The position numbers and the translations under genes are program-made. Of a stretch of 64,000 nt of DNA, positions 1 through 64,000 are shown piece by piece (within the stretch, counting starts at the first letter, position 1; every line of letters starts with the position of its first letter). The DNA is taken from IMG/VR virus record IMGVR_UViG_3300027749_000034. One strand, written 5' to 3'. The notes under the pieces are model-generated. The model was not told the origin of the DNA. It did no database searches and worked only from the letters and a program-made list of their open reading frames with translations. The stretch comes from a virus. Its lineage: Duplodnaviria > Caudoviricetes.

Positions 1-1
1 A

Positions 2-1069
2 GCACTCAAAGACAACAACGGACAGTTGAGCACTGGTTGGAAAACTCTTGATGATAAACTGTATGGTGGATTCAATAAAGGCGAGTTGAATATCTTTGCC
101 GGAGCATCAGGTGCAGGTAAGAGTTTGTTTTTACAGAACCTTGGACTGAACTGGGCAATGAGTGGATTGAATACTGTTTACTTTAGTTTGGAGCTCAGCG
201 AGGGCTTATGTGCCATGCGTATGGATGCCATGCTGTCTGACACGCCAACCAGAGAAGTGTTTAAGAAACTAGAGGATGTGGATCTCAAAGTGCGTATGGC
301 AGGAAAGAAAGCCGGCATCCTACAAATTGTACAGTTGACAAATGGTGTAACTCCAAATGACTTGTTGGCGTGGGTAAGAGAATTTCAAACTCAGCGCAAG
401 ATTAAAGTGGATGCTATCTTGGTTGACTACTTGGACTTGATGATGCCAGCAGGACAGAAGATCAGCGTCAGCGACATGTTTGTCAAAGACAAGTTGGTAG
501 CAGAGGAACTGCGTAACCTAGTGGTCAATGAGCAGTTGTTATTGGCAACAGCGTCACAGTTGAATCGTAGTGCAGTTGAAAGTGTGGAGTTTGACCACAG
601 TATGATTGCAGGCGGCCTATCTAAGATTCAAACAGCTGACAATGTGTTTGGTATCTACAGTACTCCAACAATGCGTGAGCGTTGTATGGTACAAATACAA
701 TTTATGAAAACTCGTAGCTCTAGTGCAGTTGGACAGAAGATTGACTTGAGTTTTAATCCGGATACTTTGCGTATCACAGACATGGCAGGTGATAATAGTG
801 CCAGCACATCTAGAGCCAGTGATGTATATGAAAAGATCAAGTCTAGGACAAATTTAGGAACAACAGTAACACCAACGCTGTCTACCAAATGGGAAAAGCC
901 ACAGGCCAAAGAAGGATTTGATTTAGAAAAGCCGCAGGGAGGTACACATGCTTGGGATATTCCACCAAATAATTCTGGTGCAAATGGACAAGTGACACCT
1001 GCGTCTGTACCAGTTGCCAGTAATGCCAATAGAGATGCACTACGAGCGATTGTCAGTCGTGAAACTTGA
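2..1069 (+). CDS. DnaB/gp41-like replicative helicase (5' partial)
   Basis: Walker A GASGAGKS, Walker B ILVDYLD, TASQLNR motif; frame open back to window start. Confidence 0.93.
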   Translation, partial: ALKDNNGQLSTGWKTLDDKLYGGFNKGELNIFAGASGAGKSLFLQNLGLNWAMSGLNTVYFSLELSEGLCAMRMDAMLSDTPTREVFKKLEDVDLKVRMAGKKAGILQIVQLTNGVTPNDLLAWVREFQTQRKIKVDAILVDYLDLMMPAGQKISVSDMFVKDKLVAEELRNLVVNEQLLLATASQLNRSAVESVEFDHSMIAGGLSKIQTADNVFGIYSTPTMRERCMVQIQFMKTRSSSAVGQKIDLSFNPDTLRITDMAGDNSASTSRASDVYEKIKSRTNLGTTVTPTLSTKWEKPQAKEGFDLEKPQGGTHAWDIPPNNSGANGQVTPASVPVASNANRDALRAIVSRET

Positions 1070-1516
1070 TCACTTTAATTCAAATGGGTCTTTGGGGTCT
1101 TTTGGCTCTTCATCGTCGATGTCAAATCCAACATATCGATCGTCTGTTTCATCTGGATCGTTATCTAGTTCTTTCTCATTGTCGCGATTGAATTTTGCAA
1201 TGTCATTTTTTAAACGATTCATCAGCCCATTGTCACTTGCAATAATGTCAATCATGCTGGTAAATGCAGAGGTAATTGTTTTTGCTTCAGCAGTACTAAC
1301 TGGCTGTTGGTTTGACATTTTGTTCAAAATTTGCATGAATCTGCTGGCTGTTTTACCATCAACCAGCGGGCGAAGCGCAACTTTTAATCTCAACAGGTCA
1401 CCAGTGGATATGTCGTGGTCAGGTTCACCAGTATCACTGTGTGTATTATATTCGGAAATTTGCTCTAGCTTGTTGGCTAAGTTACGCAATTCCTGTGCGC
1501 CGGGTGACAGTTCCAC
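1070..1516 (-). CDS. hypothetical protein
   Basis: 148-aa ORF, AGGAG RBS and TAAATA motif upstream on minus strand. Confidence 0.7.
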   Translation of the reverse strand: MELSPGAQELRNLANKLEQISEYNTHSDTGEPDHDISTGDLLRLKVALRPLVDGKTASRFMQILNKMSNQQPVSTAEAKTITSAFTSMIDIIASDNGLMNRLKNDIAKFNRDNEKELDNDPDETDDRYVGFDIDDEEPKDPKDPFELK

Positions 1517-1563
1517 TTTTTAGATCTCCTATTTCAATTCTATTTACCATAAATAACTTAATC

Positions 1564-1815
1564 ATGCGTAAACACACTCGTAGTATATTAGATGAAATTA
1601 CCGGGCTAGTACCCAAGCAAGACAAGCACTTGCTAATTGAGGGTCTAGCTGTACAGGCCATTGCCCGTGTAATTAATCTAGTAGAAGTAATACAACAAAA
1701 CTATCCTCAACATCAGTCTGAGGAACTAATTCGACGATTGCAATTGGCCATCAAAAATGGTGATCCTGCTAAATTTACCCGCGGTGTACGCTCAATAAAG
1801 GAAAACGAACTGTGA
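1564..1815 (+). CDS. hypothetical protein
   Basis: ATG 1564 follows TAAATA (1550-1555); overlaps next start. Confidence 0.7.
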   Translation: MRKHTRSILDEITGLVPKQDKHLLIEGLAVQAIARVINLVEVIQQNYPQHQSEELIRRLQLAIKNGDPAKFTRGVRSIKENEL

Positions 1816-3023
1816 AAATTCGTGAATTGCAAAGACAAAAATTAAAAGAAGGCTTCTTAGACAATTTAATTTCTAAGGTCAAAGACATGGCTGGCGGAGA
1901 TGGCCCCACTGGAATTGTCCGAAGCTTGATGGGTCAAGCGCCTAATCTAAACAAATTAGCAGACGAAATTGCCAACAATGCCAGAAGTAAAATACTCACC
2001 AGATTGGGCAATCAAATCAATGCTATTAAAAATGGAACAGCACCAACACCAATTGGACTTATTTTCCAACAAGCTCTGGCTGTTGCCGGTAACATTGCCA
2101 ATGGTGAAGAGGGTGTCAAGTTCAATCCAGCGCAAATTAAAGCAACTATTTCAAGCAAAGGAAATGAGCTTTTAAAAATTGTGCTGAATGGTGATGCCGC
2201 CAGCGATGACACAGTGACACAAGTGTACAACGCAATTCAATCAGGCACTCCAGAAATAACACTTGCAAATGATATCAATGTAACAATCAAAACTGTTGGA
2301 ATGATAGTGGCGGCCGCACTGGTTTATATTTCAACTCAGGCCGAGGATAATCCTGGTGCTGGATTCAAAATAGATCCAACGCTGTTGAGTAAGTTCAACA
2401 ACAGTGGAGAGCAAATTATTACCACATTGGTAAACCCAACATCGCCTGTGCTACGGTCATTGAAACCAACGCCACAGTACAAAGATAACTTGGAAAACTT
2501 GATTGCAAACCTGGTCAACGAGTTGATGGAATTCACTGACAAGTCAGTGGAGGAAATACAGGCCGCTGGAGTCAGTCCAAAATTGGTCAGCCTGGCACAA
2601 ATTGAAACTGCATTGGGTGGGCATGATATCAATGTAGATGTTGCAGTAGTAAAGGATGCGGCCAGGAAATTGAACTTGCAAATTACAAATTTAACAAAAG
2701 CATTTTTAAGTTCTGCCGCACTAGAAGCACAAGCAACTGGATCCGCTGATCGTTCTTGGCAACAGTTGGTCAAGCCTTGGGGTCAAAAAATTATGACTTC
2801 ATTGGATAATTTAAATCTTGCTGGCGGAAAACCCGGAGACGCACCAACAACTACACCACCTGAAGTTGAGGATACCTTTAAAAAGGCAGACGAAGCAGGA
2901 GATGCGGCCCGTAGTGCTCTTAGAAAAAACGCAGGCGAATCTAACGAGGACTTTATTGCCCGGGGCTATGCAGAATCTGACAGAGCAAGAACAGAGTACT
3001 TGAAGGCAAACCCAACACCATGA
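1812..3023 (+). CDS. hypothetical (putative virion) protein
   Basis: 403-aa ORF; N-terminal MKIxE...LxE pattern typical of jumbo-phage late proteins. Confidence 0.7.
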   Translation: MKIRELQRQKLKEGFLDNLISKVKDMAGGDGPTGIVRSLMGQAPNLNKLADEIANNARSKILTRLGNQINAIKNGTAPTPIGLIFQQALAVAGNIANGEEGVKFNPAQIKATISSKGNELLKIVLNGDAASDDTVTQVYNAIQSGTPEITLANDINVTIKTVGMIVAAALVYISTQAEDNPGAGFKIDPTLLSKFNNSGEQIITTLVNPTSPVLRSLKPTPQYKDNLENLIANLVNELMEFTDKSVEEIQAAGVSPKLVSLAQIETALGGHDINVDVAVVKDAARKLNLQITNLTKAFLSSAALEAQATGSADRSWQQLVKPWGQKIMTSLDNLNLAGGKPGDAPTTTPPEVEDTFKKADEAGDAARSALRKNAGESNEDFIARGYAESDRARTEYLKANPTP

Positions 3024-4174
3024 AAATATTTGAAATAGCAATCAATGGCAAGCGTATGCTGTCTGAAGCCAAGGCTCGTATTGACCATCCTGAAGATATT
3101 ATCTTTGACGAAGGACTTGCTGGAGCACAGCGAGCACTTGATGCAATCACACATGCCGCAGGCAATCCAACCAGCACATCAGTAAAATGGGATGGCACGC
3201 CAGCAATTATATTTGGCCGAGACGAAGGTGGATTTGTATTCACCGACAAGGCCGGATTTGGTGCAAAGAAATATGATGGCATGGCTCGTAGCCAAACAAT
3301 GTTTAGAGACATGATTTATAATCGCAAGCCAGATGAGCCGGGTCGTTTAGACTATGCTGGACATCTTGCCAAGTTGTATCCTATGCTTGAAAAGGCAGTT
3401 CCTAAAAAGTTTCAAGGTTACATCCAAGGCGATGTAATGTGGATGAATCGCCCGCCACTGGACGATGAAGGTAATTTTGTATTCAAACCCAACAAGGTCA
3501 GATATCGTATTCCCAAAGACAGCAACCTTGGCGACACTATTAAACTCAGCACCGCAGGCGTTGTTGTGCATAGCATATTTGAAAGCCGCACAGACGAAGA
3601 ACCTAGAGCAATTGAATCGGTAAAATCTCTTGGATTAACACCCACAGCCAAGTTGTTGATTTTAAACCCAGAAATGAAAATTGAACAGGGCACCACACAT
3701 GCATTAGATGACAGTTATGTGCAGGCCGTGGCTGGATTGATTGCCAAAGGCAAGTCAATTGAAAAGTTTCTCGACCCGTATACCATTGGATCATTGAAGA
3801 TTAGTAATCTTGGTGACTTATGCAAGAGCTACTTGAATTACAAAGCAAGAAAAGGCGACATGGACCTGACCGGAGCCGCCCAGGAGTTTATCAATTGGGT
3901 AAATGATCCAGCACTAAGTAAGTTGACAGAAAACAAAAGACAAAATGTCATTGCACACATTGAAGGCAATCAACCTGCTTACAAAACAATGTGGAAATTG
4001 GTAAATGCACTGGTAGCATTGAAGATGCATATGAAGAGTCAATTAGATTCTCATCCTGGCAGTGATGTTATGGCAGATATAAACGGCGAAACTGGACACG
4101 AAGGATTTGTGTCAGATACTCCACATGGTAAAATTAAATTTGTAAACAGACCGCTGTTTATGAAAGAGGAATAA
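3020..4174 (+). CDS. ligase-like nucleotidyltransferase-fold protein (DUF6267-like)
   Basis: VKWDG (KxDG motif I), QGD and HEGFV motifs resembling RNA/DNA ligase motifs. Confidence 0.65.
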   Translation: MKIFEIAINGKRMLSEAKARIDHPEDIIFDEGLAGAQRALDAITHAAGNPTSTSVKWDGTPAIIFGRDEGGFVFTDKAGFGAKKYDGMARSQTMFRDMIYNRKPDEPGRLDYAGHLAKLYPMLEKAVPKKFQGYIQGDVMWMNRPPLDDEGNFVFKPNKVRYRIPKDSNLGDTIKLSTAGVVVHSIFESRTDEEPRAIESVKSLGLTPTAKLLILNPEMKIEQGTTHALDDSYVQAVAGLIAKGKSIEKFLDPYTIGSLKISNLGDLCKSYLNYKARKGDMDLTGAAQEFINWVNDPALSKLTENKRQNVIAHIEGNQPAYKTMWKLVNALVALKMHMKSQLDSHPGSDVMADINGETGHEGFVSDTPHGKIKFVNRPLFMKEE

Positions 4175-4175
4175 T

Positions 4176-4949
4176 ATGGAAGACAACAGCTTTAGTTTCA
4201 TTAGAGAAAATTGTAACGAAAGTAAAATGTTTCGTAACGCATACTTGGAGCAAATGACTCTAAGAGATACTGCTGACAGCGTATTTTTAAACATGATTAC
4301 TTTGTACCTTTTGAGTAAGGAATTTGAAACTGCTGGCTTTGCTCAAGACTATGCTCATAGAACATCAATGTATGGAAATTTTCAAGTAGCAAGAGTAAGT
4401 GGAACAGACTTATACCAAGGTATTCATATTGTATTATACCCACACAGTGAAACGGCATTAAAATTAAATGCTGAAGAACAAAATGCAATACTTGCATCTA
4501 AGATGCATCCACAGCAAAAGATGTTCAAAGACTTTTTGCGCGGCATCCAATCAGGTATGACTTCTATTACAGCTATTCGACTAATGTATAGAATTGAAAG
4601 CCAGCTTGGTATCAATATCAGCAACTACAAGAGTTTACGCAGATTAGTCACTGACTGGGATAATATCAGCACATATCAACGACAGTTATGTGTAACTAGA
4701 CTATTACAATATTATCGAGTTCGCGGCCGTAGAAGCGAACTGTTTCCAGTACTGACCACATTGTCACAAAACAAAGGTTTGGAACTCACAGACGCAGGCA
4801 ATGCCGAGTTGCGTGATGTTGGAGCAGGTGCAATTGTCGGATCCAGTTCAGGCCACGGATTTTTAAGTAGTTTGGCCGCTGTGGCCGCAGGAGCCTTGGC
4901 CGGCCATGTTGCACAACGAGCACTCAGCGGTCCAGTGCATAACAAGTAA
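4176..4949 (+). CDS. hypothetical protein
   Basis: 257-aa ORF with RBS, C-terminal Ala/Gly-rich segment. Confidence 0.75.
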   Translation: MEDNSFSFIRENCNESKMFRNAYLEQMTLRDTADSVFLNMITLYLLSKEFETAGFAQDYAHRTSMYGNFQVARVSGTDLYQGIHIVLYPHSETALKLNAEEQNAILASKMHPQQKMFKDFLRGIQSGMTSITAIRLMYRIESQLGINISNYKSLRRLVTDWDNISTYQRQLCVTRLLQYYRVRGRRSELFPVLTTLSQNKGLELTDAGNAELRDVGAGAIVGSSSGHGFLSSLAAVAAGALAGHVAQRALSGPVHNK

Positions 4950-4957
4950 GGAATCAT

Positions 4958-5374
4958 ATGTCAAGAAATTCGTGGATGATTCCCGGATCTTCAATTGGTG
5001 CAGACCCTGACTTTTTTACAGCTTGGACATTGTTTGACATAAGTCCAAATGATGCAGGTGGCACCAGAAATTTAAACAAATTCTTTTCATTGATTAGTGG
5101 ACATGGTCAACCGTTAATTGCTGGTGTCGAACAACTGTTGGATCAACCACTTGCCGGCGGCATGTTTGGCGAGAATCACACAGGTAATCATAATGTTTGG
5201 TGCTTGAAGTGGATTGCAGATCGTCAGGGTTTGATGAGCGAAGATTCCTTATCTAAGGAATTCAACAATGTTGCTTTGGAACTTGGTTTAGAAGAAACAG
5301 CCAACATAAATGGCCAAGTTTTAACCCAAGGTCCCGACACAAACACCTTTTTTATTCGGCACGATTCTTTCTAA
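4958..5374 (+). CDS. hypothetical protein
   Basis: 138-aa ORF, AAGGA RBS. Confidence 0.75.
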   Translation: MSRNSWMIPGSSIGADPDFFTAWTLFDISPNDAGGTRNLNKFFSLISGHGQPLIAGVEQLLDQPLAGGMFGENHTGNHNVWCLKWIADRQGLMSEDSLSKEFNNVALELGLEETANINGQVLTQGPDTNTFFIRHDSF

Positions 5375-5495
5375 GATCGGCTAAATATCACTAATATAAA
5401 CAACCCGTATTAACACAACTCACCCTGGCTCATTGTATTCTGATTCACCTCAAGTATGAACTTGGGTGTGGTTTAATATTGGGTAATATAAGTTT

Positions 5496-5789
5496 ATGGG
5501 TGACAGTAAAATTACTGAGTCAACAAGCCTGGAAATGCATGTGGAATTATGTGCAGAACGCTACAAGCGTTTAGAAGAAAAGTTTGATTTGGTTGAAGAA
5601 CGATTGGGTCATTTGCACGGCGACTTTACTAGTTTTAAGGGTGAAAATTCTAAGAATCTAAATGAAATTAAAACCATGCTGAGTAATGCAAAAGACGAAA
5701 AATTTAAAACAATGGTGACTGCAACTGCCACTGTTATTGTTGCGTTGGTTGGAATGTTAGGATATGTTGTTTTACACTTGCCAAAATAA
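5496..5789 (+). CDS. coiled-coil protein with C-terminal TM helix (holin/XhlA-like)
   Basis: Heptad-rich N-terminus; hydrophobic ATATVIVALVGMLGYVVL. Confidence 0.55.
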   Translation: MGDSKITESTSLEMHVELCAERYKRLEEKFDLVEERLGHLHGDFTSFKGENSKNLNEIKTMLSNAKDEKFKTMVTATATVIVALVGMLGYVVLHLPK

Positions 5790-5839
5790 GTGGTTACGAT
5801 TAAAACTAAAAGACACTAAATAGCACATCGGAGAACCAT

Positions 5840-6457
5840 ATGAAATTTAATGACATTACATTAACAAAAACGCCAGCTAACGCGGCCCGTGAGGCATTGC
5901 TTAAAGAAAGCATTGTTGTCAACGAGAATCTTTCGGGTTACAGATTACACGAAGAACTACAGCGTGTGCGTGAAGAAATTGACATTCTTTCAAGTAAAGG
6001 TGGTGCTGAGTATGCTCGCGCTATTTTACACAAAGAAGTCTATGAAAGTGCATTGCTTGAAGCTGATTTAGATGAAGAAGGCATTGAACAAGCCGAAGTT
6101 ATTATCGCCGCCAAAGCAATGAACAAGAAATTCCAAGACATGATTGAAGATGTAGCTGACATGCTTGGCAGTGATATGATTACCTTGGTTGACCAAATGA
6201 AACAACGATTTGGTGATGGCGCAGGTGAGCAATATTCACAAAATGTTAAAGGTGCGTTGGAAACAGCAATTGATACTTTGACAACTACAAAAGATTCGTT
6301 AGACAGCGCAATTACAGGTTTAACCAATCCAGGACAAATTCAACCAGCGGATGCCTTGGGCGCCGAGCCTGGTGCAGAAGAAGCTCCAATCTACCCAAGC
6401 AGTACCGGCCCAGAAGATGAAACTACTGGCAGGGAGATGAAGAGTGATATTGCTTGA
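5840..6457 (+). CDS. hypothetical acidic (putative head scaffold-like) protein
   Basis: 205-aa acidic helical ORF, GGAG RBS, TAAATA at 5817. Confidence 0.65.
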   Translation: MKFNDITLTKTPANAAREALLKESIVVNENLSGYRLHEELQRVREEIDILSSKGGAEYARAILHKEVYESALLEADLDEEGIEQAEVIIAAKAMNKKFQDMIEDVADMLGSDMITLVDQMKQRFGDGAGEQYSQNVKGALETAIDTLTTTKDSLDSAITGLTNPGQIQPADALGAEPGAEEAPIYPSSTGPEDETTGREMKSDIA

Positions 6458-6785
6458 ACTAACTAGTTTCGATAACGAATTTTCCAACGCCGTCAAGATG
6501 TTGATCATCAAAGGTCAAAACGACGGCTTGACGACTATTCCCATGAAACAGTTGACCAGTGATTTAAGTCGTATGGGCTATAACGCATCCAACAATGTGG
6601 ATGCTGTCCGACAACTCATTTCCACTTTCAAAGCAAAAAACAAAAATCTAGTAGCCGATGTCAATAACGATCAAGTTATGTTAACAACTGTACCAACTGC
6701 TGATAATCAAGACAAGGTAGAACAAGACAAAGAAAAAGTCAGCAAAGATGCAGTCGGTCAAGCAAGAAAGGCACTGGGACTATGA
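6444..6785 (+). CDS. hypothetical protein
   Basis: 113-aa ORF in operon. Confidence 0.7.
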   Translation: MILLELTSFDNEFSNAVKMLIIKGQNDGLTTIPMKQLTSDLSRMGYNASNNVDAVRQLISTFKAKNKNLVADVNNDQVMLTTVPTADNQDKVEQDKEKVSKDAVGQARKALGL

Positions 6786-7132
6786 GTAGAATAATGTTAA
6801 CTGCCGGTGAGGCCAGAGTTAAATCTTTACAAGATATTATTGTTATTCGAGAAATCCGAGATATCGAAGAAGCAATTATTGAAGCAAGTTCAGACGGTGC
6901 CATGTCAGTAATACTTGGCATTACTACCACAATGGCCAAGCCAACTGCAAGTGCTCCTGGTTATGCAGTGGCCGCAGAATATTTTAATACATGGCAAGGT
7001 GATAGAGACGATCGTCAAAAGACTTTGCAAATGAACAAGGTGGTTCAATACTTCAGCGACCTTGGATACACAATTGATCGACAAACCAATTTGGTATCAA
7101 ATGCCACATTCCAGTGGTACATCAGCTGGTAA
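6782..7132 (+). CDS. hypothetical protein
   Basis: 116-aa ORF, ATGA overlap. Confidence 0.75.
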   Translation: MSRIMLTAGEARVKSLQDIIVIREIRDIEEAIIEASSDGAMSVILGITTTMAKPTASAPGYAVAAEYFNTWQGDRDDRQKTLQMNKVVQYFSDLGYTIDRQTNLVSNATFQWYISW

Positions 7133-7140
7133 AATAGTCA

Positions 7141-7169
7141 TTGACATCTGTCGTTGTTTCGTTTATACT
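7141..7169 (+). promoter_or_regulatory. sigma70-type promoter
   Basis: TTGACA-17-TATACT, 8 nt before ATG 7178. Confidence 0.8.
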
Positions 7170-7177
7170 AAACGACA

Positions 7178-7846
7178 ATGATAACTTTTAATCCCAAATA
7201 CAAATACGAAAAATTAACTAGGATTGATGGTCCTAGCCGTCTTTATGCTACTCCCGATGGTTCTCGGGTTCCTAGTGTAACAACAATCCTGAGTGGCACC
7301 GCAGACAAAACATTCTTAATTGAATGGCGCAAGCGTGTAGGTGATGCAGAGGCAACTCGCATCAGTACAGAAAGTGCCGGACTTGGGACACTGGTTCACA
7401 AGCATGTTGAAAACTTTATAGAAGGCATAGAACGACCACCGGGTAGTACTCCTATTCATGTGCTGGCCCGTAGCATGTCTGATATGATCATCAATCAAGG
7501 ACTTCCAGGTGTTGATGAAGTATGGGGCATGGAAGCAAGTCTTTACTACCCTGGCTTGTATGCTGGCACCACAGACTTGTGCGGTGTGTACAAGGGCAAG
7601 CCCAGTATTATGGACCATAAGACTGCTAAGAAAATGAAGAAGCCCGAGTGGATGCAGGATTATTTTATCCAAACTACAGCATACGCATTGGCACACAATG
7701 AAGTACATGGCACTGACATCCAACAAGGTGTGCTGTTTATGGCTGATAGAGAAGGTGCATACGAAACATTCATCATCGAAGGTGCAGAATTTAAACACTA
7801 CAGCGACCTCTGGTTGCAACGAGTTGAACAGTACTACAAACTGTAA
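7178..7846 (+). CDS. PD-(D/E)XK exonuclease
   Basis: VPSVTTIL, GTLVH, E-x-LY, AGTTD and DHKT motifs. Confidence 0.88.
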   Translation: MITFNPKYKYEKLTRIDGPSRLYATPDGSRVPSVTTILSGTADKTFLIEWRKRVGDAEATRISTESAGLGTLVHKHVENFIEGIERPPGSTPIHVLARSMSDMIINQGLPGVDEVWGMEASLYYPGLYAGTTDLCGVYKGKPSIMDHKTAKKMKKPEWMQDYFIQTTAYALAHNEVHGTDIQQGVLFMADREGAYETFIIEGAEFKHYSDLWLQRVEQYYKL

Positions 7847-7857
7847 TAAGTAGTACC

Positions 7858-8304
7858 GTGGAACATAGAACCCTAGAACATTGGTTCCTTGACAAGCAAG
7901 GAAAGTTATCAGCCTGGCGCGAGTGGAGACAACAGTTATCTGCAATGGATACTGAATCTGCTTACAACGAAGCCGCTACCTGGTGGAAATTTGTTCCTTT
8001 AGTAAACAAAACCTTTGATCCTTGGAGAGAAGAAACTTGGCCTGATCCTTGGTCATTGGTGGGCAATGGAAGTTTTTGTCCCAATGCACAAGGCCTTGGA
8101 ATTTTTTATAGCCTAGTATTAACCAGCATAGATTGCGAGTTAATGCTGGTTATTTTGGAAGACAAACCTCGGCTTATGGTATTACTACCAAACAAAACTT
8201 TGTTAAATTATTATGACGGAGAAACAGTTGACATGAAAAATGCAGACTTCCAAATTTTAAAAACATGGACGTCTAGCGACCTGGCTAGGCTGGTTAAAGT
8301 GTAA
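7858..8304 (+). CDS. hypothetical protein
   Basis: 148-aa Trp-rich ORF; TAAGTA at 7847. Confidence 0.7.
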   Translation: MEHRTLEHWFLDKQGKLSAWREWRQQLSAMDTESAYNEAATWWKFVPLVNKTFDPWREETWPDPWSLVGNGSFCPNAQGLGIFYSLVLTSIDCELMLVILEDKPRLMVLLPNKTLLNYYDGETVDMKNADFQILKTWTSSDLARLVKV

Positions 8305-8368
8305 AGATATTACGTCAGTGGTCCTGGTTAAGTATTTGACCGTTTTATGACTAGGAGCACTACAAACA

Positions 8369-10702
8369 ATGGATAATCAAATAAGAGATATGAGCAAAAG
8401 TATAATAAATGTTGTAAAGAGAGATGGACACCGAGAGCCATTAGATATAAACAAAATCCATTTGATGGTAGAAGAGGCATGCGAAGGGTTAACTGGAGTC
8501 AGCGTAAGTCAAATTGAAATGAATGCAGATTTGCAGTTCAATGATGGCATTACCACTGCTGACATCCAAGAAATTCTTGTGCGTAGTGCTAGCGATTTAA
8601 TTAGTCTAGACAAGCCAAAATATCAGTATGCCGCGGCCCGTTTATTGCTATACGGTTTACGCAAAGATGTATTTGGACAATTTGATTATATCCCATTGTA
8701 TGATCTAGTTAAGAAGAATGTTGAGCGTGGTGTATATGATGCTGAATTGTTGACTCAATATACCGAAGCAGAATGGCGTCAGCTAGATGTCTATATCAAT
8801 CACGAACGCGACTTAGAATTCACCTACGCTGGCATGCGCCAAGTTGTGGACAAGTATCTGGTTCAAGATCGTAGCAATGGTTGTGTGTTTGAAACTCCAC
8901 AGTACATGTACATGATGATTGCGGCAACATTGTTTGCCACCTATCCAGCTGACAAGCGCCTGAGTTATATTCGTCGTTACTATGATGCAATTTCTACATT
9001 TAAAATTAATATTCCTACTCCTGTAATGAGCGGAGTGCGTACTCCTATTCGACAATTTGCCAGTTGTGTGCTGGTTGATGTTGATGACACATTACCTAGT
9101 ATCTTCAATAGTTCTACCGCCGTTGGTTATTACATTGCACAACGAGCTGGCATTGGTCTAAATCTTGGTCGCATTCGTGCCATCAATTCAAAGATTCGCG
9201 GCGGCGAAGTGGCACACACTGGTGTTGTCCCCTTCTTAAAAGTATTTGAGTCAGTGGTGCGTAGCTGTACACAAAATGGTGTGCGTGGCGGAAGTGCCAC
9301 TGTGCATTTCCCAATTTGGCACAAAGAAATTGAAGACATACTGGTGTTGAAGAACAACAAAGGAACAGAAGATAATCGTGTTCGCAAGTTGGACTATTCA
9401 ATCCAGTTAAGCAAACTTTTCTATGAGCGACTAATTACCGATGGTGATATCACATTGTTCTCACCACATGATGTTCCTGGCCTGTACGAAGCATTTGGCA
9501 ACAACGATGTATTTGATGCGCTGTATGTAAAATACGAAAACAATTCTAAGATTCCAAAGAAGACTGTGAAGGCCATGACATTGTTTGGACAGATGCTGAA
9601 AGAAAGAGCAGAAACCGGCCGCATCTATATCATGAACATTGACCACTGTAACAGTCACAGTAGCTTTCAAGATATGATTCGCATGAGTAACCTGTGTCAA
9701 GAAATTACATTGCCAACAGATCCAATTCAATCCATGGATGATGTTGAAGGAGAAATTGCCCTTTGTATTCTGAGTGCAATCAATGTTGGCAATCTAAGAG
9801 AGTTGGATGATCTTAAAAACCTAACAGAACTTGCTGTTCGTGCGCTGGATCAGATCATTGACTATCAGCGTTATCCAGTTGTGGCCGCAGAACGCAGTAC
9901 CAAGGCTCGTCGCAGTCTTGGAATTGGTTACATTGGCATGGCACATTACCTGGCCAAGAAAGGTTTGAAGTACAGCGACCCAGAAGCCGCCCGGTCAGTC
10001 AATCGTTTAACGGAAGCATTCCAGTATTACTTGATCAAGGCCAGTGTGCAGTTGGCCAAGGAAAAAGGCCCATGTGAATTCTTTGACCGTACAAAATACA
10101 GCCAGGGCATTTTACCAGTTGACACATACAAGCGTGAAGTTGATGAGTTTCTTGGAACTGAGTTACATTACGATTGGGAAGCCCTACGCAGAGAAGTTGC
10201 AGAGCATGGCATGCGTCACAGCACACTGAGCGCACAAATGCCCAGTGAATCAAGTAGTGTGGCCAGCAATGAAACAAACGGTATTGAGCCACCGCGTGCC
10301 GCAATGAGTACAAAGAAGAGCAAGAAAGGCCCGTTGAAACAAATTGTTCCTCAATATAATTCATTGAAAAATGATTATTCATATCTGTATGAAGAAGGTG
10401 TCAATGATGGTTACATTCGTATTGTAGCCGCAATGCAAAAATACTTTGATCAAGCAATTTCAGGAAATTGGTCATACAATCCAAAACACTACCCAGACAA
10501 CGAAGTACCAATGAGTGTGATGTTCACTGATCTACTGACCACATATAAATTGGGTTGGAAAACCAGTTACTACCAGAATACATACGACATGAAAGGTGAA
10601 GATGAAGATAACATACAATCTGTGTCAGACACTCATCATAATTTACAACCAACACTATTGATACCCGATAGTGATGAAGCTTGCGAAGCTTGCACAATTT
10701 AA
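8369..10702 (+). CDS. nrdA: ribonucleotide reductase class Ia alpha subunit
   Basis: N-terminal ATP cone (VVKRDG), FASCVL, SNLCQEI, C-terminal CEAC; no intein or intron seen. Confidence 0.97.
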   Translation: MDNQIRDMSKSIINVVKRDGHREPLDINKIHLMVEEACEGLTGVSVSQIEMNADLQFNDGITTADIQEILVRSASDLISLDKPKYQYAAARLLLYGLRKDVFGQFDYIPLYDLVKKNVERGVYDAELLTQYTEAEWRQLDVYINHERDLEFTYAGMRQVVDKYLVQDRSNGCVFETPQYMYMMIAATLFATYPADKRLSYIRRYYDAISTFKINIPTPVMSGVRTPIRQFASCVLVDVDDTLPSIFNSSTAVGYYIAQRAGIGLNLGRIRAINSKIRGGEVAHTGVVPFLKVFESVVRSCTQNGVRGGSATVHFPIWHKEIEDILVLKNNKGTEDNRVRKLDYSIQLSKLFYERLITDGDITLFSPHDVPGLYEAFGNNDVFDALYVKYENNSKIPKKTVKAMTLFGQMLKERAETGRIYIMNIDHCNSHSSFQDMIRMSNLCQEITLPTDPIQSMDDVEGEIALCILSAINVGNLRELDDLKNLTELAVRALDQIIDYQRYPVVAAERSTKARRSLGIGYIGMAHYLAKKGLKYSDPEAARSVNRLTEAFQYYLIKASVQLAKEKGPCEFFDRTKYSQGILPVDTYKREVDEFLGTELHYDWEALRREVAEHGMRHSTLSAQMPSESSSVASNETNGIEPPRAAMSTKKSKKGPLKQIVPQYNSLKNDYSYLYEEGVNDGYIRIVAAMQKYFDQAISGNWSYNPKHYPDNEVPMSVMFTDLLTTYKLGWKTSYYQNTYDMKGEDEDNIQSVSDTHHNLQPTLLIPDSDEACEACTI

Positions 10703-10710
10703 GGATGCAG

Positions 10711-11811
10711 ATGTCAGCGACCGTTTTTAATCAGAATAAAGTAGACTTTACCAAACAACCTATGTTTTTTGGCGAGGCCCTAAATGCCCAGCGGTTTGAT
10801 GTATTCAAGTATCCGGTGTTTGATAAACTCACACAAACACAGCTTGGATACTTTTGGAGACCCGAAGAAGTGAGTTTGCAAAAAGATCGTAGTGACTACA
10901 TGGACTTCCGTGATGAACAGAAGTTTATTTTCACTGCCAATCTAAAGTATCAAATACTGCTTGACAGCGTACAAGGTCGTGCGCCAGCAATGGCATTCAT
11001 GCCATATTGTTCGTTGCCTGAACTTGAAGGATGCATGAACGCATGGCAATTCTTTGAAAACATTCACAGCAGATCATACACACACATCATTAAAAATGTT
11101 TACAGTGATCCAAGCGAAGTATTTGATACCATGCTGGATGATGAGAAAATTATTGCCAGAGCCAAATCAGTGACCAAATCATACGATGAGTTCATTGCCG
11201 CGGCACAGCAATTTACAGTGACAGGCAAAGGTTCCATGCGAGATGTCAAGAAGAAGCTGTTCTTGGCCATGGTAAATGTAAACGCACTTGAAGCACTTAG
11301 ATTTTTTGTCAGCTTTGCATGTAGCTTTGCATTTGGCGAACTGAAGAAAATGGAAGGCTCTGCTAAAATTATTAGTTTGATTGCCCGAGACGAAAGTCAA
11401 CATTTAAGCATTACTAGCCATATCATTAAAAATTGGCAAAGAGGCGATGACCCAGAAATGCAAGAAATTGCACAAGAAAATTATTCGGCCATTGGTGAAA
11501 TCTATGACCAAGTTGTTGCTGAAGAAAAAGATTGGGCAGACCATTTGTTTAGCCGCGGAGCCATTGTTGGTTTAAATGAACGCCTATTACACCAGTATGT
11601 TGAATATATTGGTAATCGCCGCCTTAAAGGGCTAGGAGTTGAACAACGATATGACCGAAGTGCTAACGATAATCCGTTACCTTGGACAGAGCATTGGACA
11701 AGTAGCAAGGGACTTCAAGTGGCCCCACAAGAAACCGAAATTGAAAGTTATGTCATTGGAGGAATTAAGCAAGATGTTAGCAAAAGTACCTTCGCCGGCT
11801 TCAAGCTCTGA
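10711..11811 (+). CDS. nrdB: ribonucleotide reductase class Ia beta subunit
   Basis: FWRPEEV, ENIHSRSY, EALRFFVSF, RDESQH di-iron motifs; QETEIESY tail. Confidence 0.97.
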   Translation: MSATVFNQNKVDFTKQPMFFGEALNAQRFDVFKYPVFDKLTQTQLGYFWRPEEVSLQKDRSDYMDFRDEQKFIFTANLKYQILLDSVQGRAPAMAFMPYCSLPELEGCMNAWQFFENIHSRSYTHIIKNVYSDPSEVFDTMLDDEKIIARAKSVTKSYDEFIAAAQQFTVTGKGSMRDVKKKLFLAMVNVNALEALRFFVSFACSFAFGELKKMEGSAKIISLIARDESQHLSITSHIIKNWQRGDDPEMQEIAQENYSAIGEIYDQVVAEEKDWADHLFSRGAIVGLNERLLHQYVEYIGNRRLKGLGVEQRYDRSANDNPLPWTEHWTSSKGLQVAPQETEIESYVIGGIKQDVSKSTFAGFKL

Positions 11812-12058
11812 GTTTTCTGAACTATATACAATGGAAGGTTGTGCGGCTTGCAAAAGCTCTATAACCAAACTTATTGATGCAGGGTATGAATTTGATATTA
11901 TTCACTACACTGATGAAAGTTCAACCCGATGTAATCGGGTGTGGGAACATAGACTAGGAAAGAATCCAAATAGTGTTCCACAGTTTTGGTACAAAGGCCA
12001 ATACATTGGCGGTAGTGTTGAAATTGCAAAATTTATAAAGGATAATGATGTTACTTGA
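11774..12058 (+). CDS. glutaredoxin
   Basis: CAAC active site, SVPQ, YIGG; start uncertain (GGAGG-linked ATG 11774 inside nrdB, or 11831). Confidence 0.8.
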   Translation: MLAKVPSPASSSEFSELYTMEGCAACKSSITKLIDAGYEFDIIHYTDESSTRCNRVWEHRLGKNPNSVPQFWYKGQYIGGSVEIAKFIKDNDVT

Positions 12059-12365
12059 TATTAAGAAAAATGGCGATGTAATAAGTTTAAAAATGAGTTC
12101 AGGTGAAGAACTCATTGGAATGTATGTTGAAGAAGACAATGCCAACTACACAATTGATCGTCCAGTTACATTGACTGTTGGCCCCAAAGGTGGTCCAGCA
12201 CTGACTCCTTACCTTATGACTGTTAGTCCAGATAGGACTAGAAATTTAAAAATCAACAAGAATCTTGTTGTCACAGTAGCATCAACTGACACGCAATTGG
12301 CTGATCAGTATACTTCTGCTTTGAGCGGAATACAAGTGGCACCAAAAGGCATGGTCTTCAACTAA
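12045..12365 (+). CDS. conserved phage hypothetical protein (Sm-like fold)
   Basis: VISLKMSSGEELIG beta-strand pattern. Confidence 0.65.
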   Translation: MMLLDIKKNGDVISLKMSSGEELIGMYVEEDNANYTIDRPVTLTVGPKGGPALTPYLMTVSPDRTRNLKINKNLVVTVASTDTQLADQYTSALSGIQVAPKGMVFN

Positions 12366-12366
12366 A

Positions 12367-12621
12367 ATGACAGCCGTACACAGATTAGGAGATCCCAATG
12401 AGGATAACGGTAAAATTACAAGTATTCCTCAGGGAACTGTCTTTGCAAACGAACTCTTAATCAGTATTGATGGCAGTGATGTTGAAAATGAACCAAATAC
12501 AGCCAACGGTAGCCCTACTGTTTTTATTGGTGGCATCCCAGTAAACCGACAGGGTGACGAAGATGAAAGCGGTAGCAGGCGAGCTGAGGGCAGTGGAAAT
12601 GTGTTTGTAGGACCCGACTAA
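12367..12621 (+). CDS. PAAR-domain baseplate spike tip
   Basis: AVHRLGD, GSPTVFIGGIPVNRQGD, GSGNVFVG repeats. Confidence 0.88.
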   Translation: MTAVHRLGDPNEDNGKITSIPQGTVFANELLISIDGSDVENEPNTANGSPTVFIGGIPVNRQGDEDESGSRRAEGSGNVFVGPD

Positions 12622-12672
12622 TATTTTGTAAAACTTCTATAAATATAGGTTTAGAAATGGGAGTTTTATTCA

Positions 12673-13341
12673 ATGTGTTCAGTAAAGCCAACAGATACCG
12701 GAGCCAGACAAACTACAGAATCGGGTCAGATTTTTTACCCTGATACTCCTTCTGGCCATGCCGCAGCCACTGAAGATATGAAAGCAGCCGGAGGTGGTGG
12801 AGACAAAGGACACCCACCTGATAATACACCTCCACCAACCGATTTTACTGATTGTTCAACATATTCAGATGATAAATGGGATACAGGCTGTAGTAAAAAT
12901 TTCCGTTTTTCCCAAATGAAATATAAGCCAGTTGATGGACAAGGAAGTGCGCCAAAAGCAGACTTGGCATGCAATTGGCAAAAATTATGTCAACAATGTT
13001 TAGACCCAATCAAAGCACAGTTTCCTGGTATGGCCATTAATTCTGGATATCGCACACTGGCATATGACGCCACATTAGGTGGCACAGGAAAGGGCGATCA
13101 CACATATGGTAAAGCCGCTGATATTTCTCTAGGCGGTCCAGAAGGTGCCAAACAAATGTTCAAATGGATTAGAGCAAACAACATACCATATAGCCAATTG
13201 ATATTTGAAAATAATTGGGTACATATATCTCTGGGCGGTGGCTCTAATGCGGCGTCAGCGGTCGGAGTCACTAGAACAGGTACTGCACCATATCAATGGT
13301 ATGCTAAAAATGCAACAAACTTGCCACCTGACCTAGCATAA
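12673..13341 (+). CDS. peptidase M15A-like Zn endopeptidase
   Basis: INSGYR, H-x6-D (HTYGKAAD), WVHIS zinc ligands. Confidence 0.85.
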   Translation: MCSVKPTDTGARQTTESGQIFYPDTPSGHAAATEDMKAAGGGGDKGHPPDNTPPPTDFTDCSTYSDDKWDTGCSKNFRFSQMKYKPVDGQGSAPKADLACNWQKLCQQCLDPIKAQFPGMAINSGYRTLAYDATLGGTGKGDHTYGKAADISLGGPEGAKQMFKWIRANNIPYSQLIFENNWVHISLGGGSNAASAVGVTRTGTAPYQWYAKNATNLPPDLA

Positions 13342-13351
13342 GTATCATACC

Positions 13352-15178
13352 ATGGCAGACATTCCAGTTATACCCGGCGTTTCAGTTACCCCAATGGGGA
13401 TACTCAATAGACCAATCAAAGACATCATTTGTGCTATCCTTTTTGGTGGCATCAATAACATGCTCAAAGGAAATTTACTTTGTGTAAATTTAGACTTGGA
13501 AAAATTGTTAGATGAACCAATTGTTGCAGACATAAAAGCCGAGTTGACAGATCTAAAGAATGAACTCAAGGCCATGGAAGAAGCGTCTGGTATCAAAGAT
13601 GTGCTTGGCCGAGTCAATCAGGGCATCGCTGAAGTTCAAAATCTACTGGCACTGGATGGCTTATGTAAAATTCCACTGAAGTGTCCTCCGATACCCGACA
13701 TCCTGAACATGACCATTGACGCAGAGTTTGCCACTGCCAATGCAATTTTGGATGATATTGGTAGATTAGAAAAACCAAAATTATGTATCAATGGTGCTGG
13801 TGGTCTCAATACTGGTTCATACAATCCCAGTAGCATCTTGGGTAGAATACAAAGCAACATTACCAGACTGGGAACTATTCCTGGTCATGAATTAGACATA
13901 TTAAAAAGACAATTGACACGAGTGACTGCTGGACTAAAGGCCAGTCTCAATAGACAGTTGTTTCCAGATTTCAGACACAAGACAGATTTGACAACAGGCA
14001 GGCCATATGCTAAAGGTGGTGCTGGTGTAATACTGGCCAGTGCCGCTGAACAGACCAAACTGAAGGCCAAGATTGCCGCTGACTCAGCATCGCCTGCAGG
14101 CCTACTGGCATGGCAACAGGTAGCAAACATGCCTGGAGCATCTGCCGCGGATATTCAAGCATCATATCCGCCAGGTGACGCCAGTCTAAAAGATGCAGTC
14201 AACATAGCACAGACTCTGGTAGGTGGAATGAAAAAGACTGCCAGTTATCCTTCCACAGCCAATGGAATTATAAATGCAAACATGTGGCCCGGTGTGTTGG
14301 GTCCAGACATATATGCTATGGCAGTACAGGCAATGAGTCCACAGGACCCGCTATTTGTACAACAAGATCCACTGTATGATTATTGCGGTAAGTTCATTGG
14401 ATACAATGAAACAGTTATAACCGGCGACTCTGCATACAAAGGTGGCGACCCAAAGAAAGATGCTGTATTGAATCCACACAAAACAAACTTTGAATTCAAT
14501 TGGATCGCAGATAGACAATGTTGGGCAGTCACTGGCGTACAAAGCGAGCAAGTGGTAAATGGAAGAAAGGACACTTATCTAGATGCAAATCCAGAAATTG
14601 AATTGCATCGAGGGTATAGTCATATTCTAAGTGTGCCAAGTGCTGACATCAGTGGATTCGTTATGAGTGGCGACTATCCAACAGCAACTAGTACGGCTCC
14701 AGAATTTTTTATATGTCGAGTTGGAAACGATCTAAGGCCACTGATTGCCAATGGCGAAATTGTCAAGTTCAACATGGGACTAAGCAGACTTGAGACATCA
14801 GAAGTATTGGACAATGCCAATGGTTGGCTACCAAGTGAAACAGAACATGCGGGTATTGATGGTCCAGAAGGATACAATCGTAGATTAGAAAACCCAATGG
14901 GTACCACATTGTATTTTTCAGTCGAACAACGACAATACTCGGGTACTGTTCCTCCGCTGTACCCAAGCAAGGACATTTGGTGGTATAATCCAACCACTCT
15001 TATAACACAACAGTGGATACCAGATGGCGAGGCCAGTGGTCAATGGGTTGTAGTATCTGATCAGGATAGAAACAATCATTGGTATGGATCAAGTCCTTTG
15101 CAGAGCGATATAAGTGCAAACTATCTGGCCTACAGTAATCGAAATGGTTCAGTTTTTGGCCTATTAAAATTAATTTGA
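13352..15178 (+). CDS. hypothetical (putative virion/baseplate) protein
   Basis: 608-aa ORF next to PAAR/M15; TAAGTA at 13339. Confidence 0.7.
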   Translation: MADIPVIPGVSVTPMGILNRPIKDIICAILFGGINNMLKGNLLCVNLDLEKLLDEPIVADIKAELTDLKNELKAMEEASGIKDVLGRVNQGIAEVQNLLALDGLCKIPLKCPPIPDILNMTIDAEFATANAILDDIGRLEKPKLCINGAGGLNTGSYNPSSILGRIQSNITRLGTIPGHELDILKRQLTRVTAGLKASLNRQLFPDFRHKTDLTTGRPYAKGGAGVILASAAEQTKLKAKIAADSASPAGLLAWQQVANMPGASAADIQASYPPGDASLKDAVNIAQTLVGGMKKTASYPSTANGIINANMWPGVLGPDIYAMAVQAMSPQDPLFVQQDPLYDYCGKFIGYNETVITGDSAYKGGDPKKDAVLNPHKTNFEFNWIADRQCWAVTGVQSEQVVNGRKDTYLDANPEIELHRGYSHILSVPSADISGFVMSGDYPTATSTAPEFFICRVGNDLRPLIANGEIVKFNMGLSRLETSEVLDNANGWLPSETEHAGIDGPEGYNRRLENPMGTTLYFSVEQRQYSGTVPPLYPSKDIWWYNPTTLITQQWIPDGEASGQWVVVSDQDRNNHWYGSSPLQSDISANYLAYSNRNGSVFGLLKLI

Positions 15179-15203
15179 CAAGCCGATCAAATAAGTATAT
15201 ACT
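15175..15203 (+). promoter_or_regulatory. sigma70-type promoter of tmRNA
   Basis: TTGACA-17-TATACT. Confidence 0.85.
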
Positions 15204-15209
15204 GTAAGT

Positions 15210-15500
15210 TATTGCTGTATGAAGCAAAGAGAAAAGTGTTCTGGACGGGGGTGCGAATCCCCCCAGGTCCACCATAAGCACATAGTTGTCCTAGATGAAA
15301 GAAACCTCTTAGGGCTCTAGTGGGGATTGTGTGCTTTTGATGGGCCTGACCTAGATTCGACAGGGCAACAAGTAACAGAGTGGACAGCACGACAGCGATA
15401 GTCGTAAAAACTAAACAAAAGTAACCGCAAACGACTCACAGTTCGCATTAGCGGCCTAACAGCCACTTAGGGTAAGACATACCTCGTAACAGAAACTCAG
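15210..15500 (+). ncRNA. ssrA: tmRNA, circularly permuted two-piece form
   Basis: T-arm plus CAGGTCC-ACCA (ends 15274) precedes the 5' end GGGCCTG (15342) with G3.U; tag ORF ANDSQFALAA*; ends are approximate. Confidence 0.93.
15427..15459 (+). other. tmRNA proteolysis tag reading frame (ANDSQFALAA*)
   Basis: gca aac gac tca cag ttc gca tta gcg gcc taa. Confidence 0.9.
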
Positions 15501-15528
15501 AAAAGGTTGCTTCGGCAACCTTTTTCTT
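15501..15528 (+). terminator. intrinsic terminator
   Basis: AAAAGGTTGC-TTCG-GCAACCTTTTT. Confidence 0.9.
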
Positions 15529-15576
15529 TATAAGTATTTTTATAATACGAACATTATCACACTAAAGAATATATCA

Positions 15577-16032
15577 ATGGCTGAAATATTAATTGCAACA
15601 GAACAAGATAAAAGCGGCACAGATGTGACAATTTATATGGCGCAAACAATTGCCGGAAGTCCGGTGTATCCATTTTATTTAAAAAATTATGCAGAATTAA
15701 TGGATGCAGGTTTGGCTCAATCTCTGCTGTATTCATCAAATCGAACCAAAGCAGTATATGCAACGATTGACAATAAGGTTGTTGGAAACATAGTTTATGA
15801 AATACAAGAAGATGTTTTCAAGTCCTGCTACTTGTTGTTTAGTGCAGTTGACGAAAATTTTAGACAGCGTGGAATTTTGAAATTGATGCACAACCACTTT
15901 GAAGTTATTATTAAAAAACAAGGTGCAAAAAAATTGTACAGCTTTGTCCATGTAGATAATGCGCCCCGAATCGCCAGTTGTGTGGGCCTAGGTTTAGAAA
16001 AGCAATTTTATAAAATGTATAAAGTGTTGTAA
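15577..16032 (+). CDS. GNAT acetyltransferase
   Basis: VDENFRQRGI acetyl-CoA motif, HVDN motif. Confidence 0.8.
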   Translation: MAEILIATEQDKSGTDVTIYMAQTIAGSPVYPFYLKNYAELMDAGLAQSLLYSSNRTKAVYATIDNKVVGNIVYEIQEDVFKSCYLLFSAVDENFRQRGILKLMHNHFEVIIKKQGAKKLYSFVHVDNAPRIASCVGLGLEKQFYKMYKVL

Positions 16033-16072
16033 AAATACAACACTTGACCATTGTTTCCCTTTGTGCTATAAT
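16025..16072 (+). promoter_or_regulatory. palindromic operator plus sigma70 promoter
   Basis: TGTTGTAAAAATACAACA (16025-42) then TTGACC-17-TATAAT. Confidence 0.8.
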
Positions 16073-16095
16073 ACTGTATGAAACAGGAGAATCAT

Positions 16096-16599
16096 ATGGA
16101 ATTAGTAGAAAGAGCCAGAATTTTTGCAACAGCGGCCCATACCGCTGTGGCACAATTACGGAAGTACACTAATGAGCCGTACATTGTGCATCCTGCCGAA
16201 GTGGCCGGCATTGTTGCCACAGTTCCCCACACTCCCGAAATGTTAGCGGCCGCTTGGTTGCATGATGTGGTTGAAGACACTGGTGTTACCAACGAAGTGA
16301 TCCGTGCTGAATTTGGCGCCACAGTTGCAGAGTTGGTTGGCTGGTTAACTGATGTCAGCAGGCCCGAACAAGGCAATCGTGCTGTCCGCAAGGCAATAGA
16401 CCGGGCACATACTGCTGGTGCACCTGCTGAAGCACAGACTGTAAAGTTGGCCGACTTGATCTCAAACACCAGAAGCATTGTGGCACAAGATGTTGCCTTT
16501 GCCAAAGTGTACTTGGAAGAAAAGCGGTTGTTGTTGGAAGTGTTGACTCGTGGTGATGCCACATTGATGGCAGAAGCCAGGACCAGTGTGTCTAAATGA
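16096..16599 (+). CDS. HD-domain small alarmone hydrolase-like protein (SpoT/Mesh1 family)
   Basis: AH...RKY..EPYIVHP, WLHDVVEDT, VKLADLISN. Confidence 0.85.
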   Translation: MELVERARIFATAAHTAVAQLRKYTNEPYIVHPAEVAGIVATVPHTPEMLAAAWLHDVVEDTGVTNEVIRAEFGATVAELVGWLTDVSRPEQGNRAVRKAIDRAHTAGAPAEAQTVKLADLISNTRSIVAQDVAFAKVYLEEKRLLLEVLTRGDATLMAEARTSVSK

Positions 16600-16763
16600 T
16601 CAGCGAACAAGACCTTGTGTTTCGTTTGAGAAAAAGAGCAGAGATCCGGCGGCAAATTTCGACTCGAAAGAGTGTACAAGAAGGAGCCCCGGATCGAATT
16701 GCCGACCTGTTGGAAGAAGCCGCAGATGAAATCGAAAGACTTAGAAAAAATGAACCAGCCTAG
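16596..16763 (+). CDS. small hypothetical protein (not in ORF track)
   Basis: MISEQDLVFRLRKRAEIRRQ...DLLEEAADEIERLRK, fills the gap with overlaps at both ends. Confidence 0.7.
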   Translation: MISEQDLVFRLRKRAEIRRQISTRKSVQEGAPDRIADLLEEAADEIERLRKNEPA

Positions 16764-17220
16764 ATTGTACATGTTGATTGGAATCCCCGGTGCAGGTAAA
16801 AGTACCTGGATTAAAAATCAGCCTTGGGCCTTGGGGCTGACTGTGGTCAGTACAGATGCGTTTGTAGAAGATTATGCCAGAGCCCAAGGCAAGACCTATT
16901 CCGAAGTGTTTGAGGAATACATGCCCACTGCTGTTGACCTAATGAGTCAACAGATTGTATTTGCTCGAGATCACGGTCATACTGTAATTTGGGATCAGAC
17001 CAGTACCACAGTTAAAAGTCGTGCTAGAAAGTTTCGCATGTTGCCCAACTACTATCACATTGCTGTGGTGTTTAAAATACCAGACCATGTAGAATTAGCT
17101 CGCCGCTTGGCCGCAAGACCTGGCAAAGTAATTCCAGATCGAGTGCTGGATGATATGATTATTAATTGGGATGAGCCAGAAGAAGAAGAAGGCTTTGACG
17201 AGATCTGGTATATATCGTAA
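16750..17220 (+). CDS. P-loop kinase (polynucleotide kinase/AAA_33-like)
   Basis: LIGIPGAGKST, VSTD, WDQTS. Confidence 0.82.
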   Translation: MNQPRLYMLIGIPGAGKSTWIKNQPWALGLTVVSTDAFVEDYARAQGKTYSEVFEEYMPTAVDLMSQQIVFARDHGHTVIWDQTSTTVKSRARKFRMLPNYYHIAVVFKIPDHVELARRLAARPGKVIPDRVLDDMIINWDEPEEEEGFDEIWYIS

Positions 17221-17756
17221 TGAAAACATGGGTTACTTCTGACATACATTTTAGTCACACCAACATTTTAAAATTCTGTGCTGACAGTAGGCCGTTTCAC
17301 GACATCACTGAAATGAATACTGCAATTATCAACAATCACAATAGTGTGGTTGGTTATGATGATTTGGTTTACATACTGGGTGACATTGCATTTACCGATG
17401 CAATTTCAGCATCCAGGCTGTTGAATCGAATGAATGGAAAAAAGATTCTGATCAAGGGCAATCACGATGTCAAGCTGTTGAGAGATCAAACTTTTAGAAA
17501 CTGTTTTGCAGAGATACACGAATACTTGGAACTTGGTTACAAAGAATTCCGGATTGTATTGTTTCATTATCCAATTTGGGAATGGGATATGATGCATAGA
17601 GGTGCGCTACACTTCCATGGTCACTGCCATGCTAGGCCCACCGGTGTTCCTGGCAGGATCTTGGATGTCAGCATGGATGGAAACAATTGCTTTCCTTACA
17701 GTATGGATGAAGCAGTTCAATTGGCCATGAAAAAAATTGTCAGAAGTCACCATTGA
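17220..17756 (+). CDS. calcineurin-like metallophosphoesterase
   Basis: SDIHF, LGD, GNHD, FHYP, HGHCH. Confidence 0.88.
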   Translation: MKTWVTSDIHFSHTNILKFCADSRPFHDITEMNTAIINNHNSVVGYDDLVYILGDIAFTDAISASRLLNRMNGKKILIKGNHDVKLLRDQTFRNCFAEIHEYLELGYKEFRIVLFHYPIWEWDMMHRGALHFHGHCHARPTGVPGRILDVSMDGNNCFPYSMDEAVQLAMKKIVRSHH

Positions 17757-17812
17757 CAACTGCGATAACTTCAGCTATAATAACTTTGCAACAATCATTT
17801 TAGGAGATTTAT

Positions 17813-18346
17813 ATGATCACAATGAAAGAGTGGATGGAATTGGTTGACTATAAAATTACCGAAGGTAGTGAATATGGTTGGTCGTGTTATGGCCCAAATG
17901 CTTACTGTTTAGACTCATGGAATGGAGTACATGGTGCAGGTGGATATAGTTTTAGCATTGTATTCAGTACTAAAACACAAAAGGTCTACGAAGTCAGTGT
18001 ATGTGACTATACCAATGACCGTGCCTATCGTATGATTGTAGAGAACAAGCAGGACAAGCACCGCAAGGAAGCAGAATCCAAAAGCGAACTGGCCAATCAA
18101 GCATGGGACGATGTCAACTATATTGATTTGGATGTTGATGATGATTTTTTCCAAAAATCACTGGCCATCAAAGAAGGAGATGAGTATGACACTCGTATAC
18201 TGGTTCCGGTTGACTTCAGTGATGACGATTTGTTGCACTACATGAAAATAGCACATGATATGGACATCACATTCAACGAATTTGTTGAAATGGCACTAGA
18301 AGAAGCCATAGCAAAGCATCAAATATTGCCAAAATCCGACGATTAA
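17813..18346 (+). CDS. hypothetical protein
   Basis: 177-aa ORF, AGGAG RBS, upstream TTGACA/TATAAT. Confidence 0.75.
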   Translation: MITMKEWMELVDYKITEGSEYGWSCYGPNAYCLDSWNGVHGAGGYSFSIVFSTKTQKVYEVSVCDYTNDRAYRMIVENKQDKHRKEAESKSELANQAWDDVNYIDLDVDDDFFQKSLAIKEGDEYDTRILVPVDFSDDDLLHYMKIAHDMDITFNEFVEMALEEAIAKHQILPKSDD

Positions 18347-18350
18347 GGTT

Positions 18351-18368
18351 ATTACAGATTGTTTACAA
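18351..18368 (-). promoter_or_regulatory. possible Pho-box-like tandem repeat
   Basis: TTGTAAA-CAAT-CTGTAAT (11-bp period) on minus strand, upstream of porin-like gene. Confidence 0.3.
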
Positions 18369-18436
18369 TCTATAAATAGTGTTCACAGTTAAGTATTTTC
18401 GAATACTTGGGTGTATATAAAAAGGAAATATAATTT

Positions 18437-18997
18437 ATGAAAAAAGTCTTAGCAATTTTAGCACTAACTATTAGTGGCTCAGTATTTGCAGGTTCTATCA
18501 CAGTTGAAGGTCAGAACATTGACGGTCAAAGTGGCGGCGCCGATCAGAAAAACTTCAACATGACAGCAAAGGAAAGTATCAACAATACTTTTGCAGGCCA
18601 TATTCAAGTTTCAACAACTCAGACAGATAATACCAATGCATTGTCAACTCGTCTTGAGGCTGGTTTGACCGGTTCTGTTGCAGTATTTGGTCCAGTGACT
18701 GGTTATACCACAGTTGCAGTAGGTGAGAAATACAGTTCCACTGGTAGTTTTGCTTACTACTCAGTTGAGCCAGGTCTCTCTGCACCAATTGGTAGCACTG
18801 GTCTAACTGCAAAGGTTGGATACCGTTATCGTACTTCGTTTGATAATTCCAGCGTTAACTTGGATACAACTCAAACAGTTCGTGCTGGCGTATCATATGC
18901 TCTTAGCAAACAAGATGCAGTTGGTGTCCGTTACGACAAGGTAACAGGCGATTCCAAGCAAAATATTATGGCAGTCAACTACACTCGCAGTTTCTAA
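18437..18997 (+). CDS. outer-membrane beta-barrel (porin-like) protein
   Basis: Sec signal ending VFA, alternating amphipathic strands, C-terminal YTRSF. Confidence 0.8.
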   Translation: MKKVLAILALTISGSVFAGSITVEGQNIDGQSGGADQKNFNMTAKESINNTFAGHIQVSTTQTDNTNALSTRLEAGLTGSVAVFGPVTGYTTVAVGEKYSSTGSFAYYSVEPGLSAPIGSTGLTAKVGYRYRTSFDNSSVNLDTTQTVRAGVSYALSKQDAVGVRYDKVTGDSKQNIMAVNYTRSF

Positions 18998-19017
18998 TTT
19001 TTTAAATTAGTTTCACC

Positions 19018-19043
19018 AAAAGCCACCACTACGGTGGCTTTTG
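19018..19043 (+). terminator. intrinsic terminator
   Basis: AAAAGCCACC-ACTAC-GGTGGCTTTT. Confidence 0.8.
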
Positions 19044-19112
19044 TGTTTTTGCAGTACATAACTATAATGTAAGACAACAGTTTTACGACACACTCAAACA
19101 CAGGAGATTATT

Positions 19113-19379
19113 ATGAGTACAATTGCCCCTAACGGCTACCAACTTCGTCTTGAACTACTCAAGATGTCAAAAGAAATGCTAGAGCAAGACTGGCATGCAC
19201 ATCGCGAATCGCTTCGGTCTCAATGGGAACAAGAAGTTAACTTGGTCCAAATTCGAGCCCATTCAATTGATCAACCAGTTGAAGCAGTTCCAGCACAACC
19301 CGCCTTCCGACCTTTTCCTACTGAGGAAGAGATCATCAAGAAGGCCAAGGTCCTAAACGAGTTCATTGCACAGAAGTAA
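19113..19379 (+). CDS. hypothetical protein
   Basis: 88-aa ORF, AGGAG RBS. Confidence 0.75.
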   Translation: MSTIAPNGYQLRLELLKMSKEMLEQDWHAHRESLRSQWEQEVNLVQIRAHSIDQPVEAVPAQPAFRPFPTEEEIIKKAKVLNEFIAQK

Positions 19380-19498
19380 TAAACGGTAGTTTCGCCAAAA
19401 GAAGTCTATGTGGCTAACACCTCATAGACTTTCTGTTTAAGTAATGTTACAATGTTAAAAGCATCACAATTAGTGATGTAATAATTTAAGGAAACACA

Positions 19499-19777
19499 AT
19501 GTTAAAGAAATTTGATGAAACCACTAAACAGTATAAACTGTTCAAAGCCCTTGTTATCAATGGCGAGTCATTGACAGAAGCCGCAATTGAAAAGCGTTTT
19601 GGTATCAAGAACCCAACTGCAACAATCAGCGTTATTCGTCAACGCGGTTATGCAGTTTATGCAAATCCCCGTAAAGCAGGTAATGGCGTTCAGGTCACTG
19701 AATATCGCCATGGTGAAGCCAGCCGTCGTATGGTAGCTTTGGCATACAAAGCACAGGCCATGGGCATCACAATCTAA
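19499..19777 (+). CDS. putative winged-helix DNA-binding protein
   Basis: LTEAAIEKRFGIKNPTATISVIRQRGY HTH-like segment. Confidence 0.6.
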   Translation: MLKKFDETTKQYKLFKALVINGESLTEAAIEKRFGIKNPTATISVIRQRGYAVYANPRKAGNGVQVTEYRHGEASRRMVALAYKAQAMGITI

Positions 19778-19800
19778 TTTGCTTAAAAATTAGACAAATT

Positions 19801-19823
19801 AGCCCCTTAATTGGGGCTTTTTT
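19801..19823 (+). terminator. intrinsic terminator
   Basis: AGCCCC-TTAATT-GGGGCTTTTTT. Confidence 0.85.
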
Positions 19824-19828
19824 GCGGC

Positions 19829-19884
19829 TGTAGCATAAAAACAACAGAAAAACGGTTGACAGCAAAACAGTTTAATAGTATAAT
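19829..19884 (+). promoter_or_regulatory. degenerate operator plus sigma70 promoter
   Basis: TGTAGCATAAAAACAACA then TTGACA-17-TATAAT. Confidence 0.75.
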
Positions 19885-19914
19885 ATACAAATACAAATAC
19901 ATGAAAGTTCAACT

Positions 19915-21984
19915 ATGAAACTCAAAGCACTAACCTTAGCAATTTTATTGGCCCTGGGCAGTACAGCCTACGCTCAGACCAAAGCACTAAATTATGAAGC
20001 GCAGGAAATTTCAACAGCACTTGTAAAAACAGGTGTACCAGTTGCATGGTCCAGGGGGTTCACTGGCAAAGGTATAACAATTGCCATTGTTGATCAGGGC
20101 TTTGATTTAACTCATGCAGACTTTGCCAATAAAATTGTTGGCAGTAAAAATTTCTATGATCCAGCATCAGCGGTAACTTGGGGCCATCATGGAACACTGA
20201 TGGCCGGCATCGCGGCCGCAAATAAAAACGGTTCAGGTACAGTTGGTGTTGCACCTGATGCTAACTTATTGTTGGCTCAAGTGGGAGCTGGTGGCAGTTC
20301 AGTTGGCATTAATTTTACCGCAGTAAAGCAAGCAGTGGATTGGGCCAGTGCCAACGGCGCATCAGTTATCAATCTGAGCCTTGGATCCGTGTTTGATCCA
20401 AATTTTACCAATGGTATCTCTCAAATGTCTGCAGGAATTTATAAAGCACCTGCCGCATATGGATCATTGTATGGTTATAGTACAACCGATGTGCAAGCAT
20501 TTGCTGTAGGTACCAACAGAGGAAGTATCATTGTTGCGGCCGCAGGCAATCAGGGACTGGCATACTCACAGGTACCTGGCATGTTTGCCACGCAGGTTGA
20601 TAGCACAGGTAAACTAGTACTTGGCGGCAAAATGCTGATTGTTGGATTTGCTGATACCAACGGCAATATTGCCACAGCATCAAACAAGGCCGGCTCCATT
20701 TGTAATAACATATCTGGCTCTACCTGTAACGATCCTTATCTTGTCAAAGACTTTTATGTTGTTGCGCCAGGCATGCAGTTGTATGGCTCAGTGGCCAATC
20801 AATATGGATTGAAAGATGACAAAGGCAATTTGAACACCAGCGGCTCAATTGCAGTTACTGGATCCAGTGGCGCCACGGCCTATGTGTCAGGTGGCGTGGC
20901 GTTGATGAAACAGGCGTGGCCACAGTTAAGGTCAGAACAAATTGTTTCATTGATTCTAAATACAGCCACGCCAATGGGCGATTCAAATGTTACCGGTCGC
21001 GGCATGGTTAACTTTGACAAGGCAACCCAGCCAATGGGCACAGTTACACTGGCCAACATGACCAAATTGAATGGCTCTGGACCACAAGGTAAAACAGTTG
21101 GCCTCACTGGCACCGGAGTAGCTACATCTGGTGCAATTAGTTTGGCCACCAGCTCAGTGCTACAAAATACTCAAGTGGTTGACAGCATTGGTCGTAACTA
21201 TACTGTAAACTTAACACAGGCAGTTGGATTTACCAACTCAATGAGTTACCAATATGCCAGTCCTTGGATGGCTATGGCTTCGTCAAACTACAGACACATG
21301 GCAGTACCATTTGGTAAAGATGGTGTAATAACATTCATGACCAGTGACACAGGTACCGCAAGTCAATATGAGTGGCAACATAGTGAGCGCACTCGACTTA
21401 ACTTTGAAGTGGGTGCATTAAAGGAATTGAATAGTGTACTTGGTTCACAAGGTGGTGGCGCATTGGCATTTGGCGGTAGCAATACCACATGGTTTGGTGG
21501 CGGCGGCAGTTACAAGATTGCCGAGAATACTGCACTGATTGGAAAATATACTGTGGGCTTTACCAAAACCTCCAATGTACAAGATAGTATGGTACAATTA
21601 GACTCTACAATTATAAGCGACTCATGGAAGCTTGGAGCATCACAAGAACGAGTGTTTATCAATCAAGGCAAATTACATGATGAAATTACTCTAGCCGTGG
21701 CACAACCAGTACAAGTACGAAGTGGTAGTGCAACAGTAACTGGAGTCACATCTTACACATACACAGACAATGGTGATGGCACAAGTACTGCAAATCCGCA
21801 GTCACAAACAATGCGTTCAAGCTTGGCTCCGCAAGTTCGTGAAATGGATCTGGTACTTGGTTATACTGTCAAACATACCAATGCAACCAGTGTTGGATTT
21901 AATGTGGTACGCCAGTTCAATGCAGGTGGTGCCGCAGGTGTACAAGCAACAGGATTTTCAATAATGGCCCGTAGCGTATTTTAA
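19915..21984 (+). CDS. S8 subtilisin-like protease with C-terminal autotransporter-like beta domain
   Basis: Signal peptide; triad IAIVD / HGTLMAG / GSSGA; AAAGN oxyanion Asn; terminal Phe. Confidence 0.85.
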   Translation: MKLKALTLAILLALGSTAYAQTKALNYEAQEISTALVKTGVPVAWSRGFTGKGITIAIVDQGFDLTHADFANKIVGSKNFYDPASAVTWGHHGTLMAGIAAANKNGSGTVGVAPDANLLLAQVGAGGSSVGINFTAVKQAVDWASANGASVINLSLGSVFDPNFTNGISQMSAGIYKAPAAYGSLYGYSTTDVQAFAVGTNRGSIIVAAAGNQGLAYSQVPGMFATQVDSTGKLVLGGKMLIVGFADTNGNIATASNKAGSICNNISGSTCNDPYLVKDFYVVAPGMQLYGSVANQYGLKDDKGNLNTSGSIAVTGSSGATAYVSGGVALMKQAWPQLRSEQIVSLILNTATPMGDSNVTGRGMVNFDKATQPMGTVTLANMTKLNGSGPQGKTVGLTGTGVATSGAISLATSSVLQNTQVVDSIGRNYTVNLTQAVGFTNSMSYQYASPWMAMASSNYRHMAVPFGKDGVITFMTSDTGTASQYEWQHSERTRLNFEVGALKELNSVLGSQGGGALAFGGSNTTWFGGGGSYKIAENTALIGKYTVGFTKTSNVQDSMVQLDSTIISDSWKLGASQERVFINQGKLHDEITLAVAQPVQVRSGSATVTGVTSYTYTDNGDGTSTANPQSQTMRSSLAPQVREMDLVLGYTVKHTNATSVGFNVVRQFNAGGAAGVQATGFSIMARSVF

Positions 21985-21994
21985 GGAAAAACAG

Positions 21995-22192
21995 ATGCAG
22001 GATCGTGACCATGTACGGCAACGAATGACTGAAATTATGGAGCTCATAGACAGCTCTATTCAGTTGACAGACGATAGAGAAGAGCTTATAATGTTAGCAT
22101 GTGCCATGTTACAACGCACAGTAGAATTACTCGATGACACTATTGGTGAACAAGGTCGAGATACCATATTAAAAGGATCACTAAGTGAGTAA
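21995..22192 (+). CDS. hypothetical protein
   Basis: 65-aa ORF with RBS. Confidence 0.65.
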   Translation: MQDRDHVRQRMTEIMELIDSSIQLTDDREELIMLACAMLQRTVELLDDTIGEQGRDTILKGSLSE

Positions 22193-22439
22193 AGCCAAAC
22201 ACAAACCTTATCAATGGATTGACGGTGAAACAGCGGATCGTATTACCAGCATGAATCTCAAAGACTATCGTGCGTATCTAAAGAAAGAAATCAAGCTGTG
22301 GAAGAAGAATCCCAAGACTGACACCAACCCAAGTGGCCATTGGATGCACCCAGAGGATGTGGGCATTAACATGCAGACCATTGAGGCATTGGATTTGATC
22401 ATCAGTCACTTTCCAGAAACACCGGATGAGATAAAATGA
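22185..22439 (+). CDS. hypothetical protein
   Basis: 84-aa ORF, GTG start in operon. Confidence 0.65.
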   Translation: MSKAKHKPYQWIDGETADRITSMNLKDYRAYLKKEIKLWKKNPKTDTNPSGHWMHPEDVGINMQTIEALDLIISHFPETPDEIK

Positions 22440-22633
22440 AAAAATGGATATATGTAATTTTAATGGGACTATTATGGTCCATGGTTGTAGTAAGTATTTT
22501 TAGTGCAGTTGCTACCAAGCCTCCACAAGTCATGTGCCTTGGGGGTATTGTAATGACACCAGACAAAGGTGGAGACATGTGGGTCCAGAAGGGCCTATTC
22601 CCAACGCATTGTATGTCTGTAGACAAGGATTAA
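22436..22633 (+). CDS. small membrane-anchored protein
   Basis: N-terminal hydrophobic helix. Confidence 0.6.
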   Translation: MKKWIYVILMGLLWSMVVVSIFSAVATKPPQVMCLGGIVMTPDKGGDMWVQKGLFPTHCMSVDKD

Positions 22634-22634
22634 T

Positions 22635-23222
22635 ATGAAAAAAGAACTAGACGAATTGTTGTGCAAGAAGTATCCAAAGATGATGGTGAACCGTGAAAAG
22701 TCCATGCGAGAAACTTGCATGTGTTGGGGATTTGAATGCGGCGATGGTTGGTTCCAAATTCTAAATCAACTCATGGGCAATATACAACATCACATTGACT
22801 GGCGTCTTCGTCAGCGTGAAGTTGCTATCAAAATGAGAGAAATTGCTGTGCAACTGAAAGCTGGCAACAGTGAGTTATTTGATCATGACATGATGGACAT
22901 GATCAATCTAGAGTACAAAGAAAAGCGCCGGCAAGAACTTATTGAAGATCCATTGCGTGAAGTACCAGAGGCCATTCATCAAGTTACCTTAGACCAAGTT
23001 AAAGAGAAGTTTGGCACATTGCGATTTTACTACACTGGCGGTGACGAATACATCAGTGGACTTGTTAGCATGGCAGAAAGCATGAGTGGTGTCACTTGCG
23101 AGGAATGTGGCAATCCTGGTAAACAAGTTGGTGGTGGTTGGATTACAACCTTGTGCCAAACTCATGCAGAAGCTCGGGGAATCTTTTTTGACAATGAAGA
23201 AGATGAAACTGTCGACAATTAA
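22635..23222 (+). CDS. conserved phage hypothetical protein
   Basis: FECGDGW, QVKEKFGTLRFY, C-terminal CEECG...TLC zinc motif. Confidence 0.8.
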   Translation: MKKELDELLCKKYPKMMVNREKSMRETCMCWGFECGDGWFQILNQLMGNIQHHIDWRLRQREVAIKMREIAVQLKAGNSELFDHDMMDMINLEYKEKRRQELIEDPLREVPEAIHQVTLDQVKEKFGTLRFYYTGGDEYISGLVSMAESMSGVTCEECGNPGKQVGGGWITTLCQTHAEARGIFFDNEEDETVDN

Positions 23223-23388
23223 TTGGGAGTTGTGTGGCGCAATAACTGCCATGTGTGTTTGTGTGTATCTTTTGTTTACTATTCCTTGGCCAAGGCAACA
23301 GGTATACAACTGTAGCATTTCAGAAATTAGTCCCGACTATCCTATAGAAGTCAAAGAAGGTTGCCGTAAATTACGGATAGAGAAATAA
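23203..23388 (+). CDS. small membrane protein
   Basis: TM helix followed by YNCSISEISPDYP motif. Confidence 0.55.
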   Translation: MKLSTINWELCGAITAMCVCVYLLFTIPWPRQQVYNCSISEISPDYPIEVKEGCRKLRIEK

Positions 23389-23389
23389 A

Positions 23390-23851
23390 ATGACAAAAGA
23401 AACAATCTTTTACATCAAGCAAGGCCGCAAGTATATCCCTCACAGCACATACAATAGTGAGTTCTGTGATGCATTTCCCAAAGGCACGCACCTGGTACAA
23501 AGCTATGCAGGCGGGAGTCTGCGTAGGTTCAATATTGATCCAAAGTATGCACCAATGATTGCCGCTGGCCGGGTCGCCGAGGAAAAGATTAGTGAAGTGT
23601 TAATGAAGGCCAACGAACTACGGCCAATGACTGCACCAATTACCCCAGCGGCTCACCGAGCATGGATGAAGCTGAAGAAAGAGCTCGGCAACGATGCTAT
23701 GTTGACTAGAGGTAGTGCAAGAGAAGCGGCCGAGTCAGCAGTCAATGCAATGGTTCAAGAAGCTGGCACTCTCATGGAACATCCAATGGTACAAGCCGCC
23801 TACCAGGAGTTTGAAGTAATCTGTAAATTGGTCAACGAGCAAAATAAGTAA
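23390..23851 (+). CDS. hypothetical protein
   Basis: 153-aa ORF in operon. Confidence 0.75.
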   Translation: MTKETIFYIKQGRKYIPHSTYNSEFCDAFPKGTHLVQSYAGGSLRRFNIDPKYAPMIAAGRVAEEKISEVLMKANELRPMTAPITPAAHRAWMKLKKELGNDAMLTRGSAREAAESAVNAMVQEAGTLMEHPMVQAAYQEFEVICKLVNEQNK

Positions 23852-23854
23852 AGG

Positions 23855-24532
23855 ATGAAAGTACAAGCGCATCCGGACTATTTTTGCCCTTTATCGTTGA
23901 AGTTACCGCAGACCGCAAAAACCTTCCTACAAGAATTCTTTGTAGATGATTTAAAGGAACAACAATCAAAGAAAAGGCAGTTGGGTTTATATCCACTGCC
24001 TGATTCTACAGCCTTGATTGAATTAAAGGAATTGGTAGATAACTTTTTGGCGCCACTGCAATTGGCGGCCGGTTCGTATGGTGCATTTGCATTGAAAGAG
24101 TCCACGCAAGATGTCAACATACATGTTGACGCCATGCGTCTCAATACCAGACTGAGTTTTTATGAACTTGCAGAAACACCGGGTGTTATCAATTGGTGGC
24201 AAGATGATGGAACAGGATATGAAGCATGGCGACCCAGTTACCTGGGTGGTAGCCCAATCCTTGATTATCGCTTTCCTTGGGTTGATGATTTACAAGCAGG
24301 AAAAAGAACTTGGGATGAAGTCCCCAAGCCTGTATTTGGTACAAGTACAGCAGTACCTAGTGCTTTATTAATGACAGCACTACCACACAATGTATTTCAA
24401 GGGCCAGGCTTTAGAATCACAATCACCTGCCAGATTGTTAACCGTCAAACTCGTTCAGTTGAACACACTTGGCAACAAGTACAACAGCATTTTAACTCCA
24501 TTGCATTGCCTGCCAGTGCATACGAATCGTAG
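23855..24532 (+). CDS. 2OG-Fe(II) dioxygenase-like protein
   Basis: IHVD ... PHNV ... R-I-T (HxD...H plus Arg). Confidence 0.55.
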   Translation: MKVQAHPDYFCPLSLKLPQTAKTFLQEFFVDDLKEQQSKKRQLGLYPLPDSTALIELKELVDNFLAPLQLAAGSYGAFALKESTQDVNIHVDAMRLNTRLSFYELAETPGVINWWQDDGTGYEAWRPSYLGGSPILDYRFPWVDDLQAGKRTWDEVPKPVFGTSTAVPSALLMTALPHNVFQGPGFRITITCQIVNRQTRSVEHTWQQVQQHFNSIALPASAYES

Positions 24533-25295
24533 CATAGCCAGATCCAAAGTAGTCGGAGCCAGACATGAATTTAAACAGCTGGCCATTGTAATTGGGATTG
24601 GCAGTGATTAGTTTTATAGTTGTTTGTGCTACCTCTGCTGATTTTGCAAAGAACACTTTGTTTTTGCCCCACATGATTGGATACAGCAATTTTTCTTGAT
24701 GGGCAATCACAGTGGCCCAAGTGCGTAGCGGTGCACCTGTGCACCAGTCGTCTACAATGTAGATACCACGATCTTTTAGCTTGGGTAACGACTTTCTAAT
24801 GGTGTTGAGATTTTCAGCAACACCGTCCCCGTAGTCATGATGTATAATATCATACTGTTCATCAGCTTCTGCTTCGCTCAGGTAGCAAGTCAAGGACATT
24901 GTCCTGCCAGTCAATTGTTCAGATCTTGTGGCAATCCAGGATTGCATATCTTTGGCAGTAGATAATGTTGCTAACACTTCTATTTCTTCTTGGCTTAAAC
25001 AACGATTAAAGTGATCTGTATACCAAGCACCACTAGAGTTTGTTTCCTTTGCCCCGATAAAGTTCAAATGATCAACACCGGTAAATTTTACACTATTATG
25101 ACCGGTTTCGCACAATGCTTCATTAAATATTGCAAGTCCACCGCCGATGTAAGATCCAAGTTCTAGGAACTTATCAATTTTGGGTAAACTACCAAATAAC
25201 AGCCAACATGCTATGACATCCTCCGGTGGACTTAACATTCCAAGCTTTAGGACATGTTGATAGATGTTGTTTAGATTTTTCCAGGAATAGTCCAC
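24492..25295 (-). CDS. class I SAM-dependent methyltransferase
   Basis: FLELGSYIGG, YDIIHHD, GIYIVDDW; GGAG RBS with GTG start. Confidence 0.8.
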   Translation of the reverse strand: MDYSWKNLNNIYQHVLKLGMLSPPEDVIACWLLFGSLPKIDKFLELGSYIGGGLAIFNEALCETGHNSVKFTGVDHLNFIGAKETNSSGAWYTDHFNRCLSQEEIEVLATLSTAKDMQSWIATRSEQLTGRTMSLTCYLSEAEADEQYDIIHHDYGDGVAENLNTIRKSLPKLKDRGIYIVDDWCTGAPLRTWATVIAHQEKLLYPIMWGKNKVFFAKSAEVAQTTIKLITANPNYNGQLFKFMSGSDYFGSGYATIRMHWQAMQWS

Positions 25296-25317
25296 TTTTT
25301 CTCCAATAAGTATGTGT

Positions 25318-25854
25318 ATGATTGACGACTTCTATGTATACGAAACACCTGACTTTTTAGATCTTCCTTACATTAAAAAACTAGTTATGGACAAGCTTGA
25401 GGCAGAGTTTGTCCTTAAAGGGTATGTGAGAATTGACGTCAGTACCGACGACTATCTAAAATCACTGCAAGAAAGGTTTGTATTCTTGGGTGGTTGGTTG
25501 AACATATATCATACCCCTCCAACAGGGTATATCCCCTTGCACATCGACGGACATCGACTGGCGGCATTCAACATACCAATCAGTGGATGTGATGATACAT
25601 CTGCTACAATTTACTATGAGCCAGTTGACGGCGAGATTGAAAAAGTCTACAAGCCTGACGAACGGCACTACCGAATCACGGGAGAGATGAAAGAGGTTTA
25701 TAGATTTTCATTGAAGCGTCCTGCACTGATTCGCAATGATGTGGCTCACGATGTAAAACGATTTGACTCCACTGATATTAGGATCATTGCCAGTTGGGGA
25801 GTAGCAGGCACCTTTGAAGAGTGCAGAAAAAAATTCAAAGAAATTTTGCCATAA
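25318..25854 (+). CDS. 2OG-Fe(II) dioxygenase-like protein
   Basis: LHIDG..AFNIPI ... AHDV ... RIIAS; TAAGTA at 25307. Confidence 0.6.
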   Translation: MIDDFYVYETPDFLDLPYIKKLVMDKLEAEFVLKGYVRIDVSTDDYLKSLQERFVFLGGWLNIYHTPPTGYIPLHIDGHRLAAFNIPISGCDDTSATIYYEPVDGEIEKVYKPDERHYRITGEMKEVYRFSLKRPALIRNDVAHDVKRFDSTDIRIIASWGVAGTFEECRKKFKEILP

Positions 25855-25858
25855 GAGG

Positions 25859-25887
25859 TAGACTTCTAAGTTAAAAGGATATATAAT
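25859..25887 (+). promoter_or_regulatory. sigma70 promoter of leader/attenuator 1
   Basis: TAGACT-17-TATAAT, ATG 6 nt downstream. Confidence 0.7.
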
Positions 25888-25893
25888 AATACT

Positions 25894-25959
25894 ATGTTAA
25901 ATGTAAAATTGTTACCAGGTAATACAGGACCAGCCACAGAGGATACTCCGAGGCCGTAA
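25894..25959 (+). CDS. putative leaderless leader peptide MLNVKLLPGNTGPATEDTPRP
   Basis: Starts at predicted TSS; ends 23 nt before terminator. Confidence 0.55.
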   Translation: MLNVKLLPGNTGPATEDTPRP

Positions 25960-25982
25960 CTCTACGCATAGTGAGATTACAG

Positions 25983-26013
25983 GCCCTGGAAATAAAAACT
26001 CCGGGGCTTTTTT
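25983..26013 (+). terminator. attenuator-type intrinsic terminator 1
   Basis: GCCCTGGA-9nt-TCCGGGGC-TTTTTT. Confidence 0.85.
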
Positions 26014-26018
26014 ATTGT

Positions 26019-26094
26019 GCGGGCGTAGCTCAGTTGGTAGAGCATTACCTTGCCAAGGTAAATGTCGTCGGTTCGAACCCGATCGCCCGCTCCA
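26019..26094 (+). tRNA. tRNA-Gly(GCC)
   Basis: Cloverleaf, TTACC-TT GCC AA-GGTAA, CCA encoded. Confidence 0.97.
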
Positions 26095-26098
26095 GGCT

Positions 26099-26272
26099 TG
26101 TTGTAGAAATACAACAAAAATAAAGGCAGATAGTTGTTGACAGGAATGAGTAGATAGCATATACTAGTTGAATACTGTAGCAATACAGCAGAAACAGTTT
26201 GAAAAGTGTTGTAGAAATACAACAAAAGAAAGTTAGAAAACGGTTGACATTACGGCATTGTCCGTATATAAT
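26099..26272 (+). promoter_or_regulatory. tandem operator plus sigma70 promoters (rrn P1/P2-like)
   Basis: Operators 26099-116 and 26207-224; TTGACA-17-TATACT (26137-65) and TTGACA-17-TATAAT (26244-72). Confidence 0.85.
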
Positions 26273-26280
26273 AACCAAAC

Positions 26281-26315
26281 ACTACAGCGAAAGTTGTAGT
26301 GATTGTTCTTTAAAA
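26281..26315 (+). promoter_or_regulatory. boxB-like hairpin plus boxA antitermination site
   Basis: ACTACAGC-GAAA-GTTGTAGT then TGTTCTTTAAAA. Confidence 0.7.
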
Positions 26316-26331
26316 ATTTGGTGGCATTTGT

Positions 26332-26406
26332 GCTCGATTCGTCTATCGGTTAGGACATCTGGTTTTCATCCAGGCAAGAGCGGTTCGATTCCGCTATCGA
26401 GTACCA
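26332..26406 (+). tRNA. tRNA-Glu(TTC)
   Basis: Cloverleaf, loop TT TTC AT, CCA. Confidence 0.95.
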
Positions 26407-26615
26407 TATGCAAGAATACTAAGGTTACCTAGACCACTAGGCGACTGGGATGATGGCAGTGCCGACGGGTGCTGGTCAAGTCCAGGAGCATGAAACAGGC
26501 GCAAGCTGGATTTGCGGTGGACAATCTAGGAGTAATGACCGTGCAGGCCTATACGAGACGTTCGTATATGGTAGACATAGATGCACAATGGTTCCTTTAG
26601 TATTCTTACATATGG
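26404..26615 (+). ncRNA. unknown structured RNA enclosed by 21-bp stem
   Basis: 26404-24 pairs 26595-615 with one C/A mismatch; internal hairpins. Confidence 0.6.
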
Positions 26616-26619
26616 TATT

Positions 26620-26705
26620 GCGAGTATGGTGAAATCTGGTAGACACAAGAGACTTAAAATCTCTCGCCGCAAGGTGTCCCGGTTCGACTCCGGGTACTCG
26701 CACCA
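26620..26705 (+). tRNA. tRNA-Leu(TAA)
   Basis: Type II cloverleaf, loop CT TAA AA, CCA. Confidence 0.96.
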
Positions 26706-26779
26706 AAATTAAGGCAATTGGGTTGTCAACCTAATTGGAGGCTAAGGCGTTATTAGTATATGCACTCCAGGAGAACAGC

Positions 26780-26920
26780 ATGTCAAATGATATATTAGCC
26801 CAAGTAAGAGAGATGTTGGATCGTACAAGAGATCCTTTTGAGATCGCGCACAAGTTGCATATTGATCTTGAATTTGTACAACAAGCAATGTCAATTTTAC
26901 TGAACAAAGTGTTAGCCTAA
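26780..26920 (+). CDS. small hypothetical (HTH-like) protein
   Basis: AGGAG RBS; PFEIAHKLHIDLEFVQQAM. Confidence 0.65.
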   Translation: MSNDILAQVREMLDRTRDPFEIAHKLHIDLEFVQQAMSILLNKVLA

Positions 26921-26928
26921 ACAAATTT

Positions 26929-27003
26929 GGTCTGTTCGTATAGAGGTTATTACTGTGGATTGTCTATCCACTTACGGGGGTTCGATTCCCCCACAGACCG
27001 CCA
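26929..27003 (+). tRNA. tRNA-Asp(GTC)
   Basis: Cloverleaf, loop TT GTC TA (U37), CCA. Confidence 0.93.
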
Positions 27004-27009
27004 ATTTTT

Positions 27010-27085
27010 TCCGCCTTAGCTCAGTTGGTAGAGTAGATGACTGTTAATCATTTGGTCCCTGGTTCGAGCCCAGGAGGTGGAGCCA
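27010..27085 (+). tRNA. tRNA-Asn(GTT)
   Basis: Cloverleaf, loop CT GTT AA, CCA. Confidence 0.96.
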
Positions 27086-27122
27086 AGAAAACATCAGTTT
27101 CTTTCATTTTACAAAGGCAATT

Positions 27123-27347
27123 ATGACATACATCAGTCGAGGAGTTGACATTGATACAGATCAATGTGTACAAAATGTTGGAGGCAATCGATTCAACTTG
27201 GTTTTAATTGCCGCGGCAAGAGCCAGGGAAATTAGTCAAAACAATAGAGAAAGTGTTCGCACAGAACATCTCCATACACCAGTAACTGCATTACTTGAAG
27301 TCCAAGATGGTAAGTTGGGGTATGAAGGAATACGAAAAGTTCGTTAA
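27123..27347 (+). CDS. rpoZ: RNA polymerase omega subunit homologue
   Basis: VGGNRFNLVLIAAARAREI ... PVTALLEVQDGK matches omega signature NRFDLVLVAARRARQ...VIALREIEEG. Confidence 0.85.
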   Translation: MTYISRGVDIDTDQCVQNVGGNRFNLVLIAAARAREISQNNRESVRTEHLHTPVTALLEVQDGKLGYEGIRKVR

Positions 27348-27353
27348 GTATAT

Positions 27354-27429
27354 CGCGGGGTACGTCAGTGGTCAGACTGCTAGGCTCATAACCTAGAAGA
27401 CGGAGGTTCGAATCCTTCCCCCGCAACCA
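27354..27429 (+). tRNA. tRNA-fMet(CAT), initiator-like
   Basis: CGCGGGG 5' end with C1xA72 mismatch, loop CT CAT AA. Confidence 0.9.
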
Positions 27430-27430
27430 G

Positions 27431-27624
27431 ACGTTCCGAGTGTCTTCGGATAGTGTGACCCACACGATGAGAAGTAGTGTGACAACTACGGGTGGTAGTC
27501 TTTGAACCGAAAGGCCGCTGGCAATGCGATAACGGAACCTGTCGGGAAGTGGGTGGAAGCCGTGTGTGATGGTGTTGGGGGTTCCTGGCGCTTGATACGG
27601 TACAATTACCACCGGGGTTCGCAG
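27431..27624 (+). ncRNA. unknown pseudoknotted structured RNA
   Basis: GTTCCG/CGGAAC (27433/27533) crosses GGTGGTA/TACCACC (27491/27607); GNRA hairpins. Confidence 0.5.
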
Positions 27625-27696
27625 AGCATATTAAAACACACTCTAACCGCAAGGTGACAAGTGAGCTCATGTTCATGAAGTGTGTTTCAATATGTT
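27625..27696 (+). ncRNA. long-stem hairpin cassette
   Basis: 18-bp stem AGCATATTAAAACACACT/AGTGTGTTTCAATATGTT with one A/C mismatch. Confidence 0.55.
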
Positions 27697-27700
27697 TTTC

Positions 27701-27776
27701 GGGGGTGTAGCTCATTTGGGAGAGCGCCTGCTTTGCAAGCAGGATGTAGCAAGTTCGATCCTTGTCACCTCCACCA
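27701..27776 (+). tRNA. tRNA-Ala(TGC)
   Basis: GGGGGTG acceptor with G3.U70, loop TT TGC AA. Confidence 0.96.
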
Positions 27777-27796
27777 TTATTATAAAGGAAAGTCGT

Positions 27797-27964
27797 ATGC
27801 ACGAAGCTGGTAAGGGCGATAGCCCAAGACCCTACAGCGTTGATTCAAAAACTTACTCAGACAATTGGGACACAATTTTTGGTAAGAAAGACAACAACGA
27901 TAAAAAAGAAATTGTTGATTCTTTGGACAAAAAACCAACAGACAACAATCCTGCGGCTAAGTAA
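27797..27964 (+). CDS. small hypothetical protein
   Basis: AAGGA RBS; GKGDSPRP...NWDTIFGK motif. Confidence 0.7.
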   Translation: MHEAGKGDSPRPYSVDSKTYSDNWDTIFGKKDNNDKKEIVDSLDKKPTDNNPAAK

Positions 27965-27968
27965 GATT

Positions 27969-28409
27969 ATGTTGCACTTGATTCAAACACTGGGGGAAAA
28001 TATACTGGACTTGATCAGTCAAGACCCAGTACGCCCACATATTCCTGCAAATGATAGGATTGGCAACAACAAAGAAATTTTTGTACTCAAAAATGAAGAC
28101 GACTCAGTTCGTGCAATCACCTGCGTAAGTTATCAAAACAGTATTCCCAAGTCTGAACTGGATTTGTTTATTTCAGATGTAGAACCAGACACAGCAGTTT
28201 TTTATACAATTTGGAGTTACAAGCCCGGAGCAGGCCGTCAGTTGATTTTTGATGCAGTTGACTACATCAAAAAAAATAAACCAAGTATAACAAAGTTTGT
28301 TACACTAAGTCCTAAAACAGAAATGGCCAAGCGTTTTCATACCAAGAACGGTGCTATTATTTTTAGAGAAAACGAAGAGTCAACAAACTACGAATATTTG
28401 CATCCTTAA
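27969..28409 (+). CDS. hypothetical protein (possible GNAT-like fold)
   Basis: QDPVRPHIP, FYTIWSYKPGAGRQLI, TLSP..EMAKRFH; stop codon lies inside tRNA-Val. Confidence 0.7.
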   Translation: MLHLIQTLGENILDLISQDPVRPHIPANDRIGNNKEIFVLKNEDDSVRAITCVSYQNSIPKSELDLFISDVEPDTAVFYTIWSYKPGAGRQLIFDAVDYIKKNKPSITKFVTLSPKTEMAKRFHTKNGAIIFRENEESTNYEYLHP

Positions 28410-28475
28410 CTCAGTTGGTAGAGTTCCTCGCTTACACCGAGGCTGTCGGCGGTTCGAGCCCGTCAGGATGTACCA
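28400..28475 (+). tRNA. tRNA-Val(TAC)
   Basis: Cloverleaf, loop CT TAC AC, CCA. Confidence 0.95.
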
Positions 28476-28497
28476 AACAACATAAGTAAATTTCAAC

Positions 28498-28573
28498 GCC
28501 CTTGTAGCTCAGCTGGTAGAGCACCGCACTTGTAATGCGGGGGTCCCGTGTTCGATTCATGGCGGGGGCACCA
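28498..28573 (+). tRNA. tRNA-Thr(TGT)
   Basis: Cloverleaf, loop CT TGT AA, CCA. Confidence 0.95.
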
Positions 28574-28586
28574 TTTTTAATCACCC

Positions 28587-28835
28587 ATGTGGGAATACCT
28601 AGTAACCTTTTTTGCGATCTTTTTACTTGACATTGTTTACACCTACTACTTGCGGTGTGTGGCCAATGACAATGTGTTAGGTGCAAGTTTTTGGTCAATA
28701 GCCTGTTATATTCTAGGAAGTGTGGCAGTTATAAATTACACAACCAATCATTGGTTAATGATTCCAGCCGTGGCAGGTGCGTTTTGCGGCACCTGGGTTG
28801 GAATGAAAATTAAGAAGAAACAATTCGGAGTGTAG
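28587..28835 (+). CDS. small multi-pass membrane protein
   Basis: Three hydrophobic helices; stop codon lies inside tRNA-Pro. Confidence 0.7.
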   Translation: MWEYLVTFFAIFLLDIVYTYYLRCVANDNVLGASFWSIACYILGSVAVINYTTNHWLMIPAVAGAFCGTWVGMKIKKKQFGV

Positions 28836-28902
28836 CGCAGTCTGGTAGCGCACCTGGTTTGGGACCAGGGGGTCCAAGGTTCGAATCCTTGTACTCCGAC
28901 CA
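28826..28902 (+). tRNA. tRNA-Pro(TGG)
   Basis: CGGAGTG acceptor, loop TT TGG GA, CCA. Confidence 0.96.
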
Positions 28903-29103
28903 AGTACCCCGGGCACCTCTGCCCGTTATACAAGAGGGGGATATTAGCAAACCCATAGACGCTACGGTGCATTGGATCTACCGCAAGGCCCATTTACGGC
29001 GACTTGAGAAATCACAAAGGCAGGAACTGTACTGTCTAAATAGAAAAATAGTTGGACGGGGTAACCACCCAGTCTGGGGCTCTTGTGGTGAGAGTAGCCA
29101 GAC
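28903..29103 (+). ncRNA. unknown structured RNA
   Basis: Nested hairpins GTCTGG/CCAGAC, GTCTAA/TTGGAC, GGGT/ACCC, CC-GCAA-GG. Confidence 0.45.
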
Positions 29104-29233
29104 ACTTTATAAAAGCCGTTTGAGTAGCTACAATGGAACACCGAAATACTTCTCAATACTAGTCAGTAGAAGGACCGGCCATGAAGAGTAGGGCTACCGC
29201 GAATTCAAGCGTCACAGACGGCCTCTATAAAGT
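29104..29233 (+). ncRNA. long-stem-enclosed structured RNA
   Basis: 18-bp closing stem 29104-21/29216-33 with A/C mismatches, abutting tRNA-Gly. Confidence 0.5.
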
Positions 29234-29307
29234 GCGGGATTAGTTTAATGGTAAAACTACAGATTTCCAATCTGTTGTCGTCAGTTCGATTCTGACATTC
29301 CGCTCCA
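29234..29307 (+). tRNA. tRNA-Gly(TCC)
   Basis: Cloverleaf, loop TT TCC AA, U73-CCA. Confidence 0.95.
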
Positions 29308-29329
29308 GACTTTTAGCATAAATATTGGT

Positions 29330-30202
29330 ATGAACCCAGACTTTACTAATCTAGCCTATGCCAAAGTCAATTTGAACTTTGATGCTGAATTATTTGCCAC
29401 CGAATACGATCGGCACATATTGCCACATGGAATTTCCATTTGCAATAGTCTTGAAACTTTAAACACATCTGTTGCACTCAATGAGTATTGGGGCATGGTT
29501 CCTCCAGATGAATATACCAAAGCAGATGTGTGGCGACAACCAGGACCTGCTACTACATTAGAATATATAAAACAACAACGCCCACAGTGGAAAATGGTGC
29601 AGTTAATGGGATTAGATATCACAGAAATAACTGACCCATTACTGTTGCGATTTTCCAAGCAAGGGGGACCTAGTGTTCGAAACGAAACACTGGATCCAAA
29701 GTATAAATTTTCAATCAAACCTTATTTTGCTGATTTGCAAATATACAAATGGATCATTGAAAATATTCCGTTACAGGAAATTAGAAGTTTACATTGTGTT
29801 AGCATTGAAGCAGGCGGGCTGGCAACAATACATCGAGATGTAAAAGGTCTATATGCTGGTATCAACAACAGCAGTGGATCGGACAATCGCATCTATAAAA
29901 ATGGTTATGTAATTATCAATTTAAATATCAGTAGCGGAGGTGGTCCACTATGGTGGTGCCTGGACGGGCCAGGTGTATTAGATCCGCAAAAATCAGATGA
30001 TCAAGTTTATTTGACAAACGATTATTTTTTACATGCAGTTCCATTAATGACTAGTCGACGCCGCCAAATTAGAATCATGGGCAAGCCAAAACCAGAGTTA
30101 TGGAACATGTTTGAATCAACGGGCATGATTACACTTCCAGACGACTACCAGTACAACGGCGGATTTGGCATTGAGTTCTTACCAAAAAATGACAGCAAAT
30201 AA
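29330..30202 (+). CDS. 2OG-Fe(II) dioxygenase-like protein (paralogue A)
   Basis: IHRD ... LHAV ... RRQIRI; TAAATA at 29319. Confidence 0.6.
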   Translation: MNPDFTNLAYAKVNLNFDAELFATEYDRHILPHGISICNSLETLNTSVALNEYWGMVPPDEYTKADVWRQPGPATTLEYIKQQRPQWKMVQLMGLDITEITDPLLLRFSKQGGPSVRNETLDPKYKFSIKPYFADLQIYKWIIENIPLQEIRSLHCVSIEAGGLATIHRDVKGLYAGINNSSGSDNRIYKNGYVIINLNISSGGGPLWWCLDGPGVLDPQKSDDQVYLTNDYFLHAVPLMTSRRRQIRIMGKPKPELWNMFESTGMITLPDDYQYNGGFGIEFLPKNDSK

Positions 30203-31073
30203 ATTTTCAAACATTGCCTATGCAAAGGTAAACCTGGCGTATGATCGTGAACTTTTTATCAAAGAATATGATGAGATTATATTACCACACGGTCACCCAA
30301 TTTCAAACAATTTGAATGCGGTTGGTTCTACTGCACCATTGAATAAGGTATGGGGAATGATACCACCAGAATTATACAATAAAGGTGATATCTACATGCA
30401 AGAAGGAAATGCCAACGCAATGAAATACATTGTGCGAGAACATCCAGGTTGGTTAATGGTGCAATTAATGCAAGCTGATCTGACTCAGGTTCCTGAGTCT
30501 AAGAAAGAAATTCTTAAGAAATTTTCTTTTAGAGGTGGACCCAGTTTTAGAAATGAAACATTGGATCTTGATTTTTCAATTAAACAACCTTTTGAACACA
30601 TGCAAATATGGAAATGGATACAAAATAATTTACCATTTAAAAAAATTAACAGCATTCATTGTGTGAGTTTAGAGCCTGGCGGGTTTTCAATCATACATAG
30701 AGATATGAAAGGCTTGTATAATCCATTGTCTAGTGCAACAACCAACAGACTTTACAAAGAAGGGTTCGTAGTACTTGCGTTGAATTTGTCAGATGGTGGA
30801 TCTCCTTTATATTGGTCGCTGGACGGCGCAGATGCAGTCAATTGTTTTAAAGCCAATGATCCACTGTATCTTTCAAGTGATTACTTCATGCACGGAGTAG
30901 GAATAGTAACCAGTCGCCGACGACAAGTCCGTGTTGCTGGTATTCCAGGTCCTGAATTATGGGATCTATTAGACAAAGATTCTATCATTGACCTGGGTGA
31001 ACATTACAAATATGATTCTTCCTGGGCCAGAGATTATGCAGAAAAAGAATTACTAAATCGAGAATCTAAATGA
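30189..31073 (+). CDS. 2OG-Fe(II) dioxygenase-like protein (paralogue B, tandem duplicate)
   Basis: Aligns end to end with A (AYAKVNL, GGPSxRNETLD, IHRD, H, SRRRQ). Confidence 0.6.
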   Translation: MTANKFSNIAYAKVNLAYDRELFIKEYDEIILPHGHPISNNLNAVGSTAPLNKVWGMIPPELYNKGDIYMQEGNANAMKYIVREHPGWLMVQLMQADLTQVPESKKEILKKFSFRGGPSFRNETLDLDFSIKQPFEHMQIWKWIQNNLPFKKINSIHCVSLEPGGFSIIHRDMKGLYNPLSSATTNRLYKEGFVVLALNLSDGGSPLYWSLDGADAVNCFKANDPLYLSSDYFMHGVGIVTSRRRQVRVAGIPGPELWDLLDKDSIIDLGEHYKYDSSWARDYAEKELLNRESK

Positions 31074-32584
31074 ATGTTGTACTATTAAATTCTGGTCCAA
31101 GAATTAATGAATTTACAGTTTACAGAACACTGGGTCCTTACAAGCTGGCACATGCACTGAGAAAAATTGGCATTTCTACAGTGGTAATTGATCACGTCAG
31201 ATGGTTAGATGATAACACTTTAACACAACTGCTGGATAAGTTTGTAACAGATGATACACTTTGCATTGGTATCAGCACCACATTTATATACCAACAGTTT
31301 GATACACCAGTTTTTCCGCCGGGCCTGCAAACTGCAATTGAAAAACTTGCTCAAAAATTTCCCAGGGCAAAAATTGTGTTGGGAGGACCTTACACGCAAA
31401 GATTTAAAGTAGAAGTACACCCTTCGTTTACTAAAGAGATTGATGCAATATTTGAAGAGTACTCTGAAGATACATTTGTAGATTACATACGCTCAATAAA
31501 AGAATCTAATATCACACTAATGCCACCATTTACTCATGAATTATGGAATGGCAAAGGAGTATTGTGTTTTAAAAAGCCCAAGATAGAACGATTTAACATT
31601 GAAACAAGTGCATTCAGATTTGTCGACGATGATGTAATTATGCCCAATGAGACATTGCCATTGGAAGTCAGCCGCGGTTGTATTTTTAAATGCAAATTCT
31701 GCAATCATTTGTTGTTGGGCAGAGGCAAGCTGGATTATCTAAGAGATTTTGAATTACTAAAAGATGAGCTAATGCACAATTATGAAAAGTGGGGAATAAC
31801 AAACTATTATATCATTTGCGATACATTCAATGACACTGAATATAAAATGAAAGCCTGGTATGATATGGTAGCAAGCTTACCTTTTAAAATCAAGTATACT
31901 TCATATTTGCGAGCAGACTTGTTGGATAAATTTCCAGATGTACCTTACATGCTACAAGAATCTGGGTTGCTGGCTGGTTTTCATGGAATAGAAAGCCTGG
32001 GCGAACAGGCTTCAGGCATCATTGGCAAAGGTTGGAGTGGCAAAAGTGCAAGAGAATATATACCAAAATTGTACCATGATATCTGGAATAAAAAAGTAGC
32101 GCAGACGCTCAGTTTCATTGTTGGATTAACCGGCGACACAAGAGAATCTTTGCTGGACACAGCACACTGGTTTGTTGACAACGATCTTTATAACATAACC
32201 TGGTCGTCATTGGGTCTTAGTAATCTAGGGGCTGTGCCCGGTCGACACGCCAGCGAATTTGAAAAAAATGCAACCAAATATGGATATGAATTTGTTGAAT
32301 TTATAGCTGATAATCGAAGAAAGACCAAGGGGTATTATTGGAAGACTGATTATTGGACTCTGCGAGATGCTGACAAATATGTGCAAGAAGTATTACGACC
32401 GGTGACCAACAAATCAAATGCGCCACATGGCAGTTGGACACTTTTGCAGTTTATGCAATATCCTGGTGTGACCGAAGAAAATTTGACCAAAGAAAATTCT
32501 AAAAAAATTGTAGCTGACCTTGATCTACGCCTGCAACAAAAATTATGGATCAATGCGTATGTAGGAAAAATGCTTGCTCTTTAA
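31070..32584 (+). CDS. cobalamin-binding radical SAM protein
   Basis: N-terminal B12-binding-like domain (LGPYKLA...IGISTTF...VLGG), SRGCIFKCKFC. Confidence 0.85.
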   Translation: MNVVLLNSGPRINEFTVYRTLGPYKLAHALRKIGISTVVIDHVRWLDDNTLTQLLDKFVTDDTLCIGISTTFIYQQFDTPVFPPGLQTAIEKLAQKFPRAKIVLGGPYTQRFKVEVHPSFTKEIDAIFEEYSEDTFVDYIRSIKESNITLMPPFTHELWNGKGVLCFKKPKIERFNIETSAFRFVDDDVIMPNETLPLEVSRGCIFKCKFCNHLLLGRGKLDYLRDFELLKDELMHNYEKWGITNYYIICDTFNDTEYKMKAWYDMVASLPFKIKYTSYLRADLLDKFPDVPYMLQESGLLAGFHGIESLGEQASGIIGKGWSGKSAREYIPKLYHDIWNKKVAQTLSFIVGLTGDTRESLLDTAHWFVDNDLYNITWSSLGLSNLGAVPGRHASEFEKNATKYGYEFVEFIADNRRKTKGYYWKTDYWTLRDADKYVQEVLRPVTNKSNAPHGSWTLLQFMQYPGVTEENLTKENSKKIVADLDLRLQQKLWINAYVGKMLAL

Positions 32585-32608
32585 GCGCAAATCACATATA
32601 ATATACAC

Positions 32609-33127
32609 ATGCCTTGGATTGAAAACATACCTTTAGAAAATGTAGCCACCGGACGTCATCATGATTGCGGTGACAACAGTATGCTGATCCAAATTTCGGA
32701 TCATGACATGGCGTTTCCTACTCCCAAACATCACTTCAAAGAAGTACACAAATTTACATTTTTGGACATTGAAGAAGATGGCATGACCAACACAGGTGAT
32801 GGTAGAACCATTGACATGAGCGAGTTTGCCATTACAGATGCACAGGCCGCAGAGCTTGTGCGCTTGTTGCAACATGCCTTTGAAAATCGCATGAATGTTG
32901 TGGTTCACTGTCATGCCGGTGTTTGCCGTTCAGGTGCTGTGGCAGAAGTTGGTGTTATGATGGGCTTTGCAGATTGCGAGCGTTTTCGTATTCCAAACCT
33001 GTTGGTCAAGCATAAAATGATGCGGGTGCTTGGATGGACCTACGATGAGCAGGAAAAGTCCTACGATGTAAACGGTACTGTTAACGAATGGGGCTTTATA
33101 CTGCCCAATCATGACGGAGATATTTAA
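32609..33127 (+). CDS. protein-tyrosine-phosphatase-like (Cys phosphatase)
   Basis: VHCHAGVCRSG CX5R loop. Confidence 0.85.
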   Translation: MPWIENIPLENVATGRHHDCGDNSMLIQISDHDMAFPTPKHHFKEVHKFTFLDIEEDGMTNTGDGRTIDMSEFAITDAQAAELVRLLQHAFENRMNVVVHCHAGVCRSGAVAEVGVMMGFADCERFRIPNLLVKHKMMRVLGWTYDEQEKSYDVNGTVNEWGFILPNHDGDI

Positions 33128-33306
33128 TGGATTGGTTACGCTATAGCGGCCTATGGATAACTGTAATTTTCAACCCATTCCATTGGCGCATTTCTTACTG
33201 CATTGATTCAACCCAGGCCGAATGGCCAAGCCCCAGTCGCCGAGAAATTGTAATACAGGTCATCATGCTGTCATTCAGGCTAGTTGTCGACAATGGTGAC
33301 TGGTAA
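33127..33306 (+). CDS. small hypothetical protein (not in ORF track)
   Basis: MDWLRYSGLWITVIFNPFHW..., TAATG overlap. Confidence 0.55.
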   Translation: MDWLRYSGLWITVIFNPFHWRISYCIDSTQAEWPSPSRREIVIQVIMLSFRLVVDNGDW

Positions 33307-33314
33307 GTATCGTT

Positions 33315-34277
33315 ATGAAATACGGCCTAGACGAAAACGACAAATATTGGATTGAATATACCAGCCTGCCCAGACCCATTGGAAACATGCGGCAAGAATT
33401 GGATTTGGCCTGTCAGCGCATTGCCAACGAAAGGAAAACAATAATCAGTCTAAGCAGTGGTTTAGACAGCCAAGTTGTACTGCATAGCTTTATACAACAA
33501 GGCTTGCCACATGAATGTGCGTTTATGTATCATCCTGGCTTTAATGATTCTGAATTTCAAAATATTAAAATCTTAGAGAAAAAATACAACTTTAAATGCA
33601 ATATCATTGACATTGATCCAATGGCTATAAAAGATGAAATAGAAGCGTTGTCGACTGCAACAAGGATACCACCACAACATCATATCAAAGCAAAATTTCT
33701 AGACCAACTTGATCAAGCTTGTCATGTGCTAGAAGGTCCAGAAAACCCAGACCTATTTGTAAACAACAACAATTTAAAATTGTCAGCCGCCGATGAGGGT
33801 ACTTGGCGCATGATGGAAAGTTACAATGCCATTGACACAACATCAGCTTGGTTCCATGCAAATCGACAAAACCCCACTGTGTATTTAGATAGACGAAGTT
33901 TGCATCAGGAATTTGCCATCAGCATGCTGATTGACGACATTGCAGTGGCCTATAGGCATGCATTTCCATATATTAAAGAAAACGGCATGGTAGATCCAAA
34001 AACTGGAAAAGCACCATTGTGGATCATCTGGGGCTGGGGCCTGTATATCAAGCCTATTCAATTTGGCAAGTATTGGGGCAATGAGCTAGAATATTTTCCA
34101 AAATTTGCTGTGCAAAAAGAAATAGATTATGTAGCAACTCCCAAAGTAATACACGACTATCTGGCACGAGTAATTTTCATCGACCTAGACCGGCACTTGG
34201 AGTTGATGTGCGATTATGGATCAAATCGCACAATAAAGCATACGCAAACATATATACAAAATGCAAAAAACATTTAA
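33315..34277 (+). CDS. PP-loop (adenine nucleotide alpha-hydrolase) protein
   Basis: ISLSSGLDS motif. Confidence 0.65.
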   Translation: MKYGLDENDKYWIEYTSLPRPIGNMRQELDLACQRIANERKTIISLSSGLDSQVVLHSFIQQGLPHECAFMYHPGFNDSEFQNIKILEKKYNFKCNIIDIDPMAIKDEIEALSTATRIPPQHHIKAKFLDQLDQACHVLEGPENPDLFVNNNNLKLSAADEGTWRMMESYNAIDTTSAWFHANRQNPTVYLDRRSLHQEFAISMLIDDIAVAYRHAFPYIKENGMVDPKTGKAPLWIIWGWGLYIKPIQFGKYWGNELEYFPKFAVQKEIDYVATPKVIHDYLARVIFIDLDRHLELMCDYGSNRTIKHTQTYIQNAKNI

Positions 34278-35469
34278 TAAAAATCTAGGTTATTATGTAT
34301 GTAATGATATTGATTTTCATTCTAAAATTGAAGCATGTATATATGGAACAAAAGTCAACCAGCCAGTACGCTGGATGTTCAACAACGCAGTTTTTAACTC
34401 ACACAATTGGGCAGTGGAACCTAGTGAAACATTAGATCAGTTGTATGATTCCCGTGCAAGACAGCTTCGTGAAAAGTATGACTATGTTATATTAAGCTAC
34501 TCGGGCGGCGCAGACAGCAACAACATCTACGAAAGCTTTCGTAGACAAGGCCTGCACATTGATGAAATTGTAGTTAATACAATGACAAAGGCCAGCGAAA
34601 AGTTTATTACAGTAGATGCAAACAGTAAAAATTCTTACAATGGTCCAGAAAGCGAACATCAATTGCATTTGTTGCCGCGCTTACGCACAATCGAAAATGA
34701 AATGCCTCGAACCAAGATTCGTATCTTTGATCTAAGTGACACATTATTTGAAAGCCTGGCCAACACAGATGAAAGTTGGGTATTGAATCAAAAGGAAGGT
34801 CTTAATCCAATTGGTATTACACGATTTAACTATCTGAGTTTTGATGAAGTCAAGCGTGATTTTGACCGCGGCAAGAGTACTTGTTTAATTACAGGAGTTG
34901 AAAAGCCCAGAGTTATAATTCGAGAAAACAATTTATTAATGCGGTTCAACGATCGTAGTGCCAATATCAACACAGTGGCAGAGCATATCAAAGAATATGA
35001 AAACTGCACAGTGGAATATTTTTATTGGGCTCCAGAAAGTGTGCGTATGTTGATCAAGCAAGGACATGTTATCAAGAAATATCTAGAGGCGTTCCCTGCT
35101 CAACAAGAATTTTGGCTAGAACACAGAGTTACTCCAGCGTTGACACGCCTGATGCACGAGCGTGTGTTAAGAAATCTGCTGTACACAACCTGGCAAGAAG
35201 AGTGGTTTCAGGCAGACAAAGCAGTGAGTGATTGGTACAGTGAGTTTGATCGTTGGTTCATTGATCATTACAAAGACACGTCAGCTTGGCGAAATTGGCA
35301 TGCTGGTATTGACTATGTTAAGAACAATTTAAAACCATTTTTAAAATCAAATGGACGCGGAATTCCAGACGGTTTAAAGCCAGTGGCACACATTTATAAT
35401 CTTGGACCAATCAAATTAGCAACCAACACATGGCTAATTGGAGAAAGCGGACAAAACAGACCACCATGA
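34261..35469 (+). CDS. PP-loop (adenine nucleotide alpha-hydrolase) protein
   Basis: LSYSGGADS motif, GVEKP. Confidence 0.72.
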   Translation: MQKTFNKNLGYYVCNDIDFHSKIEACIYGTKVNQPVRWMFNNAVFNSHNWAVEPSETLDQLYDSRARQLREKYDYVILSYSGGADSNNIYESFRRQGLHIDEIVVNTMTKASEKFITVDANSKNSYNGPESEHQLHLLPRLRTIENEMPRTKIRIFDLSDTLFESLANTDESWVLNQKEGLNPIGITRFNYLSFDEVKRDFDRGKSTCLITGVEKPRVIIRENNLLMRFNDRSANINTVAEHIKEYENCTVEYFYWAPESVRMLIKQGHVIKKYLEAFPAQQEFWLEHRVTPALTRLMHERVLRNLLYTTWQEEWFQADKAVSDWYSEFDRWFIDHYKDTSAWRNWHAGIDYVKNNLKPFLKSNGRGIPDGLKPVAHIYNLGPIKLATNTWLIGESGQNRPP

Positions 35470-36107
35470 CATATAAAAACTACCATATTCCAATGCCCAA
35501 GTTCAATCCAACAGAGGCCGAACAGAAATGGGCATTGGAGAATATTGCACCCGAGTTGGAGCCAGCATTGAAATTGATCAAAGGTGCATTTGACAGAGTT
35601 GACGTGCCGCAAGAGTTATTTAGACCATGGCCTCAGCGTGATGCAGTACTGGCGCACTTTGATGAATTAAAATTGGAATTTAAAAGATTTGCCGGTTTTA
35701 TTTCACATCCTGGTCAATGCCCCAAGAGTGCTCATATAGATGCACTTGAACGCGGTGTAGCAATGGTAGCCCGTTTTAATATTCCCATACAAGGATTAAG
35801 TCCAGTCACACTGGATTGGTGGAATGACGGAATTGACAGCGATCGAATTGGCGAGCGTGTGTTCACTGAACTTAGAAATGGCGTAGAAAAACCAGCCTAC
35901 AGCTTTAAATCTCTAATAGATGACTGGGGTACCACCCCAGCGTTTACGGTGCTAGATCCAGGAGCATGTTGGAACAGGACTGAAATTGCACACAGAGCAC
36001 AAAGCCCCAACTGTGCTGTCAGCAGGATTCAAATCACAGCAGAAGTTAAACAACAAATTGCCTGGACTGAATTGGTTGCCAGACTAGAACGCCTGGGCTA
36101 CTGTTGA
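35466..36107 (+). CDS. 2OG-Fe(II) dioxygenase-like protein
   Basis: AHID..RFNIPI ... AHRA ... RIQIT. Confidence 0.58.
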   Translation: MTYKNYHIPMPKFNPTEAEQKWALENIAPELEPALKLIKGAFDRVDVPQELFRPWPQRDAVLAHFDELKLEFKRFAGFISHPGQCPKSAHIDALERGVAMVARFNIPIQGLSPVTLDWWNDGIDSDRIGERVFTELRNGVEKPAYSFKSLIDDWGTTPAFTVLDPGACWNRTEIAHRAQSPNCAVSRIQITAEVKQQIAWTELVARLERLGYC

Positions 36108-36170
36108 CCCATTGACAATCTGTGGCGATTGCTGTATAATAGCAGTAATCGCTTTTCTTTTGGAGAAATT

Positions 36171-36581
36171 ATGTTAGAATGTTTGATCTTAGGTGACAGT
36201 ATTGCAGTAGGCACACAGCAATTCCGACAGGAATGTGCGCTGATAGGCAAAGGTGGAATCAACACAGCACAATGGAATCGTATGTATCGGAGTCGAGATC
36301 TAACTGCCCGCAATGTTATTATTAGCTTGGGTACAAACGATCACGCCGGTGTCAATACCTTTCGGGAATTGATGGACATGCGTATGCGTGTGGATGCTGA
36401 TCATGTGTTTTGGATCTTGCCGCCTTGCAATGACAAATTCTGCAAACCCGCAGTGAATGAAGTAGTTGAACTTATTGCTCGAAACTTTAATGACACTGTT
36501 ATTGGCACTAAAAAACTACAAACAGATGCCATACACCCCAGCTGGTCAGGGTACCAAGAACTGGGCCAAAAGACAAAATAA
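36171..36581 (+). CDS. SGNH/GDSL hydrolase
   Basis: GDSIA, SLGTND, DAIHP blocks. Confidence 0.85.
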   Translation: MLECLILGDSIAVGTQQFRQECALIGKGGINTAQWNRMYRSRDLTARNVIISLGTNDHAGVNTFRELMDMRMRVDADHVFWILPPCNDKFCKPAVNEVVELIARNFNDTVIGTKKLQTDAIHPSWSGYQELGQKTK

Positions 36582-36646
36582 CTGCGGTCCAAAATAAATA
36601 GTCCATACAACTTAGAGTTGAATTTAAGTTAACATGGGTTATTTCA

Positions 36647-37696
36647 ATGACAATCAGATCGTCAGGCGCACTGCCTGCCAGTGAAATCAATGCCGAACTC
36701 GGGCTCGCTTCAACCGCACAAATTGGCATTGGTGGAGCAGTACCTAGAGGCCTAGCTGGCGTTGCGTCAGGTGCTATTGCATTCAGCAACTTTTATGGCA
36801 AGGCCAATCTGACACCGGGCAATGGCGGTCTATTCACAACATCAACCACATTTACAGTACCCAGCTCATCTGGCGGAACACTCAAAATATTAAGCATTGG
36901 TGGTGGTGGTGGCGGTGGCGGTGGAACAAATCGTTGTGCTGTTTATCTGTATGTGGGTGGCGGAGGAGGTGGCTCCGGAGAAATCACATTAAAAACAGTG
37001 ACCGTGACACCTGGTACAGTTTTGACAATCACAGTTGGTGCCGCAGGTTCAGCTGGCGGACAGCGTGATGGACAATATGGCGGCGGTGCCGCAGGTGGCA
37101 CAGGCGGTACTACCACTGTCAAAAACGGTGCCACTATTTTGACCGGTGCAGGTGGCGGAGGAGGTGGCGCACTTTCTCAACAGCCGTCGTCGTCACCTAT
37201 TCTTGACAACTATAGTGCTCACTTTAACCAAAGCGTTATCAATACAGCGGCCAGCACAATTTTAGCGGCCGGAGGCGCAGGTGGTTCAGGTGGCGGAGGT
37301 GGTTCAGGCTACACAAATCCGTTTGCCAGCGTGGCCGGCAATGGCACTTCTTATGCAGGTACCACCTACATGGGCGGCGGCGATGGCGGCCGTGGCTACA
37401 CCATCGATACCACCAGTGGCGTGGCTACACCATACGGCACAGGTTCTGCAGGTCGTGGCGGACGAGGAAATGTTGGCCCACAAATCCAGCTGGACAAGGG
37501 TTACTATTATTTCACGCCACAAAATAGCTGTAAAGGCGGTTCGCCTGCCGCAGGAAACTACATTGCTCAAGCAGGAAGCACCTATGGAGGTGGTGGTGGT
37601 GGTGGTGGTATGGACAACGAATATTGCGGTACCACTGGTAAAGCCACTGGTGTTGCTGGATCGGGCGGCGCTGTATTCATCTGGTGGGGTTATTGA
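36647..37696 (+). CDS. glycine-rich tail-fibre/adhesin-like protein
   Basis: SSG..xS.INAELG...FSNFYGK N-terminal module, polyglycine tracts, C-terminal G.GAVFIWW. Confidence 0.7.
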   Translation: MTIRSSGALPASEINAELGLASTAQIGIGGAVPRGLAGVASGAIAFSNFYGKANLTPGNGGLFTTSTTFTVPSSSGGTLKILSIGGGGGGGGGTNRCAVYLYVGGGGGGSGEITLKTVTVTPGTVLTITVGAAGSAGGQRDGQYGGGAAGGTGGTTTVKNGATILTGAGGGGGGALSQQPSSSPILDNYSAHFNQSVINTAASTILAAGGAGGSGGGGGSGYTNPFASVAGNGTSYAGTTYMGGGDGGRGYTIDTTSGVATPYGTGSAGRGGRGNVGPQIQLDKGYYYFTPQNSCKGGSPAAGNYIAQAGSTYGGGGGGGGMDNEYCGTTGKATGVAGSGGAVFIWWGY

Positions 37697-37697
37697 C

Positions 37698-38090
37698 ATG
37701 AGCGCACCAGCTATCACAATTGGATGTGTGTCCAATCTCTACAGCAGACAAATGCACTTTGTCAATGCAGGCGATGTTGAACTGGGTCATACTCACTTGT
37801 ATGATCATTTCACATTGTTGGCCGCTGGTAGTCTTAGAGTCACTGTAGATGGTGCTGATAATGTGTTTACTGCACCACATATGATTTTCATTAAAAAAGA
37901 CAAAAATCATAGATTAGAAGCACTGGAGAACAACACAGTGGCCTACTGTATACATGCTCTTAGAAACAATGACGGATCAGGTGATATAATGGATCCCAAC
38001 ATGATACCCATGATACCACCTGATGGTGGTACCTATCAACCAGGCTCCGAAGGCCTAGTGACTCCGAGTTTACCCGATTGGATGAAATAA
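37698..38090 (+). CDS. cupin-fold protein
   Basis: GHTHLYDH...F.APHMIFI...H cupin metal motifs. Confidence 0.7.
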   Translation: MSAPAITIGCVSNLYSRQMHFVNAGDVELGHTHLYDHFTLLAAGSLRVTVDGADNVFTAPHMIFIKKDKNHRLEALENNTVAYCIHALRNNDGSGDIMDPNMIPMIPPDGGTYQPGSEGLVTPSLPDWMK

Positions 38091-38093
38091 CAA

Positions 38094-38153
38094 ATGGCAC
38101 TACAATCATCCGGAGCCATGAATGCCAGTGATATCAATGCCGAACTCACATAA
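38094..38153 (+). pseudogene. truncated copy of the Gly-rich adhesin N-terminus
   Basis: MALQSSGAMNASDINAELT* aligns with MTIRSSGALPASEINAELG. Confidence 0.65.
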
Positions 38154-38203
38154 TGTTGTAAAAATACAACACCGGTTGACAAACTGATTTTTTGTGCTAT
38201 AAT
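38154..38203 (+). promoter_or_regulatory. operator plus sigma70 promoter
   Basis: TGTTGTAAAAATACAACA then TTGACA-16-TATAAT. Confidence 0.8.
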
Positions 38204-38223
38204 AGTCTTTTAGAAGGATTTAT

Positions 38224-38445
38224 ATGACCAACAAACAACGAGCTGTATTTGAAACTGTCAAGATGGTTGTAATTTTTATTGTAATGGGTCTGACATTCAG
38301 TACCATCATACAAACTGGCTATGGCGTATACTTGGGTATTGCCATGGTTGCACTTGGCGTGGTGTATGCATTGATCATGATGTATGAAATGAAGCTGGGC
38401 CAAATTGAATCAAAACAAAGACTAGACGAACTATCAAAAAATTAA
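38224..38445 (+). CDS. small two-TM membrane protein
   Basis: Two hydrophobic helices, AAGGA RBS. Confidence 0.7.
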   Translation: MTNKQRAVFETVKMVVIFIVMGLTFSTIIQTGYGVYLGIAMVALGVVYALIMMYEMKLGQIESKQRLDELSKN

Positions 38446-38472
38446 TAATTTTAGCCTTAACGCAACAAGAGG

Positions 38473-38501
38473 TTGACAACAAGGCTAAGTAAGTGTACAA
38501 T
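38473..38501 (+). promoter_or_regulatory. sigma70 promoter of leader/attenuator 2
   Basis: TTGACA-17-TACAAT. Confidence 0.8.
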
Positions 38502-38508
38502 GATTACT

Positions 38509-38628
38509 ATGACGAACACATTCATATCAAGACTATCGCAGTGGTGCTCAAAACAGAGCATGAGCTTCTGTGACTCCTTTAGTATGAGCTATCATGTTCG
38601 CCATATTCTAGGAGCTCATCCAGGATAA
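38509..38628 (+). CDS. putative leaderless Ser-rich leader peptide (39 aa)
   Basis: MTNTFISRLSQWCSKQSMSFCDSFSMSYHVRHILGAHPG*; starts at predicted TSS. Confidence 0.55.
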   Translation: MTNTFISRLSQWCSKQSMSFCDSFSMSYHVRHILGAHPG

Positions 38629-38649
38629 AGTAATCAGACCGTTTACTTG

Positions 38650-38678
38650 AACCCTGGACTAACACTCCGGGGTTTTTT
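38650..38678 (+). terminator. attenuator-type intrinsic terminator 2
   Basis: AACCCTGGA-7nt-TCCGGGGTT-TTTT; stem identical to terminator 1. Confidence 0.85.
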
Positions 38679-38697
38679 CTTTTTGTGATAAGGAACA

Positions 38698-38853
38698 ATG
38701 ACATTAGATAAAAAGATCAAAGAAGCAGAGTGGACACGCACTCATACATTGAGCAAAGAGCAGTTACAAAAATTGCTCCGTGACAAGATGAAGAGAGCGC
38801 AACACATGCATCAGTTAAACAAGCGAGAGATGTTGACTCAGAGACATCGTTGA
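38698..38853 (+). CDS. small basic hypothetical protein (not in ORF track)
   Basis: TAAGGA RBS; MTLDKKIKEAEWTRTH... Confidence 0.6.
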   Translation: MTLDKKIKEAEWTRTHTLSKEQLQKLLRDKMKRAQHMHQLNKREMLTQRHR

Positions 38854-38864
38854 TCGCCAAGTGG

Positions 38865-38894
38865 TTGACAGGAAACGAGGTCCTGTGCTACACT
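38865..38894 (+). promoter_or_regulatory. sigma70 promoter
   Basis: TTGACA-18-(TG)TACACT. Confidence 0.6.
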
Positions 38895-38955
38895 ATAAAC
38901 AAGCACAAACGGGCGGTACTAGGGATGAAGCACCTTGTGTGGTGTGAAAAATCTA

Positions 38956-39051
38956 GTATATTAAAGCATATACTTGCCTGACTGCAAACGTCGTGGTAAA
39001 CTACTAGAGAAAGGGGTTCAAATCCCCGGGACTGGTATGTGCTTTAATATA
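38956..39051 (+). ncRNA. tRNA-like RNA in an 18-bp closing stem
   Basis: GTATATTAAAGCATATAC/GTATGTGCTTTAATATAC; inner T-arm GGGG-TTCAAAT-CCCC; TGGTAA D-loop-like segment. Confidence 0.6.
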
Positions 39052-39098
39052 CACATTGAGCTGGCCAGGACTGTAATGTCGCAGACAGTGTGTTTAAC

Positions 39099-39183
39099 GG
39101 AGAAGAAGCATCAATGGTGATGCAGTGGACTGTAAATCCGCCGCCTTCGGGCACGACTGGTTCGATCCCAGTATTCTCCACCA
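39099..39183 (+). tRNA. tRNA-Tyr(GTA)
   Basis: Type II cloverleaf, loop CT GTA AA. Confidence 0.95.
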
Positions 39184-39188
39184 ATTTA

Positions 39189-39280
39189 GGAAGTGTGGCC
39201 GAGTCCGGTTTATGGCACTAGTCTTGAAAACTAGCGGAGGGTTAAACCTCCCGTGAGTTCGAATCTCACCGCTTCCGCCA
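39189..39280 (+). tRNA. tRNA-Ser(TGA)
   Basis: Type II cloverleaf, loop CT TGA AA, G73. Confidence 0.96.
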
Positions 39281-39287
39281 TGTCAAT

Positions 39288-39362
39288 GGGCCAGTAGCTT
39301 AATGGTAAAGCAACCGACTCATAATCGGTCGAGTCTTGGTTCAATTCCAAGCTGGCCCACCA
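39288..39362 (+). tRNA. tRNA-Ile2(CAT) (lysidine type) or Met
   Basis: GGGCCAG acceptor resembling Ile2, loop CT CAT AA. Confidence 0.85.
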
Positions 39363-39368
39363 GTTTAT

Positions 39369-39443
39369 GCCCTGTTAGTTCAACGGATAGAATTAGAGTC
39401 TTCGAAACTCAGGATGGTGGTTCGATTCCATCACAGGGCGCCA
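39369..39443 (+). tRNA. tRNA-Arg(TCG)
   Basis: Cloverleaf, loop CT TCG AA. Confidence 0.9.
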
Positions 39444-39446
39444 AGT

Positions 39447-39646
39447 TTTGTTAGAGTGTCAGCAAGAGAAAGACTCGCTAGAAGGCTTCTTCGAAGGGCC
39501 GACTAATGTTAAAGAAGGACGGGTTCAAGTCCCGTAAACGCAGTGGAGCACCTTTGTCCTGTATCCCAAGTGACTTACCGAATCCCGCTCGAGCTTGTTA
39601 ATTCGGGTGAATGGTGCTTATAATGTGGTAGCACTACTTTAACAAA
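39447..39646 (+). ncRNA. long-stem-enclosed structured RNA with T-arm
   Basis: TTTGTTAGAGT/ACTTTAACAAA closing stem; ACGGG-TTCAAGT-CCCGT at 39519-35. Confidence 0.55.
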
Positions 39647-39654
39647 TTCAACAT

Positions 39655-39732
39655 GTACAGATGCCCGAGAGGCCCAAGGGAACTGATTGCAAACCAGTAA
39701 AGCCGTCGGTTCAAATCCGACTCTGTACTCCA
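39655..39732 (+). tRNA. tRNA-Cys(GCA)
   Basis: GTACAGA/TCTGTAC, loop TT GCA AA, U73. Confidence 0.92.
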
Positions 39733-39733
39733 A

Positions 39734-39808
39734 GGTAATGTAGCATAATGGTAGTGCGCCTGCTTCATACGCAGTCCAGTGCTAGTTCGACTCTAGCCAT
39801 TACCACCA
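39734..39808 (+). tRNA. tRNA-Met(CAT), elongator-like
   Basis: GGTAATG acceptor, loop TT CAT AC. Confidence 0.88.
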
Positions 39809-39828
39809 ATTTTATAGGAGAGCCTGTT

Positions 39829-39966
39829 ATGGCCAGTGTCAAGAAAGGAACGATGACTCGTTCACCACAGTGGTGGAAACACCTTAAAGAATGGAAGCGT
39901 GTGTTCTGGAAAGCAGAACGACAAGCTCACAAAAAAGCGGGTATAGCTCAGTTGGTAGAGCAGTAG
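39829..39966 (+). CDS. small Trp/Lys-rich protein
   Basis: AGGAG RBS; PQWWKHLKEWKRVFWK; last 10 codons overlap tRNA-Lys. Confidence 0.6.
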   Translation: MASVKKGTMTRSPQWWKHLKEWKRVFWKAERQAHKKAGIAQLVEQ

Positions 39967-40012
39967 ACTTTTAATCTATTGGTCGTGGGTTCGAATCCCT
40001 CTGCCCGCACCA
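39937..40012 (+). tRNA. tRNA-Lys(TTT)
   Basis: Cloverleaf, loop CT TTT AA, CCA. Confidence 0.96.
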
Positions 40013-40025
40013 ATAAATAGTTGTA

Positions 40026-40370
40026 ATGAAAATTCAGCAAGACAGCACCGGACTTTATATTGAAACAGATGAAGTAGTCTGTCGTCCAGTTGAATCAAGT
40101 CAATTCAAATCAGATGAAGAGGTTCGGCTGGCACTTGATGCTGAAATAGCCACGGTCAGTGATGCCAATGATCGCGGTGCAAATGCCTTTGAAGAACAGT
40201 GGCAAGCAGTATACAAATCTCAGCCGGCTAGAGTTACGTCAGCGCCGGTAACTCATCCACCCATGTATTATGTAGAACACACAGGTTGGTATACTGCAAT
40301 CATAATCCTACTGGGCGTCACTGGGTTTGACCTTGGTCTTCTTGTTGGCACCATCTGGGCCAGGCTTTAA
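40026..40370 (+). CDS. hypothetical protein with C-terminal TM helix
   Basis: 114-aa ORF; TAAATA at 40014. Confidence 0.65.
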   Translation: MKIQQDSTGLYIETDEVVCRPVESSQFKSDEEVRLALDAEIATVSDANDRGANAFEEQWQAVYKSQPARVTSAPVTHPPMYYVEHTGWYTAIIILLGVTGFDLGLLVGTIWARL

Positions 40371-40478
40371 TTCCAACGGTTGAAACTGCAACTTGGCTTT
40401 GGCCAGAAGAGCATCTGGTTTAAAGTCTGCAGGTAAACACCAGGTGGCGCTGGGCAACAATTTAGATTTAACACTCAT
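40308..40478 (-). CDS. possible small protein (56 aa)
   Basis: MSVKSKLLPSATWCLP...; TAAATA 4 nt upstream; overlaps the + strand ORF end. Confidence 0.3.
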   Translation of the reverse strand: MSVKSKLLPSATWCLPADFKPDALLAKAKLQFQPLELKPGPDGANKKTKVKPSDAQ

Positions 40479-40501
40479 ACAGTATTTAAGATCATTTAGG
40501 T

Positions 40502-40574
40502 GTGACCTTAGTGTTAGCGGTCAGCACCTCGGATTGTGATTCCGATAGGATGGGTTCAAATCCCATAGGTCACC
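40502..40574 (+). tRNA. tRNA-His(GTG) lacking encoded G-1 and CCA
   Basis: GTGACCT/AGGTCAC, loop TT GTG AT, C73; T at -1; flanks extend the stem. Confidence 0.9.
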
Positions 40575-40591
40575 CCTAAACGATCTTTATT

Positions 40592-40667
40592 GCCAAGATA
40601 GCTCATCTGGTAGAGCACCTGTTTGAAGCACAGGGTGTGGTTGGTTCGAGTCCAACTCTTGGTACCA
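40592..40667 (+). tRNA. tRNA-Phe(GAA)
   Basis: Cloverleaf, loop TT GAA GC (G37). Confidence 0.93.
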
Positions 40668-40676
40668 AGTTTCTGT

Positions 40677-40750
40677 TCGGGAATGGTGTAATGGTAACAC
40701 AACACACTTTGACTGTGTCGTTCTAGGTTCGAGTCCTAGTTCCCGTGCCA
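40677..40750 (+). tRNA. tRNA-Gln(TTG)
   Basis: Cloverleaf, loop CT TTG AC, G73. Confidence 0.93.
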
Positions 40751-40769
40751 AATTTATAAGTAAGTTTAT

Positions 40770-40846
40770 AGCCTCATAGCTCAGTTGGTTAGAGCATTGT
40801 CTTGATAAGGCAAGGGTCCCCTGTTCGAGTCAGGGTGAGGCTACCA
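40770..40846 (+). tRNA. tRNA-Ile(GAT)
   Basis: Cloverleaf, loop TT GAT AA. Confidence 0.95.
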
Positions 40847-40853
40847 GGATATT

Positions 40854-40994
40854 ATGAAAAAATTATTGTCAATCTGCGTACTTGCAACAGTTGCCGCATG
40901 CGGTTCAATGCCCAAGACTTGCTCTGTGCCTGGTGAGCAAGGTTGTACAAAGATACCGGCAATAATGATTCCAATTTTCAGCAAACAGTTTTAA
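40854..40994 (+). CDS. small lipoprotein (not in ORF track)
   Basis: MKKLLSICVLATVAA-C lipobox. Confidence 0.65.
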   Translation: MKKLLSICVLATVAACGSMPKTCSVPGEQGCTKIPAIMIPIFSKQF

Positions 40995-41068
40995 GGGTCA
41001 TTAGTATAATGGCAGTACTGCGGTCTCCAAAACCGTTAGTGGGAGTTCGAGTCTCTCATGGCCCGCCA
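40995..41068 (+). tRNA. tRNA-Trp(CCA)
   Basis: Cloverleaf, loop CT CCA AA, G73. Confidence 0.94.
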
Positions 41069-41089
41069 ATTACACCTAATAGGTAAATC

Positions 41090-42061
41090 ATGTCAGTTAT
41101 TTTATTTTCGCATCCACGCAGTGGAAGCAGTCACTATACCGCAATGTTGCATTGGCATAATCAGCACAAGTATAAAAACCAAAGCATATACCTTTTTGAA
41201 TTTTTTACAATACATTGCACAGATACATTTGGGCAAGCCGGCGATATACTTTACAACCTTGAGTTATATGGTAAACCTATTCAAGTCTGTGAGTTAGTTG
41301 ATGCAGTATGGAATCGTCAGTGGTTGTATTGGCAAATTGAATCCAATCAGGACCCTGCTGACTTGTTGCCAATGATGCTAAAAAACAAAACTGTAATTTT
41401 TAAAAATTTTCAAGAAGTCCAGCAGTGGTATACAGCAGAATGTTTAAAGAGGTTGAGCTGGCTTAAATTTTTAACCAACAGCAAAATTCATTATGTTGTG
41501 AAACATTTTTTTCTCAGCCAAGAACTCAACATTGATGCTGAGCTGATAGAGTTTGCCAAGTCAGCTCAGCAGGCCAAACTGTATTATAGGCAGGACTTTT
41601 ATCAAACTTTATTGAGTCATCTTATTAAGACTTGTTATTATGATATACCTGGTGCACAACAGAGTCTAACAAATCGTGGACAGGATGCACACAATATACA
41701 AAATAAAATGTCTCCACTACAACCAATGTCATTGTCATTGGAAAAAGATCAACTGTTGAAGTGGATTGATCCTTTTGTATTATTTTTAAATTTTGTCAAA
41801 AACAACAAATTTGATGCGGTAGACATATTGTTGTATGAAGACTTTTTAGCAAAAAAATCAATTCAAATTGACGGGCAAGAAATAAAGTTAGAAATAATTG
41901 ATGCTAAATTCATGCGGACCAAAGAGTTTCCAATGAATTATGCTGTGAGTAAAGATCAATATTTTATCAACAGTGAATTGATTAAGAGCGTGGTCTATGA
42001 AAAAATTGTTGACCAGCACCTGCTAGAAACAATGCAAATGCTAGGTATTCGATTGTTGTAA
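41090..42061 (+). CDS. sulfotransferase-like P-loop protein
   Basis: N-terminal HPRSGSS (5'-PSB loop), LFEFF, LLYEDF. Confidence 0.55.
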   Translation: MSVILFSHPRSGSSHYTAMLHWHNQHKYKNQSIYLFEFFTIHCTDTFGQAGDILYNLELYGKPIQVCELVDAVWNRQWLYWQIESNQDPADLLPMMLKNKTVIFKNFQEVQQWYTAECLKRLSWLKFLTNSKIHYVVKHFFLSQELNIDAELIEFAKSAQQAKLYYRQDFYQTLLSHLIKTCYYDIPGAQQSLTNRGQDAHNIQNKMSPLQPMSLSLEKDQLLKWIDPFVLFLNFVKNNKFDAVDILLYEDFLAKKSIQIDGQEIKLEIIDAKFMRTKEFPMNYAVSKDQYFINSELIKSVVYEKIVDQHLLETMQMLGIRLL

Positions 42062-42075
42062 TTGATCAAACACAT

Positions 42076-42150
42076 ACCACTATAGTTCAATGGATAGAAT
42101 CGGGTCCTCCTAAGACTTGGATACAGGTTCGATTCCTGTTGGTGGGACCA
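42076..42150 (+). tRNA. tRNA-Arg(CCT)
   Basis: Cloverleaf, loop CT CCT AA. Confidence 0.92.
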
Positions 42151-42158
42151 AAGTCAAT

Positions 42159-42235
42159 ACCCCGGTGGCGCAATTGGTAGACGCACCTCTCTCAAAAGGA
42201 GGGTGTTGAGAGTTCGAATCTCTCCCGGGGTACCA
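42159..42235 (+). tRNA. tRNA-Leu(CAA) with short variable loop
   Basis: Loop CT CAA AA; only 5-nt variable region GTGTT; 77 nt. Confidence 0.9.
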
Positions 42236-42245
42236 TTATAGTTTG

Positions 42246-42839
42246 TTATATAAAAATCTTAGATGCCAATAATTCATACGGCATCAGTTTATTTGTTGCG
42301 TCAGTCACTGTGAAAGAGACTGTGTATCGAGTTTCTTCCGTGGTTGTTACATTGTGTGGAATTCCAGTTTGTACAATGTTGTATCCAACAAGATGTTTGC
42401 TGTACAGCAAATTTACCTGATCTGCCGTAAAGCTTGCATAATTGTTTGAATAGTTATTTTTACGAGATATCTTTGTTACTTTTGGTGTGTACCAATTAAG
42501 CACTCCGCCACTGGAGTTGGAAATGTAATTGATCTTGGCCATATTTCCTGGCATCATGTAATCTGCATCAGCGCCATCGGTATGAATCATTGAGGTAAAA
42601 TTAGTTGGGTAGTAAAAAAGCTCGCAACCACGAACCAGCAAGCCCCTTCCTGCCAAGAAGCTGATCACATTGTGGTCAATGTACTTGGAAACTGTAGAAT
42701 CTTTTGAATTAAAAATAGTAGACCTATTGTAAACACCTTTGGCACTAATTAATTTCAACAGGCGTAATCCAGATACAGATAACGGACCATAAGATAAGCT
42801 GAAGTTTTTATACAATTCCATGCGATATTTATTCAACAA
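42246..42839 (-). CDS. 2OG-Fe(II) dioxygenase-like protein
   Basis: IHTDG ... IPHNV ... RYTVSF; start may be the internal ATG (MELY). Confidence 0.58.
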   Translation of the reverse strand: MLNKYRMELYKNFSLSYGPLSVSGLRLLKLISAKGVYNRSTIFNSKDSTVSKYIDHNVISFLAGRGLLVRGCELFYYPTNFTSMIHTDGADADYMMPGNMAKINYISNSSGGVLNWYTPKVTKISRKNNYSNNYASFTADQVNLLYSKHLVGYNIVQTGIPHNVTTTEETRYTVSFTVTDATNKLMPYELLASKIFI

Positions 42840-42892
42840 GTCATTGACAACAGTAGGTTAAATAGTTTATAATAAATTTTACAGAGTAAATT

Positions 42893-42982
42893 GGAGCGGT
42901 CCTATAATGGTATTAGAGCAGATTGCTAATCTGTCGCTCGGCGTAATCCGGGTTCTGAGTTCGAGTCTCAGTCGCTCCGCCA
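42893..42982 (+). tRNA. tRNA-Ser(GCT)
   Basis: Type II cloverleaf, loop TT GCT AA; promoter TTGACA-18-TATAAT at 42844-73. Confidence 0.93.
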
Positions 42983-43001
42983 AACACAACGAAAGCACAG
43001 T

Positions 43002-43166
43002 ATGAAGCCAGGTAAAACATTTCGATTAAGCAAAACAACCAAGCGAATGCTATGTAGCATTGTTGATACAACCAAGCGTAATGCTTGGAAGGCCGCAATG
43101 ATTCAAGCAGAGTTGGCCGCAGGTGTAGTTGTCAAGAGAGAGCCAAAAGAAGGACAGCGTAAGTAA
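43002..43166 (+). CDS. small basic protein (not in ORF track)
   Basis: MKPGKTFRLSKTTKRML...KAAMIQAEL. Confidence 0.65.
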   Translation: MKPGKTFRLSKTTKRMLCSIVDTTKRNAWKAAMIQAELAAGVVVKREPKEGQRK

Positions 43167-43175
43167 AGTTTTTTT

Positions 43176-43259
43176 GCCCCGGTGGTGTAATGGTAGCCAC
43201 GCTGGTCTTAGAAGCCAGTGCCGAAAGGCGTGTCGGTTCGAGTCCGACCTGGGGCACCA
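43176..43259 (+). tRNA. tRNA-Leu(TAG)
   Basis: Type II cloverleaf, loop CT TAG AA. Confidence 0.95.
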
Positions 43260-43276
43260 TAATTTAAAGGTCAAAT

Positions 43277-43498
43277 ATGCCAACAGTCTATACTGAAGTC
43301 GAAGTCGATGTAAGTCTAAGTGATTTTGATACCGAAGATCTAATTGAAGAATTAGAATCTCGAGGTAACTTGCCAATTGAGGGCAATACCGACGCTAAAG
43401 AGCTAGTCGAGTCAATGTATCTAAAGCGTAGAAATGGCAAAGACTACCAGCAAGAGTTGGACCAACTGATTTATCGAGTCCTTGGTAAGATCGTTTAA
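43277..43498 (+). CDS. hypothetical protein
   Basis: 73-aa acidic ORF. Confidence 0.7.
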   Translation: MPTVYTEVEVDVSLSDFDTEDLIEELESRGNLPIEGNTDAKELVESMYLKRRNGKDYQQELDQLIYRVLGKIV

Positions 43499-43508
43499 AT
43501 TGCATCAT

Positions 43509-43583
43509 CTGGCCATAGTACAATGGATAGTACATAGAGCTTCTACCTCTAGAATGTGGGTTCGATTCCTGCTGGCCGGGCCA
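43509..43583 (+). tRNA. tRNA-Arg(TCT)
   Basis: Cloverleaf, loop CT TCT AC. Confidence 0.93.
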
Positions 43584-44432
43584 CTTATTGTTGTAATGTT
43601 TGCAATGCCTGCACAGGCAAAAAAGAAAACAACTGCACCACCTAGCGAACCAGCTCGTGCAGTTTTAGTTTTTAATGCAACAACAGATACACTGGTGCAT
43701 GGTCTAAACATACACGACATCATGCCAATTGCCAGTGTGACAAAATTAATGACTGCATTTGTAGTCTTAGAAAGTCGAGCAGACTTGGATGAAAGATTGC
43801 CAGTTGTACCACAATCAGTGGAAAGTAGCCGTGTTCTCAAGCTTGGTATGATAATTACTCGACGAGAACTACTACACCTTGCACTTGTCTCCAGTGATAA
43901 CCTAGCGGCAAAATTGCTTGCTGTATACCATCCATACGGTTATGATTCATTTGTTCGAGAAATGAATGCCACGGCACAACGCCTGGGAATGAAGAATACA
44001 TCCTATATTGAACCAACTGGACTCCTGTTAAACACCAGTACCGCATGGGATTTACACCTGCTGAATCGTCATCTATCTAAATATACAATTTTCAAAGAAG
44101 CCGCAATGAGCGCAACAGCCAGTGCAGAAGCCCGGACTCGCCGGGGCATATGGCAAAAGTTAGTGATTCGTAACACCAATGCATTTGCAGGAAAATATGA
44201 TATCAAGATTGCCAAAACTGGATTTACTAATCCAGCTGGCTGGTGCATTGACATGCAAGTGCATCATAAGGACCAGGATGTAGATTTTATAGTACTAGGC
44301 TCACCAAGCAAAAAAATACGCAACGAGCTGGTCAGTAAACGATTAAACAATTACATGACTTTCATGACATCTCGATCTATTGTTATTAAAATTGAAGACA
44401 TTGATGATGCAAGTGGATTTATTAATTGGTAA
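43554..44432 (+). CDS. peptidase S11 D-Ala-D-Ala carboxy/endopeptidase (PBP7-like)
   Basis: SVTK, SDN and KTG motifs; start uncertain (43554 in tRNA gives a full signal peptide, 43596 does not). Confidence 0.88.
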   Translation: MWVRFLLAGPLIVVMFAMPAQAKKKTTAPPSEPARAVLVFNATTDTLVHGLNIHDIMPIASVTKLMTAFVVLESRADLDERLPVVPQSVESSRVLKLGMIITRRELLHLALVSSDNLAAKLLAVYHPYGYDSFVREMNATAQRLGMKNTSYIEPTGLLLNTSTAWDLHLLNRHLSKYTIFKEAAMSATASAEARTRRGIWQKLVIRNTNAFAGKYDIKIAKTGFTNPAGWCIDMQVHHKDQDVDFIVLGSPSKKIRNELVSKRLNNYMTFMTSRSIVIKIEDIDDASGFINW

Positions 44433-44463
44433 CAACCCTAGAACTACTGCAAATAAGTATCTC

Positions 44464-44988
44464 ATGTCATTGTTCAGTATAAACGGAATTGGTCCAACAG
44501 TTGATTCATCTGCCTATGTACATGAGTCAGCAACCATAATTGGTCACTGCCAAATTGGCAATAATTCCTCAGTCTGGCCCGGCGCAGTGATACGAGCAGA
44601 CAATGACAAGGTATTCATTGGCAACTGTGTCAATGTTCAAGACGGCACAGTAATTCATGTTGATGACAATCATCCGGTGGTGTTAGAAGATGGAGTCAGC
44701 ATTGGACATATGGCCATGATTCATGGTGCAACAGTAAAGGAAAATACATTGATTGGTATGCAAGCAATAATATTAAACAATGCAATCATTGGAAAGAACT
44801 GTATCATTGGCGCCAATACTGTTATTGCCTCCGGAAAAATAATTCCTGACAATTCGTTGGTTGTTGGTACCCCAGGAAAAGTAATAAGACAAGTGACAGA
44901 CGCTGAAGTAGAAAACAACCGTCGCAATGCGGATGTGTATGCATCAAAGGCTGTGCATTACAAAACAAATTTGATTAAGGTAGGATAA
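44464..44988 (+). CDS. gamma-carbonic-anhydrase family (left-handed beta-helix) protein
   Basis: IRAD, NVQDG..IH, IGH.AMIHG hexapeptide repeats. Confidence 0.88.
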   Translation: MSLFSINGIGPTVDSSAYVHESATIIGHCQIGNNSSVWPGAVIRADNDKVFIGNCVNVQDGTVIHVDDNHPVVLEDGVSIGHMAMIHGATVKENTLIGMQAIILNNAIIGKNCIIGANTVIASGKIIPDNSLVVGTPGKVIRQVTDAEVENNRRNADVYASKAVHYKTNLIKVG

Positions 44989-44989
44989 C

Positions 44990-45766
44990 ATGTGGAATAA
45001 AACATTTGATTCAGGCACAGCATGGATTCATATGAACGGATTTAAAAAAAGAACCAATGCCAATGCATATTATAGTCCAGGGGTTGATAGATTCTTTGCA
45101 GTTGACTCATTTGATCCTTATACTGCATTTGAAGTAGCACAGATTCTAAGCGGGAAGATGCCAGGCATTTCTATTTGTGTACTAAGTGGTGATGATGCTT
45201 GGTTTGAAAATAACAACTGTCACGAATATACATTGCGAGACAAATCTATATTGTCTCCAGGAAACTCTGTGTTGTTCAATAGGCAAATTCCAATGATTAG
45301 AAAATTGCCACCTAAGAGTGTTATACAATCCCTAGCAATGCCAACTGACTACATTGATCCATCTGTAAACTTTGATAATTTTATGAAGTTTAAAGAATAT
45401 GCACAGTTTGTAATTCAAGCATGGCATACTGCAAAAATAGCAGAAATATATTTTAATACTCAACCAATGGATTTGTATCTGCAGGATTACTTTGGTGAAT
45501 CAACCCCGGAAGGATTTATCACAACAGCTGACAGCATCAATGGTAAACTTAAAACAGGTATCACAAAAGAAATCAAGAAAGTGTTATATAATAGCAATTC
45601 ATCTGAAGAGGCATTGGATGCAATTGCAGATATATGGGTTGAGAATTCAACTCATATGGGTTCTTATTGGAGAGATTTCTTTTACAAAATTTTAGAAATT
45701 GAGATTCCAGCCAAGGTGCTGGCCGCCGGTACTAACATTGATGGATATTCAGGATACATTTTATGA
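44990..45766 (+). CDS. hypothetical protein
   Basis: 258-aa ORF coupled to next gene. Confidence 0.75.
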   Translation: MWNKTFDSGTAWIHMNGFKKRTNANAYYSPGVDRFFAVDSFDPYTAFEVAQILSGKMPGISICVLSGDDAWFENNNCHEYTLRDKSILSPGNSVLFNRQIPMIRKLPPKSVIQSLAMPTDYIDPSVNFDNFMKFKEYAQFVIQAWHTAKIAEIYFNTQPMDLYLQDYFGESTPEGFITTADSINGKLKTGITKEIKKVLYNSNSSEEALDAIADIWVENSTHMGSYWRDFFYKILEIEIPAKVLAAGTNIDGYSGYIL

Positions 45767-47058
45767 TACAATTGACAGATAAGCTATACTTCAGTTCAAT
45801 CAATTTCAATGGTTATGCCACTGACTTTTGGAACAACATGTATGCGGAAACAAGTGAAGGCGGTCGATTTGCAATTGATATGGGCAGGAGACTAAACCCA
45901 TATCGACATGTGACTAGGAATGACAGCATCTGGACCAACCCCTGGCCTCAACCAATCATTCCAAAATACGCAATGGTTGATTACGATCCAACTTTTAAAT
46001 TAAACTTTGCAGAAGTGAGTGATCTAAAAGCACAACAGTTTGCAAAACGAATTAGAGAAACAAACGAAAAGTTTGCAATCATGTATTCAGGTGGCATTGA
46101 CAGTTCCACAATCATGATTGCATTAATAAAGAACTTGACCTCTGAAGAATTAAAAAATATTAGTGTTTGTACCAGTGCAGTGGCGCTGGTTGAAAATCCA
46201 ACACTTTGGAAAAACCACATTTACGGAAAATTTGAAATTATTGATTCTGCATCGGTCAAGTACAGCGATCTAATAGCCACTGGTTATACACCAGTAACTG
46301 CTGATGATGGTGATTGCTTGTTTGGTACAGTTTTTGGTTTGAGTATCTATTACAATTGGCAATGCCTCATTGAGAAGTACAATCTAAGTCCACGGGCAAA
46401 AACCTTTATTGCCAACAACATACACAGGTTTAGTGACCCGGATTTACATTACTCATACTTCAAAGATTTGTTAATTGGATACCTTAATCTTCAAGAAGGC
46501 GGCCGATACCCAAACATTATTGTCAACCCCGATCCAAACTTTGGTCGTAGGCTGTACGACAAGTTTGACTTAAACTGTAAAACTGCCGGCCTCCCAATTA
46601 GTAGTTTACATGATTTCTTTTGGTGGCTAATTTTCAATGTCAAGATGTTGAACTGTAGCGTTCGCGGTGCATTGTATTACAATGATGTTGTGGATCCCAA
46701 CACCGCAATTCATGCAATTGAAAATTGGTACAATGATAGCTTATACCAACATTGGTCAATGAACAATAATAATAATGGACAAAAGATATTAGGTGGACCC
46801 GCTACATACAAAAAAGCGGCCAGAGATTACATTTATAGTTTTGATAAAAACGAATGGTATCGTAGTTTTAAATTAAAACTTGAAAGTATGGCAAATCTTG
46901 CATTACCACAAGCGTGGGATTTAAATTTGCCAAATGGTCGACCAACTGCAAGGTTTGGCATTACGACAGATTACAAACTATTGTCAATTGATGATATCAG
47001 TGTGCAAGAGTATATTCGACATCATTTGAACAATTATCAACTGGATTGGACAGAATAA
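45763..47058 (+). CDS. asparagine-synthetase-like PP-loop protein
   Basis: IMYSGGIDS, VTADDGDCLFG. Confidence 0.75.
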   Translation: MIQLTDKLYFSSINFNGYATDFWNNMYAETSEGGRFAIDMGRRLNPYRHVTRNDSIWTNPWPQPIIPKYAMVDYDPTFKLNFAEVSDLKAQQFAKRIRETNEKFAIMYSGGIDSSTIMIALIKNLTSEELKNISVCTSAVALVENPTLWKNHIYGKFEIIDSASVKYSDLIATGYTPVTADDGDCLFGTVFGLSIYYNWQCLIEKYNLSPRAKTFIANNIHRFSDPDLHYSYFKDLLIGYLNLQEGGRYPNIIVNPDPNFGRRLYDKFDLNCKTAGLPISSLHDFFWWLIFNVKMLNCSVRGALYYNDVVDPNTAIHAIENWYNDSLYQHWSMNNNNNGQKILGGPATYKKAARDYIYSFDKNEWYRSFKLKLESMANLALPQAWDLNLPNGRPTARFGITTDYKLLSIDDISVQEYIRHHLNNYQLDWTE

Positions 47059-47636
47059 TGAAATATAAAATAAGTGACACAATTGATGCCAAGGGCGATG
47101 CTGTAATCCTTTGGCACGGAGATTACATTTCACAATTTAAACACATTGGTGCTCTATACTATGAAGCAATTGCATTTTTATTAAAAAAGGGTTGGGCACG
47201 ACTACCTTACCATACAACTATGGCCAACCATAAAATTATTTGGGCAGAAAATGCAGATGGTGTTGCAATGGGCGGGGTCATATATGAATATCATCAAACA
47301 ATCAAACAAGGTTATATTGTAATTATTTTTACATCCGATGAGTTCAGAGGCCGCCACATATATACCCTATTGCAAACTGCACTTGAAAACGAAATTATTC
47401 GATTAGGTGGAACCAGCATTGCCAGTGAAGCACACAAAGATAATGAGCCAAGACTGATAGCAGGTCGTCGAGAAGGCATGCTTCCAGAATATTTACGGTT
47501 ATATAAAGATTTGACTCCTGTACTAGAAGAACGCAAGCAGGAAATGTCAATTCGCTTCAATTGCAAGCCAGAAGAAGTGGTAATTGAACGATGGAATGGT
47601 AATGTAAATCCGTTGTACGACAGACTTACAAAATAA
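47058..47636 (+). CDS. GNAT acetyltransferase
   Basis: FTSDEFRGRHIY motif, HKDN. Confidence 0.75.
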   Translation: MKYKISDTIDAKGDAVILWHGDYISQFKHIGALYYEAIAFLLKKGWARLPYHTTMANHKIIWAENADGVAMGGVIYEYHQTIKQGYIVIIFTSDEFRGRHIYTLLQTALENEIIRLGGTSIASEAHKDNEPRLIAGRREGMLPEYLRLYKDLTPVLEERKQEMSIRFNCKPEEVVIERWNGNVNPLYDRLTK

Positions 47637-48279
47637 TTGAATTCCAAGGCTGGCACGACCTGACACTTAAAATTACCCTAGGTTGTCGGCCAGTCCAGTT
47701 TAACGCATGGAGTCTATCAGTTCTAACAAAGCTGGCATGTTGTTGTATCTTGGTTAAATTATTTGCCTTTGCCACTGGATCGCCAACCGTGCTCCATCTA
47801 TCTTCCAAACTTTTGCCGCGAGCTTGTAATCTTCCAACCAATTCATTGCGTTGGTTTGGAAACTGTATAGTTTCAACTCGATGATCACGCCAGTCTATAT
47901 CCCACCAAACCATTTCAGTGTTATCTTCGCCAGTGATCAGTATATTGAATCGAATTGGTACCTCTATATCAACTCCAGTTTTTCCAGTGGTGTCAATATG
48001 TGGATTTCCTAAAATTACGTCTCTTGGCTTTGGTAACCTTTTGTAAACAAACAATTGCGGCGATGGATCAACAATTCCATAACTACTCATTGCGTTGACA
48101 ATTTCTTTCCATGCTTCGCTTGCTATCAATCTATCTGATTGCACACTATTAAAATGCAATAATCCGTTATTCAGCGGCGCTGTGATTTGATAGTCCAATA
48201 CAATTGGTGCAACAAATTCTCTCAGCCAGGCAAAATTTATAGGACTTAGGGCAAACGGAACAGTTACAAACGGAGTCAT
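47626..48279 (-). CDS. 2OG-Fe(II) dioxygenase-like protein
   Basis: PHID..RFNILI ... LHAL ... RVILSVR; TAAATA 6 nt upstream. Confidence 0.6.
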   Translation of the reverse strand: MTPFVTVPFALSPINFAWLREFVAPIVLDYQITAPLNNGLLHFNSVQSDRLIASEAWKEIVNAMSSYGIVDPSPQLFVYKRLPKPRDVILGNPHIDTTGKTGVDIEVPIRFNILITGEDNTEMVWWDIDWRDHRVETIQFPNQRNELVGRLQARGKSLEDRWSTVGDPVAKANNLTKIQQHASFVRTDRLHALNWTGRQPRVILSVRSCQPWNSIIL

Positions 48280-48354
48280 ACTGATATTTAGTCTATAAAT
48301 AGGTTGACATACAAGGCAAAGATAGTTATACTTTGTTATTCACTTGGGAGTTTT

Positions 48355-48588
48355 ATGATAGTTCACATTAATGTTGGTGTTGCCAAAGAAAATGGCAAAT
48401 GGATTGGTCGATGGAAAACTCAGCGATGTGCTGATGTTAGTTTTACATGTGAAGAATGTACTGATTCTCAGCACGAAATTTTAGCCAATCGCAGAGAAGA
48501 ATTAGAACGAAAACTAGATAAAGCTTTACGCCTAGCATTTCCCAAGGCCAGTTATATTGTGCAGTACCGAGACCGAGAAAATGCGTAA
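48355..48588 (+). CDS. hypothetical protein
   Basis: GGGAG RBS; upstream TTGACA/TATACT. Confidence 0.65.
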   Translation: MIVHINVGVAKENGKWIGRWKTQRCADVSFTCEECTDSQHEILANRREELERKLDKALRLAFPKASYIVQYRDRENA

Positions 48589-48805
48589 TCTAGAAGCAGA
48601 ACGAAAAATAATCGAGCGGGTCTTTATGTTGGCTGGCGCCACCCTGGTCGCAGGTTTAGTAGCACTGGCAATTGGAACAGAAATGTTAGTACTATCCTAT
48701 TACAATATTGACCCAATCATGTTTTGGATCTGGCAAGGCACTTGGGCCGTGGTTGTTTCATTTATAATCAGCGGGCTGGCCCGCATGGTCAAAGGAAACA
48801 GTTGA
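48581..48805 (+). CDS. small membrane protein
   Basis: Two hydrophobic helices. Confidence 0.6.
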   Translation: MRNLEAERKIIERVFMLAGATLVAGLVALAIGTEMLVLSYYNIDPIMFWIWQGTWAVVVSFIISGLARMVKGNS

Positions 48806-48862
48806 CCAATCAACTTTAGTGTGTTACACTAACCCTGTTAGTAACTAATTAATAGGTGGATT

Positions 48863-50020
48863 ATGTTTAAAAAATCAGCAATATGCCTGGTTCTTTGCTG
48901 TTCAGCAGTTGCAGTTTATTCAGCACCCAGTGAGATCACCCCCAGTCAAGCCACAGGTGGCATGGCATTCCGGTATCCAAACATTCGTTTGCCGGCGGCA
49001 GATCAACCTAATCTATTACCTAATAAAGTATTGACCGAGTCGGACCGCAATATTATTAATCAAGCAGAATCCATGTTTGATCGTAATGCATCATTGTCTA
49101 TTGTAATGATAGAAAAGGGACAGCTGGTGTTTGAAAAGTATCGACAACCAGCAAGTCCACGCTCGTTGAACTTTTCATGGTCCATGAGTAAGAGTTTAAC
49201 TGCATACACCGTTGGCGCCATGTCATGCGAAGGTAAAATACCAGATCTCAATAAACCAGCGCAGACATATTCTCCGGACCTCAAAGACACAGTATATGGC
49301 GAAGCAACAGTAAAGAATTTGCTAACAATGAGTAGTGGTGTTCGTAGAGCTATATATGCAGGAAATTTAATTAAGAAACAACCAGGTACATGTGATCCTG
49401 CTAGAGATTGTGACGGCTGGCTGATGCAACGAGCCGGTATTATGACTGGTTTAGAAATGATCAAGCACGATGCAGATCGTGACACCTCTTGGGGCAGACC
49501 AGTGGCCAGTGGATCCAGGTTTGCTTACAATGGAACTGATACATTAAGCTTGGCAAATGTTGCAGATCATACAGGTGGATTTGTTGATAATTTTAACAAG
49601 CACATATGGTCGCAGATTGGCAGTCAAGGACCAGGACATTGGCTGGTTGACAAAGACAATAAAGCAGTGGCACAGGCAGGGTTTAGTGCAACCAGCAAAG
49701 ACTGGGGACGTCTGGCCATGTGGTCTATCAAACAGCTAAAGTCTGAAGATAAATGCATCAGTAGTTTTATGAAAGAAGCTACCACAGAACAATTGCCAAA
49801 CTCAACTGGCGAAGCAGGCCGAGCGTTTTCTGGATATGGATATCAGACCTGGATCATGCCCGAACGCTGGGGACAAAAAGCCAGTTATTGGTGGGTGGGT
49901 TTTGGCGGACAACGAGTTGGTGTTGATCCAGTGAGCGAAAAGATTATTGTGGTGACCAGTAGTCGAGAAGATTACATGGATGAAATCTACGGGTTGTTTC
50001 AAAAATGGCAAAGGCAATAA
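48863..50020 (+). CDS. serine hydrolase, class C beta-lactamase/esterase fold
   Basis: Signal peptide, SMSK, FAYNG, G.GGQ motifs. Confidence 0.85.
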   Translation: MFKKSAICLVLCCSAVAVYSAPSEITPSQATGGMAFRYPNIRLPAADQPNLLPNKVLTESDRNIINQAESMFDRNASLSIVMIEKGQLVFEKYRQPASPRSLNFSWSMSKSLTAYTVGAMSCEGKIPDLNKPAQTYSPDLKDTVYGEATVKNLLTMSSGVRRAIYAGNLIKKQPGTCDPARDCDGWLMQRAGIMTGLEMIKHDADRDTSWGRPVASGSRFAYNGTDTLSLANVADHTGGFVDNFNKHIWSQIGSQGPGHWLVDKDNKAVAQAGFSATSKDWGRLAMWSIKQLKSEDKCISSFMKEATTEQLPNSTGEAGRAFSGYGYQTWIMPERWGQKASYWWVGFGGQRVGVDPVSEKIIVVTSSREDYMDEIYGLFQKWQRQ

Positions 50021-50328
50021 ACAATTACAATCAGTATTGGTCTGATGAACGATCAAACTATTGGATGGTGTACAAGAAGTTTCACTTCTATGAGGATGTA
50101 ACAGGCAATGAATACATAACCATTCAGAAGGATATCCGAGAGGCTGTCGCCGAGGTTCGACAGCAGTTAGAAGAACATCAAATTGACATTGTCAATGTGG
50201 CACAGCAACAATTTCTAGATCCGATGCGTGGCGGCAATACCATTGGCGTTGCAGTGGCCTTTAAGAATCGAGAAGACTTGGCCATGGCCAAGATGTTGAT
50301 TGAATGCGATAGTGTTTATGGATTGTGA
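50005..50328 (+). CDS. hypothetical protein
   Basis: 107-aa ORF. Confidence 0.6.
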   Translation: MAKAINNYNQYWSDERSNYWMVYKKFHFYEDVTGNEYITIQKDIREAVAEVRQQLEEHQIDIVNVAQQQFLDPMRGGNTIGVAVAFKNREDLAMAKMLIECDSVYGL

Positions 50329-50522
50329 TCGGGCAGGCCTGTAATTGGATCAACCTTTGAACCCCATTTGCCCAAAGGACAGTAACTGAATTTGAGACCA
50401 GTTTTCCATGGCAGGTAGCACCAGCACTTTTTGCACACATCTGTCACAGGATGACGATGCTCGCAGGTGTTACAAATGCTCAGTCTTCTTTGCTTTTCAG
50501 TTTCTTCTGATTTGATTGACAT
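50316..50522 (-). CDS. small Cys-rich protein
   Basis: CNTCEH...CKKCWC...CPLGKW. Confidence 0.7.
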   Translation of the reverse strand: MSIKSEETEKQRRLSICNTCEHRHPVTDVCKKCWCYLPWKTGLKFSYCPLGKWGSKVDPITGLPDHNP

Positions 50523-50534
50523 GGATTATTTATT

Positions 50535-50786
50535 TTGAAACGAGTGTTATTAAAAAATTTAGCATTAGGTGATCCAAGTGATGTAGAGATTTATGCGGCC
50601 GCCGCTGTATATGAGTGGACACAGAAACCTGACGGTCGGCAAGTGGTTGAACAGTTTGGAATTACCACAGACCAAATGTATTGGACCAATGGACCTATGC
50701 TACCACACAGTATTACCGTGGATATCTGGGCCGATGTTGATAGCGAAACAGAAATATTGTTAAAATTATCTGGATTGTGTCGTTAA
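50535..50786 (+). CDS. hypothetical protein
   Basis: 83-aa ORF, TTG start. Confidence 0.55.
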   Translation: MKRVLLKNLALGDPSDVEIYAAAAVYEWTQKPDGRQVVEQFGITTDQMYWTNGPMLPHSITVDIWADVDSETEILLKLSGLCR

Positions 50787-51052
50787 AAATCAGTCTGGCT
50801 TACTGTTATCACCGATTGTGTGCTACCTCCAGGTCCTGTAGCAGTGAATAAAAAAGTGGCACCTCTACCATATGTTAGACGACTAACAAAGAAGCCGCTG
50901 GTATTAGTTAATGCAAGTGAGCCTGAAATTGAGCTACATGTTAATCTAGTTGCATTCATAGTGCTCCACAGAAGGAAAATTCTTCTTTGGCCAGGAATGT
51001 ATCCTTGAATTATAGCCCGTACAGAAAGTAAAGGTTTTGGTGTAAGCGGCAT
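50783..51052 (-). CDS. beta-rich hypothetical protein
   Basis: ATG 51052 preceded by TAAATA; TFLFTATGPGGS resembles an Ig-like strand. Confidence 0.5.
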   Translation of the reverse strand: MPLTPKPLLSVRAIIQGYIPGQRRIFLLWSTMNATRLTCSSISGSLALTNTSGFFVSRLTYGRGATFLFTATGPGGSTQSVITVSQTDF

Positions 51053-51159
51053 AACAATATTTACCGAAATTGTCCGGATTGTGTCAACGGTAGTGTTGAT
51101 CAAGGCGTTATATATGTATACAGACAATAATGTGTGTATAAACAACTTAAGGAAATATC

Positions 51160-51426
51160 ATGAAATTAGTATCCGCACTTATCGCAACCCTGTTTGCCGC
51201 TACTGCATTTGCCGCTGAGCCAGCCAAGGCACCAGCAACTACTGCGCCTGCCGCGACTGCGCCTGCCGCGACTGCTCCTGCCGCGCCAGCCAAGAAAGAC
51301 GAAAAGAAAGCTGAAAAGAAAGCTGAAAAGAAAGCTACCAAGGAGGTAGCCAAGTCTGACGCTACTAAAAGTGCACCAGTTGCACCCAGCGCCAAGGATC
51401 CGAAAGCCGAAGCTACTAAGAAGTAA
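51160..51426 (+). CDS. secreted Ala/Pro/Lys-rich low-complexity protein
   Basis: Signal peptide; tandem TAPAA and EKKA repeats. Confidence 0.75.
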   Translation: MKLVSALIATLFAATAFAAEPAKAPATTAPAATAPAATAPAAPAKKDEKKAEKKAEKKATKEVAKSDATKSAPVAPSAKDPKAEATKK

Positions 51427-51634
51427 CCCACTAAGACTAGGACTAATTAGTCAAGGAACTCGACCTAGTGACATTGAGTTTGATGATGAAGACATTATCG
51501 TTAACACTAGGCGTTCCACAAAGGTTGAGCCTGCAACGCTGGGGCCAGACGATGAACTTAGCGACTATGTCTTAGCCAGACTACAATTGGCCAGAGAAAT
51601 GGCCATGTTGAAGTATCGAGAAAAATGGGGCTGA
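51371..51634 (+). CDS. hypothetical protein, start unclear
   Basis: Acidic/helical C-terminal part looks coding; only early start is a GTG inside the previous gene. Confidence 0.5.
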   Translation: MHQLHPAPRIRKPKLLRSNPLRLGLISQGTRPSDIEFDDEDIIVNTRRSTKVEPATLGPDDELSDYVLARLQLAREMAMLKYREKWG

Positions 51635-51647
51635 AAGGCCCCATTTT
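51622..51647 (+). terminator. intrinsic terminator
   Basis: AAAATGGGGC-TGAAA-GGCCCCATTTT. Confidence 0.7.
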
Positions 51648-51697
51648 CCTTGAAAAAGTAGGTAAATATATGCCTACACCTTTAAGGAGGATATGTT

Positions 51698-51811
51698 ATG
51701 TTAGAAACTTTATTTTGGTTTGCACTAGGTGCGTTCGTTGGTTGGAATTTTCCACAACCTGATTTTGCCAAATCAATTCAGGCAAAAGTACTAGGAATGT
51801 TTAAAAAATGA
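51698..51811 (+). CDS. small membrane protein (not in ORF track)
   Basis: AAGGAGG RBS; MLETLFWFALGAFVGWNFPQP. Confidence 0.7.
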   Translation: MLETLFWFALGAFVGWNFPQPDFAKSIQAKVLGMFKK

Positions 51812-51999
51812 TTGTAGCATTCGCAAATAAAATTGGCCAGGCGCATGGTAAGTTTTTTACATGGCTTGGTCGTAAAGCAGAGTCCAATCCTTGGTGGGCA
51901 GTAGCCCTAACCTTCTGGGCATTGTATGAGATCGTTGAACATATTGCTGGACCAATTCTAGCCGTGTTAGCCGCAACAGGACATGTGAGTATACACTAA
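51808..51999 (+). CDS. small membrane protein
   Basis: Hydrophobic ORF, ATGA overlap. Confidence 0.6.
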   Translation: MIVAFANKIGQAHGKFFTWLGRKAESNPWWAVALTFWALYEIVEHIAGPILAVLAATGHVSIH

Positions 52000-52379
52000 T
52001 GGCATATTCAGAAAAAGTAATTGACCATTACGAGAATCCCAGGAATGTTGGCTCATTTGCAAAAGATGATACTGATGTTGGCACTGGCATGGTAGGTGCA
52101 CCAGCCTGCGGTGATGTGATGAAATTACAGATCAAAGTAGAAGATGGAATAATCACTGATGCAAAATTCAAAACATACGGCTGTGGTTCAGCTATTGCAT
52201 CAAGTAGTCTTATAACTGAAATGGTCAAGGGCATGACATTGGATGATGCCTCCAAGATTAAAAATAGTGAGATTGCCGAAGAGCTGGCGCTACCACCAGT
52301 GAAAATTCATTGCAGTATCTTGGCTGAAGATGCCATCAAGGCCGCTGTTGCCGACTATAAGGCCAAACATGCCAACTAG
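51999..52379 (+). CDS. iscU: Fe-S cluster scaffold IscU
   Basis: YSEKVIDHYENPRN, APACGDVM, GCGSAIAS, LPPVKIHCS. Confidence 0.96.
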   Translation: MAYSEKVIDHYENPRNVGSFAKDDTDVGTGMVGAPACGDVMKLQIKVEDGIITDAKFKTYGCGSAIASSSLITEMVKGMTLDDASKIKNSEIAEELALPPVKIHCSILAEDAIKAAVADYKAKHAN

Positions 52380-53160
52380 AATTTTAATCATGGGCCTTCC
52401 GGGCTCGGGCAAAACCACATTGGCACAGCATGTATTAGATCACTTGCAAGCTGAAAAGAAAACAGTAATGTGGCTCAATGCCGACGATGTTCGTAAAAAA
52501 TACAACGATTGGGATTTCAGTCATGAAGGCCGTATTCGTCAAAGTCTGCGTATGCGAGAACTTGCAGACAGTTATGATACCGATTTTGTAATTTGTGACT
52601 TTGTTGCACCCTTGGTTGAAATGCGTAACAACTTCAAAGCAGACTGGACCATTTGGGTAGATACCATTCGCGAAGGTCGTTATGCAGATACCAATGCCAT
52701 GTTTGTAGAACCCGAAGTTTATGACTTCCGAGTGACTGTGCAAAAAGCAGAAACATGGGGCGAGTTTATTGCAGGACACATACTGGACAATCGTCGTAGG
52801 CCTGTGTTTGATTGGAAGAAAGAAACAGTACAAATGCTGGGCCGTTGGCAACCATGGCATGATGGTCATCGTGCGTTGTTTGAACGCCTGCTGGCTCGTA
52901 CTGGTCAAGTGATCATTCAAGTGCGTGATGTGCAAGGCTGGCAAGGCAGTAACCCATTTGAAGTGGCCAAAGTCAAAAGCTTTATCAAGCGTGATTTAGA
53001 TCCATTATATCAGGGTCAATATGAAATACAAGTTGTTCCTAACATTGTACACATTGGTTGGGGTCGTGGAGTAGGCTATACTGCCGGTGAAGAAACATTT
53101 GATAACGCAGTAACAGATATCAGTGCCACAAAAATTCGTAAGGAATTAGGCCTTGAGTAG
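52369..53160 (+). CDS. cysC: adenylylsulfate-kinase-like domain fused to cytidylyltransferase-like (HIGH) domain
   Basis: [20 protein letters not shown]; then [10 protein letters not shown]. Confidence 0.75.
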
Positions 53161-53171
53161 CATGGGGAAAA

Positions 53172-53492
53172 ATGATAACATTGACTGAGCCAGCAAAGCA
53201 CAAGGTCCAAAGCATGTTGAGCCGTAGAGGCCACGGACTGGGCATTAGACTTGGAGTGAAAACTACCGGTTGCTCTGGGCTTGCTTATGTGTTAGAATAT
53301 GTAGACAGTCAGGCCACAGGGGATCAATGTTTTGACTGTGAAGGATGTATGATTTTTATGGATCCAAAGAGTAGCGTATATCTAAGCGGGTTGACTGTGG
53401 ACTATGTACGCAAAGGGCTAAATGAAGGATTTGAATTCATTAACCCCAACGAGAAAGACCGCTGTGGATGCGGTGAAAGTTTTAGAGTCTAA
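53172..53492 (+). CDS. iscA: Fe-S cluster carrier IscA
   Basis: [23 protein letters not shown]. Confidence 0.95.
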
Positions 53493-53503
53493 AGGAGACT
53501 ATT

Positions 53504-53821
53504 ATGAAAAAGCTAATTGCAATTTTATTGTTGACATTGACAGCTACTACTGCCATGGCACAACATCATGGTGGCGGCTACTATCGAGGTGGTGGTTATC
53601 GTGGCGGCTGGGTTGCACCTGCCTTGATTGGTGGTGTCATTGGATATGGTCTAAGCCGTCCCTACTACGAACCCTACTACGCACCGCCTCCGGTGTACTA
53701 CGCACCTCAGCCACCGGTGTACTACACACAACCTGCGCCAATGGTACAGTCCAACTGTGTTCGTTACATCATTCAAAATGAACAAGGCCAGACAGTACGG
53801 GAAGAAACTCGTTGCAATTAA
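53504..53821 (+). CDS. secreted Gly/Tyr/Pro-rich small protein
   Basis: Signal peptide; YY.PPPVYY repeats. Confidence 0.7.
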   Translation: MKKLIAILLLTLTATTAMAQHHGGGYYRGGGYRGGWVAPALIGGVIGYGLSRPYYEPYYAPPPVYYAPQPPVYYTQPAPMVQSNCVRYIIQNEQGQTVREETRCN

Positions 53822-53846
53822 CTGACAATTCAGCTATACTAGTTGA

Positions 53847-54104
53847 ATGCAAAAGTTAAATGAAATTACCGACCGTGAAACCCTTTTAAGTTATCTCGAT
53901 CCTGCGGATTGGGATAACTTTTCTACAGCATGGTACAATGGACTAGATCCATTCAAAGAATATCCCGACTCCTTGATTTTAATGGCCAATGCAGTACTAA
54001 CACATTGGGAAGTTCCATTGTATGCAGTTGATGTCAGCTGGGACGAAGAGCTAGGTTGCTTCATTTGGCACTTTGGCAAAAACACCAGTCCTGACTATCC
54101 ATAA
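53847..54104 (+). CDS. hypothetical protein
   Basis: 85-aa ORF. Confidence 0.6.
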   Translation: MQKLNEITDRETLLSYLDPADWDNFSTAWYNGLDPFKEYPDSLILMANAVLTHWEVPLYAVDVSWDEELGCFIWHFGKNTSPDYP

Positions 54105-54126
54105 TTAATAGAACAGGAGATCATGC

Positions 54127-54840
54127 ATGTACTTTAATGATGGAAGCTTACTAGTTCCAGCAGAGCCACAGTGGACCAGATATGACGGTGTTAAAATGGC
54201 ACCGTTGATTGTACCCGATGGCGCAGGACCATGGGCCTTACGATATATTTGGTGCAGGCATACCGAAAATAACAAAGACTTTGTTGGCAATTACTTTGCC
54301 GCAAAATCTGATCAAGAAAAAGGAAAGGCCGGATTAAATTTGCGTAAGCGTACAGCCTACATGCAAGAACATTGGGATCCTCACAATGAGTTGATCAACA
54401 CAAGCCGAGACAATGGAAATATGATCTGGCGTGTAAAAGTACATAACCCAATTGCAGACAGCATTGACTATGTTGAATGTTGGCGCAGTCCTGAAGTGCT
54501 ATCGCAGGCATTCAGTGATTTAATGCCTGGCGCAGAATTAAAAATCAAAGACAATGTTGTTCGTACATCAACCAATCAGCAAACACTAAGAAACAATCTG
54601 TACAAGGAAGGTTTTGAAATTAGACGCTGGGTTGATCCTGTAACAAATTGGCCCACTATTAATCCAGGACTGGCCATGTACTTCTACTGGAACTTTGTGC
54701 AGAAGCATTGGCTAAAAGCAAATTGTAGGGTGAATACAATGTGGCGTGTGCATTTGAATCCATGGAGAGGCTTGTACCCAGAGCTTTATCCAATTGACGA
54801 CATGCTCGTTAAGTTAAAAGAAAATACAAGTTATCTATAA
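54127..54840 (+). CDS. hypothetical protein
   Basis: 237-aa ORF, AGGAG RBS. Confidence 0.75.
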   Translation: MYFNDGSLLVPAEPQWTRYDGVKMAPLIVPDGAGPWALRYIWCRHTENNKDFVGNYFAAKSDQEKGKAGLNLRKRTAYMQEHWDPHNELINTSRDNGNMIWRVKVHNPIADSIDYVECWRSPEVLSQAFSDLMPGAELKIKDNVVRTSTNQQTLRNNLYKEGFEIRRWVDPVTNWPTINPGLAMYFYWNFVQKHWLKANCRVNTMWRVHLNPWRGLYPELYPIDDMLVKLKENTSYL

Positions 54841-54849
54841 AGGAAAATT

Positions 54850-55440
54850 ATGAGTTTAGTGCCAATCGTAGTAGAGAAGACCGGAGCAGGTGAGCGCAGT
54901 TACGACATTTACAGTCGTTTACTCAAAGAGCGAATTGTATTGCTTGAAGGCGAAGTACATGACCAAATGGCCAATCTGATTGTTGCCCAGTTGCTGTTCT
55001 TAGAAGCAGACAACCCAGAAAAAGAAATCAATCTTTTTATTAACAGCCCTGGTGGAAGCATTACAGCAGGCATGGCAATCTACGACACAATGCAATATAT
55101 CAAAAGCCCTGTAAGCACCATTGTCATGGGTCAAGCATGTAGCATGGGCAGTTTCTTAGCGCAGTCTGGTCAAGCAGGTCGACGGTTTGTATTGCCCAAT
55201 GCAAGACACATGATCCACCAACCTTCAGGTGGCACTCGTGGCATGGTAAGTGATATTGAAATCAGTTACAATGAAATTGTATTTTGGAAAAAACGACTAA
55301 CAGAGTTATATGTCAAGCATAACTCAGCTGGTAAAACATATCCACAGTTTGAAAAAGACATGGATCGAGATACATTCATGAGCGCCGAAGAAGCTGTTGC
55401 ATACGGCTTGGCCGACGGTATCATGACAAAACGCCCATGA
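54850..55440 (+). CDS. clpP: ATP-dependent Clp protease proteolytic subunit
   Basis: [23 protein letters not shown] (Ser), MIHQP (His), DRD. Confidence 0.96.
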
Positions 55441-55592
55441 TACTTGAAGTTATAGTATACGGATTCTTCACTGCATTTGGCTGGTGGGGCGCAAATCACT
55501 ATGTGATCGAACCCTATTTTCCTGAACCTGTTGCCAAGGTAAAGAAAGCAGAAGAAAAGAAAGAAACTACTGTTTCAAAAGAGAATCAGTAA
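55437..55592 (+). CDS. small membrane protein (not in ORF track)
   Basis: [23 protein letters not shown] overlap. Confidence 0.6.
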
Positions 55593-56208
55593 ATTCCAGC
55601 AAGAGTTGATGGTGAGTACCCCCGTGGTACTTGCCCGTCATCCAACTGTATCCATCATACCAGAACTGTTCGCTTTCTGGATGACAACCAATTAGACCAA
55701 TACGGTTTTGTATTATCGCCATAGCATCATTATTAGCATATTTGGCAATGGTGTCGTGATATCCTGCACCAACTAAAGCACAGCCATCATACCAGAACAT
55801 GTTCATAGGTTTTCCTAACCAGTCAATTGAAATGTTTTTTGCATGTGGCCTGCGTGTATCAGTTCCAGGACGAGTTATGTATTGTACTGCATCAATGTCT
55901 TTTAAGATATTAAAATAGTGTGAGCCTGCCCAGTAGGCACCCATACAAATTCCCAAATACCGCCCGCCATCCTTAACAAATTGCCGAACTCGTTCACCGT
56001 TGTATTTGAACAAGTTCTCAAAGCTGTCGGCATCACCTATTCCACCAGGCACAGCAATTATATCAACATTGTTGAAAAATACATCTTCTACTGCATTTTT
56101 TCCAAACACTTTAAAATTGTAATATTGCCCAAGTGCATTCATTATACCATTTCCACTTTGCACTGAACATTTTGGATCAGCTAAAAATAGTGCTACAGTG
56201 GGCTTCAT
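55567..56208 (-). CDS. class I glutamine amidotransferase-like (BPL_N-like) protein
   Basis: VPGG, YLGICMGAY nucleophile elbow, HPE. Confidence 0.8.
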   Translation of the reverse strand: MKPTVALFLADPKCSVQSGNGIMNALGQYYNFKVFGKNAVEDVFFNNVDIIAVPGGIGDADSFENLFKYNGERVRQFVKDGGRYLGICMGAYWAGSHYFNILKDIDAVQYITRPGTDTRRPHAKNISIDWLGKPMNMFWYDGCALVGAGYHDTIAKYANNDAMAIIQNRIGLIGCHPESEQFWYDGYSWMTGKYHGGTHHQLLLEFTDSLLKQ

Positions 56209-56251
56209 GATCTATTTATATAGATAAATACTTGTCAAGGAGGACTCAACC

Positions 56252-56410
56252 ATGAAACAGAAAAAGCTACTGGCTAAACTGTACAGGGCTTGCGTCGACC
56301 ATGATACAGAAACCATTGCTGAACTCCGTCAAAAAGAGTTTGCAAAGATACTGAAACACAAGGCCGAAGGTAAGTCATTTACAACAAAATGGACTTTGGT
56401 TAGGATTTAG
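56252..56410 (+). CDS. small basic protein (not in ORF track)
   Basis: AAGGAGG RBS, TAAATA upstream. Confidence 0.65.
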
Positions 56411-56427
56411 TGTAACAAAACAGTAAC
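56410..56427 (+). promoter_or_regulatory. Pho-box-like tandem repeat
   Basis: GTGTAAC-AAAA-CAGTAAC, 11-bp period, about 35 nt before the plcP-like start. Confidence 0.45.
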
Positions 56428-56460
56428 ACAAAAATCCACAATTGGGCGATAAGTAATGGT

Positions 56461-57240
56461 ATGACAGCCAAAACTTATCGCTCAATTTTTGTTTCCGATG
56501 TACATTTAGGCACTAGAGATTGTAAAGCTGGACAGCTGAACAATTTCCTTAAACACAACAGTTGTGATACATTATATCTAGTAGGCGATATAATTGATGC
56601 ATGGAAGATTCAACAAAACAAATGGCGTTGGAAACAAAGCCACACCAATGTTGTTCGTAGAGTATTGGGACATGCCAAGCGTGGTACTCGAGTTGTATTC
56701 ATTGCCGGCAATCATGATGAGTTTTTGAGACCCATGATACCATATGGATTTAGTTTTGGCCTGGTGGAAATACACAATCAAATAGAACACATAGGTGCTG
56801 ATGGTCGACACTATCTTGTTACACATGGCGACCTGTTTGACGGTATCACAAGATTGGCACCGTGGATAGCATTTTTAGGAGACAAGGCATATGATATCAT
56901 TTTATCGCTTAATAGCAAATACAATTGGCTACGTCATCGTATGGGTTTTGGGTACTTTAGTCTTAGTCAGTATCTCAAAGCAAGAGTAAAGAAAGCAGTG
57001 GACTTTATATTCCACTTTGAAAAAAATCTAGCCACCTATTGTAAAAAGCGTGGATATGATGGAGTCATATGTGGACACATACACCACGCGGAAATAAAAG
57101 AAATAGATGGCATCATATATATGAACGACGGTGACTGGGTAGAATCGTGTACTGCACTTGTAGAACATCATGACGGTCGTTGGGAAATAATTACATGGAC
57201 CAAAAGCAATGACAAAGACAATACTGATAATAACAGATAA
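56461..57240 (+). CDS. plcP: PlcP-like / UDP-2,3-diacylglucosamine-diphosphatase-family metallophosphoesterase
   Basis: YRSIFVSDVHLG, LYLVGDIID.W, GNHDE, THGD, CGHIH, NDGDWVES. Confidence 0.75.
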   Translation: MTAKTYRSIFVSDVHLGTRDCKAGQLNNFLKHNSCDTLYLVGDIIDAWKIQQNKWRWKQSHTNVVRRVLGHAKRGTRVVFIAGNHDEFLRPMIPYGFSFGLVEIHNQIEHIGADGRHYLVTHGDLFDGITRLAPWIAFLGDKAYDIILSLNSKYNWLRHRMGFGYFSLSQYLKARVKKAVDFIFHFEKNLATYCKKRGYDGVICGHIHHAEIKEIDGIIYMNDGDWVESCTALVEHHDGRWEIITWTKSNDKDNTDNNR

Positions 57241-58216
57241 TTTACCGGAGCAAATAAATGGCGTGGTTACGACCTACACAAATATTGAGGCACATGCGAT
57301 TTTGGATGGTTATAACTTTGTGGTGCTTCATCCCGGGTGGTTCAGCTACATTGATTGCCCTGGCTACAACGAAGTCAAGATTGCCTATCCGCGCAATCTG
57401 GGCAAGAAGATTGAGGAGATCAATCCGGATTATATCCATATCGCCACAGAAGGTCCTCTTGGTCTGTGGGCTAGAGCATATCTTTCACTGGCTAATATTC
57501 GCCACAATACCGCTTATCACACTAAGTTTCCTGAAGGGCTCAGAAAGCTATTTGGAGTTCCTGAATGGATTACTTGGCGCTTTGTTAGATGGTTTCATAA
57601 ACATAGCGGCAAAGTTTTAACAACTACTGATTCAATGGTTGCTGAACTAAAAGCACACGGATTCGGTGGCGAAGTATTGCCCTGGACTCGCGGTGTTGAC
57701 CGTGCGATCTTTACTCCTGATCTGAGAGAAGACTTTCCTAGTAGATACTTGCTGTGCGTAAGTCGTGTCAGCAAGGAAAAGAATCTAGAAGCGTTTTTAG
57801 AATTAGACTATCCTGGTTATCAAAAAATCATGGTAGGAGATGGCCCCATGCTGGAAACATATCGCCGGCAATATCCAGAAGTTGTGTTCACAGGATTTAA
57901 GACAGGAGTTGATCTTGCTCGTTACTATGCCAATGCTGAAGTGTTTGTATTCCCCAGTAAATGGGAAACATTTGGACTGGTAATGATTGAAGCCATGGCC
58001 TGTGGCACTCCTGTAGCGGCGTATAACTGCCAAGGACCTGCTGATGTGATTGATCAAGGTGTTACCGGATTCATGGTTGAAGAAAGCGAAGGTCTGGCGG
58101 CGGCAGTTGACAAGTGTTTGAAAATTAACAGAGCCGATGTGCATAGAGTAAGTCAAAGATGGACATGGAAACGAGCCTGGGAAATATTCAGAGACAACCT
58201 GGTAGAGAAGGTTTAA
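57209..58216 (+). CDS. GT4 glycosyltransferase (Agt-like glycolipid synthase)
   Basis: QINGV, HIATEGPLG, W.RGVD, ETFGLVMIEAMACG. Confidence 0.88.
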   Translation: MTKTILIITDNLPEQINGVVTTYTNIEAHAILDGYNFVVLHPGWFSYIDCPGYNEVKIAYPRNLGKKIEEINPDYIHIATEGPLGLWARAYLSLANIRHNTAYHTKFPEGLRKLFGVPEWITWRFVRWFHKHSGKVLTTTDSMVAELKAHGFGGEVLPWTRGVDRAIFTPDLREDFPSRYLLCVSRVSKEKNLEAFLELDYPGYQKIMVGDGPMLETYRRQYPEVVFTGFKTGVDLARYYANAEVFVFPSKWETFGLVMIEAMACGTPVAAYNCQGPADVIDQGVTGFMVEESEGLAAAVDKCLKINRADVHRVSQRWTWKRAWEIFRDNLVEKV

Positions 58217-59295
58217 TGAATTGGTCAGCAGTTAAACATCTGCATTTGGAAATCAGTTCGCAATGCAATGCGGCCTGCCCGTTGTGTGCTAGATATCCAA
58301 CTTCCAGCTTGTACGAACATCCTAGTATTAGTATGGATCAAGTTTGGACCATTGAACAGGTTAGAGCTCGATTACCAACAGCAGACCTGGTCAATATTGA
58401 AAAGTTTCTCATCAACGGCACCGTGGGCGATTTCATTACAAATCGAGATGCACTGGAAATTATACAGCACTTCAGTTCAGCAAGTCCAACAGCACAGATT
58501 GAAATCAACACCAATGGTTCAGCCAGGACTCCAGAGTTTTGGAAAAGTCTGGCCCTGATAAAAAATGTTAGAATATCATTTGCACTGGATGGTCTGGAAG
58601 ATACACATCACTTGTATAGACGACAGACCAATTGGAAGTTTATCATTGACAATGCCAAGACATTTATCAATGCCGGCGGAACAGCTGATTGGATCATGAC
58701 CAGGTTCGCCCACAACGATCATCAAGTTGATGAGTGTGCAAGCCTAGCAAAGCAACTGGGTTTTGCAAAATTCTATGCCAGACACAGTGATAGATATTTT
58801 GCTCCAGCCAGGGACAAGAATGGAAATACCACACATGAGTTGCTACCAGCACCAACTGCTCCATATACTTCAAGCACTAGAACTTTGGCCGAATTGCAAT
58901 CAAAAGAAGTAAGATATCGCAATGGAACATTTCGAGCTGTACAAATGCACAACAGTACGCCATTGCCCAGCTTGGACAATTGTGAAAGCCTGCGAACCAG
59001 GAGCATTTATGTTGGTGCAGATTGGTCTGTTGCGCCATGTTGTTTTATTGGAGTCCTATCTTTTACTCGAGAAACAGATCATCGCTATGCCAGTTTTGCA
59101 ACTGCACTAGCCGAAGCCGGACTGACTCTACAGGATTTGATTGCAAGCACAACAGTGAGTGCCATTGTAGATCGAGGGTTTGATTGGATTTACAATCGTA
59201 TTACCACAGACCGAGCATTAATGAGCTGTTTTCATTCCTGCCATCCAGACAAATCAAATTATAGAATAAGTCAAGCTACCAAATTGGCAAAATAA
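58216..59295 (+). CDS. radical SAM protein with SPASM/twitch-like C-terminus
   Basis: CNAACPLC; C-terminal C...PCC...C..SC. Confidence 0.85.
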   Translation: MNWSAVKHLHLEISSQCNAACPLCARYPTSSLYEHPSISMDQVWTIEQVRARLPTADLVNIEKFLINGTVGDFITNRDALEIIQHFSSASPTAQIEINTNGSARTPEFWKSLALIKNVRISFALDGLEDTHHLYRRQTNWKFIIDNAKTFINAGGTADWIMTRFAHNDHQVDECASLAKQLGFAKFYARHSDRYFAPARDKNGNTTHELLPAPTAPYTSSTRTLAELQSKEVRYRNGTFRAVQMHNSTPLPSLDNCESLRTRSIYVGADWSVAPCCFIGVLSFTRETDHRYASFATALAEAGLTLQDLIASTTVSAIVDRGFDWIYNRITTDRALMSCFHSCHPDKSNYRISQATKLAK

Positions 59296-59323
59296 AATAA
59301 ATAAAGTACAGGAGGACACTAAC

Positions 59324-59377
59324 ATGTACCTAACACAAGAAGAATGCCCAATCTGCGGCGGCAACCATAAGAAATAA
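59324..59377 (+). CDS. 17-aa Cys/His micropeptide MYLTQEECPICGGNHKK
   Basis: AGGAGG RBS 8 nt upstream, TAAATA motif. Confidence 0.6.
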   Translation: MYLTQEECPICGGNHKK

Positions 59378-59386
59378 GGATTAAAA

Positions 59387-59971
59387 ATGGCACTTATTGA
59401 CAGCGTAATGAATTTAATCAATAAAACACCAAAGGACCCAGATGCACCAAAGCCTCCAGTTGGATCAAGATCAGAGCGCGAAGCAAAAATCAAAGACAAA
59501 GCTGGTATGGTTATCAATGTATTTGCATTGTTACTTGCAGTCAATGCATGGTACGGCGGCACCCTTGGTTCAACAGTACTAAACAATACAATTAAAGCAA
59601 ATGACACTTGGGCTTTTTATCAAGCCAAGTCCATGAAACAAACCATGGCTGAATATGCTCGTGATGATGCACTACGAGCAAAGGATGTTAAACGGGCAGA
59701 CGAGCTGAAGGCTAGAATTGATCGTTATGAAAACGAACCCAAAGATGGCAAGCGAGATTTAATGATCAAAGCAAAGGCACTTGAAGCAGAACGAGATGAG
59801 GCCAAAAAGCGTAGTCCGTGGATTGGCTATGCAAGTACTGCATACCAATTATCAATTGTTGTACTGTCAGCAAGTATATTGGCAGTCAGCATTCCGTTGT
59901 TCTGGAGCAGTTTTATTGTTGCAGGCATTGGCATGTTATTGAGTAGTCAGGGCGTTTTACTCTGGTTCTAA
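59387..59971 (+). CDS. DUF4337-like membrane protein
   Basis: TM helix, W.FYQAKS, coiled coil, two C-terminal TM helices. Confidence 0.75.
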   Translation: MALIDSVMNLINKTPKDPDAPKPPVGSRSEREAKIKDKAGMVINVFALLLAVNAWYGGTLGSTVLNNTIKANDTWAFYQAKSMKQTMAEYARDDALRAKDVKRADELKARIDRYENEPKDGKRDLMIKAKALEAERDEAKKRSPWIGYASTAYQLSIVVLSASILAVSIPLFWSSFIVAGIGMLLSSQGVLLWF

Positions 59972-59993
59972 ACCACTGTAGTAAAATTGCAAC

Positions 59994-60016
59994 AAAAGGA
60001 CCTTAGGGTCCTTTTT
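59994..60016 (+). terminator. intrinsic terminator
   Basis: AAAAGGACC-TTAG-GGTCCTTTTTT. Confidence 0.8.
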
Positions 60017-60079
60017 TCTTGACAAGATGATCAGACCTATGTTATACTAGGAACTTGTTAAACTTTACTCGAGGTAAAG

Positions 60080-60616
60080 ATGAATAAGTGGCTCACCGTA
60101 TTAGGAATTTCAGCTCTGTTACTCTTTATGGTTCGTATAGAATCACGATTGGACATTATTCAAAGTGAAGTTGAGGACCTAAATCGAATCGTAAAAACCT
60201 CAACCACAGTCAAGTACACCCCTAAAGATCTTGAATGCCTGGCCCGCAACATCTATTATGAGGCCGGAGTAGAGGACCAAGTTGGCAAGTATGCAGTGGG
60301 CCATGTCACACTGAACCGGCTCAGCACAGGCTACTGGGGCAAAGATATTTGTTCTGTTGTTTATGCCCGGGGGCAATTTTCTTGGACCTTAAAAAAGAAA
60401 CTACCCAAACCCAATCCAGCACTATATGCTGAAGCGGAAAGCGTTGCATGGGATGTCATACATGGCTATAAAGTTGCCAGTCTTGACAAGAGTTTATTTT
60501 ACCATGCTGACTATATTAAAGATCCGCATTGGGCAGTACAAGAGCACAAAGTGACACAAATTGGGCGTCATATTTTCTACACCAAAGCGCGAAACAGCTG
60601 GCTAGCTATGTTGTAA
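60080..60616 (+). CDS. cell wall hydrolase SleB (Hydrolase_2)
   Basis: CLARNIYYEA, VTLNR, ICSVVY...QFSW, IGRHIFY. Confidence 0.9.
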   Translation: MNKWLTVLGISALLLFMVRIESRLDIIQSEVEDLNRIVKTSTTVKYTPKDLECLARNIYYEAGVEDQVGKYAVGHVTLNRLSTGYWGKDICSVVYARGQFSWTLKKKLPKPNPALYAEAESVAWDVIHGYKVASLDKSLFYHADYIKDPHWAVQEHKVTQIGRHIFYTKARNSWLAML

Positions 60617-60698
60617 AAATGCAACAAAAGTACTAGTTTTTGTGTTGCAAAAATACAACAAAAAAACGGTTGACCACAGGCCCAATCCACAGTATAAT
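60609..60698 (+). promoter_or_regulatory. two operators plus sigma70 promoter
   Basis: Operators 60609-26 and 60643-60; TTGACC-17-TATAAT. Confidence 0.8.
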
Positions 60699-60727
60699 AA
60701 ACACTTAAACAGCAAAAAGGAACCGCA

Positions 60728-60985
60728 ATGAAAGCACTTCAAACTTACATCGACAAGAAGAATCAGTGGAACGCTATCTTCAAAGGTCGTCAATTTGAAA
60801 TCCAAACTGCCAAGGGTCGTCAAGAAGTTGCTGACTGTTTGGATGCAGATCTTAGCCCAGAGAATTTAACTTGCGATGGTGAATTGCCTCGTAGCCAAGT
60901 ACAGGCCAAGTATCGTGCATTGACTGCCGCGGCCCGTGACTTGCAGAAGCTGGACTCCTCAGTTAAATTTTACGAATTTGCCTAA
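60728..60985 (+). CDS. hypothetical protein
   Basis: LSPENLTCDGE motif; RBS. Confidence 0.75.
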   Translation: MKALQTYIDKKNQWNAIFKGRQFEIQTAKGRQEVADCLDADLSPENLTCDGELPRSQVQAKYRALTAAARDLQKLDSSVKFYEFA

Positions 60986-61215
60986 TGAAGTTTAACTTTG
61001 ACGAAGTGCTACAGTGGGCCGGAGCAGTATTAATTATTGCTGGCCACACATTGAATGCCATTGGCCCTTCCATGTATCCTTACAATATTGTGGTCTTTGC
61101 AGTAGGTACAGTGGCATTTTTAGCCTGGGCCATTCGTGCAGGAAATCGGCCGCAAATGGCAGTCAATTTAGTGTCAATAGCCATTGGGATTGTAGGGTTA
61201 CTAAAGTTGTTGTAA
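60985..61215 (+). CDS. small three-TM membrane protein
   Basis: Three hydrophobic helices. Confidence 0.7.
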   Translation: MKFNFDEVLQWAGAVLIIAGHTLNAIGPSMYPYNIVVFAVGTVAFLAWAIRAGNRPQMAVNLVSIAIGIVGLLKLL

Positions 61216-61274
61216 AAATACAACAAAAATAGACTCAGAAAACGGTTGACAGTTGGGCCTAGATCGCTTATACT
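61208..61274 (+). promoter_or_regulatory. operator plus sigma70 promoter
   Basis: TGTTGTAAAAATACAACA; TTGACA-17-TATACT. Confidence 0.8.
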
Positions 61275-61304
61275 ATGAACATAGTAAGGAACAAGGAGAG
61301 CAAG

Positions 61305-61685
61305 ATGGAAGACTTTAAAAGCTGGGAAGAGATGAGCGATTTGGAGCAAGCCCAATGCACATTTTGGGACATGTACAAGGATGCTTATGGTGTCCGCCCC
61401 CGTGGCATTGACACCAGCACTTGGACGCTGGAGCAGTTCCAGGAGGAGTTTGTGATTCTGGGTCAAGCAATTGACCGTGAAGAAATCGCCCGCAAGGCCT
61501 CCGAAGCCGAAGCTGTCATTAAGTTTGAACAGCATGTGACCAACACCATCTGTATGGGTGCAGGTACCCGCGAAGTTGCACTTCGTTGGATCATGGAAGC
61601 CAGCAATGCCAATGGCGACTGGGAATACTTGTGCTACGATTTGGGCTTGCCCTACCATTACTTTCGAGTCAAGGAGACTGTATGA
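61305..61685 (+). CDS. hypothetical protein
   Basis: WDMYKDAYGVRPRG motif; AGGAG RBS. Confidence 0.78.
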   Translation: MEDFKSWEEMSDLEQAQCTFWDMYKDAYGVRPRGIDTSTWTLEQFQEEFVILGQAIDREEIARKASEAEAVIKFEQHVTNTICMGAGTREVALRWIMEASNANGDWEYLCYDLGLPYHYFRVKETV

Positions 61686-61900
61686 TGAAGTTTGATACCA
61701 TTTATGATCGCAAGCATGGCAGTCTCTATGACAGAGGTGCCGCAGACAGTTACTATGGTCGCCCAAGAGATCCACATTGGTACCCTAATGGTACCTATAA
61801 TGAGCCTCGCGTTCAGGCCGTGGATCAGCTAGACATCCGTGAGTACAATGAAGGCTATGACTATAACGAAAAGTATGGCGACAAGAAAAACTGGAACTAA
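61682..61900 (+). CDS. hypothetical protein
   Basis: YDRG.ADSYYGRPR.PH motif. Confidence 0.75.
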   Translation: MMKFDTIYDRKHGSLYDRGAADSYYGRPRDPHWYPNGTYNEPRVQAVDQLDIREYNEGYDYNEKYGDKKNWN

Positions 61901-61910
61901 GGAAAAGAAT

Positions 61911-62021
61911 ATGTGGAATCAACTTGATCGTGAACAAAAGATTAATGAAATAATTACCTGCGTGGCCTTTGTGGCCTTTGTTGTGCTACTATGTTTCATG
62001 CCTGACTTGACAAGAGGTTAA
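61911..62021 (+). CDS. small membrane protein
   Basis: RBS, one TM helix. Confidence 0.55.
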   Translation: MWNQLDREQKINEIITCVAFVAFVVLLCFMPDLTRG

Positions 62022-62022
62022 T

Positions 62023-62355
62023 ATGAACACCAGAGAACTTGACACACAGGCCGCACCAAACAAATGGTGGGCCGCTCAAGATGCTCGTATGCGTAATTTT
62101 GCAATGAGCACAAAATACACCGACGCACAAAAGGTCCAGGCCGAGCGTATGCGACTGGGACTTGGTATGGTGTACTCCACTGCCAAAGAGATCCACATCA
62201 ATTTTCGCAAGCGGTTCATTGCTATCAAAATTGAACAGCCCACAGTTCGTGATCGCAAGAACTTGGCTCTGCTGGAAGCAGACTACACCCGTGCAGGCAT
62301 TGTGAAGAAAGTTACCGCGCAGGGCATCATTTACGAAATTCCAAACAAAGGTTGA
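62023..62355 (+). CDS. hypothetical protein
   Basis: 110-aa ORF, GAGG RBS. Confidence 0.7.
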   Translation: MNTRELDTQAAPNKWWAAQDARMRNFAMSTKYTDAQKVQAERMRLGLGMVYSTAKEIHINFRKRFIAIKIEQPTVRDRKNLALLEADYTRAGIVKKVTAQGIIYEIPNKG

Positions 62356-62356
62356 T

Positions 62357-62950
62357 ATGAAAAGCCATTATTTTCTATTACCATTGGCTTTTACATTTAA
62401 TGTCCAAGCGGCCAATTTAAAGCCGATTGAGGATTTTGTTAACAGTTTCTACGACTGCGGCAAGATTACAAATACAATGACAACACAATGGACTGAACAT
62501 CAGACTGGTACAATTGTTAAATGCTCTAATACAAAACGCTATTTAATTCTTAAAGCTGGGCCTAATAGGCATTCGGTTAGACCGATATTATCGGACCCAT
62601 TTGACCCCAATGAGCAAGCAGAATACAAAAGAAGAGAAGAGCAGATGCTGAGAATCACAGATTCTCAGGGTGCGTTACCCTCAGCGACTAATGTTAACAG
62701 TCGGGCTTCTACAGACTGTGAAAAACCCGAATATCCAGAAAAAGCCAGACGCTTAAACCAAGAAGGTACTGTTCAGCTTAAATTGCTAATAGATGCCAAT
62801 GGCAAGGTTAATAAGGCACTCATTGAAAATTCGTCTGGATTTCCATTATTAGACGAGGCATCATTGACTAATTTATCTAAATGTCAATTTAAAGCCGGTA
62901 GGTACGCTACCGGCTGGGCTAGCATTCAATATAACTGGAAACTTAATTAA
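62357..62950 (+). CDS. secreted protein with TonB C-terminal domain
   Basis: PEYPEKARRLNQEGTV.LKLLID.NGKV...SSG.PLLD.A. Confidence 0.82.
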   Translation: MKSHYFLLPLAFTFNVQAANLKPIEDFVNSFYDCGKITNTMTTQWTEHQTGTIVKCSNTKRYLILKAGPNRHSVRPILSDPFDPNEQAEYKRREEQMLRITDSQGALPSATNVNSRASTDCEKPEYPEKARRLNQEGTVQLKLLIDANGKVNKALIENSSGFPLLDEASLTNLSKCQFKAGRYATGWASIQYNWKLN

Positions 62951-62952
62951 TC

Positions 62953-63120
62953 ATGAAATCATTTTGGCTACTATTCCTAACAGGATTAATGCTGGTAGTA
63001 TTTGCAATATTCGGTATTGAACAACGAGTTGCAGGCAATTTGATTGATCAGATGTTGGTCATGCTGTTGGGGTTTGGTCTAATGTATTGCAGTTCATTAA
63101 TGTTGAAGGGTAGGAAATAA
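62953..63120 (+). CDS. small membrane protein (not in ORF track)
   Basis: Two hydrophobic helices. Confidence 0.55.
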   Translation: MKSFWLLFLTGLMLVVFAIFGIEQRVAGNLIDQMLVMLLGFGLMYCSSLMLKGRK

Positions 63121-63121
63121 A

Positions 63122-63607
63122 ATGAAATACATTAAATGGTCTCTAATTTGTGTAGTATCATTGGTTGTATTATGTTTAACAGTTTTTTATCTGACGACTT
63201 CTACAGAAGAAAAACTATATGTGTGTACAGGAACTGAAGTAAGATTCTACCCTTATTCAACTTCCATGTCAATGAAAGAAGATAAAGAGACTATTGCATT
63301 TACATATAAAATTACCAAGTCATTGATTGGCGAAAGTAGTGTAATTAATTTTGATGGTTGGGGTTTTTATGGATTCAGGAAAAATGATGGTAACCATGGG
63401 CCAGAGGCAAAAGACATAGTATGGGCCAATGATTCTATTATAGGTGCGTCTAAATTCATAGCATTCAGGGAAAATGTTTCGTTTAACTTTGACAGGATTA
63501 CAAAAAATATTAACTTCCAACACAATGTCCCAGCCCCAAATAACCCAGGCTATGAGACATTTGAAAGGACATTTAACGGTTCTTGTGTTTTAACAACCAA
63601 AGGATAA
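63122..63607 (+). CDS. membrane-anchored hypothetical protein
   Basis: N-terminal TM helix, paired Cys. Confidence 0.7.
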   Translation: MKYIKWSLICVVSLVVLCLTVFYLTTSTEEKLYVCTGTEVRFYPYSTSMSMKEDKETIAFTYKITKSLIGESSVINFDGWGFYGFRKNDGNHGPEAKDIVWANDSIIGASKFIAFRENVSFNFDRITKNINFQHNVPAPNNPGYETFERTFNGSCVLTTKG

Positions 63608-63611
63608 TAAA

Positions 63612-63980
63612 ATGAAAAACTTTTTAATTGTAGTTGCTATGGCGGCTGTATTGTACTCTTGTGGTAAATCTGAAAAAGTTGCAAGCGACGAATCTGGATG
63701 TAGTTATTATGCATCTAAATTTAGTTGCGAGTATGTTATTAACAAGGCAAGTTATGATGTATACTACTGGAGATATTTAAACAGTGACAATTCTGAAAGA
63801 TATGTTGATACTGTTACAGGGTTGATTAACTGTCATGATGCCGCAATAAGTGCCCATAACGAAGCTAATCATCGGATGAATCAAGACCTTGAATGGTCCG
63901 ATCGTATGTATATTTGTATGCTGAAGAAGGATGGCAGAAACTTGGAAAAGCATCGTTATATTGGATGGCCTAGCAAATAA
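63612..63980 (+). CDS. lipoprotein
   Basis: MKNFLIVVAMAAVLYS-C lipobox. Confidence 0.72.
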   Translation: MKNFLIVVAMAAVLYSCGKSEKVASDESGCSYYASKFSCEYVINKASYDVYYWRYLNSDNSERYVDTVTGLINCHDAAISAHNEANHRMNQDLEWSDRMYICMLKKDGRNLEKHRYIGWPSK

Positions 63981-63983
63981 AAC

Positions 63984-64000
63984 TGTTGTAAAAATACAAC
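63984..64000 (+). promoter_or_regulatory. palindromic operator (cut by window end)
   Basis: TGTTGTAAAAATACAAC. Confidence 0.75.

Follow-up and report, generated by a model that had tools for sequence, protein, structure and literature searches.

An intact circularly permuted ssrA gene in an uncultured large freshwater phage

Introduction

tmRNA is an RNA that frees stalled ribosomes; its one-piece form in Escherichia coli encodes the tag ANDENYALAA. Processing of a two-piece tmRNA is said to have been established in Caulobacter by Keiler, Shapiro and Williams in 2000, and a betaproteobacterial two-piece form was reportedly described by Sharkady and Williams in 2004. Phages carry two-piece tmRNAs as well. 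Across 18,146 phage genomes, Buchholz et al. (2022, PMC9004378) counted 53 unique ones in isolated phages; Table S1 of that study includes phiCbK-like, Synechococcus, Pelagibacter and other phages.

Here, we describe an intact, genuine permuted (two-piece) ssrA gene in an uncultured large freshwater phage, detected far beyond chance and bearing all of the sequence and structural hallmarks of a two-piece tmRNA. Judged from its sequence, the gene is likely to work as a phage-encoded ssrA, circularly permuted and of the structural type found in betaproteobacteria.

Results

The window, by which we mean the whole 64-kb stretch of DNA analysed, is probably part of a genome of near 340 kb. Its content is phage-like, with DnaB, RNR, an endolysin-like peptidase and viral relatives, and it holds 27 tRNAs by ARAGORN and 29 by Rfam. 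A megablast search of positions 10000-22000 against isolated phages gave no match, and the product of the upstream 608-aa gene had none by tblastn or by exact-protein look-up; one shared protein is about 25% identical to its counterparts in T4-like cyanophages. A collinear viral relative in IMG/VR has a tmRNA gene in the same place (86% nucleotide identity), with flanking proteins that are 54-99% identical. The part of this jumbo-type phage that holds the tmRNA gene is also rich in proteostasis and translation genes, including at least 27 tRNAs, ClpP and an HD/kinase/phosphoesterase cluster.

With default settings, ARAGORN called a permuted tmRNA (tmRNA*) with the tag ANDSQFALAA, and the Rfam model RF01850 (beta_tmRNA), also at default settings, scored best, aligning end to end (positions 1-331 of 331) with 136.5 bits (cut-off 84; E = 1.6e-41). 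The model RF04321 (tmRNA_permuted) matched at positions 1-213 of 213 with 121.8 bits, the cut-off being 47. In the gene, the T-arm, the acceptor 3' strand and the CCA, which make up the 3' half of the tRNA-like domain, precede its 5' half. The initial annotation had read this order as that of a permuted gene and had proposed ARAGORN in permuted mode and the Rfam two-piece models as checks; ARAGORN, RF01850, RF04321 and the covariation described below all agree with it. The elements it had named (the promoter TTGACA-17-TATACT, an acceptor piece ending at 15274 with a T-arm and CAGGTCC-ACCA, a 67-nt intervening hairpin, a coding piece starting with GGGCCTG at 15342 with G3.U70, a GCA resume codon with the tag ANDSQFALAA*, and a terminator) are likewise all in place (Table 1). 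Because the gene order is permuted, a mature RNA made from it would have to consist of two separate pieces.

Table 1. Features of the permuted tmRNA gene, and the ClpP gene of the same window
Feature	Position	Strand	Details and basis
Sigma-70-type promoter	15175..15203	+	11/12 consensus matches; -35 TTGACA 15175-15180, 17-nt spacer, -10 TATACT 15198-15203; position recurrent in relatives
Acceptor piece (3' part of tRNA-like domain)	15208..15274	+	5' end placed from the promoter
P2d 5' strand	15213-15217	+	Acceptor piece
P2a 5' strand	15237-15243	+	Acceptor piece
T-arm, loop UGCGAAU	15247-15263	+	Acceptor piece; stem GGGGG/CCCCC, 15247-15251 with 15259-15263
Acceptor 3' strand CAGGUCC	15264-15270	+	Acceptor piece; followed by A73 (15271) and encoded CCA (15272-15274)
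Intervening segment, 67 nt	15275..15341	+	Presumed removed in maturation; folding
Coding piece	15342..15527	+	Rfam alignment, pairing, covariation
Acceptor 5' strand GGGCCUG	15342-15348	+	Coding piece
P2a 3' strand	15361-15367	+	Coding piece
P2d 3' strand	15385-15389	+	Coding piece
4-bp hairpin where pseudoknot 1 is expected	15390-15404	+	Covariation
Tag reading frame	15427..15459	+	Resume codon GCA at 15427, ANDSQFALAA, stop UAA
Helix 5, around the stop codon	15450-15467	+	Coding piece
Short stem GGGU/ACCU	15470-15484	+	Coding piece
Intrinsic terminator	15500..15529	+	Folding; the terminal hairpin modelled in RF01850
ClpP protease subunit, full-length, 196 aa	54850..55440	+	PF00574, 259 bits, profile positions 3-181 of 182

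The two acceptor strands pair in a 7-bp stem that carries the elements of alanine identity, namely G15344.U15268 (equivalent to G3.U70), A73 and the CCA. Among 83 parsed viral relatives, G3.U70 and A73 are present in every one and the CCA is encoded in 75. The T-arm resembles the TPsiC type in its 5-bp stem and in the 7-nt length of its loop, but the loop has a G at the near-universal U55, a replacement seen in roughly one in four viral relatives. The acceptor piece also carries a conserved purine-rich segment.

Covariation among contigs of related phages shows that this two-piece structure is maintained. In a structure-blind MAFFT alignment of 19 viral-relative sequences, the acceptor stem and T-stem are 100% paired, with three acceptor pairs changed on both sides and G3.U70 identical in all 19. 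P2a is 97% paired, also with changes on both sides, and P2d is 95.7% paired, four of its five pairs having changed on both sides. The covariation score was 0.219, compared with 0.086 in shuffles (0/500 reached 0.219) and at most 0.086 when the partners were slid. An additional inter-piece helix, GUUAU (15208-15212) with GUAAC (15486-15490), was considered and rejected, since inspection of the alignment by eye showed a 5' side that is variable among the relatives and a 3' side that is nearly invariant.

The intervening segment contains no ORF and folds at -23.5 kcal/mol (z = -3.24) into a hairpin whose closing stem has 12 bp (15276-15287 paired to 15325-15336), leaving UUGAU as a single-stranded leader between the hairpin and G1. 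Its 67 nt compare with a median of 81 nt in the 83 viral relatives, among which the sequence is unconserved save for the leader before G1. The segment is presumably excised during maturation.

Transcription would start at about 15208-15211. Promoter spacing is recurrent among the relatives: counting as promoter-bearing the 38 contigs that score at least 9/12 matches, the -10 element ends 34-37 nt upstream of TTCTGGAC in 24 and exactly 35 nt upstream in 14 contigs, and one relative has a perfect promoter, TTGACA-17-TATAAT. At the other end of the gene, the terminator hairpin (15500-15525, followed by a U-run) has the core GGUUGC-UUCG-GCAACC lengthened by A-U pairs and folds at -14.5 kcal/mol (z = -5.0; 0/200 shuffles as good); a simple terminator scan of the window did not list this 3' hairpin, which folding supports. 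We also compared contigs from four freshwater or riverine metatranscriptomes with positions 15000-15700. Three runs cover only 15207-15278 and about 15338-15503, leaving the flanks and most of the spacer uncovered, and one run has a contig across 15233-15385. Contigs cannot show RNA ends, and the majority of these continue into unlike sequence and so derive from related tmRNAs.

The tag frame opens with an alanine resume codon, has no start codon and ends in a hydrophobic ALAA-type C-terminus, and the U at -5 and A at -4 before it (15422-15423) are invariant in the relatives (alignment columns T241 and A242). Across 41 unique 10-codon tags, entropy is 1.25 at third positions and 0.61 and 0.55 at first and second positions. 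The tag frame evolves like a translated frame, its third codon positions varying about twice as much as the other two. Between helix 2 and the resume codon, where pseudoknot 1 is expected, we found the 4-bp hairpin only and no second stem. The hairpin covaries (CGAC/GUCG, CACC/GGUG, CAUC/GAUG, UAAC/GUUA), and in roughly half of the relatives the element at this place is longer. In E. coli, a hairpin can stand in for pseudoknot 1, so we regard its absence here as a variant rather than a disqualifying feature. In the RF01850 alignment, the middle P2 helices are purine-rich and flagged as non-canonical and the 3' pseudoknot stem is mostly unpaired; a second stem of the 3' pseudoknot was not established for the window sequence. 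Together with the T-loop G and the reduced pseudoknot 1, the P2 and 3' pseudoknot features make four departures from the bacterial beta-type consensus, which weigh against a functional gene.

The exact 36-nt run of T-arm, acceptor strand and CCA occurs in 1 of 185,579 species genomes. This single match lies on a phage-like contig of 23 kb on which tRNAs are dispersed. The contig belongs to a MAG labelled Haliscomenobacter, and the MAG carries a standard tmRNA of its own in another place. The same 33-nt core without the CCA is present in 11 viral sequences, the window included. Haliscomenobacter was considered as a host and set aside, binning alone being too weak to name one. The type of tmRNA is an unreliable guide to the host as well, because Melnitz, a phage of OM43, carries an alpha-type gene; OM43 is placed in Gammaproteobacteria in PMC9004378. 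No SmpB (PF01668) was found among the 77 ORFs of the window or in five related viral records, three of them 95-100% complete. SmpB is presumably supplied by the host, although a phage smpB may lie elsewhere in a genome of which 64 kb out of probably near 340 kb were covered. Published phage tmRNAs likewise lack a phage-encoded SmpB.

The initial annotation had also pointed to a ClpP in the same window. This protein is indeed encoded there, scoring 253 bits against solved bacterial ClpP with the GQACSMG, MIHQP and DRD motifs aligned (Ser-His-Asp), and it is 75% identical to the ClpP of a 342-kb phage with the same tag. Its suggested tie to the tag is a matter of co-occurrence and is speculative.

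Discussion

Extrapolating from the two-piece tmRNA of Caulobacter and from trans-translation in general, we can propose how such a gene would operate. Host RNA polymerase would start at the sigma-70 promoter and stop at the terminator, giving a single precursor. RNase P may cut 5' of G15342 while 3' processing bares the encoded CCA at 15274, freeing the 67-nt hairpin, so that the host's tRNA-processing enzymes would yield an acceptor piece of about 65 nt and a coding piece of about 185 nt. The acceptor stem, P2a and P2d would hold these together. Host AlaRS would charge the RNA via G3.U70 and A73, and, with host SmpB and EF-Tu, the charged RNA would enter stalled ribosomes, a dependence that the absence of smpB from the window and the related records fits. 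Translation would restart at GCA and append ANDSQFALAA, whose ALAA end may direct products to ClpXP-type proteases. For a large, tRNA-rich phage, the gain may be ribosomes kept free during infection.

As an alternative to this ribosome-rescue function, the RNA might be a decoy, titrating SmpB of the host or blocking its trans-translation. Such a role has been proposed for the form found in mycobacteriophage DS6A, for which an inhibitory effect in E. coli is described (PMC4131195, PMC11915505). The lack of a phage smpB in the window or related records and the reduced state of pseudoknot 1 and the 3' pseudoknot would suit such a role. Against it, the tag frame, resume codon, U-5/A-4, helix-5 stop and ALAA end are kept with synonymous-type variation across phages, and a pure decoy needs none of them; we consider a decoy very improbable. 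Passive carriage of host DNA, with ssrA derived from an integration site or from the bacterial flank of a mis-called viral contig, is less probable still and largely refuted. Prophages and genomic islands commonly integrate at tmRNA genes (PMC4383910), and some of the IMG/VR matches may be host flanks. However, the gene sits inside a 64-kb run of phage-like genes that lie mostly on one strand, both of its flanks are shared with a viral relative carrying the tmRNA at the same place, and it has its own promoter and terminator. The families that a Pfam scan listed for the 77 window ORFs include no integrase, and the one species genome with the exact 36-mer has it on a phage-like contig and holds a standard tmRNA of its own elsewhere.

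A further idea, already raised in PMC9004378, is that tagging serves the phage ClpP, together with a phage or host ClpX, either to recycle amino acids or to remove host proteins. This overlaps with ribosome rescue and differs in purpose only. The ALAA end of the tag and the full-length window ClpP with its intact triad would fit, as would the bona fide ClpP (272 and 253 bits) of both near-complete jumbo relatives with this tmRNA type and the true ClpX (505 bits; cut-off 371) of the 342-kb relative with the same tag. Yet 39 kb separate the ClpP gene and the tmRNA gene, the Pfam scan of the 77 window ORFs detected no ClpX, and a complete 150-kb relative that bears the tmRNA lacks ClpX and matches ClpP only weakly (39.6 bits), in a prohead-protease-like way. 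The co-occurrence is also based on five records only, ClpP being frequent in large phages anyway, and tmRNA tags only stalled nascent chains, so that selective targeting of proteins is unexpected from the known mechanism. We therefore regard this purpose as unlikely. The odds seem similarly long for the broader proposal of a long-lived beta-type tmRNA lineage that circulates among phages, is paired with phage ClpP (and in some relatives with phage ClpX) and borrows only SmpB. The marks of the proposed lineage would be the T-loop G55, the acceptor stem GGGCCUG/CAGGUCC and the hairpin that replaces pseudoknot 1. If this proposal were true, freshwater jumbo phages would run their own tag-and-degrade system with a tmRNA not recently copied from their hosts.

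The initial annotation had called a permuted form unusual in a phage. This is not supported, given the 53 published examples (PMC9004378), at least 89 further permuted tmRNAs of the same type in our IMG/VR scan, and the ease with which default tools detect the gene. Its remark that such genes may be missed by annotators is fair, as Xanthomonas phage BUDD has an unannotated two-piece tmRNA beneath a "hypothetical protein" CDS. The window gene is an ordinary further example of the phage two-piece tmRNAs already documented in many aquatic phages, and its value beyond correct annotation is small: a well-documented beta-type example joins those known. The general question is how phages benefit from a tmRNA without SmpB, and an uncultured example makes it no more testable.

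Among described systems, permuted ssrA genes are likewise carried by the aquatic phages Melnitz, the pelagimyophages HTVC008M and Mosig, phiCbK-like Caulobacter phages and several Synechococcus myophages (PMC9004378). These are also large, tRNA-bearing aquatic phages whose ARAGORN-detectable genes have their own early-type promoter and a tag ending in LAA, with no phage smpB reported. The Mosig gene is permuted by RF04321 (93.6 bits). Melnitz and Mosig have the alphaproteobacterial type (RF01849 for Mosig) and carry a glutamine riboswitch. The window gene belongs to the beta type (RF01850) instead, and a search for a riboswitch of the Melnitz kind gave no match even at E <= 1. With the betaproteobacterial two-piece tmRNA (RF01850), the window gene shares the order of parts, the tRNA-like domain, an ANDxxFALAA-type tag and the terminal hairpin. 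It differs in being phage-borne, in its non-canonical middle P2 and 3' pseudoknot stem, in the simple hairpin at pseudoknot 1, in its T-loop (UGCGAAU rather than the consensus UUCGAUU) and in an intervening segment of 56 nt in the model alignment where the model has 18. The one-piece tmRNA (SsrA, RF00023) has in common with it an alanine-accepting tRNA-like domain, the GCA resume codon, U-5/A-4 and a tag that starts with AND and ends in ALAA, but the window gene is circularly permuted, with a predicted two-piece RNA and fewer pseudoknots. Finally, the tRNA-like-domain-only tmRNA of DS6A (PMC4131195) is likewise a phage-borne derivative without a phage smpB; that form has no tag frame, whereas the window gene keeps a conserved one.

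A permuted tmRNA gene in the window

ARAGORN called a single tmRNA in the window, at 15182-15550, flagged as permuted (tmRNA*) and with the tag ANDSQFALAA*. An Rfam search at curated thresholds matched the betaproteobacterial-type model beta_tmRNA (RF01850; cut-off 84 bits) over its entire length at 15161-15527 (136.5 bits, E = 1.6e-41) and the general two-piece model tmRNA_permuted (RF04321) at 15213-15459 (121.8 bits). The permuted identity and the tag peptide proposed in the initial annotation are thus borne out, and the layout that it described at 15175-15528 agrees exactly with the sequence. The promoter and intervening hairpin that it reported also held up, as did its terminator, a 3' hairpin that folds with a U-run though it was absent from the output of a simple terminator scan.

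Features of the tmRNA gene, and the ClpP gene of the same window
Feature	Position	Strand	Observation
Promoter TTGACA-17-TATACT	15175-15203	+	11/12 consensus positions matched
Encoded CCA	15272-15274	+	read from sequence
Spacer, 67 nt, CCA to G1	15275-15341	+	hairpin with 12-bp closing stem, -23.5 kcal/mol, z = -3.24 (folding)
G1, first base of coding piece	15342	+	read from sequence
3' hairpin and U-run	15500-15529	+	-14.5 kcal/mol, z = -5.0 (folding)
ClpP	54850-55440	+	full-length; 253 bits against bacterial ClpP of solved structure; catalytic motifs align, triad intact

Conservation of the structure and the tag

A T-arm motif scan of IMG/VR returned at least 120 stretches, and ARAGORN called permuted tmRNAs in 89 of the 125 loci examined. 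These calls comprise 84 from the T-arm scan matches listed, L123 and L124 from a protein scan, the GenBank phages Mosig and BUDD, and window-independent relatives. The window gene and 18 related sequences (n = 19) were aligned with MAFFT, blind to structure, and pairs were counted on a structure taken from the window sequence. On this basis the acceptor stem, formed by the upstream 3' strand with the downstream 5' strand, and the T-stem were paired in 100% of cells, and the helix 2 segments P2a and P2d in 97% and 95.7%. Changes on both sides were seen in 3/7 acceptor, 1/5 T-stem, 2/7 P2a and 4/5 P2d pairs. The covariation score of 0.219 compares with 0.086 in shuffles, none of 500 equalling it, and with at most 0.086 in a slid-partner control. 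A 4-bp hairpin that replaces pseudoknot 1 covaries as well (CGAC/GUCG, CACC/GGUG, CAUC/GAUG, UAAC/GUUA). The alanine identity element noted earlier is supported: the acceptor stem has G.U as its third pair in 19/19 aligned sequences, and G3.U70 together with A73 occurs in 83/83 parsable viral genes among the matches listed. The anatomy of the window gene and its conservation are established by these comparisons.

The tag also carries a signature of translation. U-5 and A-4, upstream of the resume codon, are invariant in the alignment, and in 41 unique 10-codon tags among the matches listed, entropy at third codon positions (1.25) is about twice that at first (0.61) and second (0.55) positions. 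In the same tags, changes in codons 1, 2 and 10 are confined to third positions, and those in codons 3 and 9 almost so. Since variation is concentrated at third positions, the tag behaves as a translated frame, a pattern indicating that coding-type constraint acts on it.

The promoter-to-gene distance is the same as in the window in many relatives among the matches listed. The promoter of L123, a close relative from IMG/VR, is a perfect consensus, and in four other loci (L080, L108, L082 and L042) a TAAATA-type, T4 late-like element replaces the sigma-70 promoter at the same distance upstream, which suggests that tmRNA expression is timed differently among phages. The 67-nt spacer of the window gene contains no ORF. 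Two loci have long spacers with complete ORFs, one of 342 nt with 101 codons (L113:6765-7429) and one of 211 nt with 66 codons (L019:1161-1677).

Putative function and the ClpP gene

By analogy with the Caulobacter two-piece tmRNA and trans-translation in general, a single precursor would be transcribed, RNase P would cleave just 5' of G15342, and 3' trimming would lay bare the CCA, with the acceptor stem and helix 2 keeping the two pieces joined. Host AlaRS would charge the molecule, and host SmpB would deliver it to stalled ribosomes, where ANDSQFALAA would be added. No SmpB was found among 77 window ORFs. A search of five related viral records, of which three are 95-100% complete, also found none, and its control genomes were positive; the tmRNA therefore probably relies on host SmpB. 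Buchholz et al. weigh the same possible tmRNA roles (PMC9004378).

As the initial annotation stated, the window encodes ClpP, which proved to be of bacterial type and full-length. A true ClpP is present in both near-complete jumbo relatives with the same tmRNA type. One of these, the 342-kb G003, shares the tag and encodes a ClpP 75% identical to that of the window (G003:C1:90787-91371) and a true, full ClpX (505 bits, G003:C1:328453-329616). Neither true ClpP nor ClpX was found in a complete 150-kb relative. The co-occurrence of tmRNA and ClpP in a handful of genomes is suggestive and is not evidence of a functional link.

The phage and its relatives

The window DNA is found in freshwater metagenomes, and a megablast of 10000-22000 gave no nucleotide matches to isolated phages; T4-like cyanophages and Melnitz match one window protein distantly (~25% identity). 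Besides ClpP, the window encodes an M15 peptidase, a PAAR protein, a DnaB-like helicase and the two subunits of RNR, and many of its proteins have no family assignment. ARAGORN called 27 tRNAs, three of them tRNA-Met(CAT), and Rfam 29; a tRNA-like Rfam match additional to the ARAGORN calls (39099-39180, 35.3 bits) immediately precedes a tRNA-Ser at 39189.

Collinearity of L123 with the window extends over ~13 kb, where protein identity ranges from 54% to 99%. The L123 tmRNA occupies the same place, flanked by the same pair of genes; its nucleotide identity is 86% and its tag is identical. Because L123 is 40.7 kb at a CheckV completeness of 12%, a genome of roughly 340 kb is suggested. PAAR-motif, M15 peptidase and 608-aa proteins are encoded upstream of the tmRNA (12367-15178), the last with neither a family nor a match in isolated phages. 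At 67-74% identity, these three genes diverge most between window and L123 and may therefore serve in host interaction or at the tail tip. The 608-aa gene stops at 15178, within the -35 box of the tmRNA promoter; L123 has ~800 nt between the two (L123:7878-8679) that the window lacks. Downstream, a GNAT gene (15577-16032) is followed at 16078-17756 by a RelA/SpoT-type HD domain protein (HD_4), an AAA_33 kinase and a metallophosphoesterase, a possible nucleotide-alarmone or RNA-repair cluster that is kept in L123 at 92-99%.

Comparison with known two-piece tmRNAs

The phage tmRNAs listed in 2014 were one-piece only (PMC4131195). Buchholz et al. (2022) then counted 53 unique two-piece tmRNAs in 18,146 phage genomes with ARAGORN, mostly marine or aquatic, their Table S1 naming phiCbK-like, Synechococcus, Pelagibacter, Stenotrophomonas and other phages (PMC9004378). 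The 2025 tmRNA database paper, the source of RF04321, lists 79 phage tmRNAs (PMC11915505). We confirmed a permuted tmRNA in Pelagibacter phage Mosig, where it is annotated, and an unannotated one in Xanthomonas phage BUDD (ON758385.1, ~167.2-167.7 kb; L002:2980-3431; ARAGORN tmRNA*, tag VAANDADYSVARYA; RF04321, 77.5 bits), which adjoins a tRNA cluster and is overlapped by a CDS annotated 'hypothetical protein'. Two-piece phage tmRNAs are thus already known: the initial annotation was right in its identification of the window tmRNA and wrong in calling a permuted form unusual in a phage.

An exact match to the 36-nt stretch of T-arm, acceptor strand and CCA was found in just one of 185,579 species genomes, a MAG labelled Haliscomenobacter. 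It lies on a 23-kb contig (NZ_JBBAKG010000090.1, L126) on which tRNAs are dispersed. This contig, with a permuted beta-type tmRNA at 2244-2649 (110.5 bits), resembles phage DNA that was binned with a bacterium; the standard tmRNA of the MAG itself is on a different contig (RF00023, 134 bits). Contig 1 of the same MAG bears another, weaker permuted tmRNA (G001:C1:132863-133196, L128:1564-1799; RF04321, 67.4 bits) that has no ARAGORN call. The 33-nt core, the 36-mer minus CCA, is present in at least 11 viral sequences, the window included. Together, the single phage-like genomic match and the viral distribution of the core hint at a lineage propagated by phages. The window gene departs from the bacterial beta-type consensus in four respects: the middle of helix 2 is purine-rich and non-canonical, a hairpin stands in for pseudoknot 1, the 3' pseudoknot is reduced, and the T-loop reads UGCGAAU.

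What the first reader, a model, noticed from the sequence alone, without database searches (positions are those of the whole stretch)
15275..40586. Family of long AU-rich closing stems with a shared sequence bracketing RNAs in the tRNA arrays
Seen: 11-21-bp stems at 15276/15336 (tmRNA intervening segment), 26404/26615, 27625/27696, 29104/29233, 38956/39051, 39047/39096, 39447/39646 and 40489/40586 (around tRNA-His). Four share 5' arms AAGCACATA, AAGAATACT, AAACACACT and AAGCATATA. Two have an A/C mismatch in the same register just before that 9-mer. Interiors are unrelated. Inference: a common processing or recognition module (RNase III-like or phage nuclease) releases different cargo RNAs. 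Its presence in the tmRNA spacer and around a real tRNA suggests that the other cargoes are functional, undescribed RNAs.
Basis: partly seen in the sequence, partly recalled or inferred. Interest (0 to 1): 0.82.

Follow-up and report, generated by a model that had tools for sequence, protein, structure and literature searches.

The report
Shared closing stems in phage tRNA arrays
An uncultured freshwater giant phage, like hundreds of related phage contigs, separates its tRNAs, its split tmRNA and several undescribed small RNAs with one near-identical 18-base-pair RNA hairpin stem that starts at the tRNA's CCA end and carries a fixed A-C mismatch; the stem most likely marks where the long transcript is cut.

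Summary
Seven of the eight stems fold better than shuffled sequence and/or are kept by compensatory changes in relatives. Only 39047/39096 is weak.

The stems are three things, not one:
- **Class I.** Five or six stems (27625, 26404, 38956, 29104, the tmRNA spacer, and a degenerate 39047) fit 5'-CCAUAUA[A]AAACACAYU...ARUGUGUUU[C]UAUAUGG-3'. I found 278 distinct oriented copies, all in tRNA-bearing loci from IMG/VR, and the strict pattern hit at least 120 contigs. Position 8 is A.C in 60% of copies and position 16 is U.G in 62%. The first three bases are the upstream tRNA's CCA in 66%.
- **Class II.** 39447/39646 is a different shared stalk (GUUUUGU/ACAAAUU). It closes "D", a ~200-nt covarying RNA found in at least 119 contigs.
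- **tRNA-His helix.** 40489/40586 is a covarying leader-trailer helix specific to tRNA-His.

Most class I interiors are not conserved (78 clusters among 118). D, C, M and P5 are conserved RNAs with no Rfam match.

The best reading is excised punctuation or processing hairpins, the same device as the tmRNA intervening segment. The nuclease is unknown, and no phage RNase III, Ro60 or RtcB was found in five large related contigs. This scan reported the same stalk family before on other phage DNA (e1-5318426, e1-5340144).

The parts
15182..15550 (+). Circularly permuted (two-piece) tmRNA gene, tag ANDSQFALAA. Context for the first stem.
   Evidence: ARAGORN; Rfam RF01850 at 136.5 bits and RF04321 at 121.8 bits.
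15275..15341 (+). tmRNA intervening segment, a single hairpin. Arms are 15276-15287 and 15325-15336. It lies between the CCA at 15272-15274 and G1 of the coding piece at 15342. Its inner helix resembles class I (AAGCACAUA).
   Evidence: Fold with z = -3.3. The relative L018 keeps the stem through two compensatory pairs while the interior is unrelated. All six phage permuted tmRNAs show the same layout.
26404..26615 (+). Element A: a class I stalk (arms 26404-26424 and 26595-26615) around a 170-nt GC-rich interior. It begins with the CCA of tRNA-Glu and ends 4 nt before tRNA-Leu. The C.A mismatch is at 26411/26608.
   Evidence: z = -4.5; weight-matrix rank 2/2. The stem ends are conserved and the interior diverged in L001. 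A public RNA-run contig joins 26410 to 26606 with the interior replaced or absent.
27430..27625 (+). M RNA: a ~196-nt conserved structured RNA directly after tRNA-Met. It is followed by, not enclosed in, a class I hairpin.
   Evidence: 97% identical in L001. Twenty distinct homologues at 69-97% identity; 23 of 45 predicted pairs show changes on both sides. No Rfam match.
27625..27696 (+). Hairpin H: the canonical class I stalk (arms 27626-27643 and 27678-27695) with the A27633.C27688 mismatch. The interior is not conserved.
   Evidence: z = -4.3; weight-matrix rank 1/1 and combined score 42.4, against a maximum of 22.4 in 100 shuffles. L001 keeps the arms, has a different and longer interior, and carries a second copy.
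28903..29103 (+). P5 RNA: a ~200-nt conserved RNA after tRNA-Pro.
   Evidence: Hits in 34 loci. Twenty-seven distinct homologues; 16 of 28 predicted pairs show changes on both sides. No Rfam match.
29104..29233 (+). C RNA: a conserved ~100-nt core inside a diverged class I stalk, ending at the first base of tRNA-Gly. The A29112.C29225 mismatch is in the family register.
   Evidence: z = -2.7. The core is 88% identical in L005, where it sits in a different spacer (Ser-Trp), and the inner stem covaries. The same core sits in a canonical class I stalk in L228 and L045. Twenty-four of 36 predicted pairs show changes on both sides.
38866..38955 (+). Promoter (TTGACA, 17 nt, TACACT) and conserved leader of tRNA array 2, directly upstream of element E.
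   Evidence: Read from the sequence. Homologous in 32 loci. Fifteen of 19 predicted pairs show changes on both sides.
38956..39052 (+). Element E: a class I variant stalk (GUAUAUUAAAGCAUAUAC) of 22 pairs in 24. Its interior carries a T-arm-like hairpin.
   Evidence: z = -5.0; weight-matrix rank 5/6. The arm sequence is kept in L017 and L005 with unrelated interiors. The interior is kept only in five close relatives.
39047..39096 (+). A weak, degenerate class I remnant that overlaps the 3' arm of E.
   Evidence: z = -0.6. Its interior is homologous to full class I hairpins in L036 and L081. L017 has a perfect TTGACA-17-TATAAT promoter at this position instead.
39446..39648 (+). D RNA: a ~200-nt structured RNA with a T-arm-like hairpin, closed by the class II stalk (5' UUUGUUAGAGUG paired with 3' CACUACUUUAACAAA).
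   Evidence: At least 119 IMG/VR contigs. In a 52-sequence alignment, 18 of 28 predicted pairs have compensatory changes, including long-range helices. 117 copies carry 60 different closing-stem arm pairs. It sits in other spacers in relatives, and is absent at this site in L017 and in an RNA-run contig. No Rfam match.
40489..40586 (+). tRNA-His (40502-40576) with an 11-bp leader-trailer helix that extends the acceptor stem. CCA is not encoded (the sequence reads CCU).
   Evidence: z = -4.1. Compensatory changes in L017. Twenty of 61 tRNA-His genes have a helix of 9 bp or more, against at most 4% of any other tRNA type.

Best explanation
The class I stems are excised punctuation hairpins of long tRNA/small-RNA transcripts.

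**Layout.** Each begins with the 3'-CCA of the stable RNA upstream: a tRNA, the tmRNA acceptor piece, or in relatives GOLLD; M in this window ends in ...GCA. Each ends at or just before the first G of the next tRNA or of the tmRNA coding piece. One 18-bp helix therefore pairs the 3' boundary of one RNA with the 5' boundary of the next.

**Inferred cutting.** RNase P cuts on the 3' side. On the 5' side, either the tRNA 3'-end machinery or a double-strand-specific nuclease (host RNase III being the obvious candidate) cuts within or at the foot of the helix. This frees both neighbours and releases the hairpin as an end-paired, exonuclease-resistant RNA.

**Interiors.** The interior can be filler (most copies) or a conserved cargo such as C.

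**Other stems.** A second stalk class does the same job for D and a few other cargoes. The tRNA-His leader-trailer helix is an analogous but unrelated device.

**Shown and inferred.** Shown: the architecture, its conservation, pairing in the sense RNA, and the identity of the device with the tmRNA intervening segment, which has to be removed. Inferred: which enzymes cut, where they cut, and why the sequence, the A.C mismatch and the U.G wobble are fixed.
For: - **Position.** The first three bases are the upstream tRNA's CCA in 73 of 118 and 111 of 160 copies. The hairpin often ends in the first GG of the next tRNA.
- **tmRNA.** In all six phage permuted tmRNAs the intervening segment is one such hairpin, with CCA paired to UGG. 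That segment is absent from mature tmRNA, and the transcript is cut by tRNA-processing enzymes (PMC11915505).
- **Other upstream RNAs.** The same hairpin directly follows GOLLD RNA in L123 and L117, and follows M in this window.
- **RNA-level selection on the tRNA strand.** Outside positions 8 and 16, G.U-type pairs outnumber A.C-type pairs 89 to 25.
- **Stem kept, interior lost.** Stems are kept by compensatory changes while interiors are lost, between the window and a relative with 87% protein identity.
- **Context.** All 110 independently sampled loci with the hairpin carry tRNAs.
- **Length.** Helices of 18-24 bp are long enough for RNase III. E. coli RNase III takes part in phage T4 tRNA maturation (PMC4810235).
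Against: - Host processing enzymes need little sequence, yet 15 of 18 stem positions are nearly invariant across hundreds of contigs, with a fixed A.C mismatch. This points to a sequence-specific partner that this model does not name.
- A pure spacer would not need a 40-150-nt interior.
- Most tRNA junctions in the same arrays manage with 5-8-nt spacers and no hairpin.
- No RNA ends were observed.
Confidence: 0.5

Rival explanations
1. The stalk is a protein-binding handle, as the Ro60-binding stem is in Y RNAs. A phage (or host) protein reads the conserved base pairs with the A.C mismatch and U.G wobble. The released hairpins and stalk-closed RNAs (C, E, D) then act as ribonucleoprotein particles.
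For: Sequence, not just pairing, is conserved, with two fixed non-Watson-Crick positions 8 bp apart. Conserved cargo C is presented on the canonical stalk in L228 and L045. E and D carry T-arm-like hairpins, as tRNA-mimicking Y RNAs do.
Against: No TROVE/Ro60 gene in five large related contigs, two of them complete. No match to Rfam YrlA at E up to 10 on any element. Most interiors are unconserved. No candidate binding protein was found among the small ORFs in the arrays.
Confidence: 0.2
2. The inverted repeats act at the DNA level. They could be recombination or mobility sites (like miniature transposable elements, invertible segments, or the promoter-stem-loop cassettes of T4-type phages) that shuffle and replace interiors and array modules.
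For: Interiors are swapped between close relatives. The same interior occurs in different stalk variants (L005 against L036). D and C sit in different spacers in different phages. L001 has an extra copy. Presence/absence variants occur in sequencing runs.
Against: Wobble statistics favour pairing in the sense RNA (89 G.U-type against 25 A.C-type pairs). The element is anchored exactly on CCA and on the next tRNA's +1. I saw no target-site duplication at filled against empty sites, and no inverted copy of an interior among tRNA-oriented hairpins (plus-strand clustering only).
Confidence: 0.08
3. The stalks bring the 5' and 3' ends together so that the cargo RNA can be ligated. D, and perhaps others, would then exist as circular RNA.
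For: One metatranscriptome contig (run X16, depth 179) joins the 3' end of a D variant directly to the first base of D, 39446. The junction pattern is absent from 2.9 million viral and 241 million metagenome DNA records, apart from one phage lineage (four records) in which a mini-hairpin precedes D. Three of five large relatives, including both complete ones, encode a PF09414 RNA ligase.
Against: This rests on a single contig in a single run, and the reads could not be inspected. Reverse-transcriptase template switching on an abundant small RNA, or an unsampled tandem D-D strain, would give the same result. Tandem stalk-closed units do exist in DNA. No RtcB was found.
Confidence: 0.08

Closest known systems
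Intervening segment of circularly permuted (two-piece) tmRNA genes (Rfam RF01850, RF04321; PMC11915505)
   Same: The hairpin at 15275-15341 is such a segment. It lies between the CCA of the acceptor piece and G1 of the coding piece and has to be removed. The hairpins in the tRNA spacers have the same CCA...UGG layout and a related arm sequence.
   Different: Here the same sequence-defined hairpin is reused between ordinary tRNAs, after GOLLD and M, and around cargo RNAs. I found no description of this in the papers searched.
RNase III processing stalks: the leader-trailer helices of bacterial rRNA operons, and RNase III in phage T4 tRNA maturation (PMC4810235)
   Same: A long helix formed by sequences flanking a stable RNA in a polycistronic precursor. 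At 18-24 bp it suits RNase III.
   Different: Cleavage was not shown here. rRNA stalks are not sequence-conserved across operon types. They do not start at a CCA, and they lack a fixed A.C mismatch.
Bacterial and phage Y RNAs (YrlA, Rfam RF02553) with Ro60/Rsr
   Same: A long terminal stem with a conserved non-canonical position. Some cargoes have tRNA-like T-arms. Encoded next to tRNAs in phages.
   Different: No match to RF02553. No TROVE gene in relatives. The stem sequence is unrelated, and most interiors are unconserved.
Stable RNAs species 1 and 2 (rnaC, rnaD) in the phage T4 tRNA cluster (from my own knowledge; not retrieved here)
   Same: Non-tRNA stable RNAs of unknown function, co-transcribed and processed with phage tRNAs in a T4-type phage.
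   Different: No sequence comparison was made. T4 has no repeated shared stalk that I know of.
GOLLD RNA (Rfam RF02032)
   Same: A large lake-phage RNA embedded in tRNA arrays. It is present in related contigs L123 and L117 and is directly followed by a class I hairpin.
   Different: None of the window's elements matches GOLLD. D, C, M and P5 are 100-200 nt.

Membership tests
Permuted tmRNA intervening segment | Lies between the acceptor-piece CCA and the coding-piece 5' end of a permuted tmRNA gene | tested here: met
   ARAGORN and Rfam place the gene at 15182-15550. The hairpin at 15275-15341 fills the gap. This applies only to the first stem.
Permuted tmRNA intervening segment | Absent from the mature RNA | not testable with these tools
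   Follows from tmRNA function (the CCA end must be free; PMC11915505). No reads showing RNA ends were available.
RNase III processing stalk | Helix of about two turns formed by the sequences that flank a stable RNA | tested here: met
   24/25, 22/24 and 17-18 bp for A, E and H. The family stem is 18 bp plus variable further pairs.
RNase III processing stalk | Staggered cleavage by RNase III within the helix | not testable with these tools
   Public RNA runs were available only as contigs, so no ends could be read. No phage RNase III gene in five relatives. A host enzyme would be needed.
YrlA / Y RNA | Match to the Rfam RF02553 covariance model | tested here: not met
   The only weak hits (18-21 bits against a 69-bit gathering score) lie on true tRNAs. 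None lies on any stalk element.
YrlA / Y RNA | Ro60/Rsr (TROVE) partner encoded by the phage or nearby | tested here: not met
   PF05731 is absent from five large related contigs, two of them complete. The window's own full genome is not held, and only its larger ORFs were scanned.
Transposable element or invertible segment bounded by inverted repeats | Target-site duplication, both orientations of the interior, or an associated recombinase | tested here: inconclusive
   No duplication at filled against empty sites. Orientation relative to the tRNAs is constant. A recombinase was not searched for.
Class I stalk family (defined here) | Arms matching CCAUAUA[A]AAACACAYU / ARUGUGUUU[C]UAUAUGG on the tRNA strand, inside a tRNA array | tested here: met
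   Met for 27625, 26404 and 38956. Weakly met for 29104, the tmRNA spacer and 39047. Not met for 39447 and 40489.

The most novel reading that the evidence does not exclude
The two stalk classes are sequence-specific handles of a modular phage RNA cassette system. An unidentified factor recognises the conserved helix (A.C at position 8, U.G at position 16), excises whatever RNA lies inside or beside it from tRNA-type transcripts, and in at least one case (D) joins the paired ends into a circular RNA. The many unrelated interiors are a fast-turning-over set of small RNAs, for example decoys or antisense RNAs against host defences.
Probability: 0.15. Interest if true: 0.9.

Novelty: new variant of a known kind. 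Interest (0 to 1): 0.72.

Why it matters
- It gives a simple, testable rule for how giant freshwater phages organise and cut their very large tRNA/small-RNA operons.
- It links the removal of the tmRNA intervening segment to ordinary tRNA spacing.
- The near-invariant stem with a fixed A.C mismatch is a concrete target for finding the nuclease or binding protein involved.
- The analysis also delimits at least four conserved structured RNA families that have no Rfam entry: D in at least 119 contigs, M in 21 loci, P5 in 34 and C in 14.
- The stalk pattern is an easy marker for annotating such RNAs in viral metagenomes. It could also serve as a natural design for releasing several RNAs from one transcript.

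Tried and rejected
- **Rfam.** Gathering thresholds on the whole window, E up to 10 on both arrays, and E up to 10 on D, M+H and P5+C alone gave nothing beyond tRNAs and the tmRNA.
- **GenBank phages.** blastn found only tRNA matches to the arrays and nothing for D, M or P5/C.
- **Whole genome.** None is held for this window.
- **Locus anchors.** The 323-aa protein at 41090 found no related loci.
- **Nuclease, ligase and Ro60 genes.** RNase III (PF14622), TROVE, RtcB and T4 Rnl1 families were not found in five related contigs. For Rnl1 the control genomes did not ring either, so that result says nothing.
- **RNase P idea for D.** D has a GAGAAAGUC/GACUUA pairing that recalls helix P4 of RNase P RNA. 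I dropped this because the helix order does not fit and Rfam gives no hit.
- **Promoter ideas for the arms.** I considered a MotA box or a late promoter and dropped both: the window's own arms deviate from those motifs, and the wobble pattern favours RNA pairing.
- **Public RNA runs.** They were available only as contigs. They show that the array regions are present in four metatranscriptomes, but they give no RNA ends. Uncovered parts are not evidence.
- **Prokaryote genomes.** The strict class I pattern hit one 1.5-kb contig binned to a Ca. Planktophila genome. That is too little to name a host.
- **Literature.** Three full-text searches found no description of this stalk.

Full report
**What the window is.** The window comes from an uncultured freshwater T4-like jumbo phage. 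That description is taken from earlier notes on the same genome. It is consistent with there being no close GenBank relative. The window carries 28 tRNA genes, in two main arrays (26019-29307 and 39189-41068) with six more spread out to 43583 (ARAGORN), a 29th tRNA-like gene at 39099-39180 that only Rfam calls, and a circularly permuted tmRNA at 15182-15550. Several tRNA-tRNA spacers are 70-330 nt long, GC-rich and free of ORFs. Rfam finds nothing in them.

**Checking the observation.** All eight stems appear in the minimum-free-energy folds.
- Six fold better than dinucleotide shuffles, with z from -2.7 to -5.0.
- 39047-39096 does not (z = -0.6).
- The 200-nt element D does not on energy alone (z = -1.0).
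- In a gapless scan of the whole 64 kb, the stems at 26400/26619 and 38956/39052 stand far above everything else.

**Relatives.** One relative with 87% protein identity is represented by L001-L004 for array 1, L017 for array 2 and L018 for the tmRNA. Two more distant relatives, L005 and L006, share 52% identity in a radical-SAM protein. At this divergence, unconstrained sequence no longer aligns. What survives is informative.
- **tmRNA spacer.** The stem is kept through two compensatory pairs (AAGCACA/UGUGCUU against AAACAUA/UAUGUUU). The interior is unrelated.
- **27625 hairpin.** L001 keeps the arms but has a longer, unrelated interior and a second copy.
- **38956 stem.** The arm sequence is kept in L017 and even in L005, again around unrelated interiors.
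- **tRNA-His helix.** It shows compensatory changes in L017.
- **Conserved neighbours.** 27430-27625 (M) is 97% identical and the C region at the 3' end of the Pro-Gly spacer is 93-96% identical.

**Class I stalk.** Searching every fetched locus for the arm motif revealed a very large family. On the tRNA strand the consensus is 5'-CCAUAUA[A]AAACACAYU ... ARUGUGUUU[C]UAUAUGG-3'.
- I found 118 distinct oriented copies in loci that had been collected for a different reason (they carry D).
It hit a single 1.5-kb contig among 185,579 prokaryote species genomes.
- In the 110 new loci there were 160 more copies, and every locus carried tRNAs (1,737 in all).

Per-position counts agree in both sets:
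- Positions 1-7 and 9-17 are almost always Watson-Crick, with some covariation at 6, 7, 14 and 18.
- Position 8 is A.C in 61 of 118 and 106 of 160 copies. The rest are mostly A-U or G-C.
- Position 16 is U.G in 75 of 118 and 96 of 160.
- Away from those two positions, G.U-type pairs outnumber A.C-type pairs 89 to 25 on the tRNA strand. It is therefore the sense RNA that is selected to fold.

The first three bases are the CCA of an upstream tRNA in 73 of 118 and 111 of 160 copies. That tRNA is tRNA-Lys in 46 and 61 of them. The hairpin frequently ends in the first GG of the next tRNA, most often tRNA-Met. Some arrays carry two to four hairpins in tandem.

Interiors are extremely diverse. There are 78 clusters among 118 copies, 57 of them singletons, and only 5 interiors carry a T-loop-like motif.

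**Which window stems belong to class I.** A weight matrix built from the other phages ranks the window's arms as follows among 63,983 positions:

| Stem | Rank (5' arm / 3' arm) |
|---|---|
| 27626 | 1 / 1 |
| 26404 | 2 / 2 |
| 38956 | 5 / 6 |
| 29105 | 83 / 245 |
| tmRNA spacer | 520 / 152 |
| 39041 | 91 / 33 |
| 39446 and 40489 | no match |

- The 29104 stem is a true, diverged member. Its conserved cargo C sits inside a canonical class I stalk in L228 and L045. The window copy keeps the A.C mismatch in register, at 29112/29225.
- The tmRNA spacer is a shortened member. All six phage permuted tmRNAs I could fetch, the window's included, have a spacer that is a single such hairpin, with CCA paired to UGG at the start of the coding piece.
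- In related contigs the same hairpin directly follows GOLLD RNA. In this window it follows M.

- A 52-sequence alignment shows a multi-helix RNA with long-range pairs. Eighteen of 28 predicted pairs carry compensatory changes.
- Its closing helix (GUUUUGUAAGUG with ACUACUUACAAAUU, and variants) occurs as 60 different arm pairs among 117 copies.
- The same GUUUUGU/ACAAAUU ends also close other, unrelated cargoes of 63-148 nt and a D-like paralogue. This makes it a second shared stalk class.
- D usually starts one base after a tRNA's CCA.
- It sits in different spacers in different phages: Arg-Cys here, Asp-Asn in L001, Val-Phe in L005 and Asp-Lys in L006. It is absent from the Arg-Cys site in L017 and in one RNA-run contig.

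**tRNA-His helix.** Twenty of 61 distinct tRNA-His genes have a leader-trailer helix of 9 bp or more that continues the acceptor stem. No other tRNA type exceeds 4%. The helices covary, and these genes lack an encoded CCA. The feature is real, but its sequence is unrelated to either stalk class.

**Other conserved RNAs.** M has 20 distinct homologues, P5 has 27, C has 10, and the array-2 leader has 15. All show many predicted pairs with changes on both sides. None has an Rfam match or a GenBank-phage match. These covariation counts are rough, because they rest on MAFFT alignments and RNAalifold without a statistical test.

**Mechanism.** The tmRNA case fixes the logic. There the hairpin must be removed to free the CCA end and G1, and permuted tmRNA transcripts are cut by tRNA-processing enzymes (PMC11915505). 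The same device sits between tRNAs, so the simplest reading is an excised punctuation hairpin.
- On the 3' side, RNase P cuts at the next tRNA's 5' end.
- On the 5' side, either 3'-end maturation back to the CCA or cleavage inside the 18-24-bp helix by RNase III. E. coli RNase III is known to act in T4 tRNA maturation (PMC4810235).

No RNase III, Ro60 or RtcB gene was found in five large related contigs, two of them complete, so a host enzyme would be needed. This model does not explain why 15 of 18 positions, the A.C mismatch and the U.G wobble are fixed across hundreds of contigs. That pattern suggests a sequence-specific partner, so I keep a protein-handle model as the main rival.

**An unresolved lead.** One metatranscriptome contig (run X16, depth 179) joins the 3' end of a D variant straight to D's first base. 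The junction pattern is absent from the viral and metagenome DNA collections, apart from one phage lineage (four records) in which a mini-hairpin with the same stalk precedes D. Possible explanations are a circular D RNA, a template-switching artefact, or an unsampled tandem strain. I could not inspect the reads.

**Novelty.** I found no description in Rfam or in the papers searched. This scan reported the same stalk family before on other phage DNA (e1-5318426, e1-5340144), and my results agree with those reports. This report adds:
- the position-by-position consensus;
- the CCA anchoring and the bias towards tRNA-Lys;
- the fixed A.C and U.G positions;
- the split into two stalk classes plus a tRNA-His-specific helix;
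- the finding that most class I interiors are not conserved.

Noticed in passing
window 27123-27347 (+): A 74-aa ORF inside tRNA array 1 matches the RNA polymerase omega/Rpb6 family (PF01192, E = 1.2e-9).
   Followed up: no
window 39829-39966 (+): A 45-aa, very basic, Trp-rich ORF (it contains SPQWWKHLKEWKRVFWK) sits just upstream of tRNA-Lys, and its last codons overlap the tRNA gene. It is conserved in L017 and L005 next to tRNA-Lys. It has no Pfam match.
   Followed up: partly
window 26095-26331, with copies near 16021, 19829, 38154, 60609-60673, 61203-61310 and 63979: Repeated units made of a short hairpin (GUUGUAGAAAUACAACAA) followed by a TTGACA...TATA-type promoter. They resemble the promoter-stem-loop cassettes described for T4-type phages.
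   Followed up: no
window 39099-39180 (+): A tRNA-like gene missed by ARAGORN (Rfam tRNA, 35.3 bits). It is 90% identical to the annotated tRNA-Tyr of Limnohabitans phage DC31.
   Followed up: partly
window 39446-39648; public RNA run X16: A metatranscriptome contig (depth 179) joins the 3' end of a D variant head-to-tail to D's first base. No such junction appears in the DNA collections searched. It could be circular RNA, an artefact or an unsampled tandem copy.
   Followed up: partly
L123 4861-5326 and L117 314-778 (related contigs): GOLLD RNA (Rfam RF02032, 216 and 202 bits) lies inside the tRNA arrays of related phages. A class I hairpin, and then tRNA-Met in L123, follows it immediately.
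   Followed up: partly
window 40502-40576 and 61 tRNA-His genes in the fetched loci: There are two classes of phage tRNA-His. One has an encoded CCA and is often preceded by a class I hairpin. The other lacks an encoded CCA (CCU) and is enclosed in a covarying 9-17-bp leader-trailer helix, with a mismatch at the -2/74 position next to the expected RNase P site.
   Followed up: partly
L141, L179, L180, L243 (related contigs): A D-like paralogue family (~171-184 nt) has the same GUUUUGUAAGUG start but a different core (it lacks AGCAAGAGAA).
   Followed up: no
L138 (CAZQNP010000058.1, 1478 bp): The only prokaryote-genome hit for the class I pattern is a short contig binned to a Ca. Planktophila (acI actinobacterial) genome. 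It is probably a mis-binned phage fragment, though it could hint at the host.
   Followed up: no
window 19915-21984 and 43482-44432 (+): An S8 subtilase (PF00082, E = 1.6e-37) and a D-Ala-D-Ala carboxypeptidase (PF00768, E = 1e-38) are encoded near the arrays.
   Followed up: no

Follow-up and report, generated by a model that had tools for sequence, protein, structure and literature searches.

T4 Alt, ModA, AsiA and gp55, lambda N and Q, and TraR of conjugative plasmids act on the host RNA polymerase as modifying enzymes, as sigma factors or as proteins added on to it. The stringently repressed rrn promoter is defined by a GC-rich discriminator, and the his and thr operons are preceded by leader-peptide attenuators made up of a short ORF, antiterminator and terminator helices that compete with each other, and a U-run. 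ppGpp is contacted at site 1 of the polymerase by the main chain of omega residues Ala2, Arg3 and Val4, and this site governs elongation; in E. coli, it controls elongation pausing and not the stringent repression of initiation (PMC10191844; PMC13192712). An E. coli polymerase without omega residues 2-5 and three beta-prime residues binds ppGpp only ~2-fold worse, and its response is very poor (PMC7676912). The boxA consensus is GYTCTTTAANA (PMC5725501), and boxA by itself suffices for formation of the antitermination complex (PMC10250234). Among small alarmone hydrolases (SAHs), the enzyme of Salmonella phage SSU5 neutralises all toxic alarmone synthetases tested (PMC7229694), others restore pyrophosphorylated tRNA, and the substrates vary across the family, including (p)ppGpp, NADPH and tRNA-PP.

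Here we report an analysis of a 64,000-nt stretch of DNA (the window) from a lake jumbo phage. An earlier note had described in it a SpoT/Mesh1-like HD hydrolase at position 16096, an RpoZ homologue inside a tRNA operon, and tandem promoters with a boxB/boxA leader. All three were recovered, as an HD_4 domain with intact catalytic columns, an ORF between tRNA-Asn and tRNA-Met that passes two omega profiles, and a hairpin and perfect boxA behind promoters P1 and P2 (Table 1).

Results

Table 1. Coordinates of the features discussed in the text, in window positions.
Feature	Position	Strand	Remarks
Permuted betaproteobacterial-type tmRNA	15161..15550	+	Host clue
Palindrome and promoter of the hydrolase operon	16025..16072	+	Promoter 11/12
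Small alarmone hydrolase (HD_4), PaSpo-like	16096..16599	+	167 aa; Pfam HD_4 E=1e-16; opens an operon separate from the tRNA genes
AAA_33/PNK-like kinase and calcineurin-like phosphoesterase	16753..17756	+	Usual hydrolase neighbours
Promoter P0	25859..25887	+	10/12; 5' of leader peptide
Leaderless leader peptide	25894..25959	+	21 codons; the cluster behind it supplies tRNAs for 17/20 codons
Intrinsic terminator with competing antiterminator helix (predicted attenuator)	25981..26013	+	Helix overlaps leader-peptide end; folding only
First tRNA cluster, omega inside	26019..29307	+	11 tRNA genes: Gly, Glu, Leu, Asp, Asn, Met, Ala, Val, Thr, Pro, Gly
Palindrome TGTTGTA-N4-TACAACA (18 bp)	26099..26116	.	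20 bp 5' of P1 -35
Sigma70 promoter P1	26137..26165	+	11/12; AT-rich discriminator
Palindrome TGTTGTA-N4-TACAACA, second copy	26207..26224	.	19 bp 5' of P2 -35
Sigma70 consensus promoter P2	26244..26272	+	12/12; AT-rich discriminator
Hairpin in boxB position	26280..26301	+	9 bp, GAAA loop; between transcription start and boxA
boxA, predicted NusB/S10 site	26305..26315	+	28 nt from boxA start to tRNA-Glu
Phage RNA polymerase omega subunit	27123..27347	+	74 aa; N-terminus remodelled at ppGpp site 1, with an extension, an invariant Arg6 and an insert of 3 residues

Omega family and its predicted partner

The omega ORF scored above the cut-offs of both family profiles (PF01192, E=1e-9, 38.5 bits against 26; TIGR00690, 31.4 against 23.6), and its top Foldseek matches were all omega chains, none of them at E 0.001. 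It begins 38 nt 3' of tRNA-Asn behind a Shine-Dalgarno-like sequence, ends 7 nt 5' of tRNA-Met, and differs from a relative at 97% identity by 12 synonymous versus 2 non-synonymous codon changes. The protein belongs to a large phage family almost confined to the tRNA arrays of ~350-kb freshwater phages, with tRNA genes at 160 of 162 related omega loci (a set that was not dereplicated), usually within ~100 nt. The phage omegas form a group separate from the 10 cellular omegas sampled (tree support 100/96), and in their alignments the beta-prime-binding core is far more conserved than the remainder. The window omega had no match in isolate phages, and an E. coli omega query against the same phages returned only matches that look like host sequence in mislabelled records. 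Metatranscriptome contigs from three studies span the gene; they give neither strand nor level and were not counted as expression.

Fold and beta-prime-binding core are common to proteobacterial RpoZ and the phage proteins, whereas the cellular gene lies in gmk-rpoZ-spoT and the phage gene among tRNA genes. The Arg of the RpoZ ALRE motif, which may have a role in ppGpp binding, is mostly Leu in phage omegas; its loss accompanies a rebuilt N-terminus (8/82 vs 9/28, p=0.012, uncorrected for relatedness), an association not used here as support.

Near-complete relatives stood in for the whole genome of the window phage in searches for absent genes. No phage beta or beta-prime domains were found in them, nor sigma70 region 2, DksA/TraR or NusB, divergent forms of which could be missed. 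It is plausible that the phage omega serves the host polymerase as a subunit. A complex model of omega with Polynucleobacter beta-prime fragments reached a score of 0.81, against 0.00 for the best control, by a mark that 58 of 80 solved pairs and 2 of 110 mismatched pairs attained; the runs share at least 93% of their contacts, with a partner pLDDT of at least 80. The model shows likeness only, as similar complexes are already solved and may have shaped the score, and Polynucleobacter is a stand-in host. Its interface takes in omega residues 3, 5-8 and 10-13 and beta-prime residues including 366, 368, 421-423 and 622-624, which by a numbering offset that we infer would line site 1; in the monomer model of omega, the first ten residues are of low confidence (pLDDT 62). 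Judged from the docking, phage omega likely attaches to the surface of host beta-prime that omega normally occupies. The host is probably betaproteobacterial, given the beta-type tmRNA and a weak tree placement; a search with the tmRNA pattern matched Patescibacteria and Bacteroidota bins and was uninformative.

Remodelling of the omega N-terminus

A MAR(V/I)T start, which places Ala2-Arg3-Val/Ile4-Thr5 directly after the initiator Met, was present in 10/10 cellular omegas and in 1/249 phage-type sequences, 192 of which carry instead an Arg-x3-hydrophobic-Asp-x3-Cys motif. A comparison of site-1 residues, which the earlier note had suggested against host omega, here finds this start replaced in the window omega: Val-Asp-Ile-Asp stands in the register of the four residues, and the Arg is displaced to position 6, three residues further up. 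Because Ala2-Arg3-Val4 is no longer presented in register, we lean towards a site 1 that is weakened or altered by the phage omega, so that ppGpp-stimulated pausing and backtracking would be reduced. The function of site 1 has been documented in E. coli, from which the host of this phage may differ.

The proposal that an omega swap desensitises the polymerase has to be narrowed: the remodelled N-terminus and the modelled docking speak for it, but in E. coli the site concerned acts on pausing and not on initiation. Desensitisation, moreover, cannot be the sole reason for carrying omega, since some phages retain a host-like MAR start, and the pocket may still bind nucleotide, since the N-terminal Arg (Arg6) is invariant across a 59-sequence alignment. 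The ppGpp binding left in the truncated E. coli polymerase likewise counts against a weakened site 1, although that enzyme responds very poorly.

Extra supply of omega would not favour the swap, in most phage lineages, of a motif that is strict in cells for another conserved motif, which makes it unlikely that the protein is an assembly or stability factor that as extra omega folds and clamps beta-prime during infection, or shifts promoter and sigma preference, with an N-terminus that only re-anchors and a ppGpp response left unchanged. This explanation nevertheless draws on the strong conservation of the beta-prime-binding core, on the MAR-start phage omegas, which likewise lie in tRNA arrays, on an invariant Arg that may replace host Arg3, and on the known roles of omega as a beta-prime chaperone and in polymerase distribution on prophage genes (PMC7700224; PMC5811629).

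The boxA leader and the tRNA promoters

The boxA of the tRNA leader is the only perfect GYTCTTTAANA in the window on either strand, and among the 16 plus-strand promoters at 11/12 or better only the one in this leader is followed by boxA. A tRNA gene lies within 350 nt of 19/21 strong promoters with boxA versus 112/493 without it (a comparison whose p-value is inflated by relatedness). A promoter-hairpin-boxA cassette precedes omega in 20 of 26 distinct omega loci, with a perfect boxA in 13. In the covariation test, 81% of hairpin cells were paired with 17 two-sided changes, against 16-56% paired in slid controls; the structure was picked from the sequences on which it was scored and is thereby favoured.

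The phage leader has its elements (promoter, hairpin, and GYTCTTTAANA at 25-38 nt from the -10) in the order found at E. coli rrnB P2 and in Ralstonia and at comparable distances, and near-identical boxA elements occur in the rrn leaders of Ralstonia and Neisseria. No boxC motif was seen in the phage leader, no Rfam family covers it, and when 22 loci were searched for a leader-trailer helix by exact Watson-Crick pairing, the longest downstream complement in most of them did not exceed that of the reverse-strand control. By its sequence, this is a conserved cassette, linked to tRNA genes and similar to betaproteobacterial rrn leaders. The boxA behind P2 very likely recruits NusB/S10 of the host together with the Nus complex of rRNA type, which would give the tRNA-rich transcript protection against Rho and pausing.

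Unlike an rrn leader, the phage leader precedes tRNAs rather than rRNA, has an AT-rich discriminator, and follows a predicted upstream attenuator that implies starvation induction. The discriminators of P1 and P2 hold 2 G+C in 6 nt each, and the mean is 2.3 for promoters with boxA and 1.9 for those without, as against a GC-rich rrnB. On these grounds, P1 and P2 are ordinary AT-rich phage promoters unlike rrn P1/P2; the idea of a tRNA array transcribed like an rrn operon survives for the leader, not for the promoters. The predicted attenuator ahead of the tRNA genes should turn transcription on, not off, upon starvation.

The alarmone hydrolase and its assortment with omega

The hydrolase shares its catalytic columns (H, HD, ED, D, N) with SpoT of E. 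coli and with the SSU5 SAH, the closest phage hydrolase to have been characterised; the PaSpo-like label is based on a pairwise identity of 49% to the latter. Like PaSpo-subfamily SAHs (SSU5), Mesh1 and ATfaRel, it consists of a single HD_4 domain; it differs from known SAHs in a shorter C-terminus and in the kinase and phosphoesterase that usually adjoin it (53/80 and, within 2.5 kb, 63/80 loci, respectively). Homologues occur in 266 isolate phage records and >7,500 protein clusters, and by these comparisons it is in itself an ordinary, common small alarmone hydrolase. With high confidence, we predict an active, broad 3'-pyrophosphohydrolase, whose most likely task is to counter defences based on alarmones or toxic synthetases, acting through (p)ppGpp, (p)ppApp or pyrophosphorylated tRNA ends.

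The hydrolase gene lies 11 kb upstream, outside the tRNA transcription unit, since it has its own promoter, and further promoters and an opposite-strand gene intervene. Family searches found omega without the hydrolase in two genomes, G001 (98% complete) and G007 (94%), and the hydrolase with boxA and no omega in G034 (100%); all three features occur together in the window, G032 and G033, and omega is present in 13 of 24 hydrolase-bearing contigs. Near-complete genomes show omega alone twice, the hydrolase alone once and both once, all in linear records in which a gap is possible. Five genomes searched with the hydrolase protein gave no match, in a search that had no positive control; absence is based on the family searches instead. 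Hydrolase and omega thus assort independently, and the three features are real but not a single co-inherited module.

The earlier note had joined them into one stringent-response override holding ppGpp-repressible tRNA promoters on, a reading that we consider improbable. Their joint presence in three genomes, the frequency of omega among hydrolase contigs, and the palindrome common to the hydrolase promoter and both tRNA promoters, which hints at co-regulation, would suit it; yet the genomes with one protein and not the other, the distance between the operons and the discriminators, no richer in G+C than those of other phage promoters, go against it, and the palindrome also stands at unrelated promoters (7/31 promoters in the window).

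Discussion

The reading we prefer, with a probability of about 0.5, is that three separately inherited accessories tune a borrowed host sigma70 polymerase for uninterrupted elongation. It starts from what was observed of the sequences, their conservation, the gene context and the independent assortment, and all binding and activity in it are inferred. The tRNA cluster would be transcribed by the host sigma70 polymerase from strong AT-rich early promoters, and boxA behind P2 would recruit the Nus complex and its protection. Omega made from the tRNA transcript would then bind host beta-prime, and its altered site 1 would lessen pausing and backtracking, leaving in place stringent initiation control via site 2 and DksA. 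Omega and boxA would probably keep the host polymerase moving under stress. The hydrolase, in an end-healing-type gene cluster, would act in counter-defence, with lower ppGpp as a side benefit and no fixed partnership with omega. That the N-terminal arm, with its invariant Arg6 and an interface reaching residues that by our numbering would line site 1, instead plugs the site as a built-in ligand and locks the dock/omega module in one state, so that the polymerase behaves as permanently ppGpp-free or ppGpp-bound, is very improbable: host omega contacts the same surface, the complex model gives no ligand position, and the monomer model is of low confidence in the first ten residues.

More tentatively, a widespread group of freshwater jumbo phages may replace a host core subunit with a viral omega that disables or plugs site 1. 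Combined with antitermination of the rRNA type and with an attenuator that senses tRNA, this would make tRNA transcription rise as charged tRNA falls, inverting the starvation logic of the host. In the literature searched, outside which most subscription journals lie, we found no description of a phage-encoded omega or of boxA at phage tRNA arrays; subunit replacement, if true, would be a route to reprogramme the host polymerase likewise without a description there. The omega family comprises well over a hundred lineages, some with the MAR start intact and others with a rebuilt one, and so offers a natural mutant series for the long-standing question of the roles of omega and site 1. The conserved boxA cassette would carry Nus antitermination beyond rRNA, to the tRNA arrays of phages.

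The predicted attenuator has a short ORF, competing helices and a U-run in common with those of the his and thr operons, and it differs in its mixed codons, which match the downstream tRNA set, in gating tRNA genes, and in its leaderless start. As with the T4 and lambda factors and TraR, the behaviour of the host enzyme would be altered rather than an own polymerase encoded; unlike them, a viral orthologue would here replace a core subunit.

The phage, its host and the omega family

The window is a piece of a large phage with almost all genes on the same strand, and it holds 27 tRNA genes. Its close relative G032 (285 kb) aligns with it at the DNA level in blocks of ~73-93% identity, while related records, 94-100% complete, are 343-358 kb long. 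Of five large relatives searched, four have a major capsid gene of the T4 type and all five a tmRNA of the window's type, which scores above the Rfam cut-off in four. Given this tmRNA type and the lake origin of the RNA runs containing the stretch, the host is probably a freshwater betaproteobacterium. The hydrolase, the omega ORF among tRNA genes, the two promoters, the hairpin and boxA described in the earlier note were all found in place, and their interpretation as a single override of the stringent response is supported in part.

Features of the window (P1 and P2, consensus promoters of the leader)
Feature	Position	Remarks
Permuted tmRNA, betaproteobacterial-type	15161-15550	own promoter
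Hydrolase ORF (HD_4)	16096-16599 (+)	
55-aa ORF, AAA_33/PNK-like kinase, calcineurin-like phosphoesterase	16596-17756	accompany hydrolase in most loci
Winged-helix ORF	19499-19777	candidate palindrome regulator
Promoter, leaderless 21-codon peptide, competing antiterminator/terminator helices	25859-26013	5' of tRNA-Gly
P1	26137-26165	sigma70
P2	26244-26272	sigma70
Hairpin	26280-26301	9 bp
boxA	26305-26315	perfect match
Omega ORF	27123-27347 (+)	between tRNA-Asn and tRNA-Met
Non-coding stretch	27431-27690	3' of tRNA-Met; no Rfam match; covered by RNA-library contigs
146-aa ORF inside tRNA array	27969-28409	borderline malonyl-CoA decarboxylase C-terminal (GNAT-like) match; homologues recur close to hydrolase or omega in relatives
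Weak tRNA-like match	39099-39180	Rfam 35 bits; no ARAGORN call
Host-like IscU and ClpP genes	51999-52379, 54850-55440	IscU 83% identical to Neisseria and Ralstonia
Palindrome sites	16025, 26099, 26207, 38154, 59977, 60609, 60643, 61208	before sigma70 promoters

The omega protein scores above the Pfam and TIGRFAM cut-offs, its fold matches are omega chains, and its gene is under purifying selection. A word search puts the family at 102 clusters (90% identity); viral contigs contain 384 confirmed stretches, and at 50% identity there are 162 representatives with E < 1e-10. No member was found in cultured phages. tRNA genes are present in 160 of the 162 loci, mostly as direct flanks of omega. G032 has the same tRNA array with a quite different omega (L267, C1 30092-30319) placed elsewhere in it. 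The gene therefore moves within arrays, and exchange of omega genes is suggested. In a tree built from a short alignment, which leaves most other forks open, ten cellular omegas separate from all phage-type sequences (100/96), the betaproteobacterial ones being nearest.

A rebuilt ppGpp site

All ten cellular omegas start with MAR(V/I)T, and Ala2, Arg3 and Val4 meet ppGpp through their main chain (PMC10191844; PMC13192712). At these positions the phage family carries Thr/Pro, Glu/Gln/Thr/Ser/Asp and Ile/Val, and its arginine, in most cases 6-9 residues from the start, lies three residues further up. This pattern with the shifted arginine occurs in 192 of 249 sequences, as against a MAR start in one, and the shifted arginine is invariant in a close alignment of phage omegas. 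The earlier note had proposed that the phage omega desensitises the polymerase; the cellular start is indeed replaced, but since the shifted arginine is conserved, site 1 has been rebuilt rather than merely deleted. A host-like start is kept by a minority of phage omegas, likewise among tRNAs; at loci L292 (6001-6237), L273-L275 and L270, in or near tRNA arrays, the start is MAR or a short extension precedes an ARY motif, and such omegas are natural controls for the rebuilt type. Swapping omega would alter elongation, which site 1 governs in E. coli, and not release stable-RNA promoters from stringent control.

No recognisable beta or beta-prime subunit was found in near-complete relatives, so the partner of omega is presumably the host polymerase. 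A complex model of omega with Polynucleobacter beta-prime fragments scored 0.81 (best control 0.00); of solved pairs, 58 of 80 reach the mark applied, and of mismatched pairs, 2 of 110. Runs shared no fewer than 93% of their contacts, with partner pLDDT at 80 or more. Because omega-beta-prime complexes are already solved, the model demonstrates likeness, not binding.

The promoter-hairpin-boxA leader

Sixteen promoters of the phage's standard type lie on the + strand of the window, and the perfect boxA, a single copy in 64 kb, stands behind one of them; in G032, boxA lies at leader distance behind one of 47. Of the boxA-like matches within omega loci, 31 are forward and 8 reverse, a strand bias, and ~20 share one layout: a promoter, a 25-38 nt stretch containing a hairpin, boxA and, ~28 nt on, often tRNA-Glu or tRNA-Leu. 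After dereplication, a tRNA follows 19 of 21 strong promoters with boxA vs 112 of 493 without it. The leader hairpin covaries, and the cassette recurs in 20 of the 26 distinct omega loci that have 8 kb or more upstream and in all four near-complete genomes (G001, G007, G033, G034). A boxA scan independent of omega yielded 21 matches preceded by a good -35; 13 of these have a tRNA within 350 nt and another three of them have one beyond that distance, several with no omega in view. Promoter-boxA cassettes, most with a hairpin, also occur in other viral contigs (L343, L354, L355, L369, L395) with no tRNA or Rfam family 3' of them, possibly representing unknown non-coding RNAs or arrays.

A probable attenuator and a palindrome

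Upstream of P1, folding predicts a probable tRNA-sensing attenuator, a layout seen here in near relatives only. Of its leader-peptide codons, 17 of 20 are read by tRNAs of the following cluster (background 0.51, p=0.002 with our own wobble set, picked after the fact). With the ribosome at codons 3-12, a helix of ~-20 kcal/mol could form and mask 6-7 of the 8 terminator-arm bases; at codons 18-21 only weak structure forms. Such a device implies read-through when charged tRNA is scarce, the reverse of rrn behaviour, and it may gate just part of the tRNA output because P1 and P2 lie downstream.

An 18-bp palindrome, TGTTGTA-N4-TACAACA, lies 1-36 bp 5' of many promoters across the clade, often 9-10, 19-20 or ~30 bp from the -35, and probably binds a dimeric regulator. 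It precedes the hydrolase promoter, P1 and P2 alike, and suggests regulation common to its promoters, not specific to the hydrolase or tRNA genes.

The hydrolase

The hydrolase, from a very common family, retains the catalytic columns of SpoT and of the Salmonella phage SSU5 enzyme, to which it is 49% identical. The SSU5 protein neutralises all toxic synthetases tested (PMC7229694), and other SAHs take pyrophosphate off tRNA ends (10.1101/2021.04.30.441581). The regular neighbours of the hydrolase are a phosphoesterase (63 of 80 loci) and a PNK-like kinase (53 of 80), and the genes directly downstream may form an RNA or nucleotide end-healing cluster. Its proposed union with omega is not supported: it lies 11 kb upstream of omega and the leader in another operon, and near-complete genomes carry omega without hydrolase (G001, G007), hydrolase without omega (G034) or both (G033). 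It is an ordinary enzyme, inherited separately, with a probable role in counter-defence.

Comparison with rrn operons

What stands out is a phage omega family whose ppGpp site is rebuilt and whose genes lie in tRNA arrays with probable antitermination of the rRNA type. Omega and the leader would most likely keep the host polymerase processive; the main rival reading takes omega as a chaperone supply. The rRNA antitermination complex requires boxA, which is also sufficient for it (PMC10250234), and the boxA elements of Ralstonia and Neisseria rrn leaders are near-identical to that of the phage. The phage leader has no boxC, and no leader-trailer pairing rises above control. Unlike in rrnB, the discriminators of the tRNA promoters are AT-rich, as in every other phage promoter. 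The suggestion that the array is transcribed like a host rrn operon is borne out in part: with its boxA/hairpin leader the array would be rrn-like in elongation, but not in the control of initiation.
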